In this document: positions 1-60,596 of the stretch, piece after piece | Numbering within the stretch: the stretch's first letter is position 1 | Layout: each line of letters opens with the position of its first letter | Assembly (NCBI GenBank): GCA_017468205.1 | Contig: JAFUJK010000083.1 | Coordinates: 1-60,596, forward strand | DNA: 60,596 bases | Origin: Clostridia bacterium | GTDB lineage: Bacteria; Bacillota; Clostridia; Christensenellales; UBA1242 | Direction of reading: 5' to 3' | Made by a program: the position numbers and the translations under genes | Notes under the pieces: model-generated | What the model was told of the DNA's origin: nothing | The model's database searches: none | What the model saw: only the letters and a program-made list of their open reading frames with translations

Positions 1-100
1 CGGACGCCACACACGCACAAAACCCAGAAATAAAAAAAACGCGCCCGAGGAGAACCCCGAGCAACCAACCGACTACAAAGAGCCGGAGCGCAGCCAGCAA
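1..100 (-). other. Putative DGR variable region (adenine-depleted)
   Basis: Only 2 A in 100 nt of the coding strand, bounded by TGC TGG CTG CGC TCC GGC and GGC GTC CG. Confidence 0.5.
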
Positions 101-984
101 TATGATGTTGTACCGCTTCCTTCTATTGTTGTTGTATTAAATCCACGGTCAGCGGCTGTTAAGCCCCATAAACCGTTGTTTACTTGTGCCGTTGTAGACG
201 TAGTTTTTGGAGTTTTATTAAACACTTCTACACTACTTGGTATCCAAAAACTATCATTATATGGTGGATTTGATGTATTCCAGTTACTAGAATGTGTCCA
301 GCCCGTGTATACACCATTATAATCGTCTAGATTGTTATGGTGGTCGTAGTAACTTGTTGAATAAGTATGAACATCATCTGCTTGTGTTGTTTGCCAAGTT
401 GCATCTGCATTTTTTGGTGATTGGATAATACTACTAAAACTTTCTAATTTTCCGTTCAACTTTGTGTAAATATTGTTTGTTACATCGCGGAGTGTTGATT
501 TTGAGTAGTTGCTGTATGTATCATACGATGTGCCATTACCAAAACCTGTATTTTCTGTACCGCTGTTATTATAATATTCAACAACATAGTTTGTATTCAT
601 CCAAACCGTGAGATAACCATTCCATAGATATGTCGCCTGCCATAAAATCGGCTTTGACGTGTCCATTGAGCCAGTTGCGTCTACATAGTATCCCATTGGA
701 AAGATTATTGTGCTATCGCTTCCACTTGTACCACGTGAGGCTATGTTGTGCGCCGTGTATGTGCCTGTGTCGCTTGGATTATCCCAGTAACCAACTGCAT
801 CAAGAAATGCCTCCACAGCCGCAGGGTTTATATTTCCGTTAGTATTGTACAGATTTGATAAACTTGTGGTCGTCGTTGTGCTTGCGTTTGTATTCAAAAT
901 AACGTAAGCCCCCGTCCCCGCTAATAGCGAAAATCCTAGCACAATGCTGGCTATTATCACCGCCAGCCGTACTTTCTTTGTCAT
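73..984 (-). CDS. Membrane-anchored/secreted surface protein with DUF6273-like (CWLRSG) domain; putative DGR target, reading frame interrupted in its variable region
   Basis: N-terminal hydrophobic helix; motifs IIFPMG..WQATY..LTVWM, FWIPS, WGL, YCWLRSG shared with the paralog at 24436-26232; TAG three codons after WLRSG while GGC GTC CG (G-V-R) is still visible at 8-1 in a shifted frame. Confidence 0.7.
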   Translation of the reverse strand: MTKKVRLAVIIASIVLGFSLLAGTGAYVILNTNASTTTTTSLSNLYNTNGNINPAAVEAFLDAVGYWDNPSDTGTYTAHNIASRGTSGSDSTIIFPMGYYVDATGSMDTSKPILWQATYLWNGYLTVWMNTNYVVEYYNNSGTENTGFGNGTSYDTYSNYSKSTLRDVTNNIYTKLNGKLESFSSIIQSPKNADATWQTTQADDVHTYSTSYYDHHNNLDDYNGVYTGWTHSSNWNTSNPPYNDSFWIPSSVEVFNKTPKTTSTTAQVNNGLWGLTAADRGFNTTTIEGSGTTSYCWLRSGSL

Positions 985-1109
985 TTTTTATCTTATTTCA
1001 CTCCTTTTTTTTATGTACACTCCTATTTTATCATTTTTCTTACACAATTGTAAACCAAATAAGCCACCTTTTTACAAAAAATGCAAAAAAACACCCAAAA
1101 AGGGTGCTT

Positions 1110-1295
1110 TTAATTATCAATTTGTTGTTCGGTGGTTGTTGTGGTGGTCTGTGTAAATTGCGATTGAGTAGAATCGTCCCCATGCATAGGAAAGACGACA
1201 GCCATAGCGGTTATTACCATAGCAAAACCACATATAGCGGTAACAAACCTACTCCAAAAGCGCTTGTTACGCATACAAATAATTTCAAAAGCCAT
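1110..1295 (-). CDS. Small membrane protein (basic N-terminus, one TM helix, Thr/Gln-rich tail)
   Basis: 61-aa ORF, GGGGGA upstream, followed by a hairpin with T-tract near 1086-1110. Confidence 0.5.
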   Translation of the reverse strand: MAFEIICMRNKRFWSRFVTAICGFAMVITAMAVVFPMHGDDSTQSQFTQTTTTTTEQQIDN

Positions 1296-1428
1296 TGCAA
1301 ATTCCCCCCTAACAGCATATAAATTTTAACAAATAATTTTGTAAAAACAAAACAAATTAGGGCATTTTTTGCAATTTTTTTATTTTTTTTAACATAAAGC
1401 AACAAATTTTGATATTTTTTATACTTTT

Positions 1429-2403
1429 TTACTTCTTATTTCTAGGATTATTCAGCAATTTGAACGAATCATACAAATCTTGACGGAAATTTGAGTGCAT
1501 TTTCACTGCTTTATCAATTGGTGTAGCGATTATCTTATCATCGCGCAAACCGATAGCGAAATTAAACTTATTTTTATCAATCAATTCTATCGCAGAAACG
1601 CCGTAGCGAATAGCAAGCATTCTATCCTTGACGGTTGGGCTTCCGCCTCGTTGCATATAACCGAGCGCAACCGCTCTACATTCGTGATTAAAATCGCGTT
1701 GAATTTCACGAGAAAGTTGAAAAATGTCATATTGTTTTTCAGCGACAACAATCGTTGGACTTCTATTTCCATAATTAAGTTGGTCTTGAATAAACCTATA
1801 TATATGTGCCTTATCTAGCGGGTCTTCGGGAACAGCCACAATATCAGCCTCACTAGCCATAGCGCTATATAAAGCTATGTTACCTCCGTGTCTTCCCATA
1901 CATTCAATCAAACAAATTCGTTCATTAGCCTGCATAGTTTGGCGGATATTATCAATCATATTTGTAGCATTGTTTACAGCGCTATCAAAACCAATTGAGT
2001 CCGAAGTAGAATGCACATCATTATCAATCGTTGCTGGAATTGCTATTACATTCACACCTAAATCCACAAGCGATTTTGCGCCCAAGTAACTTCCGTTACC
2101 GCCGATAACAACAAGCGCCTTTACTCCCAATTTATTAAGATTTTGCACAGCGATTTTCTTATATTCAATATCTAAAAACTGCTCACAGCGGGCAGAATAA
2201 ATCATACTGCCACCGAGATTGAAAATATTTTTGACGTCATCTTTCGTTATTGTAAAATAGTCGTTATCAATTATACCCTTATAAGCGCGACGAAATGCGA
2301 CACACTCGTAGCCATAGTTATAAGACATTTCCACAACCGATTTCAAGCAAGCATTCATACCCGGGGCATCGCCACCGCTTGTAATTACTGCTATTTTTTC
2401 CAT
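1429..2403 (-). CDS. pfkA: ATP-dependent 6-phosphofructokinase
   Basis: IAVITSGGDAPGMNA, IGGNGS, PATIDND, MGRHGG, GYMQRGG motifs. Confidence 0.95.
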   Translation of the reverse strand: MEKIAVITSGGDAPGMNACLKSVVEMSYNYGYECVAFRRAYKGIIDNDYFTITKDDVKNIFNLGGSMIYSARCEQFLDIEYKKIAVQNLNKLGVKALVVIGGNGSYLGAKSLVDLGVNVIAIPATIDNDVHSTSDSIGFDSAVNNATNMIDNIRQTMQANERICLIECMGRHGGNIALYSAMASEADIVAVPEDPLDKAHIYRFIQDQLNYGNRSPTIVVAEKQYDIFQLSREIQRDFNHECRAVALGYMQRGGSPTVKDRMLAIRYGVSAIELIDKNKFNFAIGLRDDKIIATPIDKAVKMHSNFRQDLYDSFKLLNNPRNKK

Positions 2404-2438
2404 ATATTACTCCTTTTTTTGTTAGGTTTTTAAAAGGC

Positions 2439-2590
2439 GAGATTACCACGTTGCCCTCACGGGCGCCTCGCAATGACAAGTAATTATATTTGCTGAGATT
2501 TCTCCACTCGTTGCACTCGGTCGAAATGACACGCTATTATTCACGCGCAGGCTGTCATTTCGAGTAAGCGTAACGCATCGAGAAATCTCA
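2439..2590. repeat. Cluster of three REP-like GAGAT...AATGAC palindromic repeats
   Basis: Copies at 2439-2477, 2495-2530 and inverted at 2554-2589; the last two pair as gagatttctc..tcgaaatgac / gtcatttcga..gagaaatctc. Confidence 0.75.
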
Positions 2591-2621
2591 ACATTCAAAG
2601 CTCTTTTTCCTTTAATATTTT

Positions 2622-5600
2622 TTAGGCGACAACCATATTTTCAGGTTCGATAAAGCCAAAAAGTTCATTTTGCATTGCTGTACTACAATCGACCTTAAAT
2701 GGAAGCATAAAAGCCTTGCCCTGTTTGCAACACTTGACAACGACCTGATGTTCCCCTGGATAACGGGACAAAATGCTTATCACATTTTCCTTAACATTAG
2801 TATCGGTCAAATCGAATTTTAAATACAATTTCAGCACTTTTTTAGGTTCTTCAATAATTTTTGGTGCATCATCTTTTGGGGCAGACTTTTTATCATCCCA
2901 AAGAATGACATCTTCAGGCAAAACTATTGGTCTATCGCCCTCGCGAATGCTCAATTTGCCGACAAAGGTCATCATTGAATCGACATGTAGAATATGTTTA
3001 AATTTCTCATACACTTTAGGGAAAACGAGGACTTCAAAGGTGCCGAACAAGTCTTCAACGGTTACAACAGCCATTTCCTTGTTGCCGACCTTTGTGTTCA
3101 TACGTTTTACGCCTGTGAGTATACCACCGCATTTGACTTGCTGACCGTCCTCAACTCCCTCGTAGACTGAAATTTCCTCATCACCATCGTCACTTTGCAC
3201 GGTAACAGGAATAAGCAAATTACTAGTTAAATTGTATTCCTTATACTTATCGCGATATTGGTCAAGAATATGCCCACTGACATACACTCCCATAACTTCT
3301 TTTTCAAATTTCAAACGTTGTTGTGTATCATATTCAGGGATATATGGATACTGAACAACATTGAATGTTTTGTCCTCTTTTAGGACATTGTCAAACAATG
3401 TAAGTTGCCCTTGACTTTGCGAGCGCCTATCGCTTGAAACGCGCTCAACAATTTGCTCGTAAACGGCCATCATTTGGCTACGAGGCACTCCAAAGCAATC
3501 GAATGCGCCTGACAAAATCATTGCTTCAAGGAAACGCTTATTGTGAGCTTGTCCGTCCATACGAGAAATAAAGTCTTGCAAACTTTTGAACTCGCCGTTT
3601 CTTTCGCGCTCGCGAACCAACTCTTCAACAAGAGCAACGCCTACATTTTTAAGTCCGCCGAGACCGTAGCGAACGACTTTATCGTCCTCAACACTGAAAT
3701 AAGCCTGACTTTTGTTGACATCTGGCGGTAAAATCTTGATATCGTGCTGGCGCGCGAGTTCCATATAGTGAGTAAGTTCATCACTTTTTGTGATGCGGTT
3801 ATTCATAATAGCGGAATAAAATTCGGTTATGTGATAAACTTTCATATAAGCGGTTTGATAAGTAATGAAAGCATATGCAGCGGCGTGCGCCTTGTTGAAT
3901 GCATAACTACCAAATTTTTCCATTTGGCTCCACAATTTTTCCGCATCGTCGAGTTTCATTCCACGTTTCAGAACTCCGTCAATGCTTTTCAGCCCTTCTG
4001 GGTCGACCCAACCATTGATAAATCTTTCCTTTTCGATTGGAAGTTTATCGGCGAGTTTCTTACCCATAATCTTACGAACACCATCAGCCTGACCCATTGT
4101 ATAGCCCGCAAGAACCTGACAAAGTTTCATAACCTGCTCTTGGTAAACCATAACACCATATGTTACGCCAAGCACGTCCTTCATTTTTGGGTCTGGATAG
4201 ATAACGGACTCTGGATTTTTACGATTTTTGATATATGTAGGTATTTCGTCCATAGGACCCGGACGATACATTGCAAGGATAACGATAATTTCCTCGATGT
4301 TGACTGGTTTCATATCCTTTGCGAAGTTGGAGATTCCGCCACTTTCAAGTTGGAAAACACCGTCATTATCGCCTGAACCAATCAACTTGTAAACATTTGG
4401 GTCTGCGTACGAGAAGTCGCGTGAATAGAAATCTATTTCCTCGCCTGTTCTCTTTTTAACCGTTTTTAGCATCAAGTCAAGGTCGGTCAAGGTAATCAGC
4501 CCCAAGAAGTCCATTTTCAAAAGTCCGAGATGCTCGGTTTCGTTTTTGTCAAATTGTGTTGTTACCATATCGCCGTTTTTAGCCATTGGAACGTGGTCGG
4601 AAATATCATCACAGCATATAACGACACCCGCAGCGTGGATACTTGTATTTCGAGGCATATTTTCGAGTTTAATCGCGGTATCAACAATTTTCTGAACAAG
4701 CAAATCACTCTCGTACATTGCTTTTAGTTCAGGAACGACATACTGCGCATCTTCGGGTTTTTTGCTAACGCCATACAACTTTTCAATTGCAGGAGATTTT
4801 GGCATTTTTGTTGGAAACAATTTTGTCATTTTGTCGACTTCGGAATAAGGCATTTTAAGCACGCGTGCGACATCTTTAATTGCCGCTTTTGCCGCCATTG
4901 TACCAAAAGTAATTATCTGACTTACATTTGGCTCGCCATATTTTTCGATTACGTACTGGATTGCATCTTCACGTTTTACAGGGCAGAAGTCGATGTCGAA
5001 GTCGGGCGGGCTGACGCGCTCTGGGTTTAGGAAACGCTCGAACCAAAGGTCATATTTAAGCGGGTCGATAAGTGTAATTCCGATGGCATAAGCCAAGATA
5101 CTCGCGGCACCACTACCACGCCCTGGCCCTACTGGGACGTCGTGGTCGCGCGACCAGTTGATAAAGTCCCAAACGACAAGATAGTAGTCGACATATCCAC
5201 TTTTAATAAGTGTGTTCATTTCGAACTCGGCGCGCTCTTGAATTTCGGGAGTTATTTCGCCATAACGTTTGATTAATCCTTCATTAACAATTTTCCAGAG
5301 ATAATCGACATTGTTCATACCATTTGGGGCAGTAAACTTTGGATAGAACTGGCTTTTAAAGTCAAAATCGTAGTTACACTTTTCAGCAATTTCGAGAGTA
5401 TTATCAATACATTCGGGGTGAGCGGCGAAAATTGCACGCATTTCTTCCTCTGTTTTGAGGTAAAACTGGTCGCCGTCCATACGCATACGGTCAGGGTCGT
5501 CGATTGTTTTTCCAGTCTGAATACAGAGCATAATGTCCTGCATTTCCGAGTCCTCTTTGTTTAGGTAATGGACGTCGTTTGTTGCAATCGTTTTTACCCC

Positions 5601-6182
5601 CAATGCGTCTGCAAGTTTAAACAAATCGGGTAAAATTTGGCGTTGTTCTTGAATTCCGTGGTCCTGAACTTCGATATAAAAATCCCCTTCGGCAAACATA
5701 TCTCTGAGTCGTGAGCCAAACTTTACAGCATCATCAAAGCGACCTTGCAAAAGCAGTCTAGGGATATCGCCAGCGAGGCACGCGGAACTACAAATCAGCC
5801 CCCCGCTATATTTTTCGAGTGTGTTATAGTCGATTCGAGGTTTGTAATAAAATCCCTTTGTCCACGCGATGCTGTTAAGCTTACACAAATTGTGATAGCC
5901 TTCCTCATTTTTCGCCAAAATTATCAAGTGTGCAGGGTTTGGCTTTCCCTGTTTATAATATAGGTCATCAACAACGTAAAACTCGGTACCGATGATTGGC
6001 TTAATTCCGTTTGCCACACAAGCCTCGTAAAATTTTACAGCGCCGTACATATTTCCGTGGTCAGTTATTGCACATGCGGGCGCACCGCGTTCCTTCAATA
6101 TTTTTGTCAATTTTTTAATTCGAGCCGCACCATCGAGCAGACTATATTCAGTATGCAAGTGCAAGTGTACAAACTTTTCCAT
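2622..6182 (-). CDS. dnaE: DNA polymerase III alpha subunit
   Basis: FVHLHLHTEYSLLDGA PHP domain, GPGRGSGAAS, PPDFDIDF, KMDFLGL, YAFNKAH. Confidence 0.97.
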   Translation of the reverse strand: MEKFVHLHLHTEYSLLDGAARIKKLTKILKERGAPACAITDHGNMYGAVKFYEACVANGIKPIIGTEFYVVDDLYYKQGKPNPAHLIILAKNEEGYHNLCKLNSIAWTKGFYYKPRIDYNTLEKYSGGLICSSACLAGDIPRLLLQGRFDDAVKFGSRLRDMFAEGDFYIEVQDHGIQEQRQILPDLFKLADALGVKTIATNDVHYLNKEDSEMQDIMLCIQTGKTIDDPDRMRMDGDQFYLKTEEEMRAIFAAHPECIDNTLEIAEKCNYDFDFKSQFYPKFTAPNGMNNVDYLWKIVNEGLIKRYGEITPEIQERAEFEMNTLIKSGYVDYYLVVWDFINWSRDHDVPVGPGRGSGAASILAYAIGITLIDPLKYDLWFERFLNPERVSPPDFDIDFCPVKREDAIQYVIEKYGEPNVSQIITFGTMAAKAAIKDVARVLKMPYSEVDKMTKLFPTKMPKSPAIEKLYGVSKKPEDAQYVVPELKAMYESDLLVQKIVDTAIKLENMPRNTSIHAAGVVICCDDISDHVPMAKNGDMVTTQFDKNETEHLGLLKMDFLGLITLTDLDLMLKTVKKRTGEEIDFYSRDFSYADPNVYKLIGSGDNDGVFQLESGGISNFAKDMKPVNIEEIIVILAMYRPGPMDEIPTYIKNRKNPESVIYPDPKMKDVLGVTYGVMVYQEQVMKLCQVLAGYTMGQADGVRKIMGKKLADKLPIEKERFINGWVDPEGLKSIDGVLKRGMKLDDAEKLWSQMEKFGSYAFNKAHAAAYAFITYQTAYMKVYHITEFYSAIMNNRITKSDELTHYMELARQHDIKILPPDVNKSQAYFSVEDDKVVRYGLGGLKNVGVALVEELVRERERNGEFKSLQDFISRMDGQAHNKRFLEAMILSGAFDCFGVPRSQMMAVYEQIVERVSSDRRSQSQGQLTLFDNVLKEDKTFNVVQYPYIPEYDTQQRLKFEKEVMGVYVSGHILDQYRDKYKEYNLTSNLLIPVTVQSDDGDEEISVYEGVEDGQQVKCGGILTGVKRMNTKVGNKEMAVVTVEDLFGTFEVLVFPKVYEKFKHILHVDSMMTFVGKLSIREGDRPIVLPEDVILWDDKKSAPKDDAPKIIEEPKKVLKLYLKFDLTDTNVKENVISILSRYPGEHQVVVKCCKQGKAFMLPFKVDCSTAMQNELFGFIEPENMVVA

Positions 6183-7171
6183 TATTCTTCAATACCTTCT
6201 ACTTCGTTATTTTTTAATTCTTCTGCCATTTTAACAATTTTTCTTAATCTATGATTAACTCCGCTTTTTGTAAGTGGTGGCGACATAAGTTTAGCGAGAT
6301 TTTCGAGGGTTTCATTGGGGTTTGCAAGGCGCAACACGCACAAATCATAGAGAGTATCAGGCAAATTCTCCAAGCCCATTTTCTCCTCTAAATATTCGAT
6401 TGCGGAAATTTGTTTAAGGCTAGCATCAACCATTTTTCCCAAATTGCTATTCATACAATTAAGTTGGCGATTGAGTTGATTTCGCACTTCGCGCACAGCG
6501 AACTCGTTTTGCAATGTAAGCACAGCATTATTAGCACCAACGAGAGCAAGGACATCGCTCACAATTTCCGCTTCTTTTATGTAAACAACTGTCAATTTTT
6601 TGCGTTGCATTATCTTGCTGTAAATATCGTATTGCGACAAAATATGAGAAAAATCTCCCGCCATATTACGATTTAGAAACGCAAATTCGAGATGATAGCC
6701 ACCTGTATGTTTTTTAAGGTCGTTGATGTCCTTAATCACGATATTTGCACTAGCGCAACCCATAAAAACACCCTTAATAAACTGGCGCTGACAGCAATCA
6801 TTTTCAATTAGATGCCTTGAAATACTGCTGGCTATTTCGAGTTGTCCTGCATAATTTTCGCGCAAAATATAGCAATCTTTTAAAATCTGCTCACTTAGGT
6901 CTTGCGGAAAAATAACACTAAATTTTATAGCATGATTAGGGCGTTCCTGTCTATCTAATTTCAATCTATTTTCTTGGTTATAAAGCATTTTTACAAGACC
7001 GCAAACGCGCTTATAGAGAATATCAAGTTCAGTTACAAGAGTGATTGAAAAATCTTCGGCAATACGTCCGCAAGTACGAACAATACCTCCTAGTTCAGCG
7101 CGCGCGCAACATTCTTGCGTTGGCAACTCGCTTGTTGCTACTTCTGTTTTTGCTTCGTATGAAAATGACAT
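6182..7171 (-). CDS. whiA: DNA-binding protein WhiA
   Basis: MSFSYEAKTE start, GYHLEF, NRQLNCMNSNL, LTKSGVNHRLRKI. Confidence 0.93.
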   Translation of the reverse strand: MSFSYEAKTEVATSELPTQECCARAELGGIVRTCGRIAEDFSITLVTELDILYKRVCGLVKMLYNQENRLKLDRQERPNHAIKFSVIFPQDLSEQILKDCYILRENYAGQLEIASSISRHLIENDCCQRQFIKGVFMGCASANIVIKDINDLKKHTGGYHLEFAFLNRNMAGDFSHILSQYDIYSKIMQRKKLTVVYIKEAEIVSDVLALVGANNAVLTLQNEFAVREVRNQLNRQLNCMNSNLGKMVDASLKQISAIEYLEEKMGLENLPDTLYDLCVLRLANPNETLENLAKLMSPPLTKSGVNHRLRKIVKMAEELKNNEVEGIEE

Positions 7172-7222
7172 CGCAATTCTCCTTTCTATATATTATATAA
7201 CACAAATTGAATTTTGAAAAGC

Positions 7223-7954
7223 CTATTTCACTATTTTTATATTAACAATTTTTTCAAGAGGCAAATCATACTTTTCTATGAACTCTTGTTGCAAGGACAT
7301 ATCCCCTACATTTTGTGAATGATGCGCATCGCTACTTAACACCAAGTCGACACCACTTTGTTTAATTGCCTCGACTTCTTCCGCGTTGAAATCAATTCTT
7401 TTGCCATTCAATTCAAACCAAACGCCCTTTTCAGCACAAGCGCGTGCAAGCCTGCCGACATCGCAAGCGGTGGCATAGTTTGGATGCACTACAATTTTTA
7501 CTGGATATTTTTCGAGTGCTTTTAGATAACTATCTGTAATTTTTTGTTTGTGCTTTACAGTATCCCACAACAAATTACGAGCATTAAACAAAAAACTGCC
7601 TCTTACTTTTTTGCCAAAAGTAAATTTATGCACGCCAAAAATTATGTAATCAAGCGAATCAATATCGCTTTGTTGAATATCCAACTCGCCGTCATAATTA
7701 AGAAGATTTGCTTCAATTCCTAACAGAATTTTAATATTGGGGTACTTGGCTTGCACACGTTCAATTTCTGCACGCAATTTAGGAATATCACTACGTTTAA
7801 TCCCCCCCATACAATGGTTAAAACCGTGGTCAGTAATACCTATAACTTCGAGCCCCTTACTAACCGCTTCTCTTACATTATCCTCCACACTATCGTGCCC
7901 ATCACTATAAAAAGTGTGTGTATGATAGTCTGCTGTAACTTTAAAATTTTTCAC
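7223..7954 (-). CDS. PHP-domain phosphoesterase (histidinol-phosphatase family)
   Basis: DYHTHTFYSDG, ITDHG, GIEAN, SSDAH motifs. Confidence 0.88.
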   Translation of the reverse strand: MKNFKVTADYHTHTFYSDGHDSVEDNVREAVSKGLEVIGITDHGFNHCMGGIKRSDIPKLRAEIERVQAKYPNIKILLGIEANLLNYDGELDIQQSDIDSLDYIIFGVHKFTFGKKVRGSFLFNARNLLWDTVKHKQKITDSYLKALEKYPVKIVVHPNYATACDVGRLARACAEKGVWFELNGKRIDFNAEEVEAIKQSGVDLVLSSDAHHSQNVGDMSLQQEFIEKYDLPLEKIVNIKIVK

Positions 7955-8852
7955 AATTCTTTCCTTTTAAATGTATAATTTCACACTGCATTGTCGCATT
8001 AAATTTTTCGTGAACTCTACTTTTTACTTTTTCTATAAGCGCAAGTACCTGCCCACAAGTTGCCTTACCTAGGTTTACTATATATCCAGAATGCACAGGA
8101 GAAACCATAGCGTCACCAACTCGCTCACCTTTTAACCCACATTCTTCAATAAGTTTAGCTGGGATTAAATCATTTTCGCGCCGAAAAACACTTCCAGCGC
8201 TGGGATAACCAACATTTTGAGTTAGCGTTCGCTTACAAATAAATTGTCTTGTATTTAGTGCAATTTGTTCTTTTGCCTCTTTTTTTAGTTTAAATACAAC
8301 TTCCATTATAGCATAATTTTTTTTGTTTGTAAAAACACTATGACGATAATTGAAAAAAAGTTTTGAATTTTCCAGAACTTGCGGAACACCATTATTTAAA
8401 ATTGTAACACTTTCGACAATTTTTGCCATTTCACCGCCAAATGCTCCTGCATTCATAACAACAGCCCCGCCTACTGTACCTGGTATATTTATCGCCCATT
8501 CTAGTCCTGTCAAACCATTATCCGCACAAAATCGAACAAGATTTGCAAGCATAACTCCACAACTTGCGCGCACCCGACAAGGCGAATTTTTTGAAATATT
8601 ATTCAACTTTTTAGTACAAATAATTACTCCATCAAATCCACCATCATCAGCCAAAATATTTGAACCTGCACCTAAAATATAGTATTCAACGCATTTTTCT
8701 TTACACATGTGTAAAAGCGCTTTATATTCAGTAAAATTTTGAGGATAAACAACAAATTTTGCTAGCCCGCCTATTTTAAAAGTCGTCAAACTTTTTAGAG
8801 AAATATCACTTAAAACCGACGCACAAACACTTCTTAAATCTTCAATATTCAT
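7941..8852 (-). CDS. murB: UDP-N-acetylenolpyruvoylglucosamine reductase
   Basis: TTFKIGG, GAGSNIL, IPGTVGGAVVMNAGAFG, PSAGSVF. Confidence 0.95.
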   Translation of the reverse strand: MNIEDLRSVCASVLSDISLKSLTTFKIGGLAKFVVYPQNFTEYKALLHMCKEKCVEYYILGAGSNILADDGGFDGVIICTKKLNNISKNSPCRVRASCGVMLANLVRFCADNGLTGLEWAINIPGTVGGAVVMNAGAFGGEMAKIVESVTILNNGVPQVLENSKLFFNYRHSVFTNKKNYAIMEVVFKLKKEAKEQIALNTRQFICKRTLTQNVGYPSAGSVFRRENDLIPAKLIEECGLKGERVGDAMVSPVHSGYIVNLGKATCGQVLALIEKVKSRVHEKFNATMQCEIIHLKGKNCEKF

Positions 8853-9883
8853 AGTTCCCCCTTATTTTGTATTTCCTCAATTTTCACATTTGGAGTAAAC
8901 ACATTAAGAACTTTCAACTTACTATTTAAAGCGCGTTCAAAATCGGCATATTCATTTGAATAAATAGTTGAACCATTAACAGTAAACATACCGATGCTAT
9001 TCAATTTGTTCTGCACAAGTTGAGATGTTACAAATTTGATAAAATCTTGTGCGTGATTAATCTGATTTTCATTTGATGAGGTTATCGAAAAATATTGAAT
9101 TAAGTCGGTATATGTGTTCAAATATTTATAATTAAGCGGAGCCATCACGCCCATATTTACCTTGTTATTAAGCCTGTAAAAATCGCGTTGTGTACCTAAA
9201 AGCACACTAAAATCATTGCCTTTTAGATAACTTTCGTATGCCTGATATTGCGTTAAATTTGATATTTTTAGATACTTCTTTTCGTCCTCATTTAAGCTTA
9301 AAACTGGAATATTATAATTTTGACCTGTACCTATTACACTCAACTCACTTGTTTCTTGGGCTTTTGTAAAATTGTCAACATTCAATTCCCCAAAATCACC
9401 ATCAGCGCACAAAACATAGCCACCCATACACCAAGGAATTGCTAGTTGTTTGCCATTTTTTACCCCACCCGCAAGCAAGTCAGCACGAACACCGCAATCA
9501 CTCGTAATTTCAGTAGTAATAGCCTCTAAAAGTTCGCCAGCACCTACGCCATAACTAACTATATCGGGGCGAGAGCCTTGTTCAAGCATTAATTTTGCTT
9601 GATTCAAATCCAAAGTACGCACAAGAACATAGGTCCCTATTGTTCGTTCCTGATATAAATAGGCATTTTTCTCTAAAAAACGCGCTCGACTAGCGCTCCC
9701 TCCCTCAAATGTATCAATCTCCCACAATTCCAAAAAAACAGCATTTGGAGGAGCAGTCTTAACCCATTCATCTCGTCCTGCATAGATTTTGGGCAACAAA
9801 ATATATGGAGTTACAAACAAAAATACCGCGACTACTAATGCAAAAACAGCAAAAAATGTTTTTTCGCGCTTGGATAAACTCAA
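8849..9883 (-). CDS. Membrane-anchored extracellular solute-binding-like protein
   Basis: N-terminal TM helix, DTFEGG, AIPWCMGGYVL, FIKFVTS motifs; TTG start at 9883 chosen because GGAGG lies inside the ORF-track start. Confidence 0.6.
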   Translation of the reverse strand: MSLSKREKTFFAVFALVVAVFLFVTPYILLPKIYAGRDEWVKTAPPNAVFLELWEIDTFEGGSASRARFLEKNAYLYQERTIGTYVLVRTLDLNQAKLMLEQGSRPDIVSYGVGAGELLEAITTEITSDCGVRADLLAGGVKNGKQLAIPWCMGGYVLCADGDFGELNVDNFTKAQETSELSVIGTGQNYNIPVLSLNEDEKKYLKISNLTQYQAYESYLKGNDFSVLLGTQRDFYRLNNKVNMGVMAPLNYKYLNTYTDLIQYFSITSSNENQINHAQDFIKFVTSQLVQNKLNSIGMFTVNGSTIYSNEYADFERALNSKLKVLNVFTPNVKIEEIQNKGEL

Positions 9884-9909
9884 AAAAGCACCTCCCATAA
9901 CGTCATAAC

Positions 9910-9940
9910 AATGTATGCAGAGGTACTTTTGATTTATGCG
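9910..9940 (-). promoter_or_regulatory. Candidate sigma-E (mother-cell sporulation) promoter
   Basis: Minus strand ATA-N17-CATACATT matches the Bacillus sigE consensus ATa-N16-18-cATAcanT. Confidence 0.45.
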
Positions 9941-11760
9941 GTTTCAAAATATTTTTTAATAGCAAGAGCATCTTTTTGAGATATACCAGCAACCGCTGTT
10001 AGCTCGTCGAATGTTGCTTCTTTAATTTTGTCAATAGACTTAAAGGCCTTTATCAAATTTTTACGCTTAACGGGACCAATACCCTCGATTTCTTCAAGAA
10101 CACTTGTAATCTTATTTCGCAAACTACGGTGATAAGTGATTGCAAAACGGTGTGATTCATCACGAATTCGTTGCAAAAGTTTTAGCGCATTATGAGTACG
10201 AGGCAAAATTATAGGTTCCGACCTATTCGGCAGATAAACTTCCTCCTCACGCTTTGCAAGGCTGATTACTGGGATATTGTAGCCACACGCATTTAAGGCA
10301 TCAACAGCATTTGACAACTGTCCTTTTCCTCCGTCAACAACGATTAAATCAGGTTTGCTTCTAAAACTTGGGTCGTCGCTCTGTATATTATCCAATTCCC
10401 ACAATCTACGAGTAATAACTTCGCGCATACTCGCAAAATCGTTTGCCCCTTCGACGGTTTTTATTCTAAACTTGCGATAGTGCTTTGTGCGCGCCTCTCC
10501 GTCTATAAAAACGACCATTGAAGCCACGCTCAACACTCCGCCTATGTTTGAAATATCATAACATTCCATACGATGCACAGGCTTTCCAAGGTTCAATATT
10601 TGCCCCAAATTCTCCGCCGCACCTATGGTAAAATCATTTATTCTTTTTTCTTTTTCGATTGCTTTTTCCAAATACATTTCGGCATTTTGAACGGCAATTT
10701 CAAGTAATTTCTTCTTTTCTGCTCGCTTTGGACATAACAACTCAACAGCGCTAGTTCTTCCGACACTTGCTGACTTGCGTTGAGTTGAAAGCCATTCGCG
10801 CAAATCTTCGTTTGGCTCAAAAGGAATTAACACTTGCTCTGGTGGAATAGCGGTTGAAGTATAATATTGAGTTATAAATTGTGTTAGGCTATCCTCTAAA
10901 TCTAGTTCAGCATCAACTAGATGGAAACAGTCTACGCCAACACTGCGTCCACCACGAACCACAAGCACAGCAACACTTGCAACTGAGCCATTACTTGCCC
11001 AAGCAAAAGCATCAATATTATCCAAATTTGGCATAAATGTGAGCGTGTGTTGTTTAATTCTATCAAGCATAGAAAGGTCGTCGCGAATAGTCAATGCAAG
11101 CTCAAACTGCTCATTATCTGCAAGCCGTGTCATTTTTTCTTGTAAAATTTGTTGAACATCGCCAAACTTTCCATTTAAAAACTCCATTGCTTTTTTCAAA
11201 TAGTCGTGATAAACTTCCTTAGTAACCAGTCCACAACAAGGGGCACTACACAGTCCCAAATCGTGGTTTATACAAGGGCGCGCACGCCTTGGAAGTTTTC
11301 CATTGCACATACGAAGTGGATAAGCATTATTAAGCATTTTTATCAATTCCACAGGACGAACACCTGCAAAATAAGGTCCAAAATACTTCGCTCCATCGCG
11401 CTTAAGTTTTCGCACAATCTCAAGACGCGGAAAATCCTGTTTTAGGTCGATACGAATATAAGGATAAGACTTTCCGTCCTTCAACAATATGTTGTAATAC
11501 GGCTGATATCGTTTGATTAGATTATTTTCAAGCGCGAGCGCCTCCGCTTCATTAGGAACAACAATGTAGTAAAAATCTGCAATATTTTTTACCATATTAG
11601 TTACTTTAATAGTGTGATTTTTGCTATGCTGAAAATACTGCGATACACGATTTTTGAGGTTTTTCGCCTTTCCGACATAAATCACCTCACCGTCCGCATT
11701 TTTCATTATATAAACTCCGCTATTTTGAGGGAGTTCTTTAATTTTCGTCTTTAAATCCAT
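9934..11760 (-). CDS. uvrC: Excinuclease ABC subunit C
   Basis: GVYIMK..IYVGKAKNLKNRVSQYF, ECYDISN, PDLIVVDGGKGQL, RDESHRFA, C-terminal HhH; start at ATG 11760. Confidence 0.96.
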   Translation of the reverse strand: MDLKTKIKELPQNSGVYIMKNADGEVIYVGKAKNLKNRVSQYFQHSKNHTIKVTNMVKNIADFYYIVVPNEAEALALENNLIKRYQPYYNILLKDGKSYPYIRIDLKQDFPRLEIVRKLKRDGAKYFGPYFAGVRPVELIKMLNNAYPLRMCNGKLPRRARPCINHDLGLCSAPCCGLVTKEVYHDYLKKAMEFLNGKFGDVQQILQEKMTRLADNEQFELALTIRDDLSMLDRIKQHTLTFMPNLDNIDAFAWASNGSVASVAVLVVRGGRSVGVDCFHLVDAELDLEDSLTQFITQYYTSTAIPPEQVLIPFEPNEDLREWLSTQRKSASVGRTSAVELLCPKRAEKKKLLEIAVQNAEMYLEKAIEKEKRINDFTIGAAENLGQILNLGKPVHRMECYDISNIGGVLSVASMVVFIDGEARTKHYRKFRIKTVEGANDFASMREVITRRLWELDNIQSDDPSFRSKPDLIVVDGGKGQLSNAVDALNACGYNIPVISLAKREEEVYLPNRSEPIILPRTHNALKLLQRIRDESHRFAITYHRSLRNKITSVLEEIEGIGPVKRKNLIKAFKSIDKIKEATFDELTAVAGISQKDALAIKKYFETA

Positions 11761-11766
11761 AATAAT

Positions 11767-11795
11767 ATTATACACCATTTAAAATATTTTTTCAA
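11767..11795 (-). promoter_or_regulatory. sigma-A promoter of uvrC, probably leaderless
   Basis: TTGAAA-N17-TATAAT ending 6 nt before ATG; no SD. Confidence 0.6.
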
Positions 11796-11863
11796 TAAAT
11801 ATAACGATATTAACATTTTTTAGATTTTTTGCATATTAAACATAAAACACGGGAGGTCGAGAA

Positions 11864-12079
11864 ATGACCGTTTCGCAAGCATTGGTTATCGTTCTGCTAA
11901 TTTCAATTTGGGCAGGAACCACAGGCACAGACCTAGCCACAAACTCAAATATATTGATAATTTTGCTAATAGCACTTATAGCATTAGCAGGGGTAACAAC
12001 AAATTCAGGTAATAATAATTGTTGTTGTCGAAACCGAATAATATCTGACTTTGGCACTATAACACAAACACTTTTTTAA
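11864..12079 (+). CDS. Small two-helix membrane protein with CCC motif, possibly sporulation-related
   Basis: GGGAGG RBS, two hydrophobic segments, NNNCCCR tail, terminator at 12082-12107. Confidence 0.6.
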   Translation: MTVSQALVIVLLISIWAGTTGTDLATNSNILIILLIALIALAGVTTNSGNNNCCCRNRIISDFGTITQTLF

Positions 12080-12081
12080 AC

Positions 12082-12107
12082 AAAAACAAGGCTATTGCCT
12101 TGTTTTT
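12082..12107. terminator. Bidirectional intrinsic terminator
   Basis: aaaaacaagg-ctattg-ccttgttttt between convergent genes. Confidence 0.7.
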
Positions 12108-13614
12108 ATTCCTCAATAATTAAGTCGTCAGTTTCTAGTTCTTTTGCTTCTGCTGGTTTAACTTCTTCAACGACAGCATCTTCTGCTGTTTTGTCAACCT
12201 TTGTGAGTTCGTGCTTGCTCACTTTTTTCTTCTTTGTGGTTTTTGTAGTCAACACAACATCAGTTTTCTCTTCCTCTTCCTTAACAGCCTGTTTATTCGC
12301 CTTTTTCATTGATTGCAGACGTGAAAAATCGTCATCCATTTGCTCAATAGGCACGTTGTAGGAAGTATCTTGTGTCAAGTCAAGAATATCGCTAACTCCA
12401 TAGAAGTTATCGTCAACAATACCCGCCTCAACCATTTCTTCGTGTTCACGGCGTTGCTCTCTAATTCTCAAACGCTCTTGCCATACAATGGAAATTACGG
12501 ACACAATAGGAGCCGACAAAATCATACCAACAAGCCCAAACATAGCGCCACCAAGTGTAAGTCCAAGGATAATAAGAAGCGCACGAGTATTCATTCTCTT
12601 GCTCATAATGAACGCAGGAACGAAAGTTGTAACCAAAGCCCAGTCGATAATCGCAAACAACAACGCCATTAACATCATATTCACATCGCCGAACATCAAT
12701 GTTACAATTGCAAGTGGAATACACGCAATAAAGCCACCCAAATAAGGGATAATAGATAAAACTCCGAGCAAAAGCGCCATTACAACAGCCAAAGGCACAC
12801 CCATAATTTGGAAACCAATCCACGCAATAATAAAGATAATAAACATTACAATCAAGTTTGAAATGATGTATTGGTTAAACATATCATTTGTGCGGTGTGT
12901 AATGGTGATAATCTCTTCCGCGCTCTTGCGGTTAGAATATGCATACGTCATACGTTTGCAAGTTTTTGAGATTAGCTCTTTATCCTTCAGCATCAAGAAG
13001 GAAATAATTAATCCCATTACGCAAGAGAAAATCAGCGAAGCAGTATCCATTAAGTATACTGTAATATTATCAACAAACGAACTAATACCAGATTCAATGC
13101 TTGTACCTATATTATTTATGGCATCGGTAATAGCTTGGTCAAATTGTTCTGCTGGCAAACCAGTAATAGTTTGCATAAGGCTAGTAAGTGCAGAAGTCAA
13201 CTTATCAACCAACACTGTTAAGTTATCACCTTGAAATTGTTCCAATACTCCAATAAGCCCCGGCACCGCAACAACAATCAAAACAACAAACGCGCCAATA
13301 AGAATTAAAAATAATGAAGAAAGCGAAATAGCACGTTTATATTTAAGCGCTCGTGGATTGCCCACAAAGCAATTTTTCAGCAATTTATTTTCAATAAAAG
13401 CCATAGGTCTAAGCAAAATAAACGAAAGCACGAGTGCTACGATTAATGGTGTTAGACCAGCGATTAAACTCATAAACAAGTCGCGAATAATTCCGCCAGC
13501 CATATTGGTTAAAATAAGCGCACAAAGAATCGCTACAAAGAGCCAAACATACCACTTGCGCCCGCCACTATTTTGACTGCGACGTCTTTCGTCACTTGGA
13601 TAGTCTTGTTCCAT
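12106..13614 (-). CDS. AI-2E family transporter
   Basis: Multiple TM helices, LSIIPYLGGFI, GGAMFGLVGMILSAPI; charged C-terminal tail. Confidence 0.85.
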   Translation of the reverse strand: MEQDYPSDERRRSQNSGGRKWYVWLFVAILCALILTNMAGGIIRDLFMSLIAGLTPLIVALVLSFILLRPMAFIENKLLKNCFVGNPRALKYKRAISLSSLFLILIGAFVVLIVVAVPGLIGVLEQFQGDNLTVLVDKLTSALTSLMQTITGLPAEQFDQAITDAINNIGTSIESGISSFVDNITVYLMDTASLIFSCVMGLIISFLMLKDKELISKTCKRMTYAYSNRKSAEEIITITHRTNDMFNQYIISNLIVMFIIFIIAWIGFQIMGVPLAVVMALLLGVLSIIPYLGGFIACIPLAIVTLMFGDVNMMLMALLFAIIDWALVTTFVPAFIMSKRMNTRALLIILGLTLGGAMFGLVGMILSAPIVSVISIVWQERLRIREQRREHEEMVEAGIVDDNFYGVSDILDLTQDTSYNVPIEQMDDDFSRLQSMKKANKQAVKEEEEKTDVVLTTKTTKKKKVSKHELTKVDKTAEDAVVEEVKPAEAKELETDDLIIEE

Positions 13615-13615
13615 C

Positions 13616-15076
13616 TTAGCCTCCTCCTTTTATTTCGGGTTCATTAGTTCCCTTCTCGTCAGGGTCTTTCTGCCCCTCGTCGATACAATCGGTTTTATTT
13701 TCAGCCTCAACTTCAATTACTTTTTGATTTTTTTCTAAAACTTCCATTAACCCATTTTCTTTCCGCATATCTTCATCTTTGAACCGCTGAAGCATAGGTG
13801 CAATCTTTTTATTTCCGTAAACAAAATCATATAATAACACTACGCCACCTTGAATAAGATAACCATAATAAGTCATAATACGATACAATAATATCGCCCA
13901 AACAAATACATTTCCAGCACCCACAGTCGCATAATATGGATAGAAAATTGCATTGAAAGAATATTCTGCTGTACCTGCACCACCTGGTATAGGTATAAAG
14001 CTAATAGCAATGTCACATATAAGTTGAAGTGTAAGGAAAGTGTACCACAAATTAATATTAAAATCACAGAACACACAGTACACAACAAATGCTATGGAAT
14101 ATTGAGCAAAAAGCATAAAGACACTTAACAAAAATTCCATAAATACAAGCCAGCCACTTGTCATAAACATTCTAAATGTTGAAACATATTCTTTGACCGT
14201 GCGCATAACTTTTCTGTACATCATTCGTGAGTCTTTGATAATATGCATCCATTTCAGCATTTTAAATATGCCAAACATCATTTTTGGGGCGACTTTTTTA
14301 CTGATTGACAAGAAGAAAATTGCGACAATAAGCAATAAGTTAAGAGCAAGTCCAATATAACACAAAGTTAAAACAAAGGAGTCTACCTGAATATCAATTA
14401 AACCACTACAAAGAAGAATTATTACGCTAAAAATTATATAGGTAACTTGTGCATAGATATATTTTGCGAGAGGCACACTTGTAGCACTACTTGCATTCAA
14501 ACCGCGCTTATTCAAATAGAAAACCTGAAAAGGCTGTCCTCCTGTCGCAAGAGGTGTAATTGAGTCATAATAGCGACATATTGCCATTGATTTATAACTC
14601 AAATATGGTCGATTTCTGCCTGTAACCTTTTTTATTGCTAACTGTATACGGAAAGCATCTAAATAGTTGATAAGAAAAAACAGCAAAACAGCAACAATTA
14701 GCCACCACCAATTAAGATTGCTTTGCAATAATTCAGGCAAAGACATAGGCGGTTCGTTACAAAATTGCCAAATAAGAATGCCTGCCAAGATTCCCAAGTT
14801 AAGCAACAAAAATAAAGCACTAATCCACTTACTTTTTTTGCTACGTTGAGTCTTAACCGACTCCATTGAAGACTCCATAGACTCCTTGGTTTCTTTTTCG
14901 CGTTCTGCCTCTTTAATCAAATGAGGAATCACATTTTCGGTTGTTATCGTATCTTCTGCGATATTGATTTTTGATGATATTTTTAGGTGCGAATGCGATG
15001 GAGAAAAAGCCTTGCGTTGATACAAGACTGGAGTCTGGTTTTTCAGACTGTTTTCCTCTTTTTCAATATCGCACAT
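13616..15076 (-). CDS. Lysylphosphatidylglycerol synthase TM / flippase-like protein
   Basis: YYDSITPLATGGQPFQ, IPIPGGAGTAE, LLYRIMTYY motifs. Confidence 0.85.
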   Translation of the reverse strand: MCDIEKEENSLKNQTPVLYQRKAFSPSHSHLKISSKINIAEDTITTENVIPHLIKEAEREKETKESMESSMESVKTQRSKKSKWISALFLLLNLGILAGILIWQFCNEPPMSLPELLQSNLNWWWLIVAVLLFFLINYLDAFRIQLAIKKVTGRNRPYLSYKSMAICRYYDSITPLATGGQPFQVFYLNKRGLNASSATSVPLAKYIYAQVTYIIFSVIILLCSGLIDIQVDSFVLTLCYIGLALNLLLIVAIFFLSISKKVAPKMMFGIFKMLKWMHIIKDSRMMYRKVMRTVKEYVSTFRMFMTSGWLVFMEFLLSVFMLFAQYSIAFVVYCVFCDFNINLWYTFLTLQLICDIAISFIPIPGGAGTAEYSFNAIFYPYYATVGAGNVFVWAILLYRIMTYYGYLIQGGVVLLYDFVYGNKKIAPMLQRFKDEDMRKENGLMEVLEKNQKVIEVEAENKTDCIDEGQKDPDEKGTNEPEIKGGG

Positions 15077-15168
15077 AACAAAATATCCTGAATTTTTTAT
15101 TTCACTACATAACTATAATATCATTAAAATTCCCTTTTGTCAAAAGAAAAAATGAAAAAATTGGGACT

Positions 15169-16515
15169 TTATACCCAATTTTGCATATCATACTTAATTA
15201 AACCAAAATTTTTGGTGCTTTCAGTAACTTTTAAATGTTCAGAAATATCAACCCCTGCCACTGCCAGAACTTCATTTCCCAAAGCCAAAACTGGAAGATA
15301 ATCACGAATACGTGCAGGAACTTTTTTATCATTTAAATAACTTTTTAATTTTCGGCTTCCACCGCCAAACTTTTCAATATAATCGCCTTCTTTACGAACA
15401 CGCCAAACTGCACCATTTGGAATTTGGTCAAGGTCAACAAGCAAAAATCCAGCTTGTAATTCTGGCGATTTTGCACGTTTAACACTTAATTTGCCATAAT
15501 CACCAAATTTTATAGTACCAATTTTAAAATCCCATTCTACATTTAATTCTACTTTTGGCTTTTTGTGAGTGATTGTAATATATTCATATTCTTTGTAAAC
15601 ATCGACATTATTAGGTAAGTTAATTTTTGCGCCATTCTCACCACTTTTTGCCAAATCGAGAATCATTATCAAATGTTTACGCTCAAAATTTTGAATTACA
15701 CCCAATTTTGCCAAGCAATCATCAAGCAATCTAAAAATATGCGAATTACCATACACAAAATACGTCAGAGGCACTTTCACCATATCATCATTATATAAAA
15801 CTGCATCAAAATTAATCATACTACGAATAACTTGGTCATCTTCCTTGCAGGTTTTACCAAAATTACACAATGTGGCATCTACATTTTGCCAAACTTTGCG
15901 TAATTCGGGCATAACAACATTTCTAATCATGTTGCGTGTAATTGTGTTGTCGCTATTAGTTTCATCTTCCAAATATTGAATATCATTTTCGTAAACATAG
16001 CGCATTAATTCATCTTTTGGCATATCAAGTAGTGGGCGCACGTAAAAATTATCACGAACATACTCCATACCACTCGCGCCTTTAATGCCACTACCGCGCA
16101 AAATATGCATAAGTATTGTTTCGGCTTGGTCGCGTTGATGATGAGCAAGACAAACATAATCAACAAGTCCGCGTTTTTTCAAACTTTCAAACACACCATA
16201 ACGCGTTTCCCTGCACGCTTCTTCAAGTCCCATACCCTTTTGTTTTGCAAGAATGCCCGCTTCTACGCGAAATTTGTAAAATCTAATACGATTTTCACGG
16301 CAATAGTCTTCAACAAAAATCGCTTCTGCCTCGTCAGCCTCGCGAGTGCCGTGGATAACATTAATCGCAACAACATCAATATCAAGTTTAAACTTGTTTG
16401 CGTTCAAGAAGTGCAAGAGAGCCATACTATCAGAGCCACCACTTACGCCAACACCAACAACACTGCCTGAACTAAAAAATTTGTTTTCAATAATAAAATC
16501 TAGAATTTTCTCCAT
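15169..16515 (-). CDS. tilS: tRNA(Ile)-lysidine synthase
   Basis: GVSGGSDSMALL PP-loop, AHHQRDQAET, RPLL, RNMIR; ATG 16515 follows GAGGTG. Confidence 0.94.
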   Translation of the reverse strand: MEKILDFIIENKFFSSGSVVGVGVSGGSDSMALLHFLNANKFKLDIDVVAINVIHGTREADEAEAIFVEDYCRENRIRFYKFRVEAGILAKQKGMGLEEACRETRYGVFESLKKRGLVDYVCLAHHQRDQAETILMHILRGSGIKGASGMEYVRDNFYVRPLLDMPKDELMRYVYENDIQYLEDETNSDNTITRNMIRNVVMPELRKVWQNVDATLCNFGKTCKEDDQVIRSMINFDAVLYNDDMVKVPLTYFVYGNSHIFRLLDDCLAKLGVIQNFERKHLIMILDLAKSGENGAKINLPNNVDVYKEYEYITITHKKPKVELNVEWDFKIGTIKFGDYGKLSVKRAKSPELQAGFLLVDLDQIPNGAVWRVRKEGDYIEKFGGGSRKLKSYLNDKKVPARIRDYLPVLALGNEVLAVAGVDISEHLKVTESTKNFGLIKYDMQNWV

Positions 16516-16583
16516 ATTTTTAATCACCTCTATTTATATTATACTATAAAAACAGCAGTTTTTCAATAGAGAAATAAAAGTTT

Positions 16584-18860
16584 TTAGAATTTAGTAAAAA
16601 TTCTGCCTACCATTACGGTCATATCATCATTAGGAATATTCTTATTCAATTCCAGAGCTTTGTCAATAATTGCATTTGCTAAAATTTGCGGATTTGTCGT
16701 ATTTGTTTGAGTTATCACTTCGTCAAGGTCATCAAGAGTTCTAAAACTATCACTTATGCCATCGGTTAAAAGAATAATCATATCACCATCATTTAATACG
16801 CACGAACGTATATTTGGTTTCAATTCTTCTAAAATCCCCAAAGGCAACGCGCCCGCTTCCAACCTTTCCAAAGTTTCGCCACTCTTTATATAGGTAACAG
16901 GTGAGCCTAATTTTATCATATCACATGTGCCATCATTTAAATTTATCACACTCGCGTCAAGGGCGCTGAATGTTTCCTCTCCACTTAAAGAAAGCAACTT
17001 GTTTACACTTGATAAAATCAAACTATTATCAAACCCCGCACGATAAAAATTTTCAATCAAACCAAGAGCAAGGCTACTTGTACGTTCTGCCTGTTCTCCG
17101 CTCCCCATTCCATCACAAAGCGCAAATAAAATCTTATCTTTACCGAGGCGCATAACAGAATGAGTATCCCCACTTTTAGAACTATCAGCCTTTATAGCCC
17201 CCGCACTGCCAAAAACTAGGTCATATCTATTTGCACTGTCAAGCGTTATAACCTCAAACCCCGCTTTAACACCGCAAGCTCTGTTTGTAATTTCCATAGG
17301 AAAACCAAGCGATTTTGAAAGCACTCTAACAAGACAATTTGTATCAAGGTTTTTTTTCTTGACCACTATTGTAGCGCTATAAAGTTTATCCTGTCTACGA
17401 TAAACAACCGCCTCACTGCACACAATTCCTTCATACATTAAATCTTCCATAATACGTCTTTCGAGCGAATTATCAAAAGAAACATTTAACGAAACCTCAA
17501 CTGCTAATGATTTCATAATTTGCGACACCCCCCACATTTGTTCACCCAAAAGCAGTCGACCGCTATCAAGGTTGTTTTGATTTTGCAAACCATTTTTATA
17601 TTCATCTACCACATTATTAACCGCAGTTATAAGTGCATTCAACTTAACACAATGAGCGCACAAATTTGGCGGAACATCAAGAAGCGACACACGTCCACGT
17701 TCATAAGCAAAATAAAGCATTTCGAGAATTGCCCTGTGAGTTTCACTAGACTGAATACGCAGACATTCATTCTTATTAGCACAATCAATACACATTTTTT
17801 GTTTTATTTCTGTTGCTAAATATTCGGCTATTTCTTCAAAATTTCTAGCCCCCTTTACCATACCTTTAAACACATTCTTCATATCAAAGAAAATATCACT
17901 CAACTCATAAAGTCTTGAACAAAGAACTTTTCTGCTCCTATTGACAATTGAGCGAACTGCTGTATCTTCCTTTTCTGTAATAATATAAGATATTACACCA
18001 GTAAGCATTTTAGACGGCATAAGTAAAAACAAAAGAGCGCCTATCAAAATAGCAAGTAAATTATAAAGTGTGTATGTAGGCATAAAATAAAGCCCAATAA
18101 TTATATCTACTAACACAACAGCAACGCAAGCATACGCACGTTTTGAACATTTTGTAGCCACTGCAGTCAATCCAATTATCACACTTTGAGAAACCAGCAA
18201 GAATTGCTCCGCTGAAAATGCAGAACCTAGCCCAAATGCCAGTAATATCATAAGGACCGCAGAATTTGAAAAAGTATGACTTAAAAATAATGAGCCAAAT
18301 GCAATGACACCACTAAAAATATACTCGCCAAAAGGAACACAACTTACCCCAACACCAAGAGCAAAAATCAAAACTCCCGCTGTTAAAACTTCATCAATCA
18401 AAAACTGACGTCTTAAACCACGCAACACAAGACCTTGCATAAAATGAAGATACGCGTACATTGCAACCATTCCAATCACAAGAGTAACGAACGCACCCCA
18501 AAGCAATTCCGTGTTCATTACCGCGTAATAAAACATTCCCGCTTGTGAAAGAAAAGCATAGCAACCTATCAAAACGGGATTTAAACGTCTTTTGAAACGA
18601 TAGTGCAACAAATATGCAAGACCAAACACAAGCACACACACAGTATCAACAACAAGATTCGTTAAATCAAACGATGCCAAAAATCCCGAAAGAACGTAGA
18701 GTGGCGCAAGATAATAAATCTTTTGATTACACCAAACCAGTGCAAAAAACATTCCGAATGCAAAAGGCTGTAAACCTTGAATTGTTGCGCTGTGCAAAAT
18801 ATACAACATCACAAAAAGCAAAAAATATTTTAAAATACCATAAAAAAATTCAATGCGCAT
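16584..18860 (-). CDS. spoIIE: Stage II sporulation protein E (PP2C phosphatase)
   Basis: About 10 N-terminal TM helices, CIDC..C..C, SGD, DGMGSG, LTDG, DDMTV; conserved position upstream of tilS. Confidence 0.88.
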   Translation of the reverse strand: MRIEFFYGILKYFLLFVMLYILHSATIQGLQPFAFGMFFALVWCNQKIYYLAPLYVLSGFLASFDLTNLVVDTVCVLVFGLAYLLHYRFKRRLNPVLIGCYAFLSQAGMFYYAVMNTELLWGAFVTLVIGMVAMYAYLHFMQGLVLRGLRRQFLIDEVLTAGVLIFALGVGVSCVPFGEYIFSGVIAFGSLFLSHTFSNSAVLMILLAFGLGSAFSAEQFLLVSQSVIIGLTAVATKCSKRAYACVAVVLVDIIIGLYFMPTYTLYNLLAILIGALLFLLMPSKMLTGVISYIITEKEDTAVRSIVNRSRKVLCSRLYELSDIFFDMKNVFKGMVKGARNFEEIAEYLATEIKQKMCIDCANKNECLRIQSSETHRAILEMLYFAYERGRVSLLDVPPNLCAHCVKLNALITAVNNVVDEYKNGLQNQNNLDSGRLLLGEQMWGVSQIMKSLAVEVSLNVSFDNSLERRIMEDLMYEGIVCSEAVVYRRQDKLYSATIVVKKKNLDTNCLVRVLSKSLGFPMEITNRACGVKAGFEVITLDSANRYDLVFGSAGAIKADSSKSGDTHSVMRLGKDKILFALCDGMGSGEQAERTSSLALGLIENFYRAGFDNSLILSSVNKLLSLSGEETFSALDASVINLNDGTCDMIKLGSPVTYIKSGETLERLEAGALPLGILEELKPNIRSCVLNDGDMIILLTDGISDSFRTLDDLDEVITQTNTTNPQILANAIIDKALELNKNIPNDDMTVMVGRIFTKF

Positions 18861-19021
18861 ATTTCACCACCCACAATAATTATAAAATTTTGTTTTATTT
18901 TTGACCTGCTTTTAGAATAGCGAAAAACTGACAATTTAAGATAATTTTGTTAAATTTTAAAAGTTTTTGTTTAATGTTTGCAAATCTATTTTTTTATGCT
19001 ATAATATGAAAGGAGGAATAT

Positions 19022-19810
19022 ATGAGTAAAGTAGTAGTTGTAACTGGCGCATCAAGTGGAATTGGACTCGCCATAGCAAAAAAATTTGTTGAAAATGGGC
19101 ATATTGTATATTCATTTTCTCGCGGAACACCAAATGATGATAACATAAAATTTATACACTGTGATGTAAGTAAGCGCGAAATTGTCGAGTCTGCATTTAA
19201 AGAATTAATTGAAAAAGAAGGAAAAATCGACATTTTAATCAACAATGCTGGTATGGGCATTAGTGGCGCAATGGAATTTGAACCACAGGCAGACATTCAA
19301 AAAATCATTGATGTCAATTTTCTAGGTGTTGTAAATTGCTGTTCCGTTGCGCTTCCCCATTTACGAGAAAGCAAAGGTACAATAATTAATATTTCTTCAA
19401 TGGCGGCGGAATTTACAATCGCTTTTCAAACAATGTATTCAGCAACAAAATCTGCAATTCTTGCTTTTAGTACTGCACTTAAAAATGAAGTTCGCCCTTT
19501 CGGAGTGCGTGTTAGTTGTGTGCTTCCTGGGGACATAAAAACAGGCTTTACCGCCAACCGAATAAAAAGTGATGCTGAAAAAACGCCTTATAGTGAACGC
19601 GAAAAACGCAGTGTTGAATATATGGAAAAATGCGAGCAAAACGGAATTGCTCCTGAAAAAATTGCAAGAAAAATTTGCAAAGTCGCAGAAAAAAAGAACC
19701 CACCAGTTAGTTTTACTTACGGCTTTTCGTATAAATTAATCAGGCTTGCAAACAGACTACTTCCTCAAAAACTCATTAACTACATTTTATATAGATTATA
19801 CGGAAAATAA
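19022..19810 (+). CDS. SDR family oxidoreductase
   Basis: TGASSGIG, NNAG, YSATK. Confidence 0.92.
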   Translation: MSKVVVVTGASSGIGLAIAKKFVENGHIVYSFSRGTPNDDNIKFIHCDVSKREIVESAFKELIEKEGKIDILINNAGMGISGAMEFEPQADIQKIIDVNFLGVVNCCSVALPHLRESKGTIINISSMAAEFTIAFQTMYSATKSAILAFSTALKNEVRPFGVRVSCVLPGDIKTGFTANRIKSDAEKTPYSEREKRSVEYMEKCEQNGIAPEKIARKICKVAEKKNPPVSFTYGFSYKLIRLANRLLPQKLINYILYRLYGK

Positions 19811-19821
19811 AGGATAAAACT

Positions 19822-20616
19822 ATGCGCGTATGTGTACTAGCCAGTGGCAGTAAAGGAAACTGCACATTTGTTGAAGGCGAAAACACCCGCATTTTAATAG
19901 ATGCGGGATTAAATAAAACAGAAATCGAAAATAGATTAAATACTATCGGCATTGAACCTAGTAGCATTGATAGTATACTCATTACCCACGAACATAGCGA
20001 CCACATCAAGGGCGTTGGTGCATTTGCGCGTGCACACAAATGCAAAATATTCGCCCACCCCGACACTTGGGGGGCAATGCAAGAAAAAGTTGGAACTATT
20101 CAAGCAGAAAAACGTGTTGGAATATTTGGAAGTAATTTTTACATAAATGAACTAGCTATCACAAGTTTTGACCTTTCTCACGACTCGGCGCATTGCCTTG
20201 GTTTTAGTGTTCACGAAGGCAACAAAAAAATCAGCACTGCAACAGACCTAGGTTTCATAAACGATACAATAATCAAACATTTAGCGGATAGTAGCCTCGT
20301 GATTTTGGAATCAAACCACGACATACCCCGTCTAATGAGCAACCCAAAATATCCACTTTACCTAAAACAGCGCATACTTTCAAATCGCGGACACCTTAAC
20401 AACAAAGATTCAGCCGAAGCAGTTCTAAAAATGCTGGGATATGGAATTCGCGGGTTAATTGCTGCACATTTGAGCGAAGAAAACAACACTCCTGACCTTG
20501 TTATGAAAGCACTCAATGATATTGTAGCACGTCAAGGTGGCGAACTTGCAAAAGAAATTTATGTTGACATTGCAAAGCAACACAAAGTTGGAAATATTTA
20601 TAGAATAAAATCATAA
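19822..20616 (+). CDS. MBL-fold metallo-hydrolase (YycJ/WalJ-like)
   Basis: LASGSKGN, THEHSDH, ESNHD, HLSEENN. Confidence 0.9.
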   Translation: MRVCVLASGSKGNCTFVEGENTRILIDAGLNKTEIENRLNTIGIEPSSIDSILITHEHSDHIKGVGAFARAHKCKIFAHPDTWGAMQEKVGTIQAEKRVGIFGSNFYINELAITSFDLSHDSAHCLGFSVHEGNKKISTATDLGFINDTIIKHLADSSLVILESNHDIPRLMSNPKYPLYLKQRILSNRGHLNNKDSAEAVLKMLGYGIRGLIAAHLSEENNTPDLVMKALNDIVARQGGELAKEIYVDIAKQHKVGNIYRIKS

Positions 20617-20711
20617 ACGCACAAAGGTGTATTTTTATTTTTTTAACAAATAATGTATATTTTTATTCCTTACACACAAATTATTTATAGAAAATTTGAG
20701 GAGTACAAAAT

Positions 20712-21131
20712 ATGGCAACCAAAAAATCAACAAATACTAAAACAAAGGCATCTACCGCTAAATCAAGCACAGCAAAAGCCGAAACAAAAACAAAAGAACC
20801 TCTTGTAAGTACGAAACGCAAAGTAGGCATAGCAATTTACTTTACTTTCATTATCACACTTGCCTTATCCTTTGGCGCACAAGTTTGGATGATGGAAACA
20901 TTCAATCCACCTGCAACAAACGAACCCAATTTAGCCAGCAACGAGCAAACACAATCGCCTAACACCACACAAGAAAGTCCACAAGTTCAAAATGATGAAA
21001 GCAACATTGAGCGCGCTTTGCTTGAAAATGAGCAACAAGAAGAGTTTATTGTTCCTGCTCCAAATCAATTTAATTTCTACGACCAAAATGAAAATTTAAT
21101 TGCACAACAAAATGCGCCTCAATCAGAATAA
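20712..21131 (+). CDS. Hypothetical single-pass membrane protein
   Basis: GAGGAG RBS; Lys/Thr-rich N-terminus, TM helix, Gln/Glu/Asn-rich tail. Confidence 0.7.
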   Translation: MATKKSTNTKTKASTAKSSTAKAETKTKEPLVSTKRKVGIAIYFTFIITLALSFGAQVWMMETFNPPATNEPNLASNEQTQSPNTTQESPQVQNDESNIERALLENEQQEEFIVPAPNQFNFYDQNENLIAQQNAPQSE

Positions 21132-21135
21132 AAGA

Positions 21136-21167
21136 AAAACATATTAGCCTTAACTAATATGTTTTTT
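21136..21167. terminator. Bidirectional terminator
   Basis: aaaaacatattag-ccttaa-ctaatatgttttt. Confidence 0.75.
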
Positions 21168-21170
21168 ATT

Positions 21171-24161
21171 TTATGAATTTTGTACTAATGTTGGATATTG
21201 GTCTTGAACAAAGTTCCAATATTTAGAGTCAAATCCACGGTTAGTAAATGTTGACATCTTCTTACAATTTTCGTCACTAGTCCAACCATCGTCCGGTGAA
21301 GCCCAGTCGATAACGAAGTTATATGAACTTGTCAAACGTGTTCCGCCGTGCTTTGAGTTTACGATACATTTCTCAACCACACCCGCAACCTTGTTGTCTT
21401 CACCAAAGATTGCAGTAAATGGGTTGTGTACTGAATATACTTCACTCTTTGTTTCAGCATAAGCCTTGCTTCCTGAAATTGAATAGTCAAATTCAGAGTT
21501 AGCAAAACAGTATGCAACGCGACCATATCTGTCTTTGTTTTGAATTTCAATATCAACGGCAAATCCAGCCATAACTTTACCAGCAAGTGTACATTCTGCG
21601 TAGCAGTTTACGATAGAACCAGCCACAATCACACTTGCAAGCCCACCTACCTTTTCACCGCCAATAAAACCAGTTGCGTATGAGGTTGAAACCAAATTCT
21701 CAGAGCCCTCGCCCTCTAACCAGCCAACCAAACCACCAGCATAATAACCGCTGATTTCCATTGAGGTTGCGCTACAATCAGAAATCAAAGTGCCATCTCC
21801 ACTGTAACCAGTAATACCACCAACATATGATTTATCACCTGTACTTACTGAAGCATTTATCTTACCAGTAAAATTACATTTTGATATTGAACCATCGGAA
21901 CTTACACCTACAATACCGCCAGCAGTTGCATCAGTATCACTTTGCGCAAAAATTTCATAAGCATACTTGCCATCGCTTGTAAGTCCACCATCATAATTAG
22001 AATTTACAATCTTAGAATTACCGCCCAATTCACCAACAATTCCACCAACAAAGTTGGTTTCCTTTGATTGAACTTTAATATTCAACGATGCAGTACAATC
22101 TTGAATCAATGCATCTTTTCCTGTTTTACCAGCGATACCACCAGCATAGATGCGATTATCTGCGTTAATGTTAATACCCTCAAAGTTTGTGTCTGCATTT
22201 GAACGCACTACACAATCAATGATTTTACCATAGTTCAATCCAGCAATAGCACCTACCCAAGCATAAACATCATCACTAGCAACCTTTGTTATTTTAACGC
22301 CCTCAATAATTAGGTTTTCTGCAACGCCTTCGCTACCAATCATACCAAAGAAACCATTAAATCTATTTTCAGTGGTGATTACTAGGTTGCGAATTACAGG
22401 CATAGAGCCGTCAGCTTTTGCTACTCCATACATTTGACCATTAAATGGTGTAAGGGAATCGCCGATTGGAGTCCATTCCTCACCAGTCAAATCAATGTCG
22501 CTGTCGATTTTGTACTTATTGTTGTAAATACCATCGTCAGCAAGGTCAGCAGCAAGTTCGTCAAGCAATTTTTGTTTTCCAGAAATAACAACCACGTCAA
22601 ATTCGTCATAAATTCCGTTGTTTACTGGAACAGCATTGTCTTTAATAAATGGATAACCATTGTTAACTGAAGGGTCGATAGACCAAAGATTATCAAAGTC
22701 CCATGTTACCATTTCGCCGTTCACATCATAACCAATGTAAGCAACATTTTCGCTAGGCATATTTGCTTCTTTTACTGCGCTAAATTGCTCTGCATTTGGT
22801 TTTTTCTTCAATGTTTCAGCAGTAACGCCATAAGCAAGATATGCAGTTGTAACGTCATCAAAATCATAAATACCAGTTGTTACTTTTTCGCTCTTTTGAT
22901 AGAAGTTACCCAAAATACGGTTGTAATTCTTGTATGCTTCGTCTGGTTTAAGCTCTGGCTGAACAGAATTCAATCCATTCAAGTTAAAAGCAATCAAGCC
23001 AGCCACAAAATCTTCGCCTTTCATCTCGTTTTTAATAACTGCATAACAATTAATAACCGCACTCTTTTGCGAATCGTTTGTTTCAGCTGTCATATTAACT
23101 AAACTTGCAGTAATTCCACCAGCAATACTTGATTTTGAAGCTTCTGGTGTCGCAAATGTAGCATCTACAACACCACAATTACTAATCATACCAGCCCTAA
23201 CTACAGAAGAGATACCACCCATACACGCAGTTGTATTAGCTGATAAAATTAAGTTAGAAACGGTTGTATAAAGCACTTTCGCAAGATATGCTCCGCTTGT
23301 GCCATCAAGAATACCAACAACACCACCAATATAAGCAGCTTTTTCAATTGTAGCATTTGCATTAACTACAGAATTTGAAACAGTAACAAAACTTACTTCA
23401 CCCATGTTATATGCAGCAAGTGGCGCAACATTATCATAATTTCCATCAAGTTTAAATCCAGTAAGATTCAAGTTTGAAACTTTTGCACCAGTTTTGATTG
23501 TACCAAAAAGTCCAGCATTTTTCAAAGTACTAGGTGCAACAACTTCGCCCTCGCTCAACATAGCAGAACCTTCTTGTAACAAATGAAGGTTACTAATAGT
23601 GTGCTTACCACCATTGTAAGTACCACTAAAACCATCGTCGCCACCGATTGGAGTCCACGCAGTTTGCTTCTCAACACTCATATCAATATCAGCAACTTGT
23701 TGATAGTTAGCGGTCAATGGGTGCGCTGGACCGATTGATTTCAAGTCTTGATAGTCGCGAATATAGAATGGGTTTTCAGTAGACCCAGAACCAACGTAAA
23801 CTGCAACATTTACGTTCTTGTAATCCTCGTTTGTGGTAACGAGTTGAATTGTTGTATTACCGCCAGCAAGAGCCTCAAATCTCCAAGATTCAACGTTCTT
23901 GTCGTCAGCAAACTTTTCTTTAAATTTAACAATTTCCTCATTCATACTAACAAGGCTGTACTGGTCAGCAGAAGGATTCTCACGAGTTACAGTTACTACA
24001 AAAGTTTCGCCTACGTTGACATATTTAGTAGTAGATTGACCATTTTCGCCCCCCAAGCTAAACACTTCGTTGTTGAGCATAAAGTAGTAAACAGACAACC
24101 CGACACTAATGCCGACAATTACGATAAGCAAAAAGATTAAAAATCTATTGAGCCATTTCAT
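21171..24161 (-). CDS. Large surface protein with GLUG-type beta-helix repeats (two tandem modules)
   Basis: N-terminal TM anchor; GSGSTENPFYI; repeated DID..WTPIG..F.G, V/AGGIVG motifs; two W.F..W..YP module ends. Confidence 0.8.
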   Translation of the reverse strand: MKWLNRFLIFLLIVIVGISVGLSVYYFMLNNEVFSLGGENGQSTTKYVNVGETFVVTVTRENPSADQYSLVSMNEEIVKFKEKFADDKNVESWRFEALAGGNTTIQLVTTNEDYKNVNVAVYVGSGSTENPFYIRDYQDLKSIGPAHPLTANYQQVADIDMSVEKQTAWTPIGGDDGFSGTYNGGKHTISNLHLLQEGSAMLSEGEVVAPSTLKNAGLFGTIKTGAKVSNLNLTGFKLDGNYDNVAPLAAYNMGEVSFVTVSNSVVNANATIEKAAYIGGVVGILDGTSGAYLAKVLYTTVSNLILSANTTACMGGISSVVRAGMISNCGVVDATFATPEASKSSIAGGITASLVNMTAETNDSQKSAVINCYAVIKNEMKGEDFVAGLIAFNLNGLNSVQPELKPDEAYKNYNRILGNFYQKSEKVTTGIYDFDDVTTAYLAYGVTAETLKKKPNAEQFSAVKEANMPSENVAYIGYDVNGEMVTWDFDNLWSIDPSVNNGYPFIKDNAVPVNNGIYDEFDVVVISGKQKLLDELAADLADDGIYNNKYKIDSDIDLTGEEWTPIGDSLTPFNGQMYGVAKADGSMPVIRNLVITTENRFNGFFGMIGSEGVAENLIIEGVKITKVASDDVYAWVGAIAGLNYGKIIDCVVRSNADTNFEGININADNRIYAGGIAGKTGKDALIQDCTASLNIKVQSKETNFVGGIVGELGGNSKIVNSNYDGGLTSDGKYAYEIFAQSDTDATAGGIVGVSSDGSISKCNFTGKINASVSTGDKSYVGGITGYSGDGTLISDCSATSMEISGYYAGGLVGWLEGEGSENLVSTSYATGFIGGEKVGGLASVIVAGSIVNCYAECTLAGKVMAGFAVDIEIQNKDRYGRVAYCFANSEFDYSISGSKAYAETKSEVYSVHNPFTAIFGEDNKVAGVVEKCIVNSKHGGTRLTSSYNFVIDWASPDDGWTSDENCKKMSTFTNRGFDSKYWNFVQDQYPTLVQNS

Positions 24162-24332
24162 AAGTAATTACCTCTCTATTTATTCTTCTAGTAATTCATT
24201 ATATTATACCATACTTTAAATCATTTGTCAATATTGATATAAAATAAAAACAAAAACTATTAATTTTTCTAGTTTTTGCTTAAATTCTTTATTATTATGA
24301 TTATTATATGATAACAAGTATCTTTATTTACT

Positions 24333-24426
24333 GAGATTTCTCGACCGCGCTTGTAATGACAGCCCCCGTGTCATTATGAGGAGCGCAACGACGCGATAAT
24401 CTCGGCGACAAAGTCGCCACCACGGA
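24333..24426. repeat. Inverted pair of REP-like GAGAT...AATGAC repeats plus small hairpin
   Basis: 24333-24360 gagatttctc..taatgac; 24370-24403 gtcattatg..aatctc; then ggcgac-aaa-gtcgcc. Confidence 0.7.
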
Positions 24427-24435
24427 GAAAATATT

Positions 24436-26374
24436 TTACGTCAACTTATCCGTATTATTTGTTTCAGTATTTACATTTGAACTTATTTGTGAAAAATTGG
24501 CAATTATAAGTTTTCCAAATGCTTGCTCTTTGGTTAGCTGCATGCTCAAACTTGTTCCGAACGAATTTCCATCGCTATCCGTCCAGCCGTCAAATTGATA
24601 ACCCGCGTATGCAACCGCAATGCACGTAATCGTGTCGCTTTCCTCACTTAAATCCGAGCCTGTTATTCTGGCTTCCCCGCCATTGGTGGCTTGAATGGCG
24701 ACGCCCTCAATACTTGTGCCCGCGCTATTTTTTAAAACTGGCTTTGTATTAATAAAAGTAAGATAAATACCAAAATCCGCACTGATGTAATCAATTTGAA
24801 GAACAAGCATATTGCCATTTTCATTGATTTTGTACTCAATGCTAGCCGAACTTCCCGAATTTTCAAGCAATCCCGTTCGCGTTTCAAAAACTTGCGTTTC
24901 TCCACTTGCAACCGAAATTGCGCTGAAATAATATCCGCTTGGCGCGGTCAAATAGTATGTAAGTGTGTAGTTTTGGTCGCGTGAGAAGTCGCTAGTAAAA
25001 GTTTGCGAGCCTGTGATAGTTGCAGTAAAATACTTTATGAAATATGCAGTATAAGTCTGCGCACTGCTCGCAGTTATCGTCAGAGGATTGCTCTCATATG
25101 TTCCCCCTCCGCTGTCCTGCCAGTATGCAAATATACTACCATTTATTGGATTGGCTGTTAATGAAACTAATGTGCCACTTTCATATGTTCCCCCTCCGCT
25201 TACTGAACCATAAGAAGAATTAGAAGTGTTTGCTGTGATTAATACTCCAGTTTTGAAATACGCCTTGCAAGTGATAGTCCCTGTTACCGCAAAAGAATAT
25301 GGGTTACTTTCCACACGAGTTGAGCCAATCATCCAGTAGTCAAATAGATATCCTGCATTTGGCGTTGCTATAATTGTTGTGATGGTGTTATATTTTATCG
25401 CCCCACCGCCACTTGTCGTACCATATGAGGAGTTGTTTGTTGAAAGCGTTACATTAAATTCAACACAACTAGCTAGACTATTCAATGAAATGTGAGCGGC
25501 AGGACGCACACCGCGACTAAAGAAAGTACTGCTGCGGGAAACGGAGCCAGAGGAGGATATTAGTAACGCGACGTCGTAGTCGCCAGATTCGCCAGAACGC
25601 AGCCAACAATAGTCTGTAGACATTTCCCTATCTGTGTCATCTAGCCCCCAAAAAGAGAAAGTTTCATAATAACTTGGAAGCCAGAATTTATCTGTAACTG
25701 TTGATAATACACCTAAACTACTAATATAGTCATCAGTGTATTGCGTATCTTGTGCTGTCTTATAGCTACTACTCATACTACATGGCGAAACGGTGATTGA
25801 GTTAAGTACTGGATAACTGCTCGCGCGAGTTGTGAAATAATTTTGCACTGTCGTGCGTATATCTGAACTACTATAGTCATTGTTTGAACTAGCAAATGTG
25901 GCAGTTGTGTAGTAATCACACATCCACACGGTAATAATGTCTGTGTTGTTTGGGTCGCGATACACCACTTGCCAAGCGCGACCAGCCATTGTAAAAACTA
26001 TCGGAGTTCCGCCGTCCAAAGTTCTCACTGTTCCAGTTTTCGAGCCCAATTTGCTAATTAAGGAATTATATACTGTTTCATTTACTATACTGCTTCCACT
26101 AGTGGATAATGTTCCAAGTGATGTGTAACTTTTTAATGCCGAAACGCCGTTTAAATCATTTAAAATCAAAAAAATGCTTCCGCCTGTTATAGCGATAAAA
26201 AGAAGGATTAAGGACAGAATTAGGGCAATCACTTTGCCTCTTTTTTCTTTATTTTTAGGGTTGTTTAAATTGTCTGAAAAGCCTTTATTTAAGCCATTTT
26301 CAGCAATTTTTTCGCTATTTAGCGCCCCCCCCCCCCTGCGGAGTTTTTGGGGTGGATAAGTGGTCTTTTTTCAT
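24436..26374 (-). CDS. Surface protein: TM anchor, DUF6273-like domain with putative DGR variable region, InlB-B-like repeats; 5' end frameshifted at a G12 tract
   Basis: GGAGG-N8-ATG at 26374; that frame stops after the G12 tract, main 598-aa ORF is 26232-24436; repeats ATPNAGYLFDYW, ANPINGSIFAYW, AYAGYQFDGW. Confidence 0.75.
25498..25605 (-). other. Putative DGR variable region
   Basis: WLRSG-26 codons-GVRPA; 21 of 26 codons end in C/T (14 in C), none encodes Asn, as expected for randomised AAY codons. Confidence 0.65.
26325..26336 (-). repeat. G12 homopolymer (candidate phase-variation tract)
   Basis: 12 C on the plus strand, inside the 5' coding region; G11 or G14 joins ATG 26374 to the main ORF. 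Confidence 0.75.
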
Positions 26375-26403
26375 TGTTTGTGCCTCCATTTTTTCCTTAC
26401 TTG

Positions 26404-26454
26404 CGGTGATAAATCACCGAGATTGCCACGGCTTTTGCAAAGCCTTGCAATAAC
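26404..26454. repeat. REP-like GAGAT...AATAAC repeat with adjacent hairpin in the 5' UTR
   Basis: cggtgat-aa-atcaccg overlapping gagattgccacggcttttgcaaagccttgcaataac; lies between TGnTATAAT (26477-26485) and the RBS. Confidence 0.65.
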
Positions 26455-26632
26455 AGCAAGGGATTTATTCATTCTTATTATATCACAATTTTTAGTTAAA
26501 TACTAATAAAAAATATAGGAATTTTTAATTTCACGTAAATACGTGCATTTTGATACAAAATTATAAAAAATACACACATTTTTAAACAAAAAAATAAAAA
26601 CCCACCTTAAATTGGGCACTAATTAGAAAAAA

Positions 26633-26725
26633 GGGCGCGGGTGCTTGTGCGCATTGCGCACAGCACGCGAACGCGTGCAAACCCGATTTTTGCAACAAAA
26701 AAAATCGGGTTAAGCACCCGCGCCC
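26633..26725. repeat. Perfect four-way-junction palindrome (14-bp outer stem, three inner hairpins)
   Basis: gggcgcgggtgctt/aagcacccgcgccc enclosing gtgcgca-t-tgcgcac, gcacgcg-aa-cgcgtgc and aacccgattttt-N8-aaaaatcgggtt. Confidence 0.85.
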
Positions 26726-26729
26726 CCAA

Positions 26730-27074
26730 TTACAGACCAAGACTAATTGCAAGGGCATCGTCTATATTTTTTAGTGTCCTTGCATCAGTATATCCAATTT
26801 TATCCAGCAAGCGCGCCTTATCCAATGTGCGAATTTGCTCCAATAATACAACACTATCTTTTTCAAGTCCAAAACAACTTGCGCTTAATTCAATATGTGT
26901 AGGCAATTTGGCCTTATTGATTTTACTTGTTATAGCAGCAACAATAACGGTTGGGCTGTAACGATTGCCGACATCATTTTGCACAATCAAAACGGGGCGC
27001 ACACCGCCCTGCTCACTCCCGACAACAGGCGAGAGATTAGCATAATAAATATCACCACGTTTGATTGTGTCCAA
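26730..27074 (-). CDS. mazF: PemK/MazF (NdoA/EndoA-type) mRNA interferase toxin
   Basis: [42 protein letters not shown]; conserved position downstream of acpS. Confidence 0.93.
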
Positions 27075-27075
27075 C

Positions 27076-27255
27076 TTATTGCTCCTTTATCCAATTTTCG
27101 TAGCGATCCAAATCGCAACCAGCGACACCCCAAATTTCACGTTCAGAAAAGCCAACGAAATCACCAAAATCGTTTTTTTCCATTATATGCGAACTAAAAT
27201 GAGATTTGTGAGAGAGAGCTGATAGTTCTGCTACATATTTTTCAAAGTCTTTCAT
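27076..27255 (-). CDS. Putative minimal MazE/NdoAI-like antitoxin (59 aa, absent from the ORF track)
   Basis: [59 protein letters not shown]; stop 1 nt before the mazF TTG; contains the mazF RBS. Confidence 0.6.
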
Positions 27256-27301
27256 AATAATTTATCCCTTTTAACACTGCAAATATACCTAAAAAACAAA
27301 A

Positions 27302-27327
27302 AATATAGGAAGGTTCTTTCCTATATT
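27302..27327. terminator. Hairpin/terminator downstream of acpS
   Basis: aatataggaa..ttcctatatt inverted repeat, T-run on the minus strand. Confidence 0.55.
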
Positions 27328-27351
27328 CTGTATTTTGTCATAAAATATACA

Positions 27352-27723
27352 TCATTTTGCAATGCAAATTGCAACCGCATTATCATGTGTATGCGAAATG
27401 CTAATATCCATTTCCTTAATTTTCAGGCTTTGAGCAATCTCTTTGGTAACGCCACTAAAAGAAACAACGGGTTTTCCTAATTCGTTAGGCAGTATTTCAA
27501 TTTCCGTCCACTTAACTCCTTTATCAATTCCAGTTCCCAACATTTTTACAACGGCTTCTTTTCCTGCGAACTTTCCCGCAATTCGTTCAGCTCTTGCCTG
27601 TTGATTACTTAATTGTTCGATATGCTCGCGCTCTTTTTTTGTAAAAACACGAGAAAGGAACGCAACATTTTCGCATTTATCAAAAAATCTTGATACTTCC
27701 ACCATATCAATACCAACTTTCAC
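27352..27723 (-). CDS. acpS: Holo-ACP synthase
   Basis: VGIDMVEVSR, KFAGKEAVVK, SISH. Confidence 0.93.
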   Translation of the reverse strand: MKVGIDMVEVSRFFDKCENVAFLSRVFTKKEREHIEQLSNQQARAERIAGKFAGKEAVVKMLGTGIDKGVKWTEIEILPNELGKPVVSFSGVTKEIAQSLKIKEMDISISHTHDNAVAICIAK

Positions 27724-28333
27724 AATCGCCCTCCTTGATTTTCGACATTGCAGAACTTATTTCACTCCAAGAAAATCCTTTCCCAGCCAAATATCTACAC
27801 ATTTTATCTAAATTTTCACGCGTTCGCTCCTTATTTTTCATATATTTTAAAGCAATAGCAAGAACAGCATCTTCCTGACTACCCGCATTTTCTAAAATAT
27901 TGTCAATTATTTCTCTATCTATACCGCGCATTTCAAGATTAAATTTAATTTTGCGCGTGCCATAGCGGGAAATATTGCTATTCACATACATTTCCGCATA
28001 CAATTCATCATTTAAGAACTTATATTCAAGCATTTTATCAATAATCGCACCAATAACACGAGGCAAATAACCTTTATCTTTTAGATATTCTCGCATTTGT
28101 CGCTTTGTTTTTAAATTTTTTGAAACCAATTCAACAGCGCGCTCAAACCCGCTTGAAACCTCACTTTCAAAAGTAATATCTTCCAGTTCTGTTTTTGAAA
28201 TTTCATTGCCGACTTTTAATTTGTTTTTATAAGTTGTGAAAGCATCTAATGTACAAACAAATTCATTATCTATATAAATATGTTGACGTTTATTCTTCCC
28301 TTTTGCCTCTTTTATGTCTGTTATTATCCCCAT
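27707..28333 (-). CDS. recX: RecX family regulator
   Basis: LNDELYAEMYV, GTRKIKFNLEMRGI, RYLAGKGF. Confidence 0.85.
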   Translation of the reverse strand: MGIITDIKEAKGKNKRQHIYIDNEFVCTLDAFTTYKNKLKVGNEISKTELEDITFESEVSSGFERAVELVSKNLKTKRQMREYLKDKGYLPRVIGAIIDKMLEYKFLNDELYAEMYVNSNISRYGTRKIKFNLEMRGIDREIIDNILENAGSQEDAVLAIALKYMKNKERTRENLDKMCRYLAGKGFSWSEISSAMSKIKEGDCESWY

Positions 28334-28923
28334 TACTCGCCCTCATAATATTCAAAAATATCGCCTATAAAAGTTGAGTTTTCTATCAATTCATCACTAC
28401 TAGCGACAACTTTTAAGGTTGCGCCATTATCAAAATTAGTGTCAATAACTTTTATTTTTCGCCCCTTAATATTATTTATAAAAGGCTGATAATCCTTATA
28501 ATCAAGTTCAACCTCATAAATCTTTGAACTCAACCATTCGACAATTTTCGCATTTTCTATTGTATCGACCGCGCTACCAGAATAGGCTCGCAAAAGGCCA
28601 CCTGCACCAAGTTTTACACCTCCAAAATAGCGAACCACTGCAATAACCACATTCACAAGCCCTTTCTTTTCTATTATATTTAGAATAGGCTTTCCTGCTG
28701 TGCCTGACGGCTCGCCATCATCGCTTAAACGTGCCGAATTTCTCAATTTATAGGCAAAACAAATATGTCTTGCATCCTTATATTTCTCGCGCAATTCATT
28801 CAAAAAACTTTCCGCTTCGTCCCCACTCTCAACAAACTTCGCAAAACCCAAAAAGCGAGATTTGTTAATAACAATCTCGCTTGTGTAAATTTCATCTTTT
28901 TTTATAGAAAGAAAACTTTCCAT
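28333..28923 (-). CDS. YigZ/IMPACT family protein
   Basis: KSRF, SDDGEPSGTAG, VVRYFGGVKLGAGGL. Confidence 0.92.
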   Translation of the reverse strand: MESFLSIKKDEIYTSEIVINKSRFLGFAKFVESGDEAESFLNELREKYKDARHICFAYKLRNSARLSDDGEPSGTAGKPILNIIEKKGLVNVVIAVVRYFGGVKLGAGGLLRAYSGSAVDTIENAKIVEWLSSKIYEVELDYKDYQPFINNIKGRKIKVIDTNFDNGATLKVVASSDELIENSTFIGDIFEYYEGE

Positions 28924-30119
28924 TACTGCACGTTCACCTTAACAATATTCTTTTTGCCTTTTTTAAGCACAAAACCATCAGCAGGGCAAGCAAATTCAAG
29001 GTTGTCGACAACTACATCATCAACTTTAACACCGCCACCTAAAACCAATTTCTTTGCATCGCCACGTGAACCAGCAAATTTGAGAGCCACAAGACAATCA
29101 ATAATGTTCAAACTATTCTTATCAAGAGAAACTTCTGGCATATCCGCTTCATTTCCACCGAAAGCACCGCGAGCCTGTTTCAACGCCTCATTTGCACTTT
29201 TCTCACCGCGAACGATTTTTGTAACTTCAAAAGCAAGACGCTCCTTAGCCTTATTGATTTCTTTACCCGTTCCTGAACAAATTTCCTTAATCTCGTCAAG
29301 TGGCAACAAGGTGAGCATTTTGAATACTTCTTCCACCTTGGCATCTTCGATATCGCGGAAGTATTGGAAAAAGTCGTAATCGCTCGTTTTTTCGCGAGAA
29401 AGCCAAACAGCACCACCAGCAGATTTACCCATTTTAGTGCCATCTGTTTTTGTAAGCAAAGGTGAAGTCATACAATAAACAGGCTTATTTTCTTTTTTGC
29501 GAATTAATTCCGCACCTGCCAAAATGTTAGCCCATTGATCGCTTCCACCAAGTTGAACGCTACAATTGTATGTTTTAAACAAGTGGTAAAAATCGTAAGC
29601 CTGCATAGGCATATAGTTAAATTCAAGGAAACTTAATCCATTTTCCATACGTTGTTCAAAGCACCCTGAACTCAACATTTTGTTTACACTCATATTAAGT
29701 CCGACAACATTTAAAAAGTCGACATAACTTAATTTACTTATCCAATCGTCGTTATCTACAACAATTAATTTATTTTCGCAATCAGGGTCAAAGAAAGATT
29801 CAAATTGCTTCTTAATTTTACGAATATTCTTGTCGCGTTGTTCATCTGAAATCATAGGGCGCATATCATTTCTACCCGAAGGGTCTCCAATTTTACCAGT
29901 AGCACCACCAACCAATGCAATTGGTGTGTGTCCTGCCTTTTGCATACGAACCAATTGAAGTATTAAAGCCAAATTCCCCACGTGAAGGCTGTCAGCAGTT
30001 GGGTCAAAACCACAATAGCAAACAACTTTTTCCTTATCTAGTAATTCGCGCAATTCATCAGGGTAAATTGATTGATAAATAAGACCGCGCTCGTTCATTT
30101 CGTCAAATACATTTTTCAT
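28923..30119 (-). CDS. tyrS: Tyrosine--tRNA ligase
   Basis: YCGFDPTADSLHVGN, QLGGSDQW, KMGKS, S4-like C-terminus. Confidence 0.96.
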   Translation of the reverse strand: MKNVFDEMNERGLIYQSIYPDELRELLDKEKVVCYCGFDPTADSLHVGNLALILQLVRMQKAGHTPIALVGGATGKIGDPSGRNDMRPMISDEQRDKNIRKIKKQFESFFDPDCENKLIVVDNDDWISKLSYVDFLNVVGLNMSVNKMLSSGCFEQRMENGLSFLEFNYMPMQAYDFYHLFKTYNCSVQLGGSDQWANILAGAELIRKKENKPVYCMTSPLLTKTDGTKMGKSAGGAVWLSREKTSDYDFFQYFRDIEDAKVEEVFKMLTLLPLDEIKEICSGTGKEINKAKERLAFEVTKIVRGEKSANEALKQARGAFGGNEADMPEVSLDKNSLNIIDCLVALKFAGSRGDAKKLVLGGGVKVDDVVVDNLEFACPADGFVLKKGKKNIVKVNVQ

Positions 30120-30221
30120 AATTGTTTGCTCCTTTTTAAAATAATACTTATTATATCACAAACAATATAAAAAAGCAACTATAAAAAGAAAAAAAGGCTT
30201 AAATTAGCCTTTCAAAACAAA

Positions 30222-30641
30222 TTATTTTTGAGTTTCAAAATCGCTTAAGGTTGTTTGATATTTATCTTGATTAAATTTGCTATAAAAATGTTTTTGACAA
30301 ATTTTATAAGCATACATTCTATCGCGTTTTATTTCAGGAGAATCCGCACTTTTAACATAGAATTTAAACGAATCAAGATAAGCAAATCCAAATTTATCAA
30401 CCATAAAATTATTATGCACGTAATCAAAATCCTGAAAGTCAAAAATATCTGCCTGCAACTTGTTTTCAACCTTACGTTTTACATCATAGGCAATAAAACT
30501 TATGTGAGTATACTCATAAAAATTGAATTTATCATAAATCCTTTCGATTTCGATGTTCCCTGCAACAACCTCATTCATACTGCAGACAACATTTTCCGCG
30601 TATTCGACGATATCGCTTTTACTTAATCTTTTTGCAAACAT
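30222..30641 (-). CDS. Hypothetical protein
   Basis: ORF with GAGGTGG RBS before ATG 30641; no recognised motif. Confidence 0.55.
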   Translation of the reverse strand: MFAKRLSKSDIVEYAENVVCSMNEVVAGNIEIERIYDKFNFYEYTHISFIAYDVKRKVENKLQADIFDFQDFDYVHNNFMVDKFGFAYLDSFKFYVKSADSPEIKRDRMYAYKICQKHFYSKFNQDKYQTTLSDFETQK

Positions 30642-30799
30642 ATTTCCACCTCTATTGTGGGTATAATAACATATAAATCCTATGATGTCAATATTTTTAA
30701 AAAAATTTAACAATATATTCAAATTGATTTTGAAAATTCTAAAATTGTGATATAATATCTACAATAAAGCGTTAAATCGCTATAAATAAGGGGAAAAAT

Positions 30800-31486
30800 A
30801 TGAAAATTAACGACTGTTATAAAGTAAATTCGTGCCCTTGTTCAGGTCCTGCACCTATTCCACAAGAGGGCGAATTTCATCAAATTAAATCAATTGAGCA
30901 AATCAGCGGTTTTAGCCACGGTTGCGGGAAATGCGCACCGCGTCAAGGTGTCTGCAAACTCACTTTGAACGTAAAGAACGGCATAATCAAGGAAGCACTC
31001 GTTGAAACCGTTGGATGTAGTGGAATGACTCACAGCGCGTGTATGGCTGGTGAAATTTTGGTTGGGAAAACGCTACTTGAAGCGCTTAACACTGACCTAG
31101 TTTGTGATGCTATAAATGATGCTATGAAGGATATTTTCCAGCAACTTGCATATGGTCGCAGTCAAAGCGCATTCTCTATCGGAGGACTTTCTATTGGTGC
31201 AGGTGCCGAAGAATTGGGTTCGACACACCACAGCCGAGTTGGGACTGTTTACTCAAATGTAAAATCAGGAGTGCGATACTACAACACAACCGAGGGTTAT
31301 ATCACGCGTCTTGCTCTTGACGAGAATGATGAAATTATTGGTTATGAGTATGTAAATTTGCCACGACTGCTTAAAAATATTCGTGCTGGTCTTGATGCGA
31401 AAGAGGCACTTATCAAATCCAGTGGTAATTATGGTCGTTTTGACGAAGGCAAAAAGTTTATTGACACTATGGAGGAAGCAATATGA
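30800..31486 (+). CDS. NifU/IscU-like Fe-S scaffold-type protein (GGGtGRT partner)
   Basis: HGCGKCAPRQGVCKLTLNVK, ETVGCSGMTHSA, DLVCDAIN. Confidence 0.8.
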   Translation: MKINDCYKVNSCPCSGPAPIPQEGEFHQIKSIEQISGFSHGCGKCAPRQGVCKLTLNVKNGIIKEALVETVGCSGMTHSACMAGEILVGKTLLEALNTDLVCDAINDAMKDIFQQLAYGRSQSAFSIGGLSIGAGAEELGSTHHSRVGTVYSNVKSGVRYYNTTEGYITRLALDENDEIIGYEYVNLPRLLKNIRAGLDAKEALIKSSGNYGRFDEGKKFIDTMEEAI

Positions 31487-32484
31487 CGGAAAAATATTTT
31501 ACAGGATATTCCGAACGTGCCGATGGTATCCGCTCGCTTTTGAAAAAATATGGCATTGCATCAGTGGAAGAAGCTTTCAATTTAGCTGAAAGCGTACTAA
31601 ATTGTGATGAATTTGTCAAAAAAGTGCAACCGATTGTGTTTGATAATGCTGTTTGGGCATTCAGAATTGGTACAGCACTTGCTGTTAAGACTCAAACAAA
31701 TGACCCGCGACAAATTGCATTGCTTCTTGGTGAGGCTTTACAAGCATTTTGTATCCCAGGTTCAGTCGCAGCGCGTCGTCAAGTTGGTTTGGGACACGGA
31801 AAACTCGCCTACACTCTTTTAGACGACAACACCAAATGTTTTTGCTTTATTGCTGGACACGAATCTTTTGCTGCAAGTGAAGGGGCGATTGCTCTTGCAA
31901 CAAGCGTTAACCGAGTTCGCTCTACTCCATTAAAAATAATCATTAATGGACTAGGAAAAGATGCCGCATATATAATTAGTAGAATTGGTGGATTTACTTA
32001 CGTGCAAACAGATTATGACTATTCACGCGACAAACTCATTGTAAAAAATGAGCGCAAATTTGGAAATGGCGATAGAAGTAATGTTCGCGTATATGGTGCT
32101 TTGAGTGTAAACGAAGGTGTGGCAATATGTGATTATGAGCAAGTTGACATATCAATTACAGGAAACTCAACTAATCCAACGAGATTTCAACATCCTGTCG
32201 CAGGAATTTATAAAAAAATGCGCAATAATCAAGGGCTTCCCTACTTCTCAATAGCTAGCGGTGGCGGTACTGGACGTACATTGCATCCAGACAATTTAGC
32301 CGCTGGTCCAGCAAGTTATGGTTTAACCGATACTATGGGTAGAATGCATTGTGATGCGCAATTTGCAGGAAGCAGTTCTGTTCCCGCTCACGTAAATATG
32401 ATGGGCTTTGTTGGTATGGGAAACAACCCACTCATGGGTTGCACAGCAAGCCTAGCTGTTAAGCTCAGTGAATTGTTACGCTAA
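31483..32484 (+). CDS. GGGtGRT protein
   Basis: SGGGTGRTLHPDN signature, GHESFAASEGA, TGNSTNPTRF. Confidence 0.92.
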   Translation: MTEKYFTGYSERADGIRSLLKKYGIASVEEAFNLAESVLNCDEFVKKVQPIVFDNAVWAFRIGTALAVKTQTNDPRQIALLLGEALQAFCIPGSVAARRQVGLGHGKLAYTLLDDNTKCFCFIAGHESFAASEGAIALATSVNRVRSTPLKIIINGLGKDAAYIISRIGGFTYVQTDYDYSRDKLIVKNERKFGNGDRSNVRVYGALSVNEGVAICDYEQVDISITGNSTNPTRFQHPVAGIYKKMRNNQGLPYFSIASGGGTGRTLHPDNLAAGPASYGLTDTMGRMHCDAQFAGSSSVPAHVNMMGFVGMGNNPLMGCTASLAVKLSELLR

Positions 32485-32615
32485 CCATTCCAACGCAGAA
32501 CGGCACTTCTATCTCTTAGTGCTCTAATGTGTTGGTAACAACCCTTTAATGTGGTGTTGCGCTAGTTTAGCGGTTCGCCTCAGTGATTTGATAAAATATG
32601 CAACCGCACTTAATT

Positions 32616-32643
32616 AAGTGGACTAAAATTTAGTTCACTTTTT
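32616..32643 (+). terminator. Intrinsic terminator
   Basis: aagtggactaaa-a-tttagttcactt followed by T-run. Confidence 0.7.
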
Positions 32644-32715
32644 CGTTTTTAGGTATTGAATATTGCAAGATTTTAGGTTATAATATATACAAATACATTA
32701 AAGAGAATTTACATT

Positions 32716-33510
32716 ATGCATAAGAATAACAAAATTCATTCAGGACATTTTAAACGTATCCGTGCCAAAATTGAAAAAAGTACGCCAGCAACTGTTGAAG
32801 ATATTACAATACTTGAGGGTGTTCTTCAATTTGCTTATCAACGCGCGGATATTAATGAAATCGCTCGCTATCTCTTGATTGAGTATGGTTCGCTAGACGA
32901 ACTTTTTGAGACTGCTACCGCTGACAGATTGATGAATATTCAAGGTATAGGCAAAAATATGGCTGATAAATTGACGACTATGTTTCGCTGTATGCATCTT
33001 TACAAATATTTGCCAAAATCTCTGCTTATCCCTGCTGACCCTGAACACTGCAACGATATTAAGGAACTTTTTCGTCATTATTTCCAAACTACGATTTATG
33101 AACGCGCTGTTGTGATTTTGCTTAATGCGGAAAAGATTATAATCCACCACGGCATTTTGTATGAAGGCGATGAGTATAGCGTACATATGAATAGTGCTCA
33201 CATTATTAAATTTGCAGCAAAATTCGCCGCGACTTATGTTGTTATTGCACATAATCACGTTTGTGGCGAAGATGGATTCTTTCCATCAATTGAGGATTTT
33301 AACGTAACTGAACATATCTATGGTGAGTTAAGAAAATGTAATTTGAAGTTGCTTGACCATATTATTTATTGTAATGACCACATTTTTAGTTTTGCAAATT
33401 CCTGCCTTATTGAAACCATGAGAAGGCGTTTTGTCGAGGCTCACCCCGAACTGAAAAATGCCGATGACGACGAACCACTAGATTTTGACCACGAATATGT
33501 TTTTGAATAA
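32716..33510 (+). CDS. RadC-like JAB-domain protein
   Basis: GHFKRIR, HhH IQGIG, AHNH..G...PS.ED, LLDHII. Confidence 0.8.
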   Translation: MHKNNKIHSGHFKRIRAKIEKSTPATVEDITILEGVLQFAYQRADINEIARYLLIEYGSLDELFETATADRLMNIQGIGKNMADKLTTMFRCMHLYKYLPKSLLIPADPEHCNDIKELFRHYFQTTIYERAVVILLNAEKIIIHHGILYEGDEYSVHMNSAHIIKFAAKFAATYVVIAHNHVCGEDGFFPSIEDFNVTEHIYGELRKCNLKLLDHIIYCNDHIFSFANSCLIETMRRRFVEAHPELKNADDDEPLDFDHEYVFE

Positions 33511-33578
33511 AACATAAATTAAAGTAAAAAATAGCGATTTTTCGCTATTTTTTATTTACACGCAATTCTAAAACTTTG

Positions 33579-34199
33579 TCATTCTAATTTTGATTTTATT
33601 GCTTCAATCTCTTTTTGCAATTCCATAATTTTAACTTTTTCTTGTTGTTCTTTCAATAATTGCTCCAATTCAATCCGCTTTTCTTCGTATACATTTGAAA
33701 TTTGATTTTCCTGATTAGATTTATTTTCATTTTGTGTTTCTATATTTAAATTAAAAAACTGTACCACTAATAAGAGAACCGCAAACATAAGATATTTCAT
33801 AGCCTCTCTAAAAGCTTGAACCATATAAATATCAGTATCTTCTTTAGTAAGCATACTTAAATCAGTATAATCAGTTGTAACAAATGATAAAATTGCAAAA
33901 ACAATTGCAGATATTATAGCCATTATTATAATTGCTACAATAAGCATCCTTTCCTTTTTAATTCTTTTTGTTACATTAGCAATAGTTAAAGCAGTAAAGA
34001 AAAATTCTATTAATAGAAATAATACAAAGAACACTAGCGAAACAATTACCGTAGGCGTAAATGCTGATTTTTGCGGTGTTGAATATAAATTAATATAATC
34101 CAACTCATTAATAAAGATAATTAAGGCAGTAACCAGCAAAACGACAGAAATTACAATCATTCCAATTTTAAAAGCATAATTTAAAAACTTATCGTTCAT
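33579..34199 (-). CDS. Four-TM membrane protein with coiled-coil C-terminal tail
   Basis: Hydrophobic segments, AAGGAG RBS, very AT-rich DNA. Confidence 0.7.
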   Translation of the reverse strand: MNDKFLNYAFKIGMIVISVVLLVTALIIFINELDYINLYSTPQKSAFTPTVIVSLVFFVLFLLIEFFFTALTIANVTKRIKKERMLIVAIIIMAIISAIVFAILSFVTTDYTDLSMLTKEDTDIYMVQAFREAMKYLMFAVLLLVVQFFNLNIETQNENKSNQENQISNVYEEKRIELEQLLKEQQEKVKIMELQKEIEAIKSKLE

Positions 34200-34233
34200 T
34201 CTTTTCTCCTTAGTTAATTATAATTATAATTAT

Positions 34234-34289
34234 ATTATATGGTGAGATTTCTCACTTGTCAAGTATTTTGGTGAGATTTCTCATATAAT
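34234..34289. promoter_or_regulatory. Divergent promoters with two identical operators
   Basis: Minus strand TTGACA-N17-TATAAT (34262-34234); plus strand TATAAT at 34284-34289; TGGTGAGATTTCTCA at 34240-34254 and 34269-34283. Confidence 0.8.
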
Positions 34290-34295
34290 ATTAGT

Positions 34296-34499
34296 ATGAT
34301 TATAGGAAAACGAATCAAAGAACTCCGTCAAGAATATGGACTTAGCCTGCAAAAATTAGCAGATGCTATTGGAGTTGATAAACATGCAATTATTTACTGG
34401 GAGCAAGAAACCAACGAACCAAAGGCTAGTTACATTGTTAGATTAGCGAATTTTTTTAATGTAACGACTGATTACTTACTTGGATTAACTGATGAATAA
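34296..34499 (+). CDS. XRE-family HTH transcriptional regulator
   Basis: IGKRIKELRQEYGLSLQKLADAIGV..WE..EP..LANFFNVTTDYLLG. Confidence 0.9.
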   Translation: MIIGKRIKELRQEYGLSLQKLADAIGVDKHAIIYWEQETNEPKASYIVRLANFFNVTTDYLLGLTDE

Positions 34500-34527
34500 A
34501 AAGTGCAAAAGCGCTTTTTTTAAATGA

Positions 34528-34552
34528 GAAAAGAGCCTGTTAGGCTCTTTTC
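34528..34552. terminator. Terminator after tuf
   Basis: gaaaagagcct-gtt-aggctcttttc. Confidence 0.75.
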
Positions 34553-34565
34553 ATATTTTGATAGA

Positions 34566-35774
34566 TTAGTCTTCAATCTTTGTAACAACACCACTACCAA
34601 CAGTACGGCCACCTTCACGAATAGCGAAGCGAAGACCTTCCTCGATAGCGATAGGAGAAATCAATTCAACGTGCATTTCTACGTTGTCACCAGGCATAAC
34701 CATTTCAGCACCTTCAAGTTTGATGCTACCAGTTACGTCAGTTGTACGGAAGAAGAATTGTGGACGGTAACCAGATACGAATGGAGTAGAACGGCCACCC
34801 TCTTCTTTCTTCAATACGTATACGTTAGCGCAGAACTTTGTGTGTGGAGTAATTGTCTTTTGAGCAGCCAATACTTGACCACGTTGCAAGTCCTTACGGT
34901 CAACACCACGAAGCAATACACCAATGTTGTCACCAGCTTCAGCTTGGTCAAGAAGTTTCTTGAACATTTCAACGCCAGTTACAACAGTTGTCTTAGTAGC
35001 ACCAAGACCAACGATTTCAACAGTGTCACCTACTTTAACAGTACCGCGTTCAACACGACCAGTACCTACAGTACCACGACCAGTAATTGTAAATACGTCC
35101 TCGATTGGCATCAAGAATGGTTTGTCTACGTCACGTTTTGGGTCTGGGAAGTAAGAGTCACAAGCGTCCATAAGGTCGAAAATACACTTACATTCTTCAC
35201 CATCAACGTTACCAGCGATAGCATTGTCAAGAGCAACTTTAGCACTACCGTGAATAATTGGAGTGTTGTCGCCGTCAAAGTCGTACTTGTTCAACAATTC
35301 GCGCAAGTCCATCTCTGTCAATTCAAGCAATTCATCTCTGTCAGCAGGTGGTAATTGGTCAACCTTGTTGATAAATACAACGATTGCAGGAACGCCTACC
35401 TGACGAGCAAGCAAGATGTGTTCCTTAGTTTGAGTCATAACACCGTCAGTAGCAGCAACAACCAAGATTGCGCCGTCCATCTGAGCAGCACCAGTAATCA
35501 TGTTCTTTACGTAGTCAGCGTGGCCTGGACAGTCAACGTGAGCGTAGTGACGCTTTGCTGTTTCGTACTCTACGTGTGTAGAGTTAATAGTAATACCACG
35601 TGCGCGCTCCTCTGGAGTCATATCAATAGAAGCGTAGTCACGAGCTTCAGCCAAGCCCTTCTTTGACAATACTGTAGTAATAGCAGCTGTCAAAGTTGTT
35701 TTACCGTGGTCAACGTGACCGATTGTACCCAAGTTAAAGTGGGGTTTTGTTCTTTCAAATTTTGCTTTTGCCAT
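34566..35774 (-). CDS. tuf: Elongation factor Tu
   Basis: [33 protein letters not shown]. Confidence 0.98.
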
Positions 35775-35804
35775 AATCTTTTAAATTCTCCTTATTAAAA
35801 TTTT

Positions 35805-37880
35805 TTAGTTGGCAGAGTTTCTTTGTCCGATAATTTTTTCAGCAACAAATTTCGGAACTTCAGAGTAGCACTCTAAGTCCATAGTAAAGATACCACGGCC
35901 TTGAGTGATACTGCGCAAGTCGGTTGCATAACCGAACATTTCAGCCAGCGGAACGAGTGCGTTAATAGTCTGTTGACCATCTTCACTCTCCATTTCGCGT
36001 AACTGACCGCGTCTGCGGTTAATATCACCCATAACATCGCCCAAATATTCTTCTGGAACGATGACTTGCACCTTCATAACTGGCTCCAAGATAACAGGTT
36101 GCGCGTTCTTTGCTGCCTCTTTAAATGCCATACTACCTGCAATCTTAAACGCCATTTCACTAGAGTCAACGTCATGGAAACTACCATCAACCAAAGTTAC
36201 GCGGAAGTCAACCATTTCATATCCTGCTAGCACACCGTTTTGAGCGGCTTCACGAATACCGTCATCGATTGGTTGGATAAATTCTTTTGGAATTGCACCA
36301 CCAACAATCTTGTTTACGAATTCGTAACCAGAGCCTGGTTCAAGTGGTTCCATCTCAATGACACAGTGACCATATTGACCTTTACCACCCGATTGACGGA
36401 TATACTTACCTTCTTGCTTTGTCTTGCTACGGATTGTTTCGCGGTAGGCAACTTGAGGCTTACCAATGTTAGCATCAATGTTGAATTCGCGTTTCAATCT
36501 ATCACAATATATATCAAGGTGAAGCTCACCCATACCGGCGATAATTGTTTGACCAGTTTCTTGGTCAGTATAAGTCTTGAATGAAGGGTCCTCTTCAACA
36601 AACTTCAAGAGAGCCGCAACCAACTTCTCTTGACCAGCCTTGGTCTTAGGCTCAATAGCAATTTTAATAACTGGGTCTGGGAAGTTGATACTTTCAAGAA
36701 CGATTGGATGAGATTCGTCACAAAGAGTATCACCTGTTGTTGTATCTTTAAGACCAACAATAGCTGCAATATCACCTGTGCGAACCTCGTTGATTTCGAT
36801 ACGCTCGTTAGAGTGCATACGAATCAAGCGAGCAACGCGCTCTTTCTTTCCCTTTGTGGTGTTATAAACATAGCTACCGCTTTCAAGTTTACCACTATAA
36901 ACACGGAAGTATGTCAACTTACCATAAGGGTCTGTAGCCACCTTAAACGCAAGAGCGCTAAATGGCTCATCGTCGCTAGGACGACGTTCACTCTCTTCTC
37001 CGCTTGGCAAAATACCCTTAATTGCAGGAACATCGAGAGGACTTGGAAGGTAATCAATAATTGCATCAAGCAACTTTTGAATACCCTTGTTTTTATAACT
37101 TGTACCACAAAGAACTGGGTTCATACGAAGTGAAAGTGTACCTTTACGGATAGCGCCTCTGATTTCATCCTCTGTAAGTTCTTCACCAGCAAAGAATTTC
37201 TCGAGCAAAGCATCGTCCATTTCTGCAACAGCCTCTAAAAGAGTGTTACGATATTTGTTAGCTTTCTCTACGTACTCAGCAGGAATGTCAGTTTCTTCCA
37301 TTTCCTTGCCTTCGTCATCTTTGTAGATTGTTGCTTTCATAGTTACCAAGTCGATAACACCAGTAAAGTCTTCTGCGTGACCGATAGGCAATTGAATAGC
37401 AACAGCATTAGCGCGCAAACGAGTCTTCATCATATCGATTACGCGGTAGAAGTCGGCACCATTCATATCCATCTTGTTTACATAAGCGATACGAGGAACA
37501 CCGTACTTATTTGCTTGTTTCCAAACGGTTTCACTTTGAGGTTGAACACCACCGCGGGCACAGAACACCGCTACAGAACCGTCAAGAACTTTAAGGCTAC
37601 GCTCAACCTCGATTGTAAAGTCAACGTGACCTGGTGTGTCAATAATGTTAATCTGGTTATCTTTCCAGTGACATGTAGTAGCGGCTGAAGTGATAGTAAT
37701 ACCACGTTCGCGCTCCTGAACCATCCAGTCCATTGTTGCTTGACCCTCGTGAGTCTCACCTAATTTGTGAGTGATACCTGTATAGAACAGGATACGCTCT
37801 GTTGTAGTGGTTTTACCAGCGTCAATATGCGCCATAATACCAATATTACGAACTTTATCCAAAGGTGTAGTTCTTGCCAT
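35805..37880 (-). CDS. fusA: Elongation factor G
   Basis: [31 protein letters not shown]. Confidence 0.98.
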
Positions 37881-37904
37881 AATATATCAAAAATCTCCTT
37901 TTTA

Positions 37905-38375
37905 TTACCACTTGAAGTGTGCAAAAGCTTTGTTTGCCTCTGCCATACGGTGCACTTCGTCTTTTCTCTTGATAGCGCCACCGGTACTGTTGAAAGCATC
38001 AACAAATTCACCAGCAAGTCTGTTTTCCATACCGCGCTCACCACGTTTTTTAGCAAAGGCAACAATCCAACGAATTGCCAATGTTTGACGACGTGCAGGT
38101 CTGATTTCAACAGGAACTTGATATGTAGCACCACCTACTTTGCGAGCGCGAGTTTCAACGATTGGGCTTGCATTTTCCAAAGCCTTCTCCAAAGTTTCCA
38201 ATGGAGACACGCCAGTTTTTTCAGAAGCAATTTCCATAGCACGGTAAACCAACTTTTCAGCGATACTCAACTTACCATCGAGCATAACTTGGTTGATAAC
38301 TTTACGAACTACTGTACTGCCGTAAACTGGGTCTGGTAACACGCTACGCACTGGTGCAGCATTACGTCTTGACAT
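37905..38375 (-). CDS. rpsG: 30S ribosomal protein S7
   Basis: VGGATYQVPVE, MAEANKAFAH. Confidence 0.97.
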   Translation of the reverse strand: MSRRNAAPVRSVLPDPVYGSTVVRKVINQVMLDGKLSIAEKLVYRAMEIASEKTGVSPLETLEKALENASPIVETRARKVGGATYQVPVEIRPARRQTLAIRWIVAFAKKRGERGMENRLAGEFVDAFNSTGGAIKRKDEVHRMAEANKAFAHFKW

Positions 38376-38430
38376 AATTATTCTCCTTTTAACAATATTA
38401 ATATTCCTAATAAATTAGATGTGAATTAGA

Positions 38431-38805
38431 TTACTTACCATCTTTTTTAGCGCCGTATTTACTACGTCCCTGCTTACGTTTAGCAGTACCAGCGGTATCC
38501 AAAACACCACGAACGATGTGATAACGCACACCGACAAGGTCTTTTACACGACCACCACGAACCAAAACAACAGAGTGCTCTTGAAGGTTGTGACCTTCGC
38601 CAGGAATGTACATAGTACTTTCACTACCGTTACTCAAACGAACCTTTGCAATCTTACGCAACGCAGAGTTAGGCTTTTTAGGTGTGGTTGTAGTAACAGC
38701 GAAACAAACACCACGCTTTTGAGGACAACTCTCCAAAAGAGGTGATTTAGACTTTCTTTTCTGTTGCTTGCGACCACTTCTAACTAGTTGGTTAATCGTA
38801 GGCAT
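38431..38805 (-). CDS. rpsL: 30S ribosomal protein S12
   Basis: [27 protein letters not shown]; AAGGAGG RBS before ATG 38805. Confidence 0.97.
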
Positions 38806-39081
38806 ATTTTCCTCCTTATAAAATCGTACCGCAATTTCAACCCTAAAACTACGGTTTGGCGACAAAATCTAACCTGTATTCACATAACTAAGGAATGATA
38901 ACTATGTGCTTAAGTTTTCTTTGCGTCCTGCTGACGGCCAGAGCGACACACCATTATCCCCCTTGCCATCACGACCAGATATTCTGGATTTTGTAAAAGT
39001 TTTTAGAGAGTATTCACCTTTACCCTCAACCTATACAATATAGTATAGAAAAACGCTACAAAATCATTTGTAACGTTTCCA

Positions 39082-39110
39082 TTATATCAATAAAAATAGA
39101 TTGTGTCAAT
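39082..39110 (-). promoter_or_regulatory. sigma-A promoter of the str operon
   Basis: Perfect TTGACA-N17-TATAAT about 275 nt upstream of rpsL. Confidence 0.75.
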
Positions 39111-39220
39111 AGATTTTAAGACTATTTTCCAAAAATTATTACACTTTTTTGACCTTTTATCTTTATTTATCATTTATTATATTAAATAAAAGTTTTTTAT
39201 ACTACAAAAATCAAATTTCG

Positions 39221-40234
39221 TTAAATTATTGTAGTAGATAATATTAGGAAAGTAATATAAGCAATTGCAATTAATGCACCGCTAACAATTTGAAAAGGCA
39301 ATGAATTTTTTAATTTACTTTTCCCTCTCCTTATTAATCCAAATACAAGCATAAAAGTTGTTCCAGCGACAAGGCAAACAGCCAAAATCAAACTTTGCAT
39401 ATCGGTCATAAACACAGTGCCTTTGAAATATAAGATGTCCGATAGAGCAAGCACCGCATAATTAAACATACACGAACCAATTATATTGCCATAAGCAGCA
39501 TCGAAATTACCAAGACGCACAAGCGCAAAACTTGAAATAATTTCTGGCAAACTTGTTGCAATTCCCAAGAATAATGCACCAGCTAAACCTTTGCCTAGTC
39601 CATACGTATCTGCGAGATATTCCGAAATAAAAGTAATTGCCACAGAAACACCAACAAGAACCACAGCAAGCAAAATAAATTGCAACACAAGAGATTTTAC
39701 GCTTAAATGCTCAAACTTATTTTGAGTGTCCCCCAACTCGTTTTCATCATCATCTTCTGGGTCGTTTGCTTTACGGGTTGAAAAGATTGCAAATGCATAA
39801 AGCGCAATAATTATTGGCGTTAAAATATTAATATTGAGATATGGAATCACAATTTGAACATTGAAAATCGTTGTTATGAGAACTAGGACACTTATCGCAA
39901 GCACGAAGATATCAAATATGATATTTGCCCTACACACATTACGATGCTTAATTCTAGTACAATAAAGAATCATCAGAAAGCCAATTATCGCTACATCAAA
40001 AACATTTGAACCAAGGATATTACCTAGTGTCATATCTGGCTCATTCATAAGTGCGGCTGTAAAACTTGTTACAAGTTCGGGTAGACTCGTAACCCCCGCC
40101 AAAAGAACAGCACCTAGAAATGCACCTGATAGTTTAGTCTTTTTATCCAAAGCATCAACAATACCGCCAATTCTATTTGAAACAAAAATTACTATAATCA
40201 AGCACAAAACATATAACAGCCATATCCACCACAT
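39221..40234 (-). CDS. Sodium:calcium antiporter (CaCA family)
   Basis: Two alpha repeats TSLPE..GNILGSN and TSLPE..GNIIGS; ATG 40234 follows GAGGTG. Confidence 0.9.
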   Translation of the reverse strand: MWWIWLLYVLCLIIVIFVSNRIGGIVDALDKKTKLSGAFLGAVLLAGVTSLPELVTSFTAALMNEPDMTLGNILGSNVFDVAIIGFLMILYCTRIKHRNVCRANIIFDIFVLAISVLVLITTIFNVQIVIPYLNINILTPIIIALYAFAIFSTRKANDPEDDDENELGDTQNKFEHLSVKSLVLQFILLAVVLVGVSVAITFISEYLADTYGLGKGLAGALFLGIATSLPEIISSFALVRLGNFDAAYGNIIGSCMFNYAVLALSDILYFKGTVFMTDMQSLILAVCLVAGTTFMLVFGLIRRGKSKLKNSLPFQIVSGALIAIAYITFLILSTTII

Positions 40235-40290
40235 ATTTTCACCTCTTGACATTATTATATAATATAAAGATATGATTGTCTAACAAAAAT

Positions 40291-41655
40291 TTAATAATAA
40301 TTGTAGTTTTTCCAAAAATCAACAGTTTTTTTATCTAAATACACCTGTGGCACAGTTTTCTCTTCAACAATTGATGCAGGTCGTTCCTTTACACCAACAA
40401 CTTTTACGCCTCTTGTTGCGTGATAGTTTACGCGCCTTAAAAATTTTCGTTCAACCAGATTTTCGCCGTCATATTTTTCGAGGATTGCACGAACTTTATA
40501 CCCTTTATGCGGTAAATTGATATAAGCACTTTCGTCAGAAAAATTCACCAAATCGCAATATTCTCCATCAACATCGACAATTACTTCATCTGCTGGTGGT
40601 GCAATTTCTTTTTCAACCTCTGTTACGCGTTTGTAAGTATAACAAGGATTTTCAGGCTTCCCGAATATTTGCACACCTACACGATTGCCCTCAACATAAG
40701 TTCGCACAAACATATCCGTATTTGTATTATTAACCCAGCGCAAGTCGGACGTGCCATAATTTACCATAGCATCAAATCCCATATTCACATACGAACTAAC
40801 GAGTGAATGGCTATGAACTTCACGAAAATCCATTCCTGCGAGCAAAAGCGCATTATATAGTGTCGTGCTTGCCTGACAAACACCGCCACCAAAACCTTCA
40901 ACATATTTCTTGTCTACGATTATATTTGCAGGTAAATATCCATTAGCATCAGAGCGCCTACCTGTTGTATTGTTGAAAGAATATTCATTTCCGCGCTCAA
41001 TTTTCATTCCGTTAAATTTTTTCATTGCGAGCGCGATGTTATGTTTGCGATTTACATTATCTTCGTTAAAACTGGTAAAAAAACTACTTCGCAAATTGGA
41101 AAAATCTTTTAAATCATTGTAAAAAATCTCGGGATTAAGAACTTGTGGCTTCAATTTAATCGTGAAATTTGCAGAAGTACGCAAATTCTCTATAATTTCA
41201 AAGCAGAGTTTTTCAACATTGATTTTATAGCCAATTTTCTCCTTTTCAAAAACAAAATAAGGTGAAATGTTAGGATTAAAATTCATTGTTGCATTTTTAG
41301 GTTTACAATCAATTTTTTGTTGCATATTTTCAAGAGTTTTTTCTAATCCCTTAAATACGTATTGTAAAGCAATTTTGGGCTCAACACCAAGAGTTAGCAC
41401 TTTTTCCAACAAATCTGCACGTTCAGAAGGAGCACCAAGTCGACCATTTTTTCCTGCTATCGAACGCAAATAGAAATTATCTATATAATCTAGATGTTTA
41501 GTTGTATAAGTGAAGGTTAAATTCTCATAAGTAAAACTCATTGTTATAAATTCGTTATCAGCATATAAAACTGACAAAGGAAGGGCTAAAAATGGTAAAA
41601 ACAGAAGAAAAATCAATGTAAAAAATATGCTTTTTGTACCTAATTTCCGCTTCAT
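40291..41655 (-). CDS. VanW family protein
   Basis: NRKHNI, SFN, GGGVCQASTTLYNA, HSHS, DAMV..DLRWVN. Confidence 0.88.
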   Translation of the reverse strand: MKRKLGTKSIFFTLIFLLFLPFLALPLSVLYADNEFITMSFTYENLTFTYTTKHLDYIDNFYLRSIAGKNGRLGAPSERADLLEKVLTLGVEPKIALQYVFKGLEKTLENMQQKIDCKPKNATMNFNPNISPYFVFEKEKIGYKINVEKLCFEIIENLRTSANFTIKLKPQVLNPEIFYNDLKDFSNLRSSFFTSFNEDNVNRKHNIALAMKKFNGMKIERGNEYSFNNTTGRRSDANGYLPANIIVDKKYVEGFGGGVCQASTTLYNALLLAGMDFREVHSHSLVSSYVNMGFDAMVNYGTSDLRWVNNTNTDMFVRTYVEGNRVGVQIFGKPENPCYTYKRVTEVEKEIAPPADEVIVDVDGEYCDLVNFSDESAYINLPHKGYKVRAILEKYDGENLVERKFLRRVNYHATRGVKVVGVKERPASIVEEKTVPQVYLDKKTVDFWKNYNYY

Positions 41656-41736
41656 TTCCCCCTCCTTACTTTGTTATATTTTGCGCAAAAATGTTAAAAA
41701 ATATACAAAAAAGAGTCCGTTAAACGAACTCTTTTA

Positions 41737-42462
41737 TTATGCCGATACAACTCCGTCAAACGATTTACTTTCAGCATCAGTTGGCTGACCGTTTTCCGAA
41801 TTTTTTCCCATTCGTGCCTGCGTGCGTTGAATCATAAGTTTTTGCTTTAAACTTACATATTTTTCTTGGGTATCTGGGATAAGATTAAGACGAGATTTTG
41901 TAAAATCAGCTGTAATAATATCCTGTGTCAACAAATCCAATAATTGTTTTTGACGATGCGCACCTATCGTTTGCAAAACCTTGAATGGAAGATTTAGAAC
42001 CATATTAGCGAGTACAAAAGTATTTAACTTTTTAAAGTCTGTCATCTTATTTCCAAGCAATTTCTTACCAACATTATCGTACCATCTATCAACCGTTGCG
42101 TCCAAATCCTCTTTGGACATAAAACTTGAACTAAAATTTGACAAAAAGTCGTGCATACACGCTTTGTTAGTTAGAACTGACTCCAATTTTTGCCTAATAA
42201 TTAAAATTGTTTGAGCGATTTCAAGCGACTTTATACCCTCTACAGCGTGAAAATCACTATTTTTAAAATCGCTTTCTTCAATATACAATTTATTAGGGGA
42301 CTTTGGTCTAATAAGAGATACTCGATTGCCATACATACCTTTGCCATAAATAAATTTCTCAAAGCAAAATCCACAAGTCAATGCATAGTCCAAATGGTCC
42401 ATAGACTGTTCATTTGTAAAAATCTTTTCAATCATATCAAAAAGGTCTCCTTGTTTTAGCAA
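41737..42462 (-). CDS. Hypothetical protein
   Basis: 241-aa ORF followed by a terminator near 41707-41735; start uncertain. Confidence 0.6.
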   Translation of the reverse strand: MLKQGDLFDMIEKIFTNEQSMDHLDYALTCGFCFEKFIYGKGMYGNRVSLIRPKSPNKLYIEESDFKNSDFHAVEGIKSLEIAQTILIIRQKLESVLTNKACMHDFLSNFSSSFMSKEDLDATVDRWYDNVGKKLLGNKMTDFKKLNTFVLANMVLNLPFKVLQTIGAHRQKQLLDLLTQDIITADFTKSRLNLIPDTQEKYVSLKQKLMIQRTQARMGKNSENGQPTDAESKSFDGVVSA

Positions 42463-42473
42463 CTATAATTAAT

Positions 42474-42779
42474 CTAGATGTCAAAACTAAAACGTTTTGA
42501 TGACAAAACGCCATCTTTCTCTTCATCGACAACAGCATCGACAAGCAAAACTATATTCTGCGCATCGGTTGAAACATCAACATATTTAGTCGCTTCTTCC
42601 ACTTCCCCATTATATTCAAGTGCGCATTTACAATAAGCTTCAAGAAAGTCTTTTGCTCTAAGAAAAGCATCCTCAACAGTTGTGCCCTCGGTACAAATAT
42701 TCAAGTCGTGGAGCACGATAGTATAGCCACGATTTTCTGCATCTTTATATAAAACAGCAGGAAAAACAAATTGTTGCAT
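42474..42779 (-). CDS. HicB-like antitoxin-domain protein (orphan)
   Basis: FVFPAVL..GYTIVLHDL..CTEGTTVEDAF.RAKDFL. Confidence 0.75.
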   Translation of the reverse strand: MQQFVFPAVLYKDAENRGYTIVLHDLNICTEGTTVEDAFLRAKDFLEAYCKCALEYNGEVEEATKYVDVSTDAQNIVLLVDAVVDEEKDGVLSSKRFSFDI

Positions 42780-42855
42780 AAGAAAATACCTCGCAAGTTT
42801 TTACTAAAAAAATTATATCATATTTAAAAAATTAAGTAAACTAAATTAAGCACCT

Positions 42856-43215
42856 TTAAGCAAAATACATCCAAGTATTAACTAAAAGCATAGCCAAATC
42901 TAGTAAAATGACAAAAATCCCCCAAATAAAGGCAAATCTACCTATTTCGGAAACTTTACGGATATTTTTCGCCATCTTTACAGCTTTACCTGCCAAGCAA
43001 ACGCCGACAACACCTACAATTAATCCAAAGCCCACCAAAATATCCAGCCATATACTTTCACCAAACGGCACAGCAAGAAAAAAGACCAGCGCCGAAGCAA
43101 TAGCTACAAGAAGCGAGCCAAGACCAATAAAAGTCCCCACTTTTGCCCAGACATCATACGACTGAAACTCGCGTTGCACTTGCGTTTTTTCTTCCAAGTA
43201 GTCAAAATAGCCCAC
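42856..43215 (-). CDS. Small three-TM membrane protein
   Basis: AAGGAGG RBS, three hydrophobic helices. Confidence 0.7.
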   Translation of the reverse strand: MGYFDYLEEKTQVQREFQSYDVWAKVGTFIGLGSLLVAIASALVFFLAVPFGESIWLDILVGFGLIVGVVGVCLAGKAVKMAKNIRKVSEIGRFAFIWGIFVILLDLAMLLVNTWMYFA

Positions 43216-43401
43216 TTCCGCACCTCCTTATTTAATAATTATAAAAAAAACAAAAAAATAAAGCAAACGATTTACTAAAAGTTTTAGCCAAAATTTAAAA
43301 AATATGAAAATTTTAACAAATTTAAACATTATTGAATATTATGATAGTGTGTTCAGGGATACATAGCCCACGGGTTATGAATAATATTAATGGAGGAATA
43401 T

Positions 43402-43722
43402 ATGTGCTGTTTTAACGACAACAAGCAAAGTTACTTTGACTACAAAAACTATGGTAGTTTTTATAACTGCGGTTATGGTTACAGTCAAAACGGAAACGGA
43501 AAGTGTCCATACTGCAATGACAAGCGTGATGACAAAAAAGAGCGTTGCGATGACCGCAAAGAATGGGACAACTGCCACAACCAAAACGGTTGGGGAAATT
43601 GTTCTCGTCCTTGCCCTGAACACAAACCTTGCTGGCAAAATCCTTGCGACAAGCCTCACCGCCCTGACAACAAGGAAGACTTTGTGCGTGTAAAATTTGA
43701 AGGCTACATCAAGTTTTGCTAA
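43402..43722 (+). CDS. Cys/Asn/Asp-rich small protein, spore-coat-like
   Basis: GGAGGA RBS before ATG 43402; about 11 Cys, low-complexity C/P/H/D/K segment. Confidence 0.55.
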   Translation: MCCFNDNKQSYFDYKNYGSFYNCGYGYSQNGNGKCPYCNDKRDDKKERCDDRKEWDNCHNQNGWGNCSRPCPEHKPCWQNPCDKPHRPDNKEDFVRVKFEGYIKFC

Positions 43723-43741
43723 CAAAAAAGGATAGATTTTT

Positions 43742-45061
43742 CTATCCCTTTTTAATTTCCCTATAAATATTATTTGCTTCCAAAATAAGCAAGTCTTTCC
43801 TATTTAACTCGGGCATTATAGCGCAACGATTAAGCAATTTATTCAAAATTTGAGAATAATATTGTTTTTCAATTTCTGGATATGTTTCACTAATATCTCT
43901 TCCATTAATATCAAGTTGTTTTAAATTAAATGGCACTTTGTCAAGTTGCATAAGTTTACTAATTTGATGCAGGCGTCCACCTAAATTAGCCAAATCACAT
44001 AACGCCAAGATTTCGGAAGAATATTTGTCTATCTTCTGTAAAAAAATGCGTCCGTGTTCTTCTGAATAAATTTCACCATGCTTAACTTTTGTATAAGCCG
44101 ACAAGATTTTAAATTGTCTTTCGCATTCTTTCTTATTTAGCATTATTCCGCCAGTACCTAATATAGCATATATAATAGAACTGCTTGGTTCAATTTTTAA
44201 ATAAGAACAAATATCTACGACGAATGCTGAAATTCTCAATGCAGGCTGGGCTGTTTTAATTAAATTTAGCCATTCGCTATTATAAAGTTTTCGCACCTCA
44301 TTTTTTCCTACTATTTGAGTAAATTTAGGTAAAACATATTCCCACGCGCCAAGTTCGCTAAACTTTTCAAGTCCCCAAATATGAGCAGTCGGATGAACAA
44401 TTGCATCATATTTATAATCAGCAAATAAAACAGAAACAATTTCCTTGTTAAATCTCTCTTGCGAAATATCTTCAAGTTGTGCAACCATTTTCTTTGCAAC
44501 ATCAAATGTATGCTGTTCAATTTCAAAATTAAGTTCACTAGCGATTCTAATTAAGCGCAAAATTCTCAAACCATCACAAGCAAAAACATACTCGGGAGTT
44601 TCAACAGTTTTTAACGCCCTGCATTTTATATCAGCAACCCCATTGTAGTAGTCAATTATTTCGCCACTCAAAACATCATAATAAATAGCATTAGCGGAAA
44701 AATCACGACGGCTCGCATCAAGAGGAATATCATCAACAAAGCGCACACTTGTTGGCGAATGCTTCCCTCCCCTTGCATAATCCTCTGCCCTAAATGTTGT
44801 ATGCTCATATTCCAAATCAGTAGATTTAACCCTAATATGCACGGTGCCCAGTTTTGGATTTACAAGTGTAACACTATATTTGCGTTTGTCAAGAATTTTC
44901 TCAATTTCGTCAGGTTTAAGACGACTACAAACATCAATATCAGTTTCACAGAAGCCCATAATTGCATTGCGAACAAAACCACCTACAATATACAACTTCG
45001 CATCATTCTTGGCAAAAATCTTTGCCAAATCTAACAAATCTTTACTTAAATTCAATTCCAT
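43742..45061 (-). CDS. cca: CCA tRNA nucleotidyltransferase
   Basis: LYIVGGFVRN, DIDV, TTFR, RRDFSANA, DGLRILR, ISQER. Confidence 0.88.
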   Translation of the reverse strand: MELNLSKDLLDLAKIFAKNDAKLYIVGGFVRNAIMGFCETDIDVCSRLKPDEIEKILDKRKYSVTLVNPKLGTVHIRVKSTDLEYEHTTFRAEDYARGGKHSPTSVRFVDDIPLDASRRDFSANAIYYDVLSGEIIDYYNGVADIKCRALKTVETPEYVFACDGLRILRLIRIASELNFEIEQHTFDVAKKMVAQLEDISQERFNKEIVSVLFADYKYDAIVHPTAHIWGLEKFSELGAWEYVLPKFTQIVGKNEVRKLYNSEWLNLIKTAQPALRISAFVVDICSYLKIEPSSSIIYAILGTGGIMLNKKECERQFKILSAYTKVKHGEIYSEEHGRIFLQKIDKYSSEILALCDLANLGGRLHQISKLMQLDKVPFNLKQLDINGRDISETYPEIEKQYYSQILNKLLNRCAIMPELNRKDLLILEANNIYREIKKG

Positions 45062-45104
45062 AAGAACTATTATAGCACAATTATTTATAAATTCAAATCA
45101 AATT

Positions 45105-45611
45105 TTAACCAAAAATCGTATTTGTCCAAAAACTTGCAAGCGTATCAAGGGCATCAAGTCTTCGGCGAATAATATTAAAAATATTTTGCCGTCGAGTAGC
45201 ATTAGTTTCCGAATACAACAATTGGACAAGCGCATCTAAAAGTTCTGTTTCCGCGCGAACATATTCACGCAACCCCGTACCAAAATTTGCAGGAAGCACA
45301 CCAGCCAAACTTGGATTACGACGAAAATTCTCTTCAATATAATACGAATTTATTTCGTTTCTATCACTGCGATTAAGCGGAATAAGACCGCAAATAAAAT
45401 CTCGAGTACTCCGATTTTGTGCCCGATTAACCAAATTGTTTAAAAGTAGTTCGTTAGTCTGCCATTCAATATTATTTGCAATTTCAATTTGTTCTGCTGT
45501 ATTAACAATATCATCAGCATCATTTTGTAAAACTGAAACATTTGTTGCATAACCTCGCCTCAATTTACGCAAACTATCTTCATTAGGTAATTGCTCGTCA
45601 TTATACTGCAT
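45105..45611 (-). CDS. Hypothetical protein
   Basis: 168-aa ORF with AGGAGG RBS. Confidence 0.65.
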   Translation of the reverse strand: MQYNDEQLPNEDSLRKLRRGYATNVSVLQNDADDIVNTAEQIEIANNIEWQTNELLLNNLVNRAQNRSTRDFICGLIPLNRSDRNEINSYYIEENFRRNPSLAGVLPANFGTGLREYVRAETELLDALVQLLYSETNATRRQNIFNIIRRRLDALDTLASFWTNTIFG

Positions 45612-45667
45612 ACACCCTCCTAATTTATGTTGTATATGATAAAAAAGATAAAAAGGTGTAGTAAAAT

Positions 45668-45832
45668 ATGAAGAAAATTAGTGCAAAAAAGTTAAACAAA
45701 CTATTAAATAAAGAAAAACGCGCAGAGCAAATTCTGCTAATCGAACGTAATAAAAATTTAGCCATAAACCTAAAAAATCTAATAAAATGCAAACAAAAAA
45801 TCGCCAATTATGAAATTGACGATACTGATTAA
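45668..45832 (+). CDS. Possible small basic protein (54 aa, absent from the ORF track)
   Basis: AAAGGTG upstream; MKKISAKKLNKLL...YEIDDTD fills the gap up to the recR stop. Confidence 0.35.
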   Translation: MKKISAKKLNKLLNKEKRAEQILLIERNKNLAINLKNLIKCKQKIANYEIDDTD

Positions 45833-46422
45833 ATTTCTCTTCTATCTTCAAGCGCTCGCGTAAGTGTAACTTCGTCAACAAACTCAATATCCGTGCCTAA
45901 ACTTACACCCTGTGCAATTCTTGTAACTTTAACACCAAGAGGTTTTAATAGATTACCGATATAAATTGCCGTTGCCTCCCCCTCGACTGTCGGGTTTGTT
46001 GCCATAATAACCTCGTGAACCCCGTCAACACTAATTCGCTCCAAAAGTTCTTTGATACGAATATCTTTTGGCGTTACATTATCAAGCGGGTTTAGCAGTC
46101 CGTGAAGGACGTGAAAAGTTCCCACATAATCAGATACTTTTTCAAGTGCCAAAATATCCTTTGGTTCAGCAACAACGCACACCACCGATTTATCCCCGCG
46201 CTTACAGACATCGCACACGTCTTTATCTGTAAAATTTCCGCAAATCCTGCAATAATGCACTGTTTCTTTTGCCTCGACCATTGATTGAGCGAAGGCGCGT
46301 ACATCAGCCTCTTTTGAATTAATTATATAATACGCATAGCGCACAGCCGTTTTTCTGCCCACCCCCGGCAAGCGAGAAAAAGACGCAACCAACTTTTCAA
46401 TAGGAAGAATAAAGTTTTTCAA
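45829..46422 (-). CDS. recR: Recombination protein RecR
   Basis: LPGVGRKTA, C4 zinc finger, Toprim EVIMATNPTVEGEATA. Confidence 0.96.
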   Translation of the reverse strand: MKNFILPIEKLVASFSRLPGVGRKTAVRYAYYIINSKEADVRAFAQSMVEAKETVHYCRICGNFTDKDVCDVCKRGDKSVVCVVAEPKDILALEKVSDYVGTFHVLHGLLNPLDNVTPKDIRIKELLERISVDGVHEVIMATNPTVEGEATAIYIGNLLKPLGVKVTRIAQGVSLGTDIEFVDEVTLTRALEDRREI

Positions 46423-46740
46423 CTAGAACATTCCCCCTAAATTTGGTGCAATTTCTGCTGTTTTCTCATCAATTTGACGATTTGCATCATTAATTGCCGC
46501 CATAATAAGGTCCTCAAGCATTTCTGCATCTTCTGGGTCGATAACCTCTGGCTTAATTTTGAGAGAAGTTATTTCACGTTTACCGTTCATCTCAACTTCA
46601 ACCATACCGCCACCTGCATTTGCATAGAAAATTGTGTTCTCAAGTTCCTCTCTATCTTGTTGCATTTGCTCCTGCATTTTTTGCGCCTGTTTCAACAAGT
46701 TTTGCATATTAGCGCCACCAAATCCGTTAAATCCTGCCAT
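46423..46740 (-). CDS. YbaB/EbfC nucleoid-associated protein
   Basis: QAQKMQ, AGGGMV, LEDLIMAAINDA; AAGGAG before ATG 46740. Confidence 0.93.
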   Translation of the reverse strand: MAGFNGFGGANMQNLLKQAQKMQEQMQQDREELENTIFYANAGGGMVEVEMNGKREITSLKIKPEVIDPEDAEMLEDLIMAAINDANRQIDEKTAEIAPNLGGMF

Positions 46741-46750
46741 AATAATCTCC

Positions 46751-47123
46751 TTATTTCTTAATTTCGACTTTGCACCCAAGAATTTCAGCAATTTTCTTTG
46801 CCTTATCCATTTTAGGCAAAGCACTGTCTGGTGTAAAGTTAATCACAACATTATAATTATAGCCGAGTTTGATAAAAGTATCAACTAAATCGCCATAGTT
46901 TTGTTGTTTTTTTAGTATTTCATAGTTTATGCTTTTATGAACATTAATAACAAAGTCGTTTTCAACGATTGCGACATCGCTTATTTCGATGCATATTGAA
47001 TGTACATTAATAATGTTATTATTCCGAAGTCCCAGCAACACTTTTCCCCATACAGAACGGCAATTAACCGCTTTTTTAGGCAAGTTTTGCTCAATTTGTT
47101 GTGTTCCTAGGCTAAGGACTAAT
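46751..47123 (-). CDS. C-terminal (tau-specific) part of DnaX in the -1 frame
   Basis: Frame is open from the A9 tract to 46751, has no convincing own RBS, and sits between dnaX and ybaB. Confidence 0.65.
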
Positions 47124-48210
47124 TTTTTTTTACTTCGTCGTCAAGAAGTCCCAACGCCGTTGTTTCAATTAATAATTGAGGGTTAAGCGAATATTTCATT
47201 TCGCTCTCTATCCTACTAAATGCTTGCATTGCATCGTTCAATTTTGATTGAGAAACTGATTGACTTAATGCTTGCATTTTTTCCAAAATTTCAGTGTTAT
47301 ACTCAACAAAACCTGTTCCACAAGTTTTAATTACAAGCAAATCTCTAAAAAATTTAGTAAGGTCATTTGCTGTTACTGTAAGATTCTTGCCTGCACCAGC
47401 CAACTCCGTGAATTCCTTGAAAAAATCATTGATACGCTGTTCTAAAATAGCACTACCAAGATTGTAGATTGTTTCGCCATCGCTTATGCCTAACACTTCA
47501 ACGGCGTCCTCATATTTTATGTCGTTATTAGAAAAACTAGCACACATATCAGCAATTGAAAGCGCATCACGCACGCTTCCTTGACCAGCCTTTGCAATCA
47601 AATTAACCGCAGTTGGTTCTGCTTTTATCTTGCTTTCGGCAAAAATACGCGTTATGAGTTCGGCGATTGTCTCCGTGCTAATAAGTTTAAAATCAAATCT
47701 TAACACACGAGAAAGAATAGTTGCAGGCAACTTGTGAACTTCTGTTGTAGCCAAAATAAACACCGCATGTGCTGGTGGCTCTTCCAAAGTTTTAAGAAGT
47801 GCATTAAATGCATTTGGCGTTAACATATGAACCTCATCAATTATGTACACCTTATACTTTCCCACGGTTGGAGGATACTTAACTTTATCTCTCAAATCGC
47901 GTATTTCCTCAACACCATTGTTGCTGGCTGCGTCAATTTCGATAATATCAATCGAATTGTTTTCCTTTAAAGTTTTACAAACCTCACATTCTCCACAAGG
48001 CGAACCATCCTTTGGGCTAACGCAATTTATTGCGCGCGCAAAAACCTTTGCAGCACTTGTTTTTCCCGTTCCACGACTTCCACAAAACAAATATGCGTGT
48101 CCAATCTGGTCGTTCTTAATCTGATTTTGCAGAGTACGAGTAACGTGTTCTTGCCCCACAATTCTATCAAAACTATTTGGTCTATATTTTCTATAAAGCG
48201 CTAAATACAT
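47119..48210 (-). CDS. dnaX: DNA polymerase III gamma/tau subunit (gamma-length, 363 aa)
   Basis: ALYRKYRP, GSRGTGKT, EIDAASNNG, IIDEVHML, LLKTLEEPP; ends GTA AAA AAA AAT TAG. Confidence 0.95.
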   Translation of the reverse strand: MYLALYRKYRPNSFDRIVGQEHVTRTLQNQIKNDQIGHAYLFCGSRGTGKTSAAKVFARAINCVSPKDGSPCGECEVCKTLKENNSIDIIEIDAASNNGVEEIRDLRDKVKYPPTVGKYKVYIIDEVHMLTPNAFNALLKTLEEPPAHAVFILATTEVHKLPATILSRVLRFDFKLISTETIAELITRIFAESKIKAEPTAVNLIAKAGQGSVRDALSIADMCASFSNNDIKYEDAVEVLGISDGETIYNLGSAILEQRINDFFKEFTELAGAGKNLTVTANDLTKFFRDLLVIKTCGTGFVEYNTEILEKMQALSQSVSQSKLNDAMQAFSRIESEMKYSLNPQLLIETTALGLLDDEVKKN

Positions 48211-48211
48211 T

Positions 48212-48832
48212 TTAATCCTCTAAAAATTTCAGTTTTGTCTTAATTCGCATAATAGCATTATCTATCGATTTTTCGTTTTTGTCAAGCGACTTTGCGATTT
48301 CTTTGTAGCTTTCGCCTCGTAAGTACTTATTTAAAACAACCAACTCAAACTCACTTAAAGTAGATTTAATTTGTTTTTCAAGTTCCTGCGTACGTTCAAT
48401 AAGTAATACTTTTTCTTCAGGAGTTAACTCCTCACTCGGCAAAACATACTCAAAGTCATCATCTTCAATTTCATCGCCGTTTTCAATCATAAGCCCACCT
48501 TGCGCACCAATGCCTATGTACTGATTTAATGGCATATTTTTTTGATTCAAACTCGAACGAACTGCTGAAATAACTTGTCTACGAATGCACGTTGTAGCAT
48601 ATTGTTCAAACGATACAGGGCTATCTAAACGATAGTTTAAAAAAGCCTTATATAGTCCAATCATTCCCTCTTGAATTAGGTCTGACGAATCTCCATTAGT
48701 CAAAAAATAACTTCGAGCAATGCGCGTAACCGTTGGTTTTAAACTTTCCATCAAACTATCAAGGGATTTCAAATCCCCAGCACGAGCTTCAAGCAACAAA
48801 AGACGTTGCTCATCAATCTTTGATTTTTCCAA
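48212..48832 (-). CDS. sigH: RNA polymerase sigma factor SigH (Spo0H)
   Basis: DLIQEGMIGLYKA, KNMPLN.Y, SYKEIA..KSIDNAIMRIK; follows mrnC-rlmB. Confidence 0.88.
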   Translation of the reverse strand: MEKSKIDEQRLLLLEARAGDLKSLDSLMESLKPTVTRIARSYFLTNGDSSDLIQEGMIGLYKAFLNYRLDSPVSFEQYATTCIRRQVISAVRSSLNQKNMPLNQYIGIGAQGGLMIENGDEIEDDDFEYVLPSEELTPEEKVLLIERTQELEKQIKSTLSEFELVVLNKYLRGESYKEIAKSLDKNEKSIDNAIMRIKTKLKFLED

Positions 48833-48834
48833 AT

Positions 48835-49554
48835 TTAACTCCTTTGGCGAACAGCCTCAAACACCGCAACACCACAAGCAACGCTTGCGTTAAGTGAATT
48901 TATATTTCCTTTCATAGGCATTGTAAGCACACCATCACACTTTTTCTTCAAAAGTTGTCCAACACCGTCCCCCTCACTTCCAATAATCAATGCAAGCGCG
49001 CCTTTGAGATTTTGTTGATAAATATTAACTCCTCCCAACTCAACCGCATACACCCATACACCAGATTCCTGCAATTTCTGCACCGTTTGGGTTAGATTTG
49101 TAACTTTACAAACGCGCATATTAGACAATGCACCCGCGCTCGTTTTTGCCACTGTGCTATTGATAGGACAAGCATTATGCTTTGGAATAATCACGCCGTG
49201 AACCCCCGCGCACTCGCAAACTCTGATAATGCTTCCCAAGTTGTGCGGGTCCTCAATACCATCTAATATCACCAAGAAAGGTTGTTCTCCCTTGCTTGAC
49301 GCATAGTCCATAATTTCATCTAATTCACTATAATTAAAATCGGCACATTCGGCAACAAAGCCTTGGTGGTGGCTATCTCCACACAATTTGGTCAAATCGT
49401 CGCGAGTCATATATTGTAATTTTATATTTTTGCGCCTTGCGATTGCCTCGACTTCACCTGTTTTGTCTTGAAATTTGTCAAGGACAAAAATTTTGTAGAT
49501 TGCCTTTTCTGCACGCAAACTTTCAACTATTGCATTTTTCCCAAAAATAATCAT
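48835..49554 (-). CDS. rlmB: 23S rRNA Gm2251 methyltransferase
   Basis: HQG, LDGIEDPHNLGSIIR, GSEG, SLNASVA. Confidence 0.92.
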   Translation of the reverse strand: MIIFGKNAIVESLRAEKAIYKIFVLDKFQDKTGEVEAIARRKNIKLQYMTRDDLTKLCGDSHHQGFVAECADFNYSELDEIMDYASSKGEQPFLVILDGIEDPHNLGSIIRVCECAGVHGVIIPKHNACPINSTVAKTSAGALSNMRVCKVTNLTQTVQKLQESGVWVYAVELGGVNIYQQNLKGALALIIGSEGDGVGQLLKKKCDGVLTMPMKGNINSLNASVACGVAVFEAVRQRS

Positions 49555-49961
49555 TCAGTTTCTCCAAAAATCATTTCTAAAATCTCGTTTAGTCTATCCA
49601 TTTTATTAGATAAATATAAGTATCCAATCAACGCTTCAAGAGCCGTGGCGCGCTTGTAGTCGGCAATTCCATAATGCTTACTTTTAGTTGCGATTGGAGC
49701 ATTTCGAGCTCTGCGAACAACACTCTGCTCACTTTCGTTTAAGGCTTCCAAAATTCTTTCAAGTGCATCACTTTGCGCCCCAGCGTTTACAAGAGTAGTG
49801 GCCATTTTGTGCAATTTATTTGGCTTTGAATTAAGTTTAGACAACTCAAATTCACGCGCGCACAAAGTATACACAGCATCTCCCACCCACGCCAATGTGC
49901 TGACAGGAATATTCAACAATTCGTTTTCTGAAAATTCTCTATATGTAAAAAACTTTTCCAT
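49551..49961 (-). CDS. mrnC: Mini-ribonuclease III
   Basis: LAWVGDAVY, RRARN, YKRATALEALIGYLYL. Confidence 0.92.
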   Translation of the reverse strand: MEKFFTYREFSENELLNIPVSTLAWVGDAVYTLCAREFELSKLNSKPNKLHKMATTLVNAGAQSDALERILEALNESEQSVVRRARNAPIATKSKHYGIADYKRATALEALIGYLYLSNKMDRLNEILEMIFGETE

Positions 49962-50105
49962 AATTTTATTGTAGCATAAATCAACATAAATTGCAATTAT
50001 TTAGGCTAATTTTCTAAAAACATAAAAACAATTTTTCGCAAAAATCAATTAATATCACATCTTCAATTTGAATATACATATCAAAAGATTTATTTGGAGT
50101 AACTG

Positions 50106-50813
50106 ATGATTTTAAATTTCAAAATTAATTTAAAGCAAATTTTATGTTATCTTTGTATTTTTACTTTACTTTTTGGTTCAAATGCATATATTTCATATTC
50201 TAACAAAGCAATTTCGACATCTACACCGCTTCCGCGTTTTACTGTTGTACTCGACCCCGGACACGGAGGCATAGACTCGGGCTGTGTTGGCTCATTAGGA
50301 ATTTATGAGCGTGATATTAACCTTTGCATAGCACAAAAATTGGGGGACTTTTTAAAAACTTTGGGCATCAAAGTAGTTTTAACACGAACAAATCAAGACG
50401 GACTATATGGGACATTTGCCAGTGGACACAAAAAGCGAGATATGAAAGCGCGCGAAGAAATAATAAAAAAAGCAAATCCTAATCTTGTAGTGAGCATCCA
50501 TCTTAACAGTTATTCAAGCCCCAGCCCTCACGGCGCGCAAGTCTTTTATAAACTAAACAACGACATAAGTCGAGAACTTGGTCAAGCACTTCAAGATATG
50601 TTTGTTGAACAAGTTGAAGGCTCGCGAAAAAACAGTATGCCGGGGGACTTCTATATACTAAATTGTACCAAATCGGCTGGAATTTTAGTTGAATGTGGAT
50701 TTTTATCAAATCCAGAAGAGGAAGCAAAACTGGTAACTCCTGAATATCAAGAGAAAATTGCATACACGATAATGTGCGGTGTTGTAGAATATTTTGGACT
50801 AGCGGAAAGTTAA
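50106..50813 (+). CDS. N-acetylmuramoyl-L-alanine amidase (CwlD-like)
   Basis: LDPGHGG, SIHLN, GAQVFY, LVECGFLSNPEE. Confidence 0.88.
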   Translation: MILNFKINLKQILCYLCIFTLLFGSNAYISYSNKAISTSTPLPRFTVVLDPGHGGIDSGCVGSLGIYERDINLCIAQKLGDFLKTLGIKVVLTRTNQDGLYGTFASGHKKRDMKAREEIIKKANPNLVVSIHLNSYSSPSPHGAQVFYKLNNDISRELGQALQDMFVEQVEGSRKNSMPGDFYILNCTKSAGILVECGFLSNPEEEAKLVTPEYQEKIAYTIMCGVVEYFGLAES

Positions 50814-50842
50814 AAAACAAGGACTAAAATCCTTGTTTTTAA

Positions 50843-52381
50843 CTATACGCTTTTAGCAGTAATCTTACCTGAAACACTCTTTAGGGTAAGCGTGTTTGCG
50901 TTATCGGTGGCTGAATTTACAGACACGTTTGTACCCTTTTTCTCCGCAGTTGACACACCGCCTTGAAGAACGATATCAACATCATTTACAGTTTCCCAAG
51001 TAAGTTTAAACTTCAAATCATTGATGTTTTGTGAAGTTGCAACAGGCATATAAACTTCAATCACACCAGTCTGTGTATTTATAATATTTTCACCCACAAT
51101 TTTGCAATAATTAACTTTAACTTTTGCATTTCCTTTTGAAAGTGCATTAAATTTTACTGTACCATAAATATTATTTAGCACTGCTTCACCGTTAATACTT
51201 GAAATATCGTAAGTGTTAACATCAGTTGAACCTGTAACATTAATGCTACCGCCGTCGGTTTTTACAATAACATCATCACAAGCCTCTCCCAACATTACAG
51301 AACCATTTTTAGTGTTTACATTAACTACATCGAGTGATTTAGCAATATTTACCCCACCACTACCAGTAATTGTTGCATTAACTGCACCTTTAGCTTCGGC
51401 TACTTTAAGTTGCCCATCAGTTGATTCAAATGTAATATCACCTTTAACGTTTGCAATGTCAAAATCACATTTTCCACCATTAACGGATAAAATTCCACTT
51501 ACACTATTAGCACGGACCAAACCGCCGTTACCAGCAAAAATCAAATCGCCATACACATCATCAACCTTTATGTTTGAGTTCCCCATCTTTTCAAACACCA
51601 AACTTGAAGAAGTGCCAGCAGTACCCACATTTTCAAGGTCAACGGTACCAAAACTGTCAGTTATTTCAATTTTCACATTATTTGGCAAGTCAATATAACT
51701 ATACAAATCGCCAGTCTTCTTTGAAACAACAACATCACCATTCACCGCAACATCACGAATTTGAACCTCGCCGTGAGCGCTGTTTATAGTTAAATCTTCA
51801 ATCTCAAAACCAACTCTATTTTCAAGTGAAGTGCTATTTCCTAGTTGAACCTTTCCTGTTTCTGTTTCAATGATAATATCCTTGCCTTCAAGAATTTCAG
51901 CGTCGTATAAAATCTCCAATTTTGCGTTTACTTTACTCAACCAGCCACCACTTGGCTCGCTAACTTCGTAAACCAAATATGATTTACCATCAACATTAGC
52001 AAATGTACCGCCAGAAAAACTTGGTTCTTGAACATCACCAAACACAAAGCCGTTATATTCGTGATGCCAACGAGCGGTCAATGTGTCAGCCAAATGATAA
52101 TTCTCTGTTGCCTTTGTTACTGGCGCAACTGAAATATCCCAATTAACAGTTTTAATCAAAATTCCAGAAGCACTTTCCCACTCTGCCAATTTACTATTTT
52201 CCGCTGTCGCCCCTAATTCAATATAGTTTCCCACAGGGTCGCCTGCCCCTTTGATGTAGTGAAGCCCAAAGATACTAAACCCCGGGAACAACACAAGCGC
52301 GCCAAGCAAAAGCAACATACCCGCAACAGCTATAACTACCATGATGATTAGAATTTTTAAAATATTTGCGAAAACGTTCAT
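50843..52381 (-). CDS. DUF4097-like beta-strand-repeat surface protein
   Basis: N-terminal TM helix; repeated x-T/S-x-x-G-x-V/I units; ends LKSVSGKI. Confidence 0.7.
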   Translation of the reverse strand: MNVFANILKILIIMVVIAVAGMLLLLGALVLFPGFSIFGLHYIKGAGDPVGNYIELGATAENSKLAEWESASGILIKTVNWDISVAPVTKATENYHLADTLTARWHHEYNGFVFGDVQEPSFSGGTFANVDGKSYLVYEVSEPSGGWLSKVNAKLEILYDAEILEGKDIIIETETGKVQLGNSTSLENRVGFEIEDLTINSAHGEVQIRDVAVNGDVVVSKKTGDLYSYIDLPNNVKIEITDSFGTVDLENVGTAGTSSSLVFEKMGNSNIKVDDVYGDLIFAGNGGLVRANSVSGILSVNGGKCDFDIANVKGDITFESTDGQLKVAEAKGAVNATITGSGGVNIAKSLDVVNVNTKNGSVMLGEACDDVIVKTDGGSINVTGSTDVNTYDISSINGEAVLNNIYGTVKFNALSKGNAKVKVNYCKIVGENIINTQTGVIEVYMPVATSQNINDLKFKLTWETVNDVDIVLQGGVSTAEKKGTNVSVNSATDNANTLTLKSVSGKITAKSV

Positions 52382-52464
52382 CTTTACTCCTTTGTTAATT
52401 TATTTTGTCTACCCTTCAAGCATTTTATAAATTATATCACAATAATCAAATTAAGTCAAATGTT

Positions 52465-54267
52465 TTATTCAAGAACAGCCTTAATTCTGCGAACGCCACT
52501 ACTGCTACTTTCTTCTTTTTGAATTCTAAAGTGCCCGAGTTCGCCAGTACGTTCTGCGTGAGGTCCGCCACAAATTTCCTTACTAAAATCACCCATTGTA
52601 TAAACCTTGACAACCTCGCCATATTTACTATCAAAAATGCCAATAGCACCACTTGCACGCGCGTCATCAATACTCATTTCTTCAAAAGTTATAGGCAAGT
52701 CGCGAGCAATTTGCTCGTTTACCATATCCTCCACAGCCTTTAACTCTTCTGCACTTAATTTGTGGTCGCAAGTAAAGTCATAGCGAAGACGTTCTGGGGT
52801 GATATTACTTCCGCGTTGTTCAACGGTGTCGCCTACGATTTTTCTCAATGAAGCAAGCATCAAGTGAGTTGCGGAGTGCAATCTACGCAAATTAATCTTC
52901 TCTTCTTCAGATTGGGCCTCTGCAACTCCCCCCTTAAACATAGCACCTGAATTATCGCGCGATTTTTGTTGGTGTTGCTTAAATGCCTCTTCAAAGCCGA
53001 TTTTATCCACTAAAATTCCGCGTTCTTCCGCCAAATCAAGCGTTAAATCAAGCGGAAAACCGAAAGTATCAAACAATCTAAAAGCAGTTTTTCCGTCAAT
53101 AGTATCGCCTGAATTCAATTTTGATGCGATTGAGTTAAATTCTTTAATTCCACCCTCAATAGCACGTTCAAACTTCTCGACTTCGGCAGTCAACTCATCT
53201 AAAATAAATTTTTCCACCTTAGCAAAGTTTTCAAAGTCTTCTTTATAATATTGAATATAAGCATCAGCAACTTGTGTCAACATTTTTGGTTCAATGCCCA
53301 ATTTTCTTGCGCAGTTTACAGCCCTGCGAATCAATCTACGCAAAATATAACCTTGACCAACATTACTTGGAGTTGTTGGTTGCACATCACCCAACAAGAA
53401 CACACTGGCACGAATGTGGTCACTAATTATACAAAAATATTTTCCATATTCATTTGCAAAATCGAAAGTTTTACCACTCAAATTCTGCAAAATTTCAATT
53501 GGCTTCTTAAAGCAATCATCGCGGAAAGTTGAGTCATAACCATTGAGAACACACTCAATACGTTCAAGCCCCATACCTGTATCGACATTTTGTTGAGGCA
53601 ATTTTTCTAATTGAGCACCCGCGCTAGGAACATTATACTCCATAAACACATTGTTCCAAATTTCAACCCATTTACCACAATCACATTGAGGTCCACACGT
53701 CTCGCAACAAGCAGGCTTACCTGTATCATAGAAAATTTCAGTATCAGGACCGCAAGGACCAACACCGCCACCAATTTCCCACCAGTTGTCGCCTTTTGGG
53801 CAGAAATAAATTCTTTCTTTTGGCATACCGCATTTTTGCCACAACTCTGCACTCACTTCATCGCGAGCAACTTTTTCGTCGCCCTCAAAAACTGTTACTG
53901 CCAAACGAATTGGGTCGATACCAAGCCATTTAGGGTCAGTGAGATATTCCCAACTCCAAGAAATTGCTTCCTTTTTGAAATAATCGCCCACACTCCAGTT
54001 TCCAAGCATAAAAAACATTGTATGATGACGATTGTCGCCGACCTCGTCAATATCATTCGTACGCAAGCAAGGCTGAATATCAAAAAGCCTTTTACCCAAA
54101 GGGTGAGCCTCGCCCATTAAATAAGGGATAAGGGGTTGCATTCCAGCAGTTGTAAAAAGCACGCTATTGTCCGATGGAATAAGCGAAGCACCTTTAATTT
54201 CTTTATGGTTTTTACTCAACCAAAATTCACGCCATTTGCGCATTAAAATTTTACTTGTTAGTTCCAT
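52465..54267 (-). CDS. alaS: Alanine--tRNA ligase, short form lacking C-Ala
   Basis: LFTTAGMQP, EIWNNVF, DTGMGLER, HSATH, CGGPH, GVRRIKA then stop. Confidence 0.95.
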   Translation of the reverse strand: MELTSKILMRKWREFWLSKNHKEIKGASLIPSDNSVLFTTAGMQPLIPYLMGEAHPLGKRLFDIQPCLRTNDIDEVGDNRHHTMFFMLGNWSVGDYFKKEAISWSWEYLTDPKWLGIDPIRLAVTVFEGDEKVARDEVSAELWQKCGMPKERIYFCPKGDNWWEIGGGVGPCGPDTEIFYDTGKPACCETCGPQCDCGKWVEIWNNVFMEYNVPSAGAQLEKLPQQNVDTGMGLERIECVLNGYDSTFRDDCFKKPIEILQNLSGKTFDFANEYGKYFCIISDHIRASVFLLGDVQPTTPSNVGQGYILRRLIRRAVNCARKLGIEPKMLTQVADAYIQYYKEDFENFAKVEKFILDELTAEVEKFERAIEGGIKEFNSIASKLNSGDTIDGKTAFRLFDTFGFPLDLTLDLAEERGILVDKIGFEEAFKQHQQKSRDNSGAMFKGGVAEAQSEEEKINLRRLHSATHLMLASLRKIVGDTVEQRGSNITPERLRYDFTCDHKLSAEELKAVEDMVNEQIARDLPITFEEMSIDDARASGAIGIFDSKYGEVVKVYTMGDFSKEICGGPHAERTGELGHFRIQKEESSSSGVRRIKAVLE

Positions 54268-54429
54268 TATTTATCTCCAAAATTTTGTTTTAAATTATAA
54301 ATTATATTTTAAACCTTTTATATAAATAAGTCAATAATAAAAGACGTAAATTATAAAAAAATATACCGATTTTTTGAACTTCTATTTTTTCGTATATTTT
54401 TAATTTTCAAAGAAAAATAACCTATTTTA

Positions 54430-54465
54430 AGTACTATGCATAGGTATTATGCATAGTACTATGCA
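54430..54465. promoter_or_regulatory. Nested palindromes, possible operator
   Basis: agtactatgcata-N5-tatgcatagtact (13-bp IR) overlapping the 16-bp palindrome tgcatagtactatgca. Confidence 0.45.
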
Positions 54466-54580
54466 ATCAATTTTGCTAGATTTTAAAGCATTTTATTTAA
54501 TTTATTACAAATTTTTACAATTCCTGCATAAATTTAAAAAAGAACAAAACAATAAAAGAAAAAACATTAGGTTTGTTGAT

Positions 54581-56035
54581 ATGAATATACAAAAAAAGAT
54601 TGAACATTTAAAACAAAAGTTTAGCCAAACAAGCGACTTTGCAACTCGTGAACTGGTAACCAAAAGCGGTGAAAATATTGCCATAGTTTGGATAGAAAAT
54701 GTTGTTGACCAATTACTACTTGCACAAAGTGTAATTGCCCCATTACAAGACATTAATTTACATAATAAAAACGCAGATATTTTCACTATTGCAAAGGAAA
54801 AAATGATTGCTTTTAGCAAGTTAAGCGAACCCGCAGATGAGAAAACTTTTATCGAAAGTTTGCTTAATGGATTTGTGGGGATTTTGTTTGAAAATAGTGA
54901 AAAAACTCTAATTGTTGAATGCGCCAAATGGATTGTACGATTACCCGCAGAACCACCGACAAGCGCAGTTGTTGAAGGTCCTCGCGAAGGATTTGTAGAA
55001 GATATAATTACAAATATGGCACTTTTACGTAAGCGCTTAAAGACACCGAATCTAGTCATTGATAAATTAAAAATTGGAGAAGAAACAAATTCGCAAATAA
55101 GGATTATTTACTTAAAAGATGTTGCCGACCCTAAAATTGTAAACAAAGTTAAGAAAAAACTTGAAGAAATTGAAATTGACGGCATTGTTGATTCACACTA
55201 TCTTTCCGAATTTTTAATGACAGGCAAACACACGATTTTTAAACAAATTGGTTCAACTGAAAAACCAGATATAGCAACCGCTAAAATTCTCGAGGGGCGC
55301 ATTGCAATACTAACTGACGGCTCGCCCATTGTTCTAACAGTACCATTTGTATTACTCGAAGATTTGCAATCAAGCAACGATTATTACACCACACCAGCGC
55401 GGGCAACTCTGATTAGATATTTACGTCTAACTGCTGGAATTATTGGAATTTTATTACCCGGATTATATGTTGCATTACTTACATATCACATTAAAGCAAT
55501 TCCTATCAAACTTTTAATTACAATAACAAACTCCATTCAAGGCATTCCGCTTCCCCCTTTACTTGAAGTGATTTTTATCATTTTTCTATTTGAAATTCTG
55601 TACGAAGCGAGTTTGCGAATGCCTCGGTATATGGGATTATCTCTCTCTGTGGTAGGTGCATTGATTTTGGGAGATACTGCGGTAAAAGCTGGGTTAGTTA
55701 GTCCACCAGCGGTTTTAATTGTCGCAATCACTGGTGTTATGAGTTACACACTACCTGAACAAAGTTCGCAACTTTCATTTTTGCGATTAATTTTTACAAT
55801 ATTAGGCGGTTTTCTTGGAATATTCGGCATTATTGTGGGCATTTTATTTCTCATTGGTTATCTTGTTAATATGGATAGTTACGGGGCACCTTATCTTGCG
55901 CCATTCGCCCCTTACATCAAAGCCGACCAAAAAGACGGTCTATATAGAAAAACATTTATGAGACAGCGAACTCGGCCATTCAGTTTGCAAAATAATAATA
56001 AAAGGAGACAAAGTAATGACGGAACTGACGAGTAG
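54581..56035 (+). CDS. Spore germination receptor A subunit (GerA family)
   Basis: EPPTSAVVEGPREGFVE, TEKPD, EGRIAILTDGSP, VGALILGDTAV; start estimated at ATG 54581. Confidence 0.92.
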   Translation: MNIQKKIEHLKQKFSQTSDFATRELVTKSGENIAIVWIENVVDQLLLAQSVIAPLQDINLHNKNADIFTIAKEKMIAFSKLSEPADEKTFIESLLNGFVGILFENSEKTLIVECAKWIVRLPAEPPTSAVVEGPREGFVEDIITNMALLRKRLKTPNLVIDKLKIGEETNSQIRIIYLKDVADPKIVNKVKKKLEEIEIDGIVDSHYLSEFLMTGKHTIFKQIGSTEKPDIATAKILEGRIAILTDGSPIVLTVPFVLLEDLQSSNDYYTTPARATLIRYLRLTAGIIGILLPGLYVALLTYHIKAIPIKLLITITNSIQGIPLPPLLEVIFIIFLFEILYEASLRMPRYMGLSLSVVGALILGDTAVKAGLVSPPAVLIVAITGVMSYTLPEQSSQLSFLRLIFTILGGFLGIFGIIVGILFLIGYLVNMDSYGAPYLAPFAPYIKADQKDGLYRKTFMRQRTRPFSLQNNNKRRQSNDGTDE

Positions 56036-57107
56036 ACAATATATAATTGTAGCATCAATCATAATGCTGACGTCAAAACTTGTAACAATGCCGTCAGTTG
56101 TATTCTCCTCTGCAAGTAATGATGCAATATTTAGCGTAATAATCAACTCAATTCTTGAATTACTCCTAATTTTTCTAATCACTCTTGCTATTGCAAAAAA
56201 TCCTAATAAAGGATTATTTGAAGTATTAAAATCAAAATTCACACGCGTGGGCGCATACATTATAATTGGATTAATTGCGATTTACGCATTAGCGCGTGTT
56301 ACATTTTGTTATGAAGAATTATACTCATTTTTTCTTGAACTTCTATATGACGAATTTAGTCCCTATATTTTTGCGATACCAACCTTTTTTGTAACTGGTT
56401 ACCTTGCATACAAAGGCGCGCGTACAATTGGGCGTACTTTGGAAATATTATTTTGGTTTATTCTAATTGGAACAATTGTTTCCGTTGTATGTAATGTTGG
56501 ATTTATGTCTTTTGACACAAATATGCCCTATTTCCAAAATGGAATAATGCCAGTTTTAGAAGGCTCAGGGTCAAGTGCGTTTTATTTCGGGAATTCAATT
56601 TGCCTATTATTCTTTATGGGAAAAGTTCGGATTGATGATAATCTTGTTAAAAAAACAATCATATCAAGTTCTGTTATCGCATTATTAATAATTGCATTTT
56701 GCTTTATTTTCTACGATGTATTTGGACTTTCGATGCAATACATACTTTTTGCGCTCAGTCAATACTCGCAATATGACCCATTCATACTTGAATTGCAACG
56801 ACTTGTATGGCTATCGGCTATTGTTGATATAACCAAACTTTTTTGCTCTACTGCGTGCCTTGCTTATTGTTTGGGACAAGCAGGAAAAACCTTTATGCAA
56901 TCAAAAACTACTTTACTTCCCATTTTAACAACATTTTTGCTTATATTCAGTTTGGCAACAATTTTACACTATGACCTGCTAGTTATGATTGAATTGGTAC
57001 GGAATTACATTTCATATATTACAATTGGACTAATTACGCTAACAATTATAATTTGCATAATACTTTCAATATCAAGGAGGCAAAATGCGCAAAAGTTTAT
57101 TCAATAA
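56016..57107 (+). CDS. Spore germination receptor B subunit (GerAB-like permease)
   Basis: About 10 TM helices, TIGRTLE, operon position. Confidence 0.8.
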   Translation: MTELTSRQYIIVASIIMLTSKLVTMPSVVFSSASNDAIFSVIINSILELLLIFLITLAIAKNPNKGLFEVLKSKFTRVGAYIIIGLIAIYALARVTFCYEELYSFFLELLYDEFSPYIFAIPTFFVTGYLAYKGARTIGRTLEILFWFILIGTIVSVVCNVGFMSFDTNMPYFQNGIMPVLEGSGSSAFYFGNSICLLFFMGKVRIDDNLVKKTIISSSVIALLIIAFCFIFYDVFGLSMQYILFALSQYSQYDPFILELQRLVWLSAIVDITKLFCSTACLAYCLGQAGKTFMQSKTTLLPILTTFLLIFSLATILHYDLLVMIELVRNYISYITIGLITLTIIICIILSISRRQNAQKFIQ

Positions 57108-58341
57108 AATTATTTTGTGGTGTGTAATTCTATTTTTGCTCATTCTCGCCCCCACATCACTCGATATGCCCAGCCAAAGTGTTGTACGCGCAATTTGCAC
57201 AGGGCTAGCAATTGACACGAGCAATGAAAGCGGAAAGCTTGAAGTTACTGCCCAAATTCTCATACCCGAAGCTGGCGGACAATACACACAGAAACTTTCA
57301 CTAGTGAGTTATGACGCAAAATCTCTTGAAGAAAGTCTTGAAATGATGGAATATCAAGTCGGCAAAAAAATTCGTATGGAGCATTGCTGTTTTATAATTC
57401 TCAGTAACGCAGTTTGTGAACGAAATATCACGACAATCCTTGACTACCTCGTGCGCGGAAATAATATTGGCAATAACACACTTTTGATACATACTGACGG
57501 CAAGTCAAAAGACCTTCTTTCTGCTACATCAAATGTAAACAGTAGTGAGGTTGACAACTTGCAAGTAATTTCAGAGTACAACGAAAAATACTTGTTTTCA
57601 GGAGGGGCTAACCTATTGAGTTTCTATCACGATTATCTATCCCCACACAAAACTAGTTATATGGCAAATATAACTATGATAAAAGACGACAAAAGCGGAG
57701 GCAACGGTGGCACTGACCAATCTTCTGGGAGCGGTTCTGGTAGCGGAAGTGAAAGTTCACAAGGAAGTAGCAGCAGCGATAAGGGCAACACTCAAGAAGA
57801 TGTAGTAACCAGCGACGGCTCGGTCGCAATATTTTACAAAGGCAAATGCGCAAGAGTAGTTACAAGCGAAGAACGCGAGGATTTTAACTGGCTTGACCCA
57901 AAAGTTGAAAAAGCAATGGTTCAAATTGAAAATGTCAGCGACAACATTTTGAAAAATGCAACTATTTCTTATACAATAGAGCGCAAAAAAATGACCCATA
58001 AATTTGAAATTGTAAATAATGTGCCTACTATTCGCATAAATTTTGACTTGGGACTTCAAACGGAAATGGTGCTTCAGGGCGACGAATCAAGTTTGCCTAT
58101 ATTCGACGATTACATCAATGACGCAGTAACACTTGCATTTGCGGAGAAAATTGATAGAGCCGTTAAAAATTCTATGAACATTCAAAAAGAACACGGATTT
58201 GATGTTTTTGATTATTACAAAGAATTTAGCATAAATTGCAATGCTGATTGGAAAAAATATTTGTCTTCGCTTGAAAACCCTGACGATTATATGAAAGGCA
58301 TTGAGATTTTTACCGAAGTTACTTGTTATAGCGCTTTCTAA
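57085..58341 (+). CDS. Spore germination receptor C subunit (Ger(x)C-like)
   Basis: ICTGLAID..EVTAQI, GSVAIFYKG, DVF; operon position; Gly/Ser-rich insert. Confidence 0.78.
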   Translation: MRKSLFNKIILWCVILFLLILAPTSLDMPSQSVVRAICTGLAIDTSNESGKLEVTAQILIPEAGGQYTQKLSLVSYDAKSLEESLEMMEYQVGKKIRMEHCCFIILSNAVCERNITTILDYLVRGNNIGNNTLLIHTDGKSKDLLSATSNVNSSEVDNLQVISEYNEKYLFSGGANLLSFYHDYLSPHKTSYMANITMIKDDKSGGNGGTDQSSGSGSGSGSESSQGSSSSDKGNTQEDVVTSDGSVAIFYKGKCARVVTSEEREDFNWLDPKVEKAMVQIENVSDNILKNATISYTIERKKMTHKFEIVNNVPTIRINFDLGLQTEMVLQGDESSLPIFDDYINDAVTLAFAEKIDRAVKNSMNIQKEHGFDVFDYYKEFSINCNADWKKYLSSLENPDDYMKGIEIFTEVTCYSAF

Positions 58342-58342
58342 A

Positions 58343-58377
58343 AACAAAAAAGACATCGAATTGATGCCTTTTTGTTT
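58343..58377. terminator. Bidirectional terminator
   Basis: aaacaaaaaagacatc..gatgcctttttgttt. Confidence 0.65.
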
Positions 58378-58378
58378 A

Positions 58379-58720
58379 TTATTCACCAACGTAGTGAATC
58401 AAGCCCATATAACGAGCGCGCTTAATCGCATTTGCCAACGCTCTTTGGTGCTTTGCGCAAGTTCCAGTTTGACGGCGAGAAATAATCTTACCCTTCTCTG
58501 TAATGAAACGACGCAATTTTGCAACGTCTTTGTAGTCAATTTCTTCAATCTTGTCAACGCAGAATTGACATACTTTACGTCTTTGTTGTGGACGACGACG
58601 ACGTGGAGCGCCTTGTTCCTCGCCCTCACGTGGCTTACGGTCAGCAGTCTTTGCTTCAGCCTTTTCTTCAGCAGGAGCAACTACAACTTCGTCTTTAACT
58701 TCTTGTTGTTCGTTTGCCAT
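58379..58720 (-). CDS. rpsR: 30S ribosomal protein S18
   Basis: [22 protein letters not shown]; N-terminal extension. Confidence 0.96.
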
Positions 58721-58770
58721 TGTTATTCTCCTTTATAGATTTAAACTATTTTTTGTTAAAATTACTTCCA

Positions 58771-59199
58771 TTAGAAAGGCAAATCTGTGTCTTCAACAGG
58801 TTCGAGTTCAACCACTTTTGAATTGTCTTGAACTGGTGCTGGAGCTGGTTCAGAAGCCTCAAATGGAGCACTGCCACCCTCGCTACTGCGTGGTGTCAAA
58901 AATTCAATCTCATCAACGATGATGTCAACGCTTGTACGTTTCTCACCATTTGATTCGTAATTACGTACTTGAATGTTTCCCTGAATTGCAACTTTGTTGC
59001 CCTTGTGCAAATATTTTCCGCATCTTTCCGCATTACTACGCCAAGCAGTAATGTTGAAGAAATCAGTTTCGCGAACACCTTCGGCATTAGCAAAATTACG
59101 ATTTACGGCGATGCCGAAACGGCACATTTGAATACCACTATTTGTAGTAGTCATTTCAGGGTCGCGAGTTAAGTTTCCGATTAAAAATACTTTGTTCAT
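58771..59199 (-). CDS. ssb: Single-stranded DNA-binding protein
   Basis: MNKVFLIGNLTRDPE; ends DLPF. Confidence 0.97.
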   Translation of the reverse strand: MNKVFLIGNLTRDPEMTTTNSGIQMCRFGIAVNRNFANAEGVRETDFFNITAWRSNAERCGKYLHKGNKVAIQGNIQVRNYESNGEKRTSVDIIVDEIEFLTPRSSEGGSAPFEASEPAPAPVQDNSKVVELEPVEDTDLPF

Positions 59200-59213
59200 C
59201 TCAAAAAATCCTC

Positions 59214-59495
59214 TTACTTCTTAATAAACATTTTACGTACAAAGTGCTCTGTAAGAGCCATTTGTTTTTCCATTTCACGAAGAAGTGCAGGGTTTGATTC
59301 AAAGTTCATAAGAACGTAAAAACCTTCAGTTCTGTCTTGGATAGGATAAGCAAATTTCTTCATACCGATTTTCTCGATAGATTCCACAACGCCACCGTCA
59401 GCAACAATCATATCGCTGAACTTCTTGATAATAGCTTCGCGTGCTTCCTCTTCTGCTGCGCTCGAGATGATGTACAAAAGTTCATACTTGTTCAT
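59214..59495 (-). CDS. rpsF: 30S ribosomal protein S6
   Basis: MNKYELLYI, AYPI, GFYVLMNF. Confidence 0.95.
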   Translation of the reverse strand: MNKYELLYIISSAAEEEAREAIIKKFSDMIVADGGVVESIEKIGMKKFAYPIQDRTEGFYVLMNFESNPALLREMEKQMALTEHFVRKMFIKK

Positions 59496-59502
59496 AACTA
59501 AA

Positions 59503-59550
59503 AACCTCCTTTTGGACTAGCGGTCTAAAACTAAATTTTAGACAAGGATT
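59503..59550 (-). promoter_or_regulatory. S6:S18 ribosomal protein leader
   Basis: Minus strand ccttGTCTAAAA..TTTTAGAC-cgctagtccaaaaggagg: hairpin, CCG and SD-pairing segment typical of the rpsF leader. Confidence 0.7.
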
Positions 59551-59748
59551 GTTTATACAATCGACACTATTTTATCACAACTCTTCCAAAAAATCAATAG
59601 AAAAATTAAGGATTTTTGTAATTTTGAATAAATATCTCACAAATTGCTAAAAATAATAAAGAAATTTTAATGTGATAGGCAAAATCGTTTGATTAATTTG
59701 TTTTAATTAGGTATAATATATTTGAATTTAAAATGGAGGATATGCGCA

Positions 59749-60396
59749 ATGCTTAAATATAAAGATAAATTTACCATTGCTACTACCATATTAGGCGCGA
59801 CCCTATTGACCATTGCCCTCGCTTGTACGTTAGTCTTTGCCGCTTTTACTTCCAATAAGCAAGCGACAACTACTATTCAATTCCACGAAGGTGTTGAAAT
59901 GACTGTTACTGGCATTGATAATAGTGGTAAATGGATATATAACACTACAGGTGCGACAACAGGCTTTGCCTCGACATCACCTACAACCGCAGCTCTTGAC
60001 GGCTTGGCTTTAAGCCCAATTACAGCATCAGTTACAAAAGGTGCAAAAGCCGCAACCCCAATATATGTTCGTGTATTTGCTGTTGTAACATCAAGCGTTG
60101 CTGAGGGAACAGCTGCGTTACCTACCCCAACGCTCGGAGCAAATATGACTTCAACATCATTATTGACTGGCGAAACATCATTTATCAACAGCGCTATGCT
60201 TACACAAAAGAAATATGTTGCTGGAACAACTTCCGTTACCTCATCAGCAAGCATTTCTTTGTTAAATGTATATCAACTTTTCCAAGCAAATAGCGCAACA
60301 AACGCATTCCACGGAAGCACCTTGAAGGCTTATGTAAGAATTTACGCATCTACAAATAATACTGATTGGGGCACTGGATATACATTCTCATTCTAA
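59749..60396 (+). CDS. Secreted Thr/Ala/Ser-rich protein with SipW-type-like signal peptide
   Basis: GGAGGA-N8-ATG 59749; hydrophobic helix then VFA|AFTSNKQATTTIQF. Confidence 0.65.
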   Translation: MLKYKDKFTIATTILGATLLTIALACTLVFAAFTSNKQATTTIQFHEGVEMTVTGIDNSGKWIYNTTGATTGFASTSPTTAALDGLALSPITASVTKGAKAATPIYVRVFAVVTSSVAEGTAALPTPTLGANMTSTSLLTGETSFINSAMLTQKKYVAGTTSVTSSASISLLNVYQLFQANSATNAFHGSTLKAYVRIYASTNNTDWGTGYTFSF

Positions 60397-60544
60397 TAAA
60401 TTTAAAGAGTAAATCATAGATTTATTCTTTTTTTATTTCCTTTAAATGAATTCTGCTTCTAGTTAGATTAAGGAATAGGAATCTTGAAAAAGCACTCGGT
60501 TTCTTAACAATTCACACTTCTATTCTATTAAAGGAGATTTCATT

Positions 60545-60596
60545 ATGACAACTCAGAAAGCTCAATCTAAGATTAAATCATCTACTATTGCAATCA
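60545..60596 (+). CDS. 5' fragment of a protein running off the window, possible paralog of the preceding gene
   Basis: AAGGAG RBS; MTTQKAQSKIKSSTIAI resembles KYKDKFTIAT. Confidence 0.5.
   Translation, partial: MTTQKAQSKIKSSTIAI

Follow-up and report, generated by a model that had tools for sequence, protein, structure and literature searches.

A template-like, adenine-poor cassette and its stop-bearing copies in the variable-region slots of a clostridial DGR

Diversity-generating retroelements (DGRs) have their prototype in the mtd-avd-TR-brt system of Bordetella phage BPP-1. Their reverse transcriptases (RTs) err essentially only at the adenines of a template (TR). To our knowledge they are known only as diversifiers, and randomisation at template adenines is their single known output. 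An engineered DGR described in the DGRec preprint (10.1101/2025.03.24.644984) is said to transfer designed sequence. Two articles provide a further frame of reference. In the first, a hairpin with a GC-rich stem and a 5'-GRNA loop, located downstream of the variable region (VR), is the recognition element of DGR targets, and in BPP-1 the target hairpin makes a difference of more than 1000-fold to the frequency of tropism switching (Guo et al., 2011; PMC3240598). In the second, a reconstituted DGR transfers non-adenine markers faithfully, and the base located 3' of a template adenine governs misincorporation by bRT (PMC12875486). Neither a natural adenine-free template nor a terminator written by a DGR was found in full-text searches of a corpus comprising few subscription journals.

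The DNA analysed here, henceforth the window, is a stretch of 60,596 nucleotides corresponding to contig C76 (1-60596, from its first base) of a Clostridia genome, G000, assembled as 1.23 Mb in 92 contigs with a completeness of 94.6%. An earlier note on this window had singled out its first 100 nucleotides, as an almost adenine-free tract in the VR slot of a DGR target lying at a possible contig end. Base counts and context agree with that description: position 1 is a contig end, and the coding strand, here the minus strand, contains only two A, at window positions 31 and 74 (the plus strand has 41 A, 35 C, 22 G and 2 T), in a genome with 36.4% G+C and approximately 32% A. Normal VRs of the same genome keep about 46% of 32 template adenines, and the tract is far below even these. 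On the minus strand, it begins with a 5' homology block, TTGCTGGCTGCGCTCCGGC(T) (81-100), encoding CWLRSG and common to both templates of this genome, TR1 and TR2, and to the VRs; the layout is TTGCTGGCTGCGCTCCGGC, a 73-nt interior, then GGCGTCCG. The latter starts the 3' homology block, GGCGTCCG(TCCTGCCGCT) (1-8, minus strand), which is IMH-like and also shared by TRs and VRs, so that the context is the CWLRSG...GVRP of a diversified target. The reading developed below is that the tract is very probably a copy of a conserved, adenine-poor template module. As far as sequences suggest, this module (TR2) would have been copied into the VR by the RT of the resident DGR, giving an OFF allele, a chain of events to which, taken as a whole, we give a probability of about 0.55.

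The gene that carries the tract appears as an N-terminal half of 303 aa (73-984, minus strand) with an N-terminal membrane anchor, a truncated paralog of the DGR-diversified surface proteins. Its C-terminus reads ...YCWLRSGSL and is followed by TAG at 75-73, the in-frame stop which had already been noticed, and because of which the allele is non-functional as written, as had been proposed. The nearest full-length relatives of this half, 700-786 aa long, are 80-82% identical to it, and Pfam and NCBIfam profiles gave no family match to it. An intact paralog of 598 aa lies at 24436-26232 (minus strand), with a normal diversified VR at about 25513-25605 and C-terminal InlB B-repeat domains (PF18998, E 6.8e-27); it provides an ON-state comparison and is the one with which the tract had been compared from the beginning. 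Bounded by the Gly codon of CWLRSG on one side and by the GGC of GVRP on the other, the interior measures 73 nt in the window; TR1 and 14 normal VRs all have 78 nt there, so that the window slot falls 5 nt short of a normal one. The offset of 76 versus 81 nt first reported is the same measure with one GGC included.

By every system-level test, the host genome possesses a DGR. A bAvd-like frame (C82:26821-27315) matches PF22296 with 55 bits (cut-off 40), and NCBIfam DivGenRetAVD with 41.3 bits, under the cut-off of 80. It overlaps the start of an RVT_1 reverse transcriptase of 390 aa (C82:27299-28468; 53.7 bits). The top solved-structure match of this enzyme in the PDB is 8ub7, a 328-aa reverse transcriptase (E 2e-29) that we take to be the bRT of BPP-1, and its IGNQTSQ motif is presumably a DGR hallmark. 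A second RT of the genome, on C67, was considered as the copier and set aside, being a Drt2-type defence RT. The pattern TGGCTGCGCTCCGGC, with at most 3 mismatches, occurs at 30 places of the genome: at 22, a diversified VR occupies the CWLRSG...GVRPA segment of a surface-protein paralog, one is TR1, an AAC-rich non-coding template (C90, approximately 640-735, minus strand), one is TR2, a non-coding copy of the window tract (C11:15745-15844), three are VR slots holding the tract (window 1-100, the end of C37, and C64), and three are unrelated. When TR1 is compared with the 14 VRs of the same length, adenine positions are changed in 243 of 448 cases and other positions in 29 of 644. This is the signature of a DGR, and the same adenine-focused pattern is present in two related genomes, G002 and G012. 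The template and RT predicted by the earlier note do exist, as the AAC-rich TR1 and an Avd/DGR-type RT; where that note had expected them to adjoin, neither TR1 nor TR2 lies near the RT (C90 and C11 versus C82). The system resembles canonical DGRs in its Avd and RT pair, its adenine-focused TR/VR changes, the structured RNA element 3' of the TR, the GC-rich 3' block with TR- and VR-specific continuations, and its many CLec-type CWLRSG...GVRP targets. Unlike in canonical DGRs, its templates are stand-alone, on contigs other than that of the RT, and the second has 1-4 adenines instead of about 32, with invariant copies that carry a stop and a terminator-like hairpin.

The tract is identical over 100 of 100 positions to C11:15745-15844, to C64:3274-3376 and to the end of C37. 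The full-length module is 110 nt long, the window copy losing its 3' end to the contig end. Identity with TR2 begins exactly at window position 100, and upstream gene sequences differ right up to that border; identity to C64 spans 110 nt and ends together with TR/VR homology. The 3' divergence point past the IMH-like block is visible in the sister copy on C64 and falls beyond the contig end in the window. On C11, TR2 is non-coding and located between an ORF and an ftsH-like gene. Past the 3' block, VRs run into GCCGCTCACATCTC, whereas TR1 and TR2 run into GCCGCTTCACTCC, a flank found in all seven TR cassettes of G000, G002 and G012 and absent from the VR flanks compared. A GAGATGAAGGG box, 58-87 nt further on, is invariant in these seven cassettes, and the hairpins that flank it show both-side (compensatory) changes at 13 of 19 predicted pairs. 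Both TR1 and TR2 are preceded, at some 80-110 nt, by a promoter-like site and followed, at 220-250 nt, by a terminator-like one. Because of this shared TR-specific flank, GAGATGAAGGG element and pair of promoter- and terminator-like sites, TR2 is by anatomy a stand-alone template cassette, with promoter-like site, leader, template, structured 3' element and terminator-like site, and a paralog of the AAC-rich TR1 of C90. Rfam returned nothing relevant for the TR2 locus, with one sub-threshold lncRNA match. With 2 A in its 73-nt interior, versus 32 in the 78 nt of TR1, TR2 has the anatomy of a template, yet it is not a diversifying one.

These identities alter the explanation initially given for the tract, namely a VR heavily mutagenised at its adenines, or a consensus blurred by variants. 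The slot in which the tract sits does belong to a VR of an active DGR family, as this explanation would have it, but we now credit the explanation with next to no probability. The sequence is an exact copy of a non-coding cassette itself almost devoid of adenines and also fills two further slots, it disagrees with TR1 at non-A positions, other species have conserved it, and the contigs of four sequencing runs display no variant in window 1-100 other than the length of a T run (T8/T9), with the proviso that contigs can hide rare variants. Hypervariability had likewise been invoked as the cause of the break in the assembly; the repetition of the 110-nt module and of the VR flanks is the most likely reason for a contig end at position 1. 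Two simple derivations of TR2 were also discarded. It is not TR1 with its adenines replaced: non-A positions of the two fail to align, TR2 has an interior 5 nt shorter and only CTCCTCGGGC is common to both. Nor is its interior an inverted TR1, since in a by-eye comparison the common CTCCTCGGGC has the same orientation in the two templates.

What the module contains is suggestive. The TAG (73-75, minus strand), two codons past CWLRSG, comes after CWLRSG-S-L/R in all the copies that extend over this portion, in four species. An alternative genetic code reading TAG as sense is ruled out, for TAG closes 79 of the 360 long open frames of G000. A hairpin, UGCUCGGGG-UUCU-CCUCGGGCG (42-63, minus strand), was found by sequence scan and is recovered in the centroid fold in four of four species; written as RNA, GCUCGGGG-UUCU-CCUCGGGC, it has nine pairs, six of them G-C and the rest G-U, around a 4-nt loop. 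No A-U pair is present in G000, and in G002 one G-U pair is replaced by an A-U pair. The nine-pair stem is followed by a putative U tract, CGTTTTTTTT, which is a run of T8 in the window (32-39, minus strand) and of T7 to T9 among copies. A G+C-rich hairpin directly before a T run is the layout of intrinsic terminators, and the two elements, present in four of four species, together look like one. As 3-5% of composition-matched shuffles also produce a T-tailed stem of at least nine pairs, the terminator call rests mainly on conservation, not on one sequence. The frame offset, by contrast, must be considered as incidental rather than designed, because module length gives offsets of 1, 2 or 0 in different copies.

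The same arrangement might evoke recoding of the T4 gene 60 type, in which ribosomes would take off at the GGC of CWLRSG, land at that of GVRP and, having bypassed the module, make a protein without variable loops. GGC codons do flank the gap in G000, G001 and G002, with the stop and the hairpin after the first of them, variation in gap length would not matter, and the downstream frame is constrained. We nevertheless find this scenario hardly credible: G012 has neither GGC nor any in-frame GGN at the landing site, the stop comes two codons past the Gly codon and does not adjoin it, and the presence of GGC on both flanks follows simply from the TR/VR homology blocks, to which these codons belong.

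A search of the TR2 locus against 41 relatives found the module in three genomes besides G000 (G001, G002 and G012), that is, in four species of one genus. An exact-pattern scan of 185,579 species genomes returned eight loci, all of them in these three MAGs, which stem from at least two assembly pipelines, and the hairpin and stop-region patterns had no match among JGI metagenome contigs outside these genomes. G002 and G012 each have one TR2-type cassette, that of G002 being syntenic, in front of ftsH. VR slots hold 3-4 copies of the module in G002, two in G012 and three in G001, a genome 75% complete that yielded no TR2 and no RT. Only G002 and G012 possess orthologs of the RT (79-85% identity); six other members of the genus have an RT 44-48% identical and no module. 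The genes on either side of TR2 in G000 stand only about 160-170 nt apart in G006 and G014, which points to the cassette as an insertion of this lineage. Module identity is 83-91% between species, and within a genome the copies are identical save for a T8/T9 difference and one flank change in G001 and one A-to-G change in G012. The module thus appears to evolve in concert inside each genome. Its 5' part, with stop, hairpin and T run, is 78-92% identical between species and its 3' part 42-67%; in the 18 variable columns of the latter, A accounts for 3 of 68 letters.

The fast drift of this 3' part, and a length that is not kept in frame, agree with a rather different view of TR2, as a decayed template. 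It would be a degenerate paralog of TR1 which lost its adenines and gained a stop, and the DGR would spread this dead sequence into its most efficient targets, as a harmful or neutral by-product rather than under regulation. However, the TAG, the hairpin and the T run are far better conserved than the rest, TR2 retains every cis element of a working cassette in three species, and a purely harmful template should vanish quickly. We therefore consider decay as unlikely, and the distribution and state of the module-bearing genes bear further on the matter.

In the four species, the module is confined to one hairpin-bearing target subfamily. A box, CCGCGAGCnTGGCGAGCG, encoding ...ISASLAS..., is present in nine of the nine module loci with known downstream sequence (G000 C64; G001 C1, C3 and C17; G002 C4, C2 and C40; G012 C109 and C142) and in none of 38 normal-VR loci (21 in G000, nine in G002, eight in G012). 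It is predicted to pair with the IMH-like end of the VR through 13 invariant pairs. At module loci, the box is preceded by a variable GC-rich hairpin and followed by a 6-bp hairpin with a GATA or GAGA loop, in which three pairs show compensatory changes; among normal loci, one of 37 has a perfect GC-rich hairpin within 150 nt. The GC-rich stem and the 4-nt GATA/GAGA loop of these loci, which fits 5'-GRNA, recall the hairpin/cruciform described by Guo et al. (PMC3240598). There are differences. The hairpin is about 75 nt past the VR end, as opposed to the 4-34 bp reported there, a second variable hairpin and the box able to pair with the IMH precede it, and in the present genomes the 38 normal targets without the box, and the 36 of 37 without a perfect GC-rich hairpin, are diversified all the same. 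Hairpin-bearing loci may be efficient homing sites of this DGR. No locus of the subfamily is in the ON state within the four species genomes, a situation expected, too, if a poisoned template acted on efficient targets. Since the module is limited to one subfamily with no ON member there, a simple stochastic switch operating on any target is not what is seen.

The interrupted genes tell against the spread of a dead sequence. Downstream of the module, frames are open from GVRP over 386-429 codons in seven of the seven loci with enough sequence (in an eighth, the frame leaves its contig at 195 codons), and upstream frames are open over 305-380 codons. Differences between C64 and C1 of G000 over 144 codons are 22 synonymous and 16 non-synonymous (dN/dS 0.22), and other less saturated pairs give dN/dS values of 0.21-0.40. 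With both halves intact and constrained, these genes are not decaying. Independent translation of the downstream half was rejected for C64: its first 105 codons offer no in-frame start, and stops abound in the other two frames. Among relatives in public data, the subfamily does have full-length ON forms. Two of them, P0005 (728 aa) and P0006 (580 aa), found by a length-near search in related genomes of other strains, run from a normal VR into ...GYNISASLASGATDRAQ.... Both share 84% identity with the downstream half of G001:C3 in their C-terminal parts, and the N-terminal part of P0005 is 61% identical to the upstream half of that locus. A search for longer proteins with the C64 downstream half gave only normal-type paralogs. 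ON alleles of the subfamily are thus found in related genomes only, contigs having resolved no ON/OFF pair from the same population. Candidate same-locus pairs in G002 (C4 versus C15, C2 versus C32) were rejected, as only a 77-nt graph overlap is common and the downstream sequence differs.

Because the window begins inside a repeat, it has to be asked whether the module belongs there at all. It could be real at C11 and C64 and have been attached to C76 by the assembler through a shared stretch of 158 nt. C76 and C37 have these 158 nt in common and break off at one and the same base, and C24 begins with 73 of those before it continues into a normal VR. C24 belongs to a further N-terminal half, since P0008, the full-length form of this third gene sharing the terminal nucleotides, matches the C24 frame with 99.8% identity along 460 aa. 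Junctions were followed in Logan k=31 contigs from four runs (X1 and X2 of study P1, X3 and X4 of study P2). None of the contigs listed bridges unique sequence beyond window position 158 into the module (positions below 80), so that the presence of the module on this particular N-terminal half rests on the MAG assembler and on an estimate of copy number. That estimate is as follows. The depth of the module unitig is 34.9 in X1 and 33.2 in X2, whereas neighbouring single-copy contigs have 8.9 and 6.3; the ratios of about 3.9 and 5.3 correspond to approximately 4-5 copies per genome and fit TR2 plus three or more VR copies. The loose ends of the X1/X2 unitig lead to the C11 context at position 100 and to normal VRs of the C24 and C41 types at 81 and 82. 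In X3 and X4, contigs span window 1-110 without mismatch, save that X4 carries T9 where the window has T8, and extend 336 and 70 nt past position 1; contigs of both runs join the module to the TATGATGTTG context, unique to this paralog group. The best-covering run may be the source sample of the MAG, in which case its support is not independent. Finally, contig C1 of G000 starts 231 nt past the VR end of a second special-type locus, inside a downstream region that needs an upstream partner, and it is a candidate continuation of C76 or C37. Copy number, junctions and this orphan region make an assembly artefact highly improbable.

If the tract is accepted as a genuine VR-slot copy of TR2, a route can be proposed for its arrival. 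The Avd/RT pair of C82 would reverse-transcribe TR2 RNA, and the cDNA would replace the VR via the 5' and 3' homology blocks that serve TR1. With RT errors limited to adenines, a template with 1-4 of these would be copied nearly letter for letter, and the A of TAG, preceding G, would stand in a context that this DGR rarely alters. The copy carries the in-frame TAG, the G-C/G-U hairpin and the T run, and would cut the gene at translation and very probably at transcription, producing an OFF allele. As both homology blocks survive, a newly diversified ON allele could be regained by later homing of TR1. Writing of the tract by the DGR RT seems to us somewhat better than an even bet. The transfer from TR2 to VR is suggested by the anatomy of TR2, by borders coinciding with TR/VR borders, by co-occurrence with one RT clade and by a sole substitution located at a template adenine. 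In engineered DGRs, non-adenine template positions are written faithfully into the target (PMC12875486), and the same would hold here; those were laboratory constructs, whereas a natural genome appears here to use this faithful mode for installing a fixed cassette.

The only substitution observed between template and copy is in G012, where TR2 has GTTATTG and both VR copies have GTTGTTG (2/2); in G000, three copies show no difference from TR2, in which two adenines are available. Across 27 normal VRs from three genomes, an adenine is changed in 46-63% of cases when the next base is A, C or T; when it is G, the change is seen in 11 of 61 cases, always to G, eight of these changes being at one G002 site. 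This low rate fits the unchanged TAG. Within module copies, A before G is changed in 0 of 13 cases and A before T in 2 of 10, as compared with 54% for A before T in normal VRs. The scarcity of the latter changes speaks against copying by the RT, though the binomial estimate of about 0.03 treats as independent copies that are not, and the two changes may be a single event. The same scarcity is compatible with a process in which the RT has no role, the C11 copy and the VR slots being homogenised through RecA-type gene conversion, for which 110 nt of perfect identity would be a usable substrate. Yet, identity has its borders exactly at the TR/VR homology borders, with only 19 and 18 nt in common there, the C11 copy has a whole TR cassette anatomy, the module co-occurs with one RT clade, and the single substitution is an A to G at a template adenine. 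Gene conversion alone is, in our opinion, a distinctly improbable account. There is another difficulty for copying by the RT: the hairpin inside TR2 should shorten TR2 RNA before the 3' priming element, and read-through has to be assumed. As for the lack of adenines, it may reflect selection for faithful copying; it may also, without conflict, result from a ratchet in which identical VR copies would recombine back into TR2 and fix the A-to-N changes made during homing. The adenine-poor and fast-drifting 3' part fits an ongoing ratchet.

Contingency loci come to mind as a parallel. Here, too, members of a surface-protein family would be switched off while the gene is not destroyed, both halves remaining intact; unlike in contingency loci, the state would be set by retrohoming from two templates, and not by slippage or inversion. 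That this is an adaptive, reversible switch remains, in our assessment, a doubtful if attractive possibility. No less tentatively, we may picture a two-template DGR, in which an adenine-rich TR would randomise the ligand-binding loops of some 25 surface proteins, while an adenine-free 'eraser', lacking A-U pairs so as to be copied exactly by an error-prone RT, would write a stop and a terminator into a hairpin-marked subset. If this is true, the same DGR machinery also performs exact sequence replacement, a natural, programmed and non-mutagenic form of RT-mediated genome editing, relying on a hairpin made of G-C and G-U pairs and on the sole stop codon having its A in a poorly mutated context. 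It would provide a natural design rule for DGR editing tools: no A, or A only before G. It would explain adenine-free 'broken' VRs in MAGs. The existence of a target class with its own hairpin and box signals makes target choice by DGRs testable in one genome that holds both kinds. For the bacteria themselves, surface-protein genes would be silenced yet ready for re-activation with a new specificity, which would constitute a new mechanism of phase variation.

Components of the diversity-generating retroelement (DGR) are scattered in the genome under study, G000. The pair of genes coding for Avd and the reverse transcriptase lies on contig C82, while both templates are located on other contigs (C90 and C11). 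Each of them belongs to a stand-alone unit that has promoter-like and terminator-like sites and measures about 450-480 nt: the cassette of the AAC-rich template, TR1, spans about 360-850 of C90 on the minus strand, and that of the nearly adenine-free second template, TR2, about 15640-16090 of C11. Three stand-alone template cassettes of the same sort are present in G012, a relative of the same genus. The gene adjoining the TR1 cassette displays a run of 11 G/C in its first codons (C90:1-120). Besides the DGR enzyme, G000 codes for a second reverse transcriptase (C67:9462-10835, minus strand) that belongs to the antiviral Drt2 type; it matches the PADLOC Drt2-type model with an E-value of 5.8e-135 and scores 377.7 bits against its NCBIfam counterpart, slightly below the cut-off of 390.

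Change is almost never seen at template adenines followed by G. When TR1 was compared with its variable regions in G000, G002 (another relative) and G012, 11/61 such adenines had changed, always to G, and a single site of G002, TCAGGC in TR1 and TCGGGC in all eight variable regions used, accounts for 8 of these 11.

The target gene is flanked by ordinary housekeeping genes (window 1429-2403 and 2622-6182, minus strand), one 6-phosphofructokinase-like and the other coding for a DnaE-type polymerase III alpha subunit, as judged by eye from their translations. The locus looks chromosomal, not phage-like. A repeated intergenic element (window 2420-2600), with motifs ...CGCAATGACAAG... and GAGATTTCTC..., recurs in G000 directly 3' of the target gene stop on C64, and surface-protein genes are its recurrent neighbours. 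In some database entries, gene callers have read it as the N-terminus of the protein (e.g. ...CHCEE...AISPL... in P0001 and P0008).

At the border of the variable region, the last 58 nt before template homology are perfectly identical between paralogs whose upstream sequences show only 76% identity (C76 1-158, the end of C37, and C24 1-73). This identity suggests that conversion tracts extend beyond the length of the template, or else that the three sequences have assembly-graph edges in common.

What the first reader, a model, noticed from the sequence alone, without database searches (positions are those of the whole stretch)
73..26374. Dispersed family of surface proteins apparently diversified in trans, with no RT in 60 kb
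Seen: two paralogs about 24 kb apart (73-984, 24436-26374) share a TM anchor and the motifs I.F.M..WQ..Y..TVWM..YS.S..R..FW.PS..E.F..WGL...DR..YCWLRSG. Both switch abruptly to a DGR-like nucleotide composition right after WLRSG. Both sit alone among housekeeping genes, with no RT, avd or template nearby. Their fixed flanks differ at non-A positions (CGC TCC..GGC GTC versus CGT TCT..GGT GTG). Inference: a chromosome-wide repertoire of remote targets served by more than one template. Combined with poly-G switching, this would be an antigenic-variation or adhesin-diversification system in an uncultured clostridial lineage. This is the best candidate for an undescribed system in the window.
Basis: partly seen in the sequence, partly recalled or inferred. 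Interest (0 to 1): 0.88.

Follow-up and report, generated by a model that had tools for sequence, protein, structure and literature searches.

The report
Split retroelement with a gene-silencing template
The two genes belong to a family of about 30 surface proteins in a tiny gut bacterium that a retroelement elsewhere in the genome rewrites, using one mutagenic template and a second, adenine-poor template that seems to switch genes off.

Summary
The window is one contig (C76) of a 1.23-Mb gut Clostridia MAG.

The family has about 30 genes (about 5% of the genome). Its domain is DUF6273, a C-type-lectin-like fold. A split diversity-generating retroelement (DGR) serves it:
- avd-RT lies on contig C82.
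- An adenine-rich template, TR1, lies on C90.
- Seventeen dispersed variable regions match TR1. In 13 ungapped ones, A sites changed at 219/416 positions and non-A sites at 40/1066.

A second template RNA gene, TR2 (C11, upstream of ftsH), is unexpected. Its 74-nt core has 2 adenines, an in-frame TAG, and a hairpin followed by T8. Exact copies replace the variable region in three genes, including window paralog 1 (window 1-100). TR2 and its copies recur, species-specifically, in three sister species. All 7 cassette-bearing genes with known 5' ends lack the poly-G leader, and all 8 checked keep an open 3' reading frame.

Paralog 2 is a lineage-specific insertion. Its G12 leader is out of frame, and its variable region has drifted from TR1 at 17/82 non-A sites.

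Retrohoming of TR2 as an OFF switch is my inference. I found nothing in print on adenine-poor templates.

The parts
73..984 (-). Paralog 1. This 303-aa ORF has a TM anchor and a DUF6273-type domain, and is cut short by TAG (73-75) three codons after WLRSG. It has no poly-G leader.
   Evidence: (family profile E 1.6e-50, profile positions 2-219 only).
83..99 (-). 5' constant flank TGCTGGCTGCGCTCCGG, shared by TR1, TR2 and the TR1-type variable regions.
9..82 (-). Core of the 'X cassette': 74 nt with 2 A, 100% identical to the core of template TR2 (C11:15763-15836). It replaces the variable region.
   Evidence: 100/100 identity to C11, C64 and C37; composition.
32..63 (-). Terminator-like element inside the cassette: a 9-pair hairpin (63->42) followed by T8 (39->32).
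   Evidence: scan on the identical C11 copy; the same hairpin is in the MFE of the TR2 of three species. Coordinates were transferred by hand from L012.
1..8 (-). Start of the 3' constant flank (GGCGTCCG...). The contig ends here, inside the repeat.
   Evidence: C76 and C37 end with the same 141 nt.
24436..26232 (-). Paralog 2, 598 aa from GTG. It has a TM anchor, a DUF6273-type domain (residues ~40-250) and 3 InlB B-repeat (Flg_new_2) domains. The frame is open up to 26370.
26325..26336 (-). G12 tract in the conserved 5' leader. The ATG at 26372-26374 reads into TAG with 12 G; with 11 or 14 G it reads into the long ORF.
25495..25608 (-). Drifted variable region of paralog 2. It aligns without gaps to TR1, with 24/32 A sites and 17/82 non-A sites different.
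24323..24435 (-). GC-rich ~110-nt dispersed repeat directly after the stop codon of paralog 2. About 20 copies in the genome lie mostly behind family genes.
   Evidence: 78-94% identical copies on many contigs; fold z -1.5, not remarkable.

Best explanation
The two genes belong to a family of about 30 membrane-anchored surface proteins. The ligand-binding DUF6273 (C-type-lectin-like) domain of these proteins is rewritten by a split, trans-acting DGR.

Components. One locus (contig C82) encodes Avd and the reverse transcriptase. Two separate RNA genes supply templates. Each has the same constant flanks, the same TR-type 3' end (…GCCGCT-TCACTCC) and the same three-hairpin downstream RNA.

TR1 (C90) is adenine-rich. 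It yields mutagenised cDNA that replaces the variable region of at least 17 dispersed genes.

TR2 (C11, upstream of ftsH) is nearly adenine-free, so its copy is invariant. It carries an in-frame TAG three codons after WLRSG, a length that shifts the frame, and a hairpin plus U-tract. Installed in a target, it truncates the protein but keeps both homing flanks, so TR1 could later restore an open, newly varied gene.

Window paralog 1 is in this TR2-written OFF state. Genes with a poly-G leader (window paralog 2) use slipped-strand frame switching instead. In the assembly paralog 2 is in an OFF frame (G12). Its variable region has drifted and is no longer homogenised by any template found.

What is shown:
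- the parts of the system;
- the A-specific pattern of differences;
- the identity of the TR2 copies;
- their conservation across four species.

What is inferred:
- that TR2 copies are made by the RT;
- that the state is reversible;
- that it serves as a switch;
- that poly-G length varies between cells.
For: DGR core.
- The 390-aa RT has RVT_1. Its best solved-structure match is 8ub7_A, a 328-aa reverse transcriptase (E 2e-29), with GVPIGNQTSQ aligned to GIPIGSLTSQ.
- The overlapping upstream 164-aa ORF matches Pfam bAvd at 55 bits against a cut-off of 40.
- The other RT, on C67, scores 377.7 bits against NCBIfam Drt2 (cut-off 390), a defence RT.

TR1.
- It is non-coding and has 32 A in 114 nt.
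- Seventeen of the 29 sites that carry the 3' motif are TR1-type.
- In the 13 ungapped ones, A sites changed at 219/416 positions and non-A sites at 40/1066.

TR2.
- It is intergenic and shares both flanks and the GAGATGAAGGG core with TR1.
- The downstream RNA has 18 predicted pairs, 10 of them with compensatory changes, across 7 templates of 3 species.
- The covariance model hits exactly 2 loci in G000.
- A count is 2/74, 3/77 and 4/75 in three species, against a genomic A frequency of 0.32 (p 1e-8 to 1e-10).
- TAG stays in frame in all four species while neighbouring codons differ.
- The hairpin plus T-run is conserved.
- TR2 is syntenic with ftsH in G000 and G002.

Copies of TR2.
- G000 has 3 gene copies, 100% identical (C64, C76, C37).
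- G002 has 2 copies identical to its own TR2.
- G012 has 2 copies differing from its TR2 at one site, which is an A in TR2. They share TR2's T in place of G just before the 3' flank.
- G001 has 2-3 copies.
- The copy tracts end where TR1-derived tracts end.

Signs of a switch.
- 7/7 cassette-bearing genes with known 5' ends lack poly-G. Within G000 this is 3/8 genes without poly-G against 0/16 with it.
- 8/8 cassette-bearing genes keep an open frame after the cassette: 332-426 aa in the 6 that are complete, and 2 run off their contig.
- The cassette's unitig depth is about 3.9x single-copy depth in run X1 (34.9 against 8.9). This matches the 4 assembled copies.

Poly-G. There are 28 leader tracts of G9-G15. 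After each, two of three frames stop at once. Of 25 parsed, 7 are ON, 14 OFF and 4 unknown.
Against: - No direct evidence of activity. Only contigs of public runs were available, so no read-level variation in variable regions, cassette occupancy or poly-G length could be seen.
- Adenines in TR2 are kept in the gene copies at 18/20 positions, while TR1-derived regions keep only 47% (p about 1e-4 if the copies are independent). That fits a non-mutagenic route such as recombination, selection for the TAG, or shared descent of copies. I cannot tell which.
- A terminator-like hairpin inside TR2 should also cut TR2's own transcript short of the downstream RNA needed for priming.
- Neither template is next to the RT, unlike nearly all described DGRs. 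It is assumed, not shown, that this RT uses them.
- In G001 (75% complete) neither the RT nor any template was found.
- Whether contig C24 is the other allele of paralog 1 or an unassembled paralog is unresolved.
- Kin species are not independent samples.
Confidence: 0.62

Rival explanations
1. TR2 is a degenerate template with no adaptive role. The DGR machinery still homes it, and the stop-bearing copies are collateral damage that a redundant family tolerates.
For: - The cassette gives no readable protein segment.
- Copies are few, 2-3 per genome.
- The element is confined to 4 of 401 family genomes searched.
- An internal terminator-like hairpin would hamper TR2's own use as a template.
Against: - In a 36% G+C genome a neutral 75-nt stretch should regain adenines. 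Instead it has 1-4 A in four species.
- TAG is kept in frame while its neighbours change.
- The hairpin plus T-run, the flanks and the downstream RNA are all conserved, with compensatory pairs.
- TR2 is syntenic in G000 and G002.
- The 3' parts of 8/8 hit genes are still open.
- The cassette avoids the poly-G subfamily.
Confidence: 0.2
2. The cassette spreads among paralogs by homologous recombination or gene conversion through the conserved flanks, not by reverse transcription. TR2 is then merely one more carrier of the cassette.
For: - Adenines are retained at 18/20 positions in the copies.
- The two G012 gene copies share the same A-to-G difference from TR2, as if one was copied from the other.
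Against: - The shared flanks are only about 17-20 nt on the 5' side and about 18-27 nt on the 3' side.
- The copy tract ends exactly where TR1-derived tracts end, at ...CCTGCCGCT.
- TR2 has the full template anatomy, including the TR-type 3' end and the structured downstream RNA.
- Gene-specific sequence on either side is not co-converted.
Confidence: 0.13
3. One reading: paralog 2 is an active remote target of a further mutagenic template that was not seen.
For: - The A-site bias persists (24/32 against 17/82).
- The 3' flank CGTCCTGCCGCTCACAT is nearly intact.
- The genome is 94.6% complete in 92 contigs, so a template could be missing.
Against: - No A-rich template fits. There are 17-27 non-A mismatches to all four found in three species.
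- The RNA model finds only two templates in G000.
- The other six drifted family regions differ from each other too, so nothing homogenises them.
- Non-A divergence equals that of the rest of the gene.
Confidence: 0.07
4. The cassette at the end of the window is an assembly chimera created by the shared repeat flanks.
For: - The contig ends inside the repeat.
- C76 and C37 share their last 141 nt.
- Only 41 nt separate paralog-specific sequence from the cassette.
Against: - Mid-contig copies inside genes exist in G000 (C64) and in three other MAGs from other studies.
- In run X3 a 446-nt contig covers window 110->1 and runs on for 336 nt.
- Depth fits four copies.
Confidence: 0.04

Closest known systems
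Treponema denticola DGR with remote targets (TvpA, PDB 2y3c)
   Same: - A cellular DGR.
- One template serves several dispersed surface-protein genes with C-lectin-type variable domains.
- TvpA appears among the fold matches (Z 4.7).
   Different: - Seven non-adjacent targets was the maximum in the survey of 372 DGRs (PMC5758913, passages read). Here there are 17 TR1-type regions.
- In that survey the template usually lies directly beside the RT. Here both templates lie on other contigs.
- No second adenine-poor template is described there, in the passages I read.
Bordetella phage BPP-1 DGR (the paradigm)
   Same: - An Avd plus RT pair, with an RT of the same type (best PDB match 8ub7_A; that this entry is the BPP-1 enzyme is my recollection).
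- A-specific differences between template and variable region.
- The template's 3' end differs from the target's 3' end.
- A structured RNA lies downstream of the template.
   Different: - The core is split.
- There are many chromosomal targets.
- There are two templates, one of which is non-mutagenic by composition.
DUF6273 targets of phage DGRs ('tentaclins') and the DUF6273 N-terminal domain of Thomasclavelia ramosa IgA peptidase (9qa6)
   Same: - The same domain. The best fold match of the paralog 2 model is 9qa6_A residues 32-308 (Z 9.7). PMC12402451 calls residues 31-322 DUF6273.
- PMC10743442 reports DUF6273 as a C-lectin-like DGR target.
   Different: - Here the proteins are cellular and membrane-anchored.
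- They carry InlB B-repeat tails.
- They form a family of about 30 paralogs.
Thiohalocapsa PB-PSB1 DGR loci acting in trans (PMC10907252)
   Same: Incomplete loci and remote targets whose variable regions match a template elsewhere at all non-A sites (passages read).
   Different: - That organism has nine loci, 15 targets and conflict-system sensors.
- No stop-bearing template and no homopolymer switch appear in the passages read.
Homopolymeric-tract contingency loci (Campylobacter, Helicobacter, Mycoplasma)
   Same: A G-tract sits early in the coding sequence. Stops lie in the two wrong frames. Many paralogous surface genes carry it.
   Different: - Here it is combined with a DGR in the same genes.
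- A search for the two topics together found no paper.
- Tract-length variation was not observed here.
Silent-cassette gene conversion systems (pilS/pilE, vls) - analogy recalled, not tested
   Same: A non-expressed donor copy overwrites a segment of expressed surface-protein genes.
   Different: - The donor here has the anatomy of a DGR template RNA.
- It writes a stop rather than a new epitope.

Membership tests
Diversity-generating retroelement (system level) | Reverse transcriptase of the DGR type | tested here: met
   - RVT_1 at 53.7 bits.
- The best solved-structure match is 8ub7_A, E 2e-29, with IGxxxSQ aligned. The motif's diagnostic value is recalled, not looked up.
- No NCBIfam model of other RT classes reaches its cut-off.
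Diversity-generating retroelement (system level) | Accessory protein Avd next to the RT | tested here: met
   - Pfam bAvd at 55 bits against a cut-off of 40.
- NCBIfam DivGenRetAVD at 41 bits, below its cut-off of 80.
- The ORF overlaps the RT start.
Diversity-generating retroelement (system level) | Template/variable repeat pair differing almost only at template adenines | tested here: met
   - 17 regions qualify.
- In 13 ungapped ones, A sites changed at 219/416 and non-A sites at 40/1066.
Diversity-generating retroelement (system level) | Template directly adjacent to the RT gene (usual architecture) | tested here: not met
   - No template lies within L001.
- TR1 is on C90 and TR2 on C11, 14 kb or more from either end of its contig.
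- The same separation is seen in G002.
- The assemblies are fragmented, so true distances are unknown.
Diversity-generating retroelement (system level) | 3' end of the target differs from 3' end of the template (directionality) | tested here: met
   - Targets read ...GCCGCT-CACATCTCA.
- Both templates read ...GCCGCT-TCACTCC.
- The function of this difference was not tested.
Diversity-generating retroelement (system level) | Ongoing diversification within a population | not testable with these tools
   - Only contigs of runs were served.
- Of 184 contig ends, 22 fall in family features. Paralog repeats also explain this.
Active DGR target (window paralog 2) | Only A-to-N differences from a template | tested here: not met
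   17/82 non-A mismatches to TR1, and 17-27 to the templates of relatives.
Copy of template TR2 (window paralog 1 tail) | Identity to TR2 between the constant flanks | tested here: met
   100/100 identical to C11:15745-15844.
Pfam DUF6273 (PF19789) | Profile match above the gathering score | tested here: not met
   - Paralog 2 scores 15.4 bits against a cut-off of 23.5. Paralog 1 has no hit.
- Relatives 65% identical or less carry a precomputed PF19789.
Pfam DUF6273 (PF19789) | Fold of a solved DUF6273 domain | tested here: met
   - The model has pLDDT 76.6.
- 9qa6_A residues 32-308 match at Z 9.7, rmsd 3.8, 171 aligned residues, well above the next rows at Z 5.0.
- The domain label comes from PMC12402451.
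C-type lectin fold of DGR targets | Structural similarity to CLec domains | tested here: inconclusive
   - Most rows from rank 3 to 50 are C-type lectin-like domains, but at Z 3-5 (Lcl 8q4e 5.0, TvpA 2y3c 4.7).
- Foldseek gave no match with E <= 0.001.
Homopolymeric-tract phase variation | Tract inside the 5' coding region with stops in the alternative frames | tested here: met
   - 28 leaders carry G9-G15.
- ...CGCTAAATAGCG follows the tract.
Homopolymeric-tract phase variation | Tract length differs between cells | not testable with these tools
   No raw reads were served.

The most novel reading that the evidence does not exclude
A DGR has evolved a second, dedicated, adenine-free template whose faithful cDNA writes a stop codon and a terminator into any family member while preserving the homing flanks. 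Retrohoming would then work as a reversible, templated ON/OFF switch, with re-opening by the mutagenic template giving a new variant each time. This switch is used by exactly those paralogs that lack the poly-G switch. The retroelement core and its two template RNA genes are unlinked chromosomal loci that serve about 5% of a 1.2-Mb genome.
Probability: 0.4. Interest if true: 0.88.

Novelty: new variant of a known kind. Interest (0 to 1): 0.8.

Why it matters
DGRs are known as devices that diversify a protein, and every described template is adenine-rich because adenines are what is mutated. A conserved template that avoids adenines and carries a stop plus a terminator-like hairpin would show something new: the same machinery can deliver a fixed payload and regulate genes, not only vary them.

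The system also shows that the RT/Avd core and the template RNAs can be unlinked genes. Surveys that look for templates only near the RT would miss such systems.

It is also a dense case of surface variation in a very small, uncultured gut genome. It combines about 30 paralogs, poly-G frame switching, mutagenic retrohoming and the cassette. That makes it a good natural system for asking how many variants a cell exposes at a time. An invariant-copy template may also interest those who adapt DGRs as targeted editing tools.

Tried and rejected
- BLASTN of the RT locus against the genome to find the template found only an unrelated 40-65-nt dispersed repeat after the RT. The template was found with flank words instead.
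- Rfam gave nothing above threshold in the window, and only chance-level rows at the template loci and the RT locus.
- My first ON/OFF count used a wrong frame rule for leaders with ...CGCTTAAAT. It was replaced.
- I considered that contigs C22/C85/C11 and C26/C32 were alternative variable-region alleles of one locus. I rejected this because they differ upstream of the variable region too, so they are paralogs or strain variants.
- Whether C24 is the alternative allele of paralog 1 is unresolved. C24:1-73 is identical to window 153->81, and that 73-nt stretch occurs nowhere else in the assembly.
- Read laying on window 1-1500 gave only short Logan contigs. It did not show which variable region follows paralog 1's own upstream sequence. 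Holes in cover mean nothing.
- A scan of metagenome contigs for the cassette core found 0 stretches.
- The covariance model R1 recovered only its own 7 training loci. It hit G000 (2), G002 (2) and G012 (3) in the genus, and 0 of 60 other family genomes under stricter filters.
- Foldseek against PDB gave no match at E <= 0.001. VIA-align gave the DUF6273 match.
- Orthologs of paralog 2 were sought in five relatives, and only the flanking mazF-like gene matched.
- I did not use complex prediction, the protein-atlas search or the search of protein representatives.

Literature.
- Searches found no paper on adenine-free templates or on DGR combined with homopolymer switching.
- I read only passages of PMC5758913, PMC10907252, PMC10743442, PMC12402451 and bioRxiv 10.1101/2024.11.15.621889.
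- Supplements were closed. Supplementary Table S1 of PMC5758913 could list multi-template or unlinked architectures that I could not see.
- The large metagenomic DGR survey of 2021 was not read (recalled only), so 17 targets per template is not claimed as a record.

Full report
**What is in the window.**
Paralog 1 (73-984, minus strand, 303 aa) and paralog 2 (24436-26232, minus strand, 598 aa from a GTG) are both real ORFs. BLASTP aligns only their last 58 residues before WLRSG (E 3e-6). Paralog 1 stops at TAG three codons after WLRSG. The 100 bases from there to the contig end contain almost no adenine. Upstream of paralog 2 lie an ATG (26374) and a G12 tract (26325-26336). With 12 G the ATG frame runs into TAG; with 11 or 14 G it would run into the long ORF. 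Pfam finds three InlB B-repeat domains and a sub-threshold DUF6273 match in paralog 2, and nothing in paralog 1.

**The genome has a DGR, but not here.**
The window is the whole of contig C76 of a 1.23-Mb assembly (92 contigs, 94.6% complete). Two reverse transcriptases exist. One, on C67, is near the cut-off of the NCBIfam Drt2 defence model (377.7 bits against 390). The other, on C82, is a 390-aa RT. It is overlapped at its start by a 164-aa ORF that passes Pfam's bAvd model (55 bits against 40). Its best solved relative is 8ub7_A (E 2e-29), with the IGxxxSQ segment aligned.

No template lies beside this RT. Searching for the flank words found the template on another contig. It is C90, minus strand, about 751->638, non-coding, with 32 A in 114 nt, mostly in AAC/AAT codons. 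I call it TR1.

**The family is a set of remote targets.**
Twenty-nine sites carry the 3' flank word:
- 1 is TR1 itself;
- 17 are variable regions that differ from TR1 almost only at A sites;
- 7 are drifted family regions;
- 2 are copies of a second element, described below;
- 2 are unrelated.

In the 13 TR1-type regions without indels, A sites changed at 219/416 positions and non-A sites at 40/1066. A family profile hits 36 ORF pieces, about 30 genes and 61.7 kb, which is 5% of the genome. The survey of 372 DGRs reports at most seven non-adjacent targets and says templates usually lie directly beside the RT (PMC5758913, passages).

**The domain.**
A homology search found 28 relatives, many with a precomputed PF19789. 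An AlphaFold model of paralog 2 residues 1-265 (pLDDT 76.6) matches 9qa6_A residues 32-308 at Z 9.7. The next matches are mostly C-type-lectin-like domains at Z 3-5, including the DGR target TvpA. PMC12402451 labels residues 31-322 of that peptidase DUF6273. PMC10743442 describes DUF6273 as a C-lectin-like DGR target in phages.

**A second, adenine-poor template.**
The tail of paralog 1 is 100% identical to three other places: C64 (mid-contig, inside a gene), the end of C37 (inside a gene) and C11:15745-15844. The C11 copy is intergenic, between a small gene and ftsH. It has three features of a template:
- both constant flanks;
- the template-type 3' end (...GCCGCT-TCACTCC, where targets have ...GCCGCT-CACATCTCA);
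- the same downstream RNA as TR1, with a GAGATGAAGGG core and three hairpins.

Across seven templates of three species, 10 of the 18 predicted pairs show compensatory changes. A covariance model built from them hits exactly two loci in this genome. I call the C11 element TR2 and its 74-nt core the cassette.

The cassette has 2 A, 13 C, 24 G and 35 T. It carries TAG in the gene's frame and is 5 nt shorter than the TR1 core. It also contains a 9-pair hairpin followed by T8, which the terminator scan picks up.

**Conservation.**
The RT has close relatives in G002 (85%) and G012 (79%) of the same genus. Each of those genomes has an A-rich template and a TR2.

| Genome | A in TR2 core | Gene copies of the cassette | Relation to own TR2 |
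|---|---|---|---|
| G000 | 2/74 | 3 (C64, C76, C37) | identical |
| G002 | 3/77 | 2 | identical |
| G012 | 4/75 | 2 | differ at one site, an A in TR2; share TR2's T before the 3' flank |
| G001 (75% complete) | TR2 not found (copies: 1 A in 77-78) | 2-3 | not applicable; no RT or template found |

Further points:
- The hairpin plus T-run and the in-frame TAG are kept in all species, while adjacent codons differ.
- The cassettes differ between species.
- TR2 sits upstream of ftsH in both G000 and G002, and TR1 is syntenic between G000 and G012.
- The cassette core occurs in 4 of 401 genomes of the family and nowhere in the reversed-pattern control.
- With a genomic A frequency of 0.32, so few adenines have a probability of 1e-8 to 1e-10 per species. 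The species are kin, so these values are not independent.

**Signs that the cassette is a switch rather than debris.**
First, all 7 cassette-bearing genes whose 5' ends are available (3 in G000, 2 in G001, 1 in G002, 1 in G012) start directly with a Lys-rich signal anchor and have no G-tract within 1.5 kb. Within G000 the cassette occupies 3 of 8 family genes without a poly-G leader and 0 of 16 with one. By hand this gives Fisher p = 56/2024 = 0.028. One search computed 0.024, using 17 in place of 16.

Second, in all 8 cassette-bearing genes examined the reading frame after the cassette is still open. It runs 332-426 aa in the six that are complete, and the other two run off their contigs.

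Third, in the run that best holds the window, the cassette's unitig has 3.9 times the depth of the adjacent single-copy contig (34.9 against 8.9). This matches the four assembled copies. A second run gives 33.2 against 6.3.

**What does not fit.**
The gene copies keep TR2's adenines at 18 of 20 positions, whereas TR1-derived regions keep 47%. This could mean copying by recombination, selection for the stop, or descent of copies from one another. It is the main reason I keep the RT-mediated route as an inference.

A terminator-like hairpin inside TR2 should also limit the full-length TR2 RNA that priming from the downstream region would need.

No read-level data were available. All 15 runs found were served as contigs, and a scan of JGI metagenome contigs found nothing. 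Diversification, cassette turnover and G-tract slippage are therefore unobserved.

Contig C24 begins with 73 nt that occur elsewhere only in paralog 1 (window 153->81). It continues with a TR1-type region (13 A-site changes, 0 non-A changes, one 6-nt insertion) and a 442-aa open frame. It may be the other allele of paralog 1 or a paralog whose 5' part did not assemble. Similar-looking cases turned out to be paralogs.

**Paralog 2.**
In five relatives the order acpS, mazF-like gene, GLUG-motif gene is kept with nothing in between, so paralog 2 is an insertion peculiar to this species. Its nearest paralog is 79% identical up to the variable region. Its variable region aligns to TR1 without gaps. 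A sites differ at 24/32 positions and non-A sites at 17/82 (p 1.3e-7). It fits no better to the A-rich templates of G002 or G012, with 17-27 non-A mismatches. It looks like a former target that is no longer overwritten.

**The poly-G leader.**
The genome has 38 G/C tracts of 8 or more, and 28 of them sit in the conserved leader ATG..(TT/AT)(A/T)TCCAC..CCGCA-G(9-15)-CGCT(T)AAATAGC. After the tract, two of three frames hit a stop at once. Of 25 leaders parsed, 7 are in frame, 14 are out of frame (paralog 2 among them) and 4 are cut by contig ends. Tract lengths in a short-read assembly are consensus values and may be wrong.

**Verdict.**
It is wrong about the state of the two window genes.

The system is a DGR by four of its five testable defining features. 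It departs from the usual one, adjacency of template and RT. Its distinctive feature is the conserved adenine-poor, stop-bearing template. I found no description of such a template in the searches.

I rate it a new variant of a known kind, with high interest. The key mechanism, retrohoming of TR2 as a reversible OFF switch, I hold at roughly even odds.

Noticed in passing
window 24323-24435 (-), and about 20 other loci in G000: A GC-rich ~110-nt repeat follows the stop codon of paralog 2 directly. It recurs at 78-94% identity on many contigs, often behind family genes. It has no Rfam match, and its fold is not unusual (z -1.5).
   Followed up: partly
window 26640-26700 (-); G000:C90 about 215-330: A GC-rich palindromic stretch (…GCACGCGTTCGCGTGC…GCGCAATGCGC…) lies upstream of the promoter region of paralog 2. 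It resembles, by eye, the one between TR1's RNA and the next family gene on C90. These stretches may be terminators or cassette boundaries of the mobile family genes.
   Followed up: no
L001 2453-2522 (G000:C82, just after the RT stop); window 54425-54464: A 40-65-nt repeat directly after the RT gene recurs at 10 or more loci (77-97% identical), one of them in the window. It is unrelated to the template.
   Followed up: no
G000:C67:9459-10832 (L002): The second reverse transcriptase of the genome scores 377.7 bits against NCBIfam Drt2 (cut-off 390), so it is a defence RT and not part of the DGR. It lies on the same contig as two family genes.
   Followed up: partly
G012:C70:464-585 and G012:C55:12079-12205: This relative has two different adenine-rich templates (34-35 and 32 A) besides its adenine-poor one. 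The number of templates therefore varies within the clade.
   Followed up: partly
G000:C24:45-174, C85:173-302, C62:23071-23200, C74:980-1109: Four TR1-type variable regions carry in-frame insertions of 3-9 nt relative to TR1, although their substitutions are otherwise only at A sites. This could be slippage during cDNA synthesis or an older template version.
   Followed up: no
G000:C13:5624-7143: Three G8-G11 tracts lie within 1.5 kb in genes unrelated to the family leader. G11 tracts also sit in apparent promoter regions on C49:28936 and C88:52279. Homopolymer switching may reach beyond this family.
   Followed up: no
window 21171-24161 (-) and 26730-27074 (-): Paralog 2 is flanked by a 996-aa GLUG-motif protein with an N-terminal anchor and by a 114-aa gene that looks like a MazF/PemK toxin (label from reading the sequence, not tested). 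The two are adjacent in five relatives.
   Followed up: partly
G000:C64:2019-3419 (-): The part of the C64 gene behind the cassette is a 467-aa open frame, stop to stop. It begins inside the cassette in the frame of ...GVRPAAHIS, so the cassette is open in that second frame.
   Followed up: partly

Follow-up and report, generated by a model that had tools for sequence, protein, structure and literature searches.

A probably frozen variable region of DGR descent in the middle of a DUF6273/Flg_new_2 protein gene from a Clostridia bacterium

The window examined in this study, a stretch of 60,596 nucleotides, is contig C76 of genome G000 (1.23 Mb in 92 contigs, 36% G+C, 94.6% complete). One of its genes carries a short G+C-rich patch in the middle of the reading frame. 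Is this patch a variable region (VR) of a diversity-generating retroelement (DGR), and is it still being rewritten? The gene and the parts of its protein are the following:

24436..26232, minus strand: gene of a DUF6273/Flg_new_2 protein of 598 aa, from the open reading frame list and the translation (hydrophobic N-terminus, DUF6273-like domain ending in the variable region, Flg_new_2 repeats)
26158..26232, minus strand: N-terminal hydrophobic stretch, residues ~1-25, VIALILSLILLFIAITGGSIFLIL, read from the translation
25471..26079, minus strand: DUF6273-like (C-type-lectin-like) domain, residues ~52-254, from a weak Pfam match, homologues and the Atlas
25039..25236, minus strand: residues 333-398, the highest-scoring of the three Flg_new_2 (divergent InlB B-repeat) stretches matched by Pfam

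Residues ~1-25 likely act as a signal peptide or a membrane anchor, and the protein would be displayed at the surface. Against the Pfam profile DUF6273 (PF19789) the protein scored 18.3 bits (E = 0.0023, profile positions 76-171 of 172), short of the gathering score of 23.5. However, 30 of 46 homologues carried DUF6273 at E <= 0.001, and the ESM Atlas neighbours of residues 52-254 were DUF6273 clusters both by feature (score 0.93) and by structure (TM 0.65-0.80). Because the homologue matches and both kinds of Atlas neighbour are DUF6273, the domain is a divergent DUF6273 member by homology. A search of the PDB by sequence gave weak OPG161 matches only. The first-pass annotation had described about 350 aa of InlB-B-like repeats after the patch; indeed, 352 residues follow it, with three Flg_new_2 stretches (Pfam, E = 6.8e-27). 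The Flg_new_2 stalk was present in all 46 homologues, with Ig_2 in one of them and PKD_3 in four. The neighbours of the gene are housekeeping genes (EF-Tu, EF-G, TyrRS, DnaE, UvrC and SpoIIE), and the gene lies in the core chromosome, outside any prophage. A tblastn search with the domain against 50,697 phage records returned no match at E <= 1e-3. Among 30 relatives no orthologue of the gene was found, and only a 260-nt flank beside the neighbouring gene was conserved.

The patch falls on residues 209-246 of 598, at the C-terminal end of the DUF6273-like domain. From WLRSG to GVRPA it spans 25498-25605 on the minus strand, and these motifs enclose 26 codons (25513-25590) that agree exactly with the list in the first-pass annotation. 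The annotation had noticed that many of them end in C and had found this consistent with randomised AAC/AAT codons. The excess is real: C is the last base in 14 of these 26 codons and in 109 of the other 562 codons of the gene (19%; binomial p = 9.5e-5). Likewise, G+C reaches 56.5% in the 115-nt segment homologous to the template described below vs 41.0% in the whole gene.

The same annotation had predicted that a template would be found, consisting of TGGCTGCGCTCCGGC, an AAC-rich stretch and GGCGTCCGTCCTGCC. Such a template repeat (TR) exists, almost to the letter, at G000:C90:622-736 on the minus strand. It is a non-coding, AAC-rich stretch of 115 nt, and every reading frame around it contains stops; in the frame of the VR it reads CWLRSGNSNNNNNAMQVNSSGSANNNNVNNSNGVRPAA. 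In a self-BLAST of the genome, pairs were kept if at least 80% of the mismatches fell on A (or T) of one partner. This filter reduced 5398 matches to 19 pairs, 13 of which had C90:622-736 as the A-rich partner. The 20 largest direct-repeat families of the window and its 25 longest inverted pairs all leave out 25495-25609; the template lies outside the window. The TR is accompanied by its own promoter-like and terminator-like signals, and its 3' flank is conserved; when two sequences were aligned, nine base pairs had changed at both partners, which is a hint only. Rfam gave a single sub-threshold match at the TR locus, at chance level (nqrA-Marinomonas, 24.5 bits vs 95.5). Aligned to this TR, the patch resolves into the following features:

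25495..25609, minus strand: variable-region homologue, ungapped to the TR over 115 nt, with 74 of 115 positions identical
25513..25590, minus strand: putative formerly diversified core, the 26 codons between WLRSG and GVRPA, 14 of them C-ending in the codon list
25495..25512, minus strand: G+C-rich 3' end of the repeat, GGTGTGCGTCCTGCCGCT, which encodes GVRPAA and is a candidate homing signal (IMH), with 16 of 18 positions identical to the TR

In this alignment, patch and TR disagreed at 24 of the 32 template adenines and at 17 of the 83 non-A positions (odds ratio 11.6, Fisher p = 1.2e-7). Furthermore, of the 14 codons that face AAC or AAT in the TR, 11 have the template's third base but differ in the first two, and it is this retention that accounts for the excess of C-ending codons. 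These observations bear directly on a rival explanation, namely that the patch is unrelated to any DGR and is a conserved lectin-like loop whose Ser/Gly-rich composition yields C-ending codons. The C-terminal motif WLRS...GVRPA of DUF6273 is conserved in proteins without a known DGR, which speaks for such a loop, although the match to Pfam DUF6273 is weak here. Composition leaves unexplained, however, why the patch aligns without gaps over 115 nt to an AAC-rich repeat outside any gene, why the mismatches are enriched 11.6-fold at the adenines of that repeat, why third bases are retained, and why sister genes match the TR perfectly at every non-A site. We consider this explanation hardly credible and, for practical purposes, refuted. 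The earlier prediction that mismatches fall at template A thus held as a strong enrichment, but it did not hold as a rule, with 17 differences at non-A sites.

The enzymes of a DGR are encoded elsewhere in the genome. An Avd/RT pair lies at C82:26821-28471, where the reverse transcriptase gene (C82:27299-28471) overlaps a bAvd gene upstream of it (PF22296, E = 1.3e-14, a match over the cut-off). The reverse transcriptase matches RVT_1 (E = 2.9e-14), and IGNQTSQ and YMDD can be read in its translation. Among PDB structures, 8ub7_A matches it best (E = 2.1e-29); the depositors call that entry 'Reverse transcriptase', and we take it to be the Bordetella phage enzyme. The NCBIfam model DivGenRetAVD gave 41.3 bits, under its cut-off of 80. 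By its sequence we class the C82 enzyme as a reverse transcriptase of the DGR clade, and its accessory protein is encoded beside it. The only other reverse transcriptase of the genome, at C67:9459-10835, is a Drt2 defence enzyme (E = 5.8e-135), unrelated to the DGR.

The TR is shared by a whole gene family. A scan of the genome with the TR, by ungapped and then gapped alignment, gave 20 distinct loci. In all of them the repeat sits inside a long open reading frame, where it closes a DUF6273 domain at the C-terminal end and precedes the Flg_new_2 repeats; at loci with an assembled 3' end, 253-537 residues come after it. The position in the middle of the protein, which the first-pass annotation had singled out, is therefore the rule for all 20 family members, and it has already been published for DUF6273 targets (PMC10743442, PMC5758913). 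At 17 of the 20 loci we counted 0-8 non-A mismatches together with 12-22 A mismatches. Three of these loci (C41:32505, C90:42928 and C22:176) had no non-A mismatch at all and 15-19 A changes; this pattern across the 17 loci is the classical signature of mutagenic homing and implies that the system was recently active. Three loci stood out by their non-A mismatches: the window copy with 17, C7 with 14 and C21:18628 with 28. C7 and C21:18628 are in the same drifted state as the window copy. We also considered whether one locus had been assembled twice. Only C26 and C32 have flanks above 93% identity, and on one side only (98.6% downstream, 90% upstream), so the 20 loci are distinct. The consensus of 46 homologues is CWLRSGxSxxxxxAxxVxSSGSAxxxxVxxSxGVRPAAHISL, and its variable columns (x) are exactly the A-containing codons of the template. 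At roughly 2 kb per gene, the 20 genes are estimated to take up about 3% of the 1.23-Mb genome.

Against the background of the 17 clean copies, the window copy can be placed more precisely. Its non-A differences are spread along the whole repeat, with 12 of the 17 in the core (positions 19-96) vs 0-6 in the clean copies. Thirteen of the 17 run from G/C to A/T, the direction that drift would be expected to take in an A+T-rich genome, and seven are silent third-base changes from C or G to T in codons otherwise unchanged. At non-A positions the copy is identical to the TR at 66 of 83 sites (80%), which equals the identity of the upstream part of the gene to its nearest paralogue, on C21 (79% over 839 nt). 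At the protein level, three of its 21 codons without A were changed; the range among homologues is 0-9, so the window copy is mid-range, which weighs against a retired copy.

Taken together, the segment is a DGR variable region by descent. The first-pass annotation had called it a DGR-type variable region, and this stands as far as origin goes: the homologous cognate TR is in the same genome, as are the genes for bAvd and for a reverse transcriptase of the DGR type. It fails for a target under current rewriting, given the 17 non-A differences. In PMC5758913 the differences of a DGR target are described as confined to template adenines with minor exceptions, and the window copy departs from this description. 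The preferred interpretation, which we regard as probable, is that the window copy is a frozen (retired) VR that has left the rewriting cycle with its binding site fixed. Since homing overwrites the whole VR, and yet non-A differences occur throughout this one, the copy would have gone unrewritten for about as long as the paralogues have been diverging.

The main competitor is that the window VR is a working target, rewritten rarely or by a reverse transcriptase that also errs at non-A positions. The 17 non-A differences would in that case have arisen as by-products of homing, or as drift tolerated from one rare event to the next. The TR, Avd and reverse transcriptase are all present and look intact, the G+C-rich 3' end matches the TR at 16 of 18 positions, and other copies in the genome also have non-A differences (2-8 each); moreover, non-A substitutions occur in 23% of curated DGRs, according to PMC5758913. 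Nevertheless, a rewriting event replaces the whole VR, which is difficult to reconcile with 12 core differences where clean copies have 0-6, and the seven silent changes from C or G to T follow the pattern of ordinary drift. The total of 17 also exceeds the highest non-A count in the curated set, 11 in one target (PMC5758913). We therefore rate a rarely rewritten working target as unlikely.

Strain and population data bear weakly on the choice between a frozen and a working copy. Variation was checked on Logan contigs, which drop minority variants. An 835-nt contig of X1, the probable source run, and a 569-nt contig of X2, another sample from that study, cross the VR without a single difference, which is weak evidence against ongoing rewriting. 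An identical protein, P0050, was found on three contigs. The clean-VR paralogue P0004 (C21) was likewise unchanged on two contigs; because of this, and because contigs hide minority variants, invariance across assemblies does not discriminate between the two states. In runs X3 and X4 the 3' part of the gene was found at ~98% identity, with no contig that covers the VR. A pattern scan of metagenome contigs with the window-specific VR flanks around a free 78-nt core gave no match. Two sets of apparent alleles were set aside: a joint at 25513/25626 and loose ends near the VR were read as paralogous VRs, and P0050, P0051 and P0052 turned out to be the same sequences with other starts called.

A different way to account for the non-A differences is a second TR, in an unassembled part of the genome, that has T where the C90 TR differs and serves the window VR. 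The assembly, at 94.6% completeness in 92 contigs, leaves ~5% of the genome unassembled, and in the relative G012 there appear to be two A-rich repeats that resemble a TR (C70, C55). The three drifted copies also share a few non-A differences, such as TGC to TGT and AGC to AGT. These shared changes, however, are silent C to T changes that recur easily in an A+T-rich genome, and the three copies differ from each other at many non-A positions, so that no common second template is indicated. The genome-wide scan revealed no second or better template for the window VR, and the TRs of relatives fit it no better (17, 23 and 27 non-A mismatches). A hidden second template is thus quite improbable, less probable even than rare rewriting from the known one, and the frozen copy remains our preferred interpretation.

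With a VR in the middle of a protein, the location of the homing signal becomes a question. The first-pass annotation had remarked that any such signal would have to lie within coding sequence, and this agrees with the family as a whole. In all in-register copies the homology between TR and VR stops inside the GVRPAA codons; downstream of this point the VRs continue with CACATYTC... (HISL) and the TR with TCACTCCC... Because the homology ends there, the homing signal of the family would have to lie in coding sequence, and the 18-nt G+C-rich end GGCGTCCGTCCTGCCGCT, inside the reading frame, is the candidate IMH. Folding of four copies revealed no conserved hairpin 3' of the VR: the structures differed, and two were no better than shuffles. 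The window copy has two differences in these 18 nt, one of which (GTC to GTG) is shared with C67:1136, an otherwise clean copy. This counts against the frozen reading: the candidate IMH of the window copy is nearly intact (16 of 18), and with one of its changes present in the clean C67 copy, no disabling lesion was seen.

The arrangement of the components was also unusual. The TR lies on C90, 621 nt from the contig end, with 42 kb on its other side that contain no reverse transcriptase. On C82, no TR was found either in the 26.8 kb upstream of the Avd/RT pair or in the 6.4 kb downstream. From these distances, the TR and the Avd/RT pair are more than 7 kb apart in G000. The only 115-nt repeat within C82:22001-32000 (29401-29515 and 29614-29728, 70% identical) was considered as a TR/VR pair and rejected for its unbiased mismatches and its location inside a 363-aa open reading frame; we read it as a probable tandem domain repeat. 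Related genomes showed a similar arrangement. In G002, whose reverse transcriptase is 85% identical to that of G000, the TR and that of G000 disagree at 4 of 115 positions, and the TR locus, 81% identical over 361 nt, lies between unrelated genes on a contig other than that of the reverse transcriptase. In G012 the reverse transcriptase and the two TR-like repeats are on different contigs.

A coherent mechanism can be proposed from these parts. The Avd/RT pair would copy the TR RNA and misread its adenines, and the mutagenised cDNA would be pasted over the VR of about 17 paralogous genes, with the G+C-rich GVRPAA-coding end directing the homing from within the reading frame. In the past the DGR would have written the window copy as well, and that copy would not have been overwritten since. 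The sequences show the homology, the A bias, the non-A drift and the presence of TR, Avd and reverse transcriptase; we infer the homing mechanism, the IMH role, the present inactivity of the window copy and the surface display.

In a wider sense, the unusual points of this system are the separation of the TR from the Avd/RT pair and the number of clean targets, 17; internal VRs in DUF6273 targets have already been published. We tentatively propose, as one joint reading that we hold possible though somewhat short of probable, that in this small-genome gut bacterium a single free-standing TR-RNA gene, with promoter-like and terminator-like signals of its own and on a contig other than that of the Avd/RT pair in three of three related genomes (in G000 at a distance of more than 7 kb), serves 17 clean internal VRs in a 20-gene family of surface proteins with DUF6273 domains and InlB-B repeats. 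If this joint reading is true, the repertoire would surpass any other one-template set that we found in print, the DGR would have a template inherited as a separate gene, and the window copy and two others would show an exit route by which a target leaves the cycle with its binding site fixed. Since the predicted template exists, a G+C-rich NNC patch may be taken as a reliable DGR footprint even when the element itself is on other contigs. A retired target would be recognised by scrambled A positions, drift of the other positions towards A+T and an intact frame, which may offer a criterion for live vs frozen targets in metagenomes. Finally, the system would be a compact natural case of a homing signal inside a reading frame and, perhaps, of a template RNA as a separate gene.

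How does this family compare with known systems? In the full-text library searched, no DGR target with a Flg_new, InlB B-repeat or Listeria-Bacteroides repeat stalk was found. VRs at the C-terminal end of DUF6273 are known in Faecalibacterium prophages (PMC11792537). Tentaclins of gut Firmicutes phages combine an N-terminal DUF6273 domain that carries the VR with Ig-like domains (PMC10743442). The proteins described here resemble them in the N-terminal DUF6273/C-lec domain with the VR. According to the same paper, however, tentaclins have an Fn3/Ig stalk and a C-terminal Ig that anchors them to the virion, and they are phage-encoded or phage-like, whereas the present family has a Flg_new_2 stalk and its window member lies in the core chromosome. 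A further difference from tentaclins is that here 20 paralogues share one TR, with the window copy mismatched to it at non-A sites.

Large sets of targets have been described for several DGRs: seven non-adjacent targets in Treponema denticola and eight tandem targets in Stenotrophomonas, the largest number in PMC5758913, and at least 12 in Trichodesmium erythraeum (PMC4143802). The Treponema and Trichodesmium systems are similar to ours in that one TR matches many dispersed paralogues and the targets are ligand-binding proteins of the lectin fold. They differ from G000, where 17 near-clean VRs stand beside three drifted ones, the VRs are internal and the TR is apart from the reverse transcriptase. 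On the position of the VR, PMC8144416 describes VRs as typically C-terminal because of the overlap between IMH and coding sequence that would otherwise arise, and PMC5758913 lists internal VRs whose IMH must overlap coding sequence. In Bordetella phage BPP-1 (Mtd, avd-TR-brt), an Avd and RT pair, adenine-specific differences and a G+C-rich repeat end at the expected place of the IMH (PMC5758913) are all shared with the present system. By contrast, the VR of BPP-1 is at the extreme C-terminus and is followed by an intergenic IMH and a G+C-rich inverted repeat, while in the G000 family no conserved hairpin follows the VR in the four copies folded and the homing signal would also be read as GVRPAA(HISL).

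A parallel for components at separate loci and for targets of unequal activity comes from Thiohalocapsa PB-PSB1, where incomplete DGR loci act in trans and non-diversifying targets occur (PMC10907252). As in G000, the components are at separate loci, target activity differs and at least one target is invariant. The silent target of DGR 1 in Thiohalocapsa, however, matches its TR at all non-A sites (PMC10907252), and the window copy does not. Because its non-A sites mismatch the TR, unlike those of DGR 1, the decay of the window copy is visible in its own sequence.

The gene that carries the drifted variable region (VR; 24436..26232, minus strand) does not have the same nearest relatives along its length: its 5' part is nearest to contigs C21/C88 of the same genome (G000), and its 3' part to C41. 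The gene was also only partly covered in two sequencing runs from other gut samples, X3 and X4. In both runs, the 3' repeat-stalk part (window 24436-25107) was present at ~98% identity, from related strains, and the DUF6273/VR part had zero coverage. Given the split in nearest relatives, such stalk-only coverage fits mosaic recombination among paralogues. Drift away from the template is seen in two other members of the family, C7:7164-7278 with 14 non-A mismatches and C21:18628-18742 with 28, so the window copy is not the sole retired variable region.

Two further features of the window, and an element outside it that is related to one of them, are:

window 21171-24161, minus strand: gene for a 996-aa protein, adjoining the VR-bearing gene
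G000:C82:28446-28573: short A+T-rich element, directly downstream of the DGR reverse transcriptase (RT) gene
window 54425-54464: single window copy of the A+T-rich element

The N-terminal segment of the 996-aa protein is hydrophobic. The protein also carries a GLUG motif (PF07581, E=4.5e-8) and is probably a further large surface protein; conservation of its gene in relatives is limited to 260 nt at the gene start. The A+T-rich element of C82, probably a repeat of promoter or terminator type, recurs on at least seven other contigs at 77-92% identity, the window copy being among these. The second RT of the genome is a Drt2-type defence RT (C67:9459-10835, L010; PADLOC E=5.8e-135); one of the genes targeted by the DGR, with its VR at C67:1136-1250, lies ~8 kb away.

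The locus of the template repeat (TR) lies outside the window, with these features:

G000:C90:240-340 and 950-1060 (L021): G+C-rich palindromic repeats (GGGCGGGCGC...GCGCCCGCCC), either side of the TR locus
C90:848-819: promoter-like TTGCAA-18-TAAAAT
C90:386-360: terminator-like hairpin

The palindromic repeats were found again on contigs C22, C8, C16 and C87, and an Rfam search of the regions bracketing the TR gave a sub-threshold match only. Comparison with the relative genome G002 showed that ~250 nt 3' of the TR is conserved, and a two-sequence fold (G000 and G002) contained nine doubly changed base pairs in the region downstream of the TR. In all three genomes of this RT lineage, the TR and the Avd-RT pair are on separate contigs. 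Overall, the TR locus (G000:C90:350-850, L021) looks like a free-standing RNA gene.

Follow-up and report, generated by a model that had tools for sequence, protein, structure and literature searches.

A G12 tract in the leader of a membrane-anchored surface-protein gene of an uncultured gut Clostridia lineage is a probable phase-variation switch

The window, the whole stretch of 60,596 nucleotides analysed here, belongs to a Clostridia genome of 1,231,789 bases with 36.4% G+C. The gene under study and the elements described around it lie on the reverse strand. In a reverse-strand read of 24300-26700, positions 26325-26336 were exactly 12 C on the forward strand, that is G12 on the coding strand. 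This length comes from a metagenome assembly, and contigs of its public holders have a word depth of only some 7-10. A GGAGG Shine-Dalgarno sequence (26383..26387) was located 8 nt 5′ of an ATG (26374-26372). The tract begins 38 nt past this ATG and spans codons 13-17, and thus lies inside the reading frame. As assembled, the leader reading frame (26315..26374) consists of the ATG, 19 codons reading MKKDHLSTPKTPQGGGGAK, and TAG at 26317-26315, which is the OFF (+1) form. The shifted frames both stop directly 3′ of the tract (26315..26321), one at TAA 26321-26319 and the other at the same TAG. The body reading frame (24436..26322) holds 627 codons counted from AAT 26319, and at G12 it is one base out of the ATG frame. 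With one G fewer, the ATG frame continues as ..QGGGALNSEKIAENGLNKGFSDNLNNPKNKEKRGKVIAL.. into the ORF at 24436..26232, giving 18 + 627 = 645 aa with the residues ..TPQGGGALNSEK.. across the tract; G11 and G14 are the lengths that yield this product. The original prediction had described this start region, a frame stopped at 12 G and a product of about 645 aa at 11 or 14 G, and each part was borne out. So was its claim that no other long G/C run occurs in the window, where the runs of at least 7 were the C12 and a C7 (7802-7808) only.

The body reading frame runs from a conserved post-tract leader, LNSEKIAENGLNKGFSDNLNNPKNKEKRGK, through a membrane anchor and ectodomains to the stop codon. The anchor (IALILSLILLFIAITGGSIFLIL, 26161..26229) is a predicted hydrophobic N-terminal segment, read from the translation by eye. 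It is followed by a DUF6273-like ectodomain with conserved W..LRS and GVRPA motifs (25459..26160), assigned by paralog and cluster similarity, and by a C-terminal region of divergent InlB B-repeats (24439..25458) in three stretches, the best at about 25039-25236. The window protein scored 93.4 bits against PF18998 (Flg_new_2; cut-off 23.6) and can be counted among proteins with InlB B-repeats; the same profile matched 16 of 16 paralogs tested. PF19789 (DUF6273, gathering score 23.5 bits) gave no match to the window copy at E≤0.01 and matched 11 of the 16 paralogs, nine of them above the cut-off at 23.8-33.8 bits. The Atlas clusters nearest to the window protein were DUF6273 (0.97). The ectodomain also gave weak profile matches to poxvirus A33/OPG161 chains (best E 9e-4), and its structure model (mean pLDDT 47.9, pTM 0.39) was too poor for a fold search.

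Upstream of the gene, a promoter-like extended −10 element, TGTGATATAAT (26477..26487), was picked by eye as a candidate; it was absent from the list of a consensus promoter scan, which gave another, weaker site at 26539..26512. The 5′ untranslated leader contains a hairpin-forming repeat (26395..26470) that is common to sister genes and has about 15 similar occurrences genome-wide, and a profile of the upstream half of the cassette described below matched at 27 places. A local stem-loop was predicted in the leader RNA, and the whole segment had z = −0.73, no better than shuffles. A palindromic repeat lies directly 3′ of the stop codon (24320..24436), with similar sequences at about 24 genome places. 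One copy of this downstream element on another contig (C47:11774-11782) bears a G9 of its own. A search of 20000-30000 against Rfam returned nothing at E≤0.1. An invertible promoter was rejected, as the inverted repeats found were short A/T-rich or terminator-like ones and none flanked the promoter.

Long G/C runs are strongly over-represented in this genome. We counted 33 runs of at least 9 over the whole genome, against 0.44 expected from base composition and 0.46 expected when the fall-off seen at lengths 3-7 is extended to longer runs; for runs of at least 12 the expectation from base composition is 0.0027. Run lengths were bimodal, falling through 62, 10 and 5 at lengths 6, 7 and 8 and then peaking at 11-12. 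In all, 48 runs reached at least 7, and the longest A/T runs were no longer than 9. One conserved leader cassette of about 150 nt contains 27 of the 33 runs, as well as a G8 truncated where its contig ends. The G's of the cassette tracts are always on the coding strand, and the cassette heads paralogous membrane-anchored proteins of the DUF6273 / InlB-B-repeat type. An SD-like motif was present 6-11 nt 5′ of the ATG in 24/24 copies whose upstream side is on the contig. A check proposed with the original prediction, the presence of 5′ poly-G tracts in other paralogs, was thus answered by 28 copies in the same cassette. A second, smaller class of tract also occurs, as at C88:52279, where a G11 stands between TTGACA and TATAAT.

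The 28 cassette tracts have lengths of 8-15 and mixed frames. Among the 22 copies that could be scored, 7 were in frame (ON), 12 were shifted by +1 and 3 by −1. G12 loci were split into 2 ON and 9 OFF, and G11 loci into 2 ON and 3 OFF. A given length can thus be ON at one locus and OFF at another, and correcting every homopolymer by a constant number would not bring all copies ON. This bears on the explanation that the tract is truly fixed in frame and that a long homopolymer was miscounted at low depth. The depth given above, the difficulty of long G runs for short reads and an offset of exactly +1 in 12 of the 15 OFF copies speak for such an artefact, and the excess of +1 over −1 (12 vs 3) may point to biased calling. 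However, shifting all tracts by the same amount would still give both ON and OFF copies, three further ENA contigs give an out-of-frame call for the window gene, all 33 tracts are located at gene starts or promoters, and the stops in both shifted frames are conserved. We consider an artefact very improbable.

These stops are a constant feature of the cassette. In 25/25 copies both shifted frames met stops, starting 2-4 and 6-8 nt past the tract, while at random in-ORF positions used as a control both stops were found within 12 nt in 5.8% of 20,000 trials. This suggests selection for a clean OFF state. Across 13 complete loci, no DNA was better conserved than the 60 nt 3′ of the tract, with a median identity of 82% vs about 60% in the bodies. 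In a comparison aimed at amino-acid-level constraint on the leader, pairwise differences at codon positions 1, 2 and 3 were 0.16, 0.27 and 0.24 after the tract and 0.28, 0.24 and 0.38 before it, with no clear pattern. In one paralog without a tract (L020), the ATG, the leader and the anchor and body are in one frame.

Gene decay, in which the frameshifted copies would be pseudogenes of a shrinking genome and the tract their break point, is scarcely credible on this evidence. The genome is small (1.23 Mb), its mutS gene has an in-frame stop, and one cassette copy (C32), itself in frame, has its body shortened to 32 codons. Against decay, nine out-of-frame copies keep intact open bodies of 406-903 codons, the position of the tract does not differ between copies, and other assemblies have in-frame genes with identical bodies.

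The comparison with other assemblies covered the window gene and its sister loci; the public assemblies compared may not be independent of the present one. A sister gene on contig C88 has G12 here and is OFF, and its counterpart P0060 (640 aa) is in frame, with three Gly across the tract, equivalent to G11, and a body identical at 623/623 aa. The gene on C65/C20 has G12 and is OFF here; it is in frame in P0068 (712 aa), and P0066 was called from an internal start. For the gene on C7, G11 here compares with G13 in P0063. The window gene itself is on record as P0001 (577 aa) and P0059 (598 aa, three ENA contigs). Both gene calls begin 3′ of the tract, so the window locus is out of frame in 4/4 contigs on record, and among these four contigs no variation of tract length was seen. 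Logan contigs of runs X1 and X2 were identical on both flanks and broke between 26301 and 26407, leaving the tract unbridged; runs X3 and X11 gave only small parts of the locus. The expectation that tract length would vary across assemblies therefore held at sister loci with identical or near-identical bodies, and the window locus showed out-of-frame forms only.

One of these gene calls (P0059) begins at GTG 26232 (26230..26232), the start listed first for the 598-aa ORF. The original prediction had named this codon as a caveat: the body might be translated from it at any tract length. On this view the tract would not control the protein, and the stretch from the ATG to the tract would form a short leader ORF of its own. 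An AGAGG with 4 nt between it and the GTG, found in this copy alone, favors such a start, as does the congener G016, where the cassette lies in an ORF of its own and the main gene has another start some 65 nt further downstream. However, the spacing of 4 nt is short. The codon aligned to this GTG is Ile in the cassette paralogs aligned, and at this site, directly ahead of the anchor, a start codon is lacking from the other copies; their first ATG, GTG or TTG of the body frame lies elsewhere, mostly at codon ~55, past the start of the anchor segment. The product from the GTG (MIALILS..) would also lack the K/R-rich pre-anchor segment seen in in-frame copies and in aligned cassette-less paralogs. 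L020 and the 7 in-frame copies argue that leader and body are one gene. Tract-independent expression is thus unlikely, and the caveat is weakened with the AGAGG left in its favor.

Judged from the sequence, the window G12 is probably a classical slipped-strand ON/OFF contingency locus in a large poly-G phasome. The family-wide tracts, their mixed frames and the length changes at sister loci support the poly-G switch first proposed from this locus alone. Ribosomes would initiate at the ATG that follows GGAGG and reach the tract at codon 13. With 11 or 14 G they would continue through a cytoplasmic leader of about 30 residues and the anchor into the DUF6273 / InlB-B-repeat ectodomains, giving the 645-aa ON product. 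With 12, 13 or 10 G, a TAG or TAA no more than 8 nt past the tract would end translation after a peptide of 17-19 residues, and OFF would presumably mean no protein. Slipped-strand mispairing during replication, likely at a high rate, would add or remove one G and flip the state reversibly, and the window locus itself may be expected to switch as well. As about two dozen paralogs carry the same cassette, each switching alone, a clonal population could show many combinations of surface proteins.

Slippage of the RNA polymerase or the ribosome on the 12 G may act together with a DNA switch. The OFF allele would then leak full-length protein, at a level set by the DNA length. Long homopolymers are known sites of RNA polymerase slippage. 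The sequence holds nothing to prevent slippage of either kind, and slipped-strand events in transcription and translation are mentioned in the available text of PMC3315296. The immediate stops in both shifted frames speak against it, as does the fact that known cases in transcripts are mostly on A/T runs, and we regard this explanation as rather doubtful.

A further, speculative possibility is that the cassette (SD-ATG, about 13 codons, Gn, shifted-frame stops and conserved leader) is portable and spreads or recombines among gene 5′ ends. In favor of this, a few pre-tract and two main post-tract variants occur in differing combinations in this genome, and some paralogs are without the cassette; its scattered occurrence in congeners and the Gastranaerophilales tracts, both given below, point the same way. 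The mutS stop may on this account mark a natural mutator, with about 30 switches running faster. The stop is an in-frame TAA (C1:41670-41672) found in this genome only, among the genomes searched. MutS_I and MutL domains were detected in 39/41 genomes, including 16/16 congeners, and loss of mismatch repair as the origin of the tracts was rejected on that count. The original prediction had placed the switching on top of sequence diversification. This stands only insofar as the paralogs form a diverse family. In a quick test for a diversity-generating retroelement, two RVT_1 matches (C82 and C67) were found in the genome. BLAST of their neighborhoods against the genome showed neither a repeat pair that extends to the surface-protein family nor an adenine-specific mismatch pattern, so that this test gave no retroelement link to the surface gene.

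The exact cassette pattern was matched in G000 only, of 41 genomes. G-runs of at least 10 were found in 13/16 congeners and in 17/24 other genomes of the same family searched. Two congeners (G006 and G011) have the same layout of SD-ATG, about 10-15 codons, G10-12 and a membrane anchor, and two more (G012 and G013) have the SD-ATG-tract part of it; the layout is also present in named gut Clostridia MAGs. The protein family in congeners is mostly without the cassette. In Gastranaerophilales MAGs a tract followed by CG(C/T)TTTTTAGC was found in pilin-like leaders. In JGI metagenomes the species' own cassette pattern had 0 matches, and a cross-species pattern had one (L143), merely paralog-like to loci of a Hadza-gut MAG. 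The tract pattern also matched Helicobacter records.

Phase variation by homopolymers is textbook knowledge for Campylobacter, Neisseria, Haemophilus, Helicobacter and mycoplasmas. The titles and abstracts of the phase-variation and DUF6273 literature gave no description of it in uncultured gut Clostridia. The present genome resembles that of Campylobacter jejuni, which is also small, low in G+C and host-associated, with G/C tracts in reading frames or promoters. C. jejuni tracts are mostly 8-11 long, and the modal length here is 11-12. MutS1 and MutL genes are present in this lineage, unlike Campylobacter and Helicobacter, which are not known to carry them, a difference that counts against the switch. 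The available text of PMC6321876 treats at least 7 G/C within a reading frame as putatively phase-variable, with ON or OFF set by the frame, a hypermutable-repeat cut-off that the window G12 exceeds, and describes all tracts of at least 8 in C. jejuni NCTC 11168 as variable. The tract number is also close: 29 loci with 7 or more G/C are given for that strain in the accessible part of PMC4965091, vs 48 runs of at least 7 and 33 of at least 9 here. Campylobacter tracts lie in unrelated genes, mostly for surface-glycan modification according to the part of PMC8437040 available, whereas one cassette on paralogs carries them here. The organism also differs, being an uncultured gut Clostridia lineage.

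In Helicobacter pylori adhesin paralogs a 5′ coding CT repeat sets the frame; these outer-membrane genes differ in their dinucleotide repeats, their protein family and their Gram-negative organism. The Vlp switch of Mycoplasma hyorhinis is a promoter poly-A tract. These variable lipoproteins share with the present case a small genome, many surface paralogs and combinatorial phase variation, and other mycoplasma systems use site-specific inversion (both from the available text of PMC11868660). Unlike the inversion systems, no inverted repeats flank the promoter here. The Neisseria opa genes are alike in being a surface-adhesin multigene family with the same 5′ coding repeat in each paralog, independent switching and combinatorial expression. 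The opa repeat is the pentamer CTCTT. It lies in the cleaved signal peptide of outer-membrane proteins, while here the tract is part of a cytoplasmic extension at the N terminus, followed by an anchor that looks uncleaved. One gonococcal strain has 11 phase-variable opa genes in the available text of PMC11868660, about half the number of copies here.

If the switch interpretation is true, some two dozen adhesin-like genes of a 1.2-Mb animal-gut commensal serve a display that is both stochastic and combinatorial, and poly-G display would bear on escape from phages or host immunity in these bacteria. The cassettes also affect annotation and assembly. Gene callers truncate the proteins or misplace their starts, giving forms of 577, 598, 605, 677 and 739 aa vs full lengths of 640-827 aa. 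Assemblies break at the cassettes, and 15/28 cassette tracts were found within 1 kb of a contig end.

The coordinates, G count and translations of the original prediction proved correct when the minus strand of the window was read again. An SD sequence, GGAGG (26387–26383), stands 8 nt before an ATG (26374), and 12 more codons and CA lead from this ATG to a run of 12 G (26336–26325) with CGCTAAATAGCG directly after it. As assembled, the ATG frame is translated as MKKDHLSTPKTPQGGGGAK and ends at a TAG (26317–26315). The long ORF (24436..26232, minus strand; 598 aa from GTG) is open in its frame back to the tract, one base off the ATG frame; with 11 or 14 G the ATG frame continues as ..QGGGALNSEKIAENGLNKGFSDNLNNPKNKEKRGKVIAL.. 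and gives 645 aa. The poly-G tract at this locus is a real feature, and the best-supported reading of it, which we consider quite probable, is a translational slipped-strand switch. Directly upstream of the switch gene lies a candidate PemK/MazF-like toxin ORF (26730–27074, minus strand), so named from its sequence, and after it a nested G+C-rich perfect inverted repeat (26633–26725) with 14-nt arms and a 12-nt-arm hairpin inside. The next gene downstream (21171–24161, minus strand) encodes a membrane-anchored protein of 996 aa with a GLUG motif (PF07581, 33.4 bits), a further large surface protein, which lacks a poly-G tract.

The whole genome (G000; 1,231,789 bases, 92 contigs, 36.4% G+C, completeness 94.6%, contamination 1.45%) has 62, 10 and 5 G/C runs at lengths 6, 7 and 8, and 3, 3, 9, 14, 2 and 2 at lengths 9, 10, 11, 12, 13 and 15. 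The 33 runs of at least 9 compare with 0.44 expected from base composition and 0.46 from extrapolating the decay over lengths 3–7; no A/T run is longer than 9. Cassette membership was assigned from all 33 runs with their flanks, followed by a stricter second pass. A shared cassette contains 27 of the 33, and a G8 truncated at the end of contig C16 brings the copies to 28. Its order is SD, ATG and 12–13 codons, Gn, C(G/A)(C/T)T(T)AAATAGC and a conserved leader, with G on the coding strand in every copy. Peptides before the tract include MKKDHLSTPKTPQ, MKSKKLSTLKTPQ, MKKDLISTPKKWQ and MKKCDLSTAQPR; the leader after it reads LNSEKIAE, then NGLNKGFS.. or KADKNGTFSDLK... A contig end lies within 1 kb of the tract in 15 of the 28 copies, and two genes are split between contigs: the public protein P0068 corresponds to a head on C65 and a body on C20, and P0070 to a head at C47:42445 and a body on C33. 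Since some tract copies are thus two halves of one gene, the cassette genes number about 22–26. Short palindromic repeats flank the family genes, in the window at 24320–24436 (about 24 places in the genome) and 26395–26470 (about 15 places). They are also inserted in frame in the cytoplasmic leaders of several paralogs (C20, C62, C33, C7, C28, C39 and C90), encoding ..LRDGDFIAEIATAFSKPRNDTEREKAG.. or ..SLRGGHSPTRQSRQLVAATEGERND...

The original prediction had pointed to 5′ poly-G tracts in other paralogs as a check on switching, and the 28 cassette tract copies, in mixed frames, supplied them. Of the 22 copies whose ATG and body share a contig, 7 were in frame (ON), 12 were shifted by +1, the window copy among them, and 3 by −1 (both OFF). 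Two G12 loci were ON and nine OFF; among G11 loci, two were ON and three OFF. Frame state did not track tract length, and the flanks vary by one base among loci, so a uniform homopolymer miscount would still leave a mixed repertoire. An assembly or sequencing artefact is unlikely because no such miscount can bring all copies into the ON state. Decay of the OFF genes is likewise unlikely, as complete bodies of 406–903 codons are retained in nine OFF copies. Paralog L020 (C22) carries ..CCCCAAGATGGGCATTTCGATAGT.. at the tract position and reads MKKGDLSTTQPQDGHFDSPNDVENGLNKGF..RFYSLIIFITLL.. in one frame. These observations support leader and body as a single gene that the tract gates.

Every copy (25 of 25) has stops in both shifted frames, beginning 2–4 and 6–8 nt past the tract; of 20,000 trials at random in-ORF positions, 5.8% gave stops within 12 nt in both frames. 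The copies are homologous, so the 25 double stops count as one observation; stops just after the tract are also present in congeners with different flanks. The 60 nt past the tract are the most conserved stretch (13 complete loci; median identity 82% versus about 60% in the bodies). RNA polymerase or ribosome slippage on the tract could blur the OFF state.

A start at GTG 26232 would give a product independent of the tract, an alternative confined to the window copy. An AGAGG precedes this codon by 4 nt, but the cassette paralogs aligned with the window copy have an Ile codon at this position, and the product would be without the positive segment before the anchor. Three aligned tract-less paralogs have short K/R-rich N-termini (MKETAKR.., MSITKK.. 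and MRKKVK..), which align with ..KEQKRGK of cassette-bearing paralogs; the cassette thus extends the N-terminus by about 45 residues.

Evidence for length change came from protein forms in the public protein collection, whose source assemblies may not be independent. The answer was indirect but clear: tracts at sister loci change length. The cassette gene on C88 is G12 and OFF in our genome (MKSKKLSTLKTPQGGGGAK-stop), while another ENA assembly encodes it as a protein of 640 aa, MKSKKLSTLKTPQGGGALNSEK.., identical to the C88 body over the remaining 623 residues. The C65/C20 gene, G12 in our genome, is recorded elsewhere in frame at 712 aa (P0068) and, with the start called internally, at 677 aa (P0066). 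For the C7 gene, G11 in our genome, the public form P0063 (MGGGGHLNSPK..) requires G13. The C33 body occurs in an in-frame 827-aa form (P0070) and in internally started forms (P0071 and P0072), which are consistent with an OFF state, short of proof. Ten cassette-gene clusters were looked up: four had different states, three a single form, and three (C67, C74 and the window's C76) no informative difference. Length variation was seen at sister loci and not at the window locus. Logan contigs there end at 26301 and restart at 26407, leaving the tract unspanned. No 645-aa form of the window gene was found among 58 protein matches; the forms on record start at TTG (577 aa) or at GTG (598 aa; 3 ENA contigs), so OFF is the sole state on record at this locus.

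A cytoplasmic leader, a single hydrophobic anchor and ectodomains mark the switch-gene product as a predicted adhesin-like surface protein. The window protein matched Pfam Flg_new_2, a divergent InlB B-repeat (93.4 bits), as did 16 of 16 paralogs tested; DUF6273 was matched in 11 of the 16, above cut-off in 9. The window ectodomain (25459–26160) fell below the DUF6273 threshold, and its nearest Atlas clusters were DUF6273 at 0.97. A 16-sequence profile weakly matched poxvirus A33/OPG161 chains (best E 9e-4), which we take to be C-type-lectin-like. The structure model of the window ectodomain (pLDDT 47.9) was too poor for use. By tblastn the genome has 28 ectodomain loci: 15 have a tract of at least 8 G within 900 nt upstream, the C20 locus has one farther up, and six with enough upstream DNA have none. 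DUF6273 comes up in listings of papers on DGR targets. A quick test found no DGR link in G000: a search near its two RVT_1 reverse-transcriptase genes (C82:27518–28207 and C67:9759–10388) found no pair of template and variable repeats that differ by adenine-specific mismatches.

Mismatch-repair genes are not known from Campylobacter; they are present throughout the present lineage. In G000 alone, mutS (C1:39879–42494) has a single in-frame TAA (C1:41670–41672, ..EIKGYNIS*SRHPVVEKL..), which splits 871 codons into 597 and 273; the open frames of relatives are about 865–930. The adjacent mutL is open (639 aa). The interrupted mutS may reflect a natural mutator or an assembly base error. If the stop is real, slippage rates would be raised genome-wide.

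Six long tracts, in four groups, lie outside the cassette. G11 and G9 (C13:6611–6621 and 7135–7143; L175) occur within the first ~19 codons of two adjoining small genes with the phage baseplate Gp10_C domain (PF21939, 51.9 and 66.7 bits), both out of frame as assembled. These genes are a second family under poly-G control, and their products are possibly prophage or tailocin receptor-binding proteins. A G11 (C88:52279–52289; L174) lies between TTGACA and TATAAT, before a gene for 272 aa without a Pfam match and then a patatin-like phospholipase gene. Together with tracts in two relatives (L036 in G024, L037 in G020), it forms a promoter-spacer class, with G11–12 between TTGACA and a TG-extended TATAAT/TACAAT and spacers of about 20–23 nt. 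A G9 (C47:11774) is in a repeated element 3′ of a family gene, and two further tracts, on C8 and C49, lie in ambiguous contexts.

The proposed mechanism is that of a classical contingency locus. In tract type and per-genome number the nearest parallel is the C. jejuni phasome; in architecture it is the Neisseria opa family, an adhesin family whose members all share one repeat in the 5′ coding leader. The listings and abstracts searched contained no description of poly-G phase variation in gut Clostridia. The tracts matter mainly for revealing that an uncultured commensal lineage has a large poly-G phasome.

Among 41 genomes searched, the exact cassette pattern was found in G000 only. Thirteen of 16 congeners had tracts of at least 10 G, as had 17 of 24 other genomes from the same family; the larger genomes of the order had fewer. 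Two relatives, G006 and G011, have SD-ATG, about 10–15 codons, G10–12, CGCT..TAG.. and then a membrane anchor, with the tract in the same place as in G000; InlB B-repeats also occur in the G006 body. The SD-ATG-tract part is present in G012 and G013. With the query used, the ectodomain family was found in 8 of 16 congeners. At the ectodomain loci examined in G001, G002, G005, G011 and G015 the genes had simple, short N-termini and lacked any tract of 7 G or more, and in G016 the cassette lies upstream in an ORF of its own, about 65 nt ahead of the main start. This distribution suggests a switch module that the ectodomain family gained in some lineages.

A degenerate cassette pattern matched at least 98 stretches over species-representative genomes. 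Many of the matches listed came from gut MAGs (water deer, sheep, rabbit, Hadza) with the labels Clostridia, Christensenella or Christensenellaceae; also among those listed were Helicobacter and, with the tract heading pilin-like genes (..GFTLAEVLVTLGIIG..), Gastranaerophilales MAGs. At seven such loci in Gastranaerophilales and related gut MAGs (L053, L074, L084, L087, L089, L097 and L100), G10–11 lies about 12 codons past the ATG of type IV pilin-like genes. CG(C/T)TTTTTAGC follows the tract and ..GFTLAEVLVTLGIIG.. is in the protein, so that another phylum shows a 5′ poly-G layout similar to that of G000.
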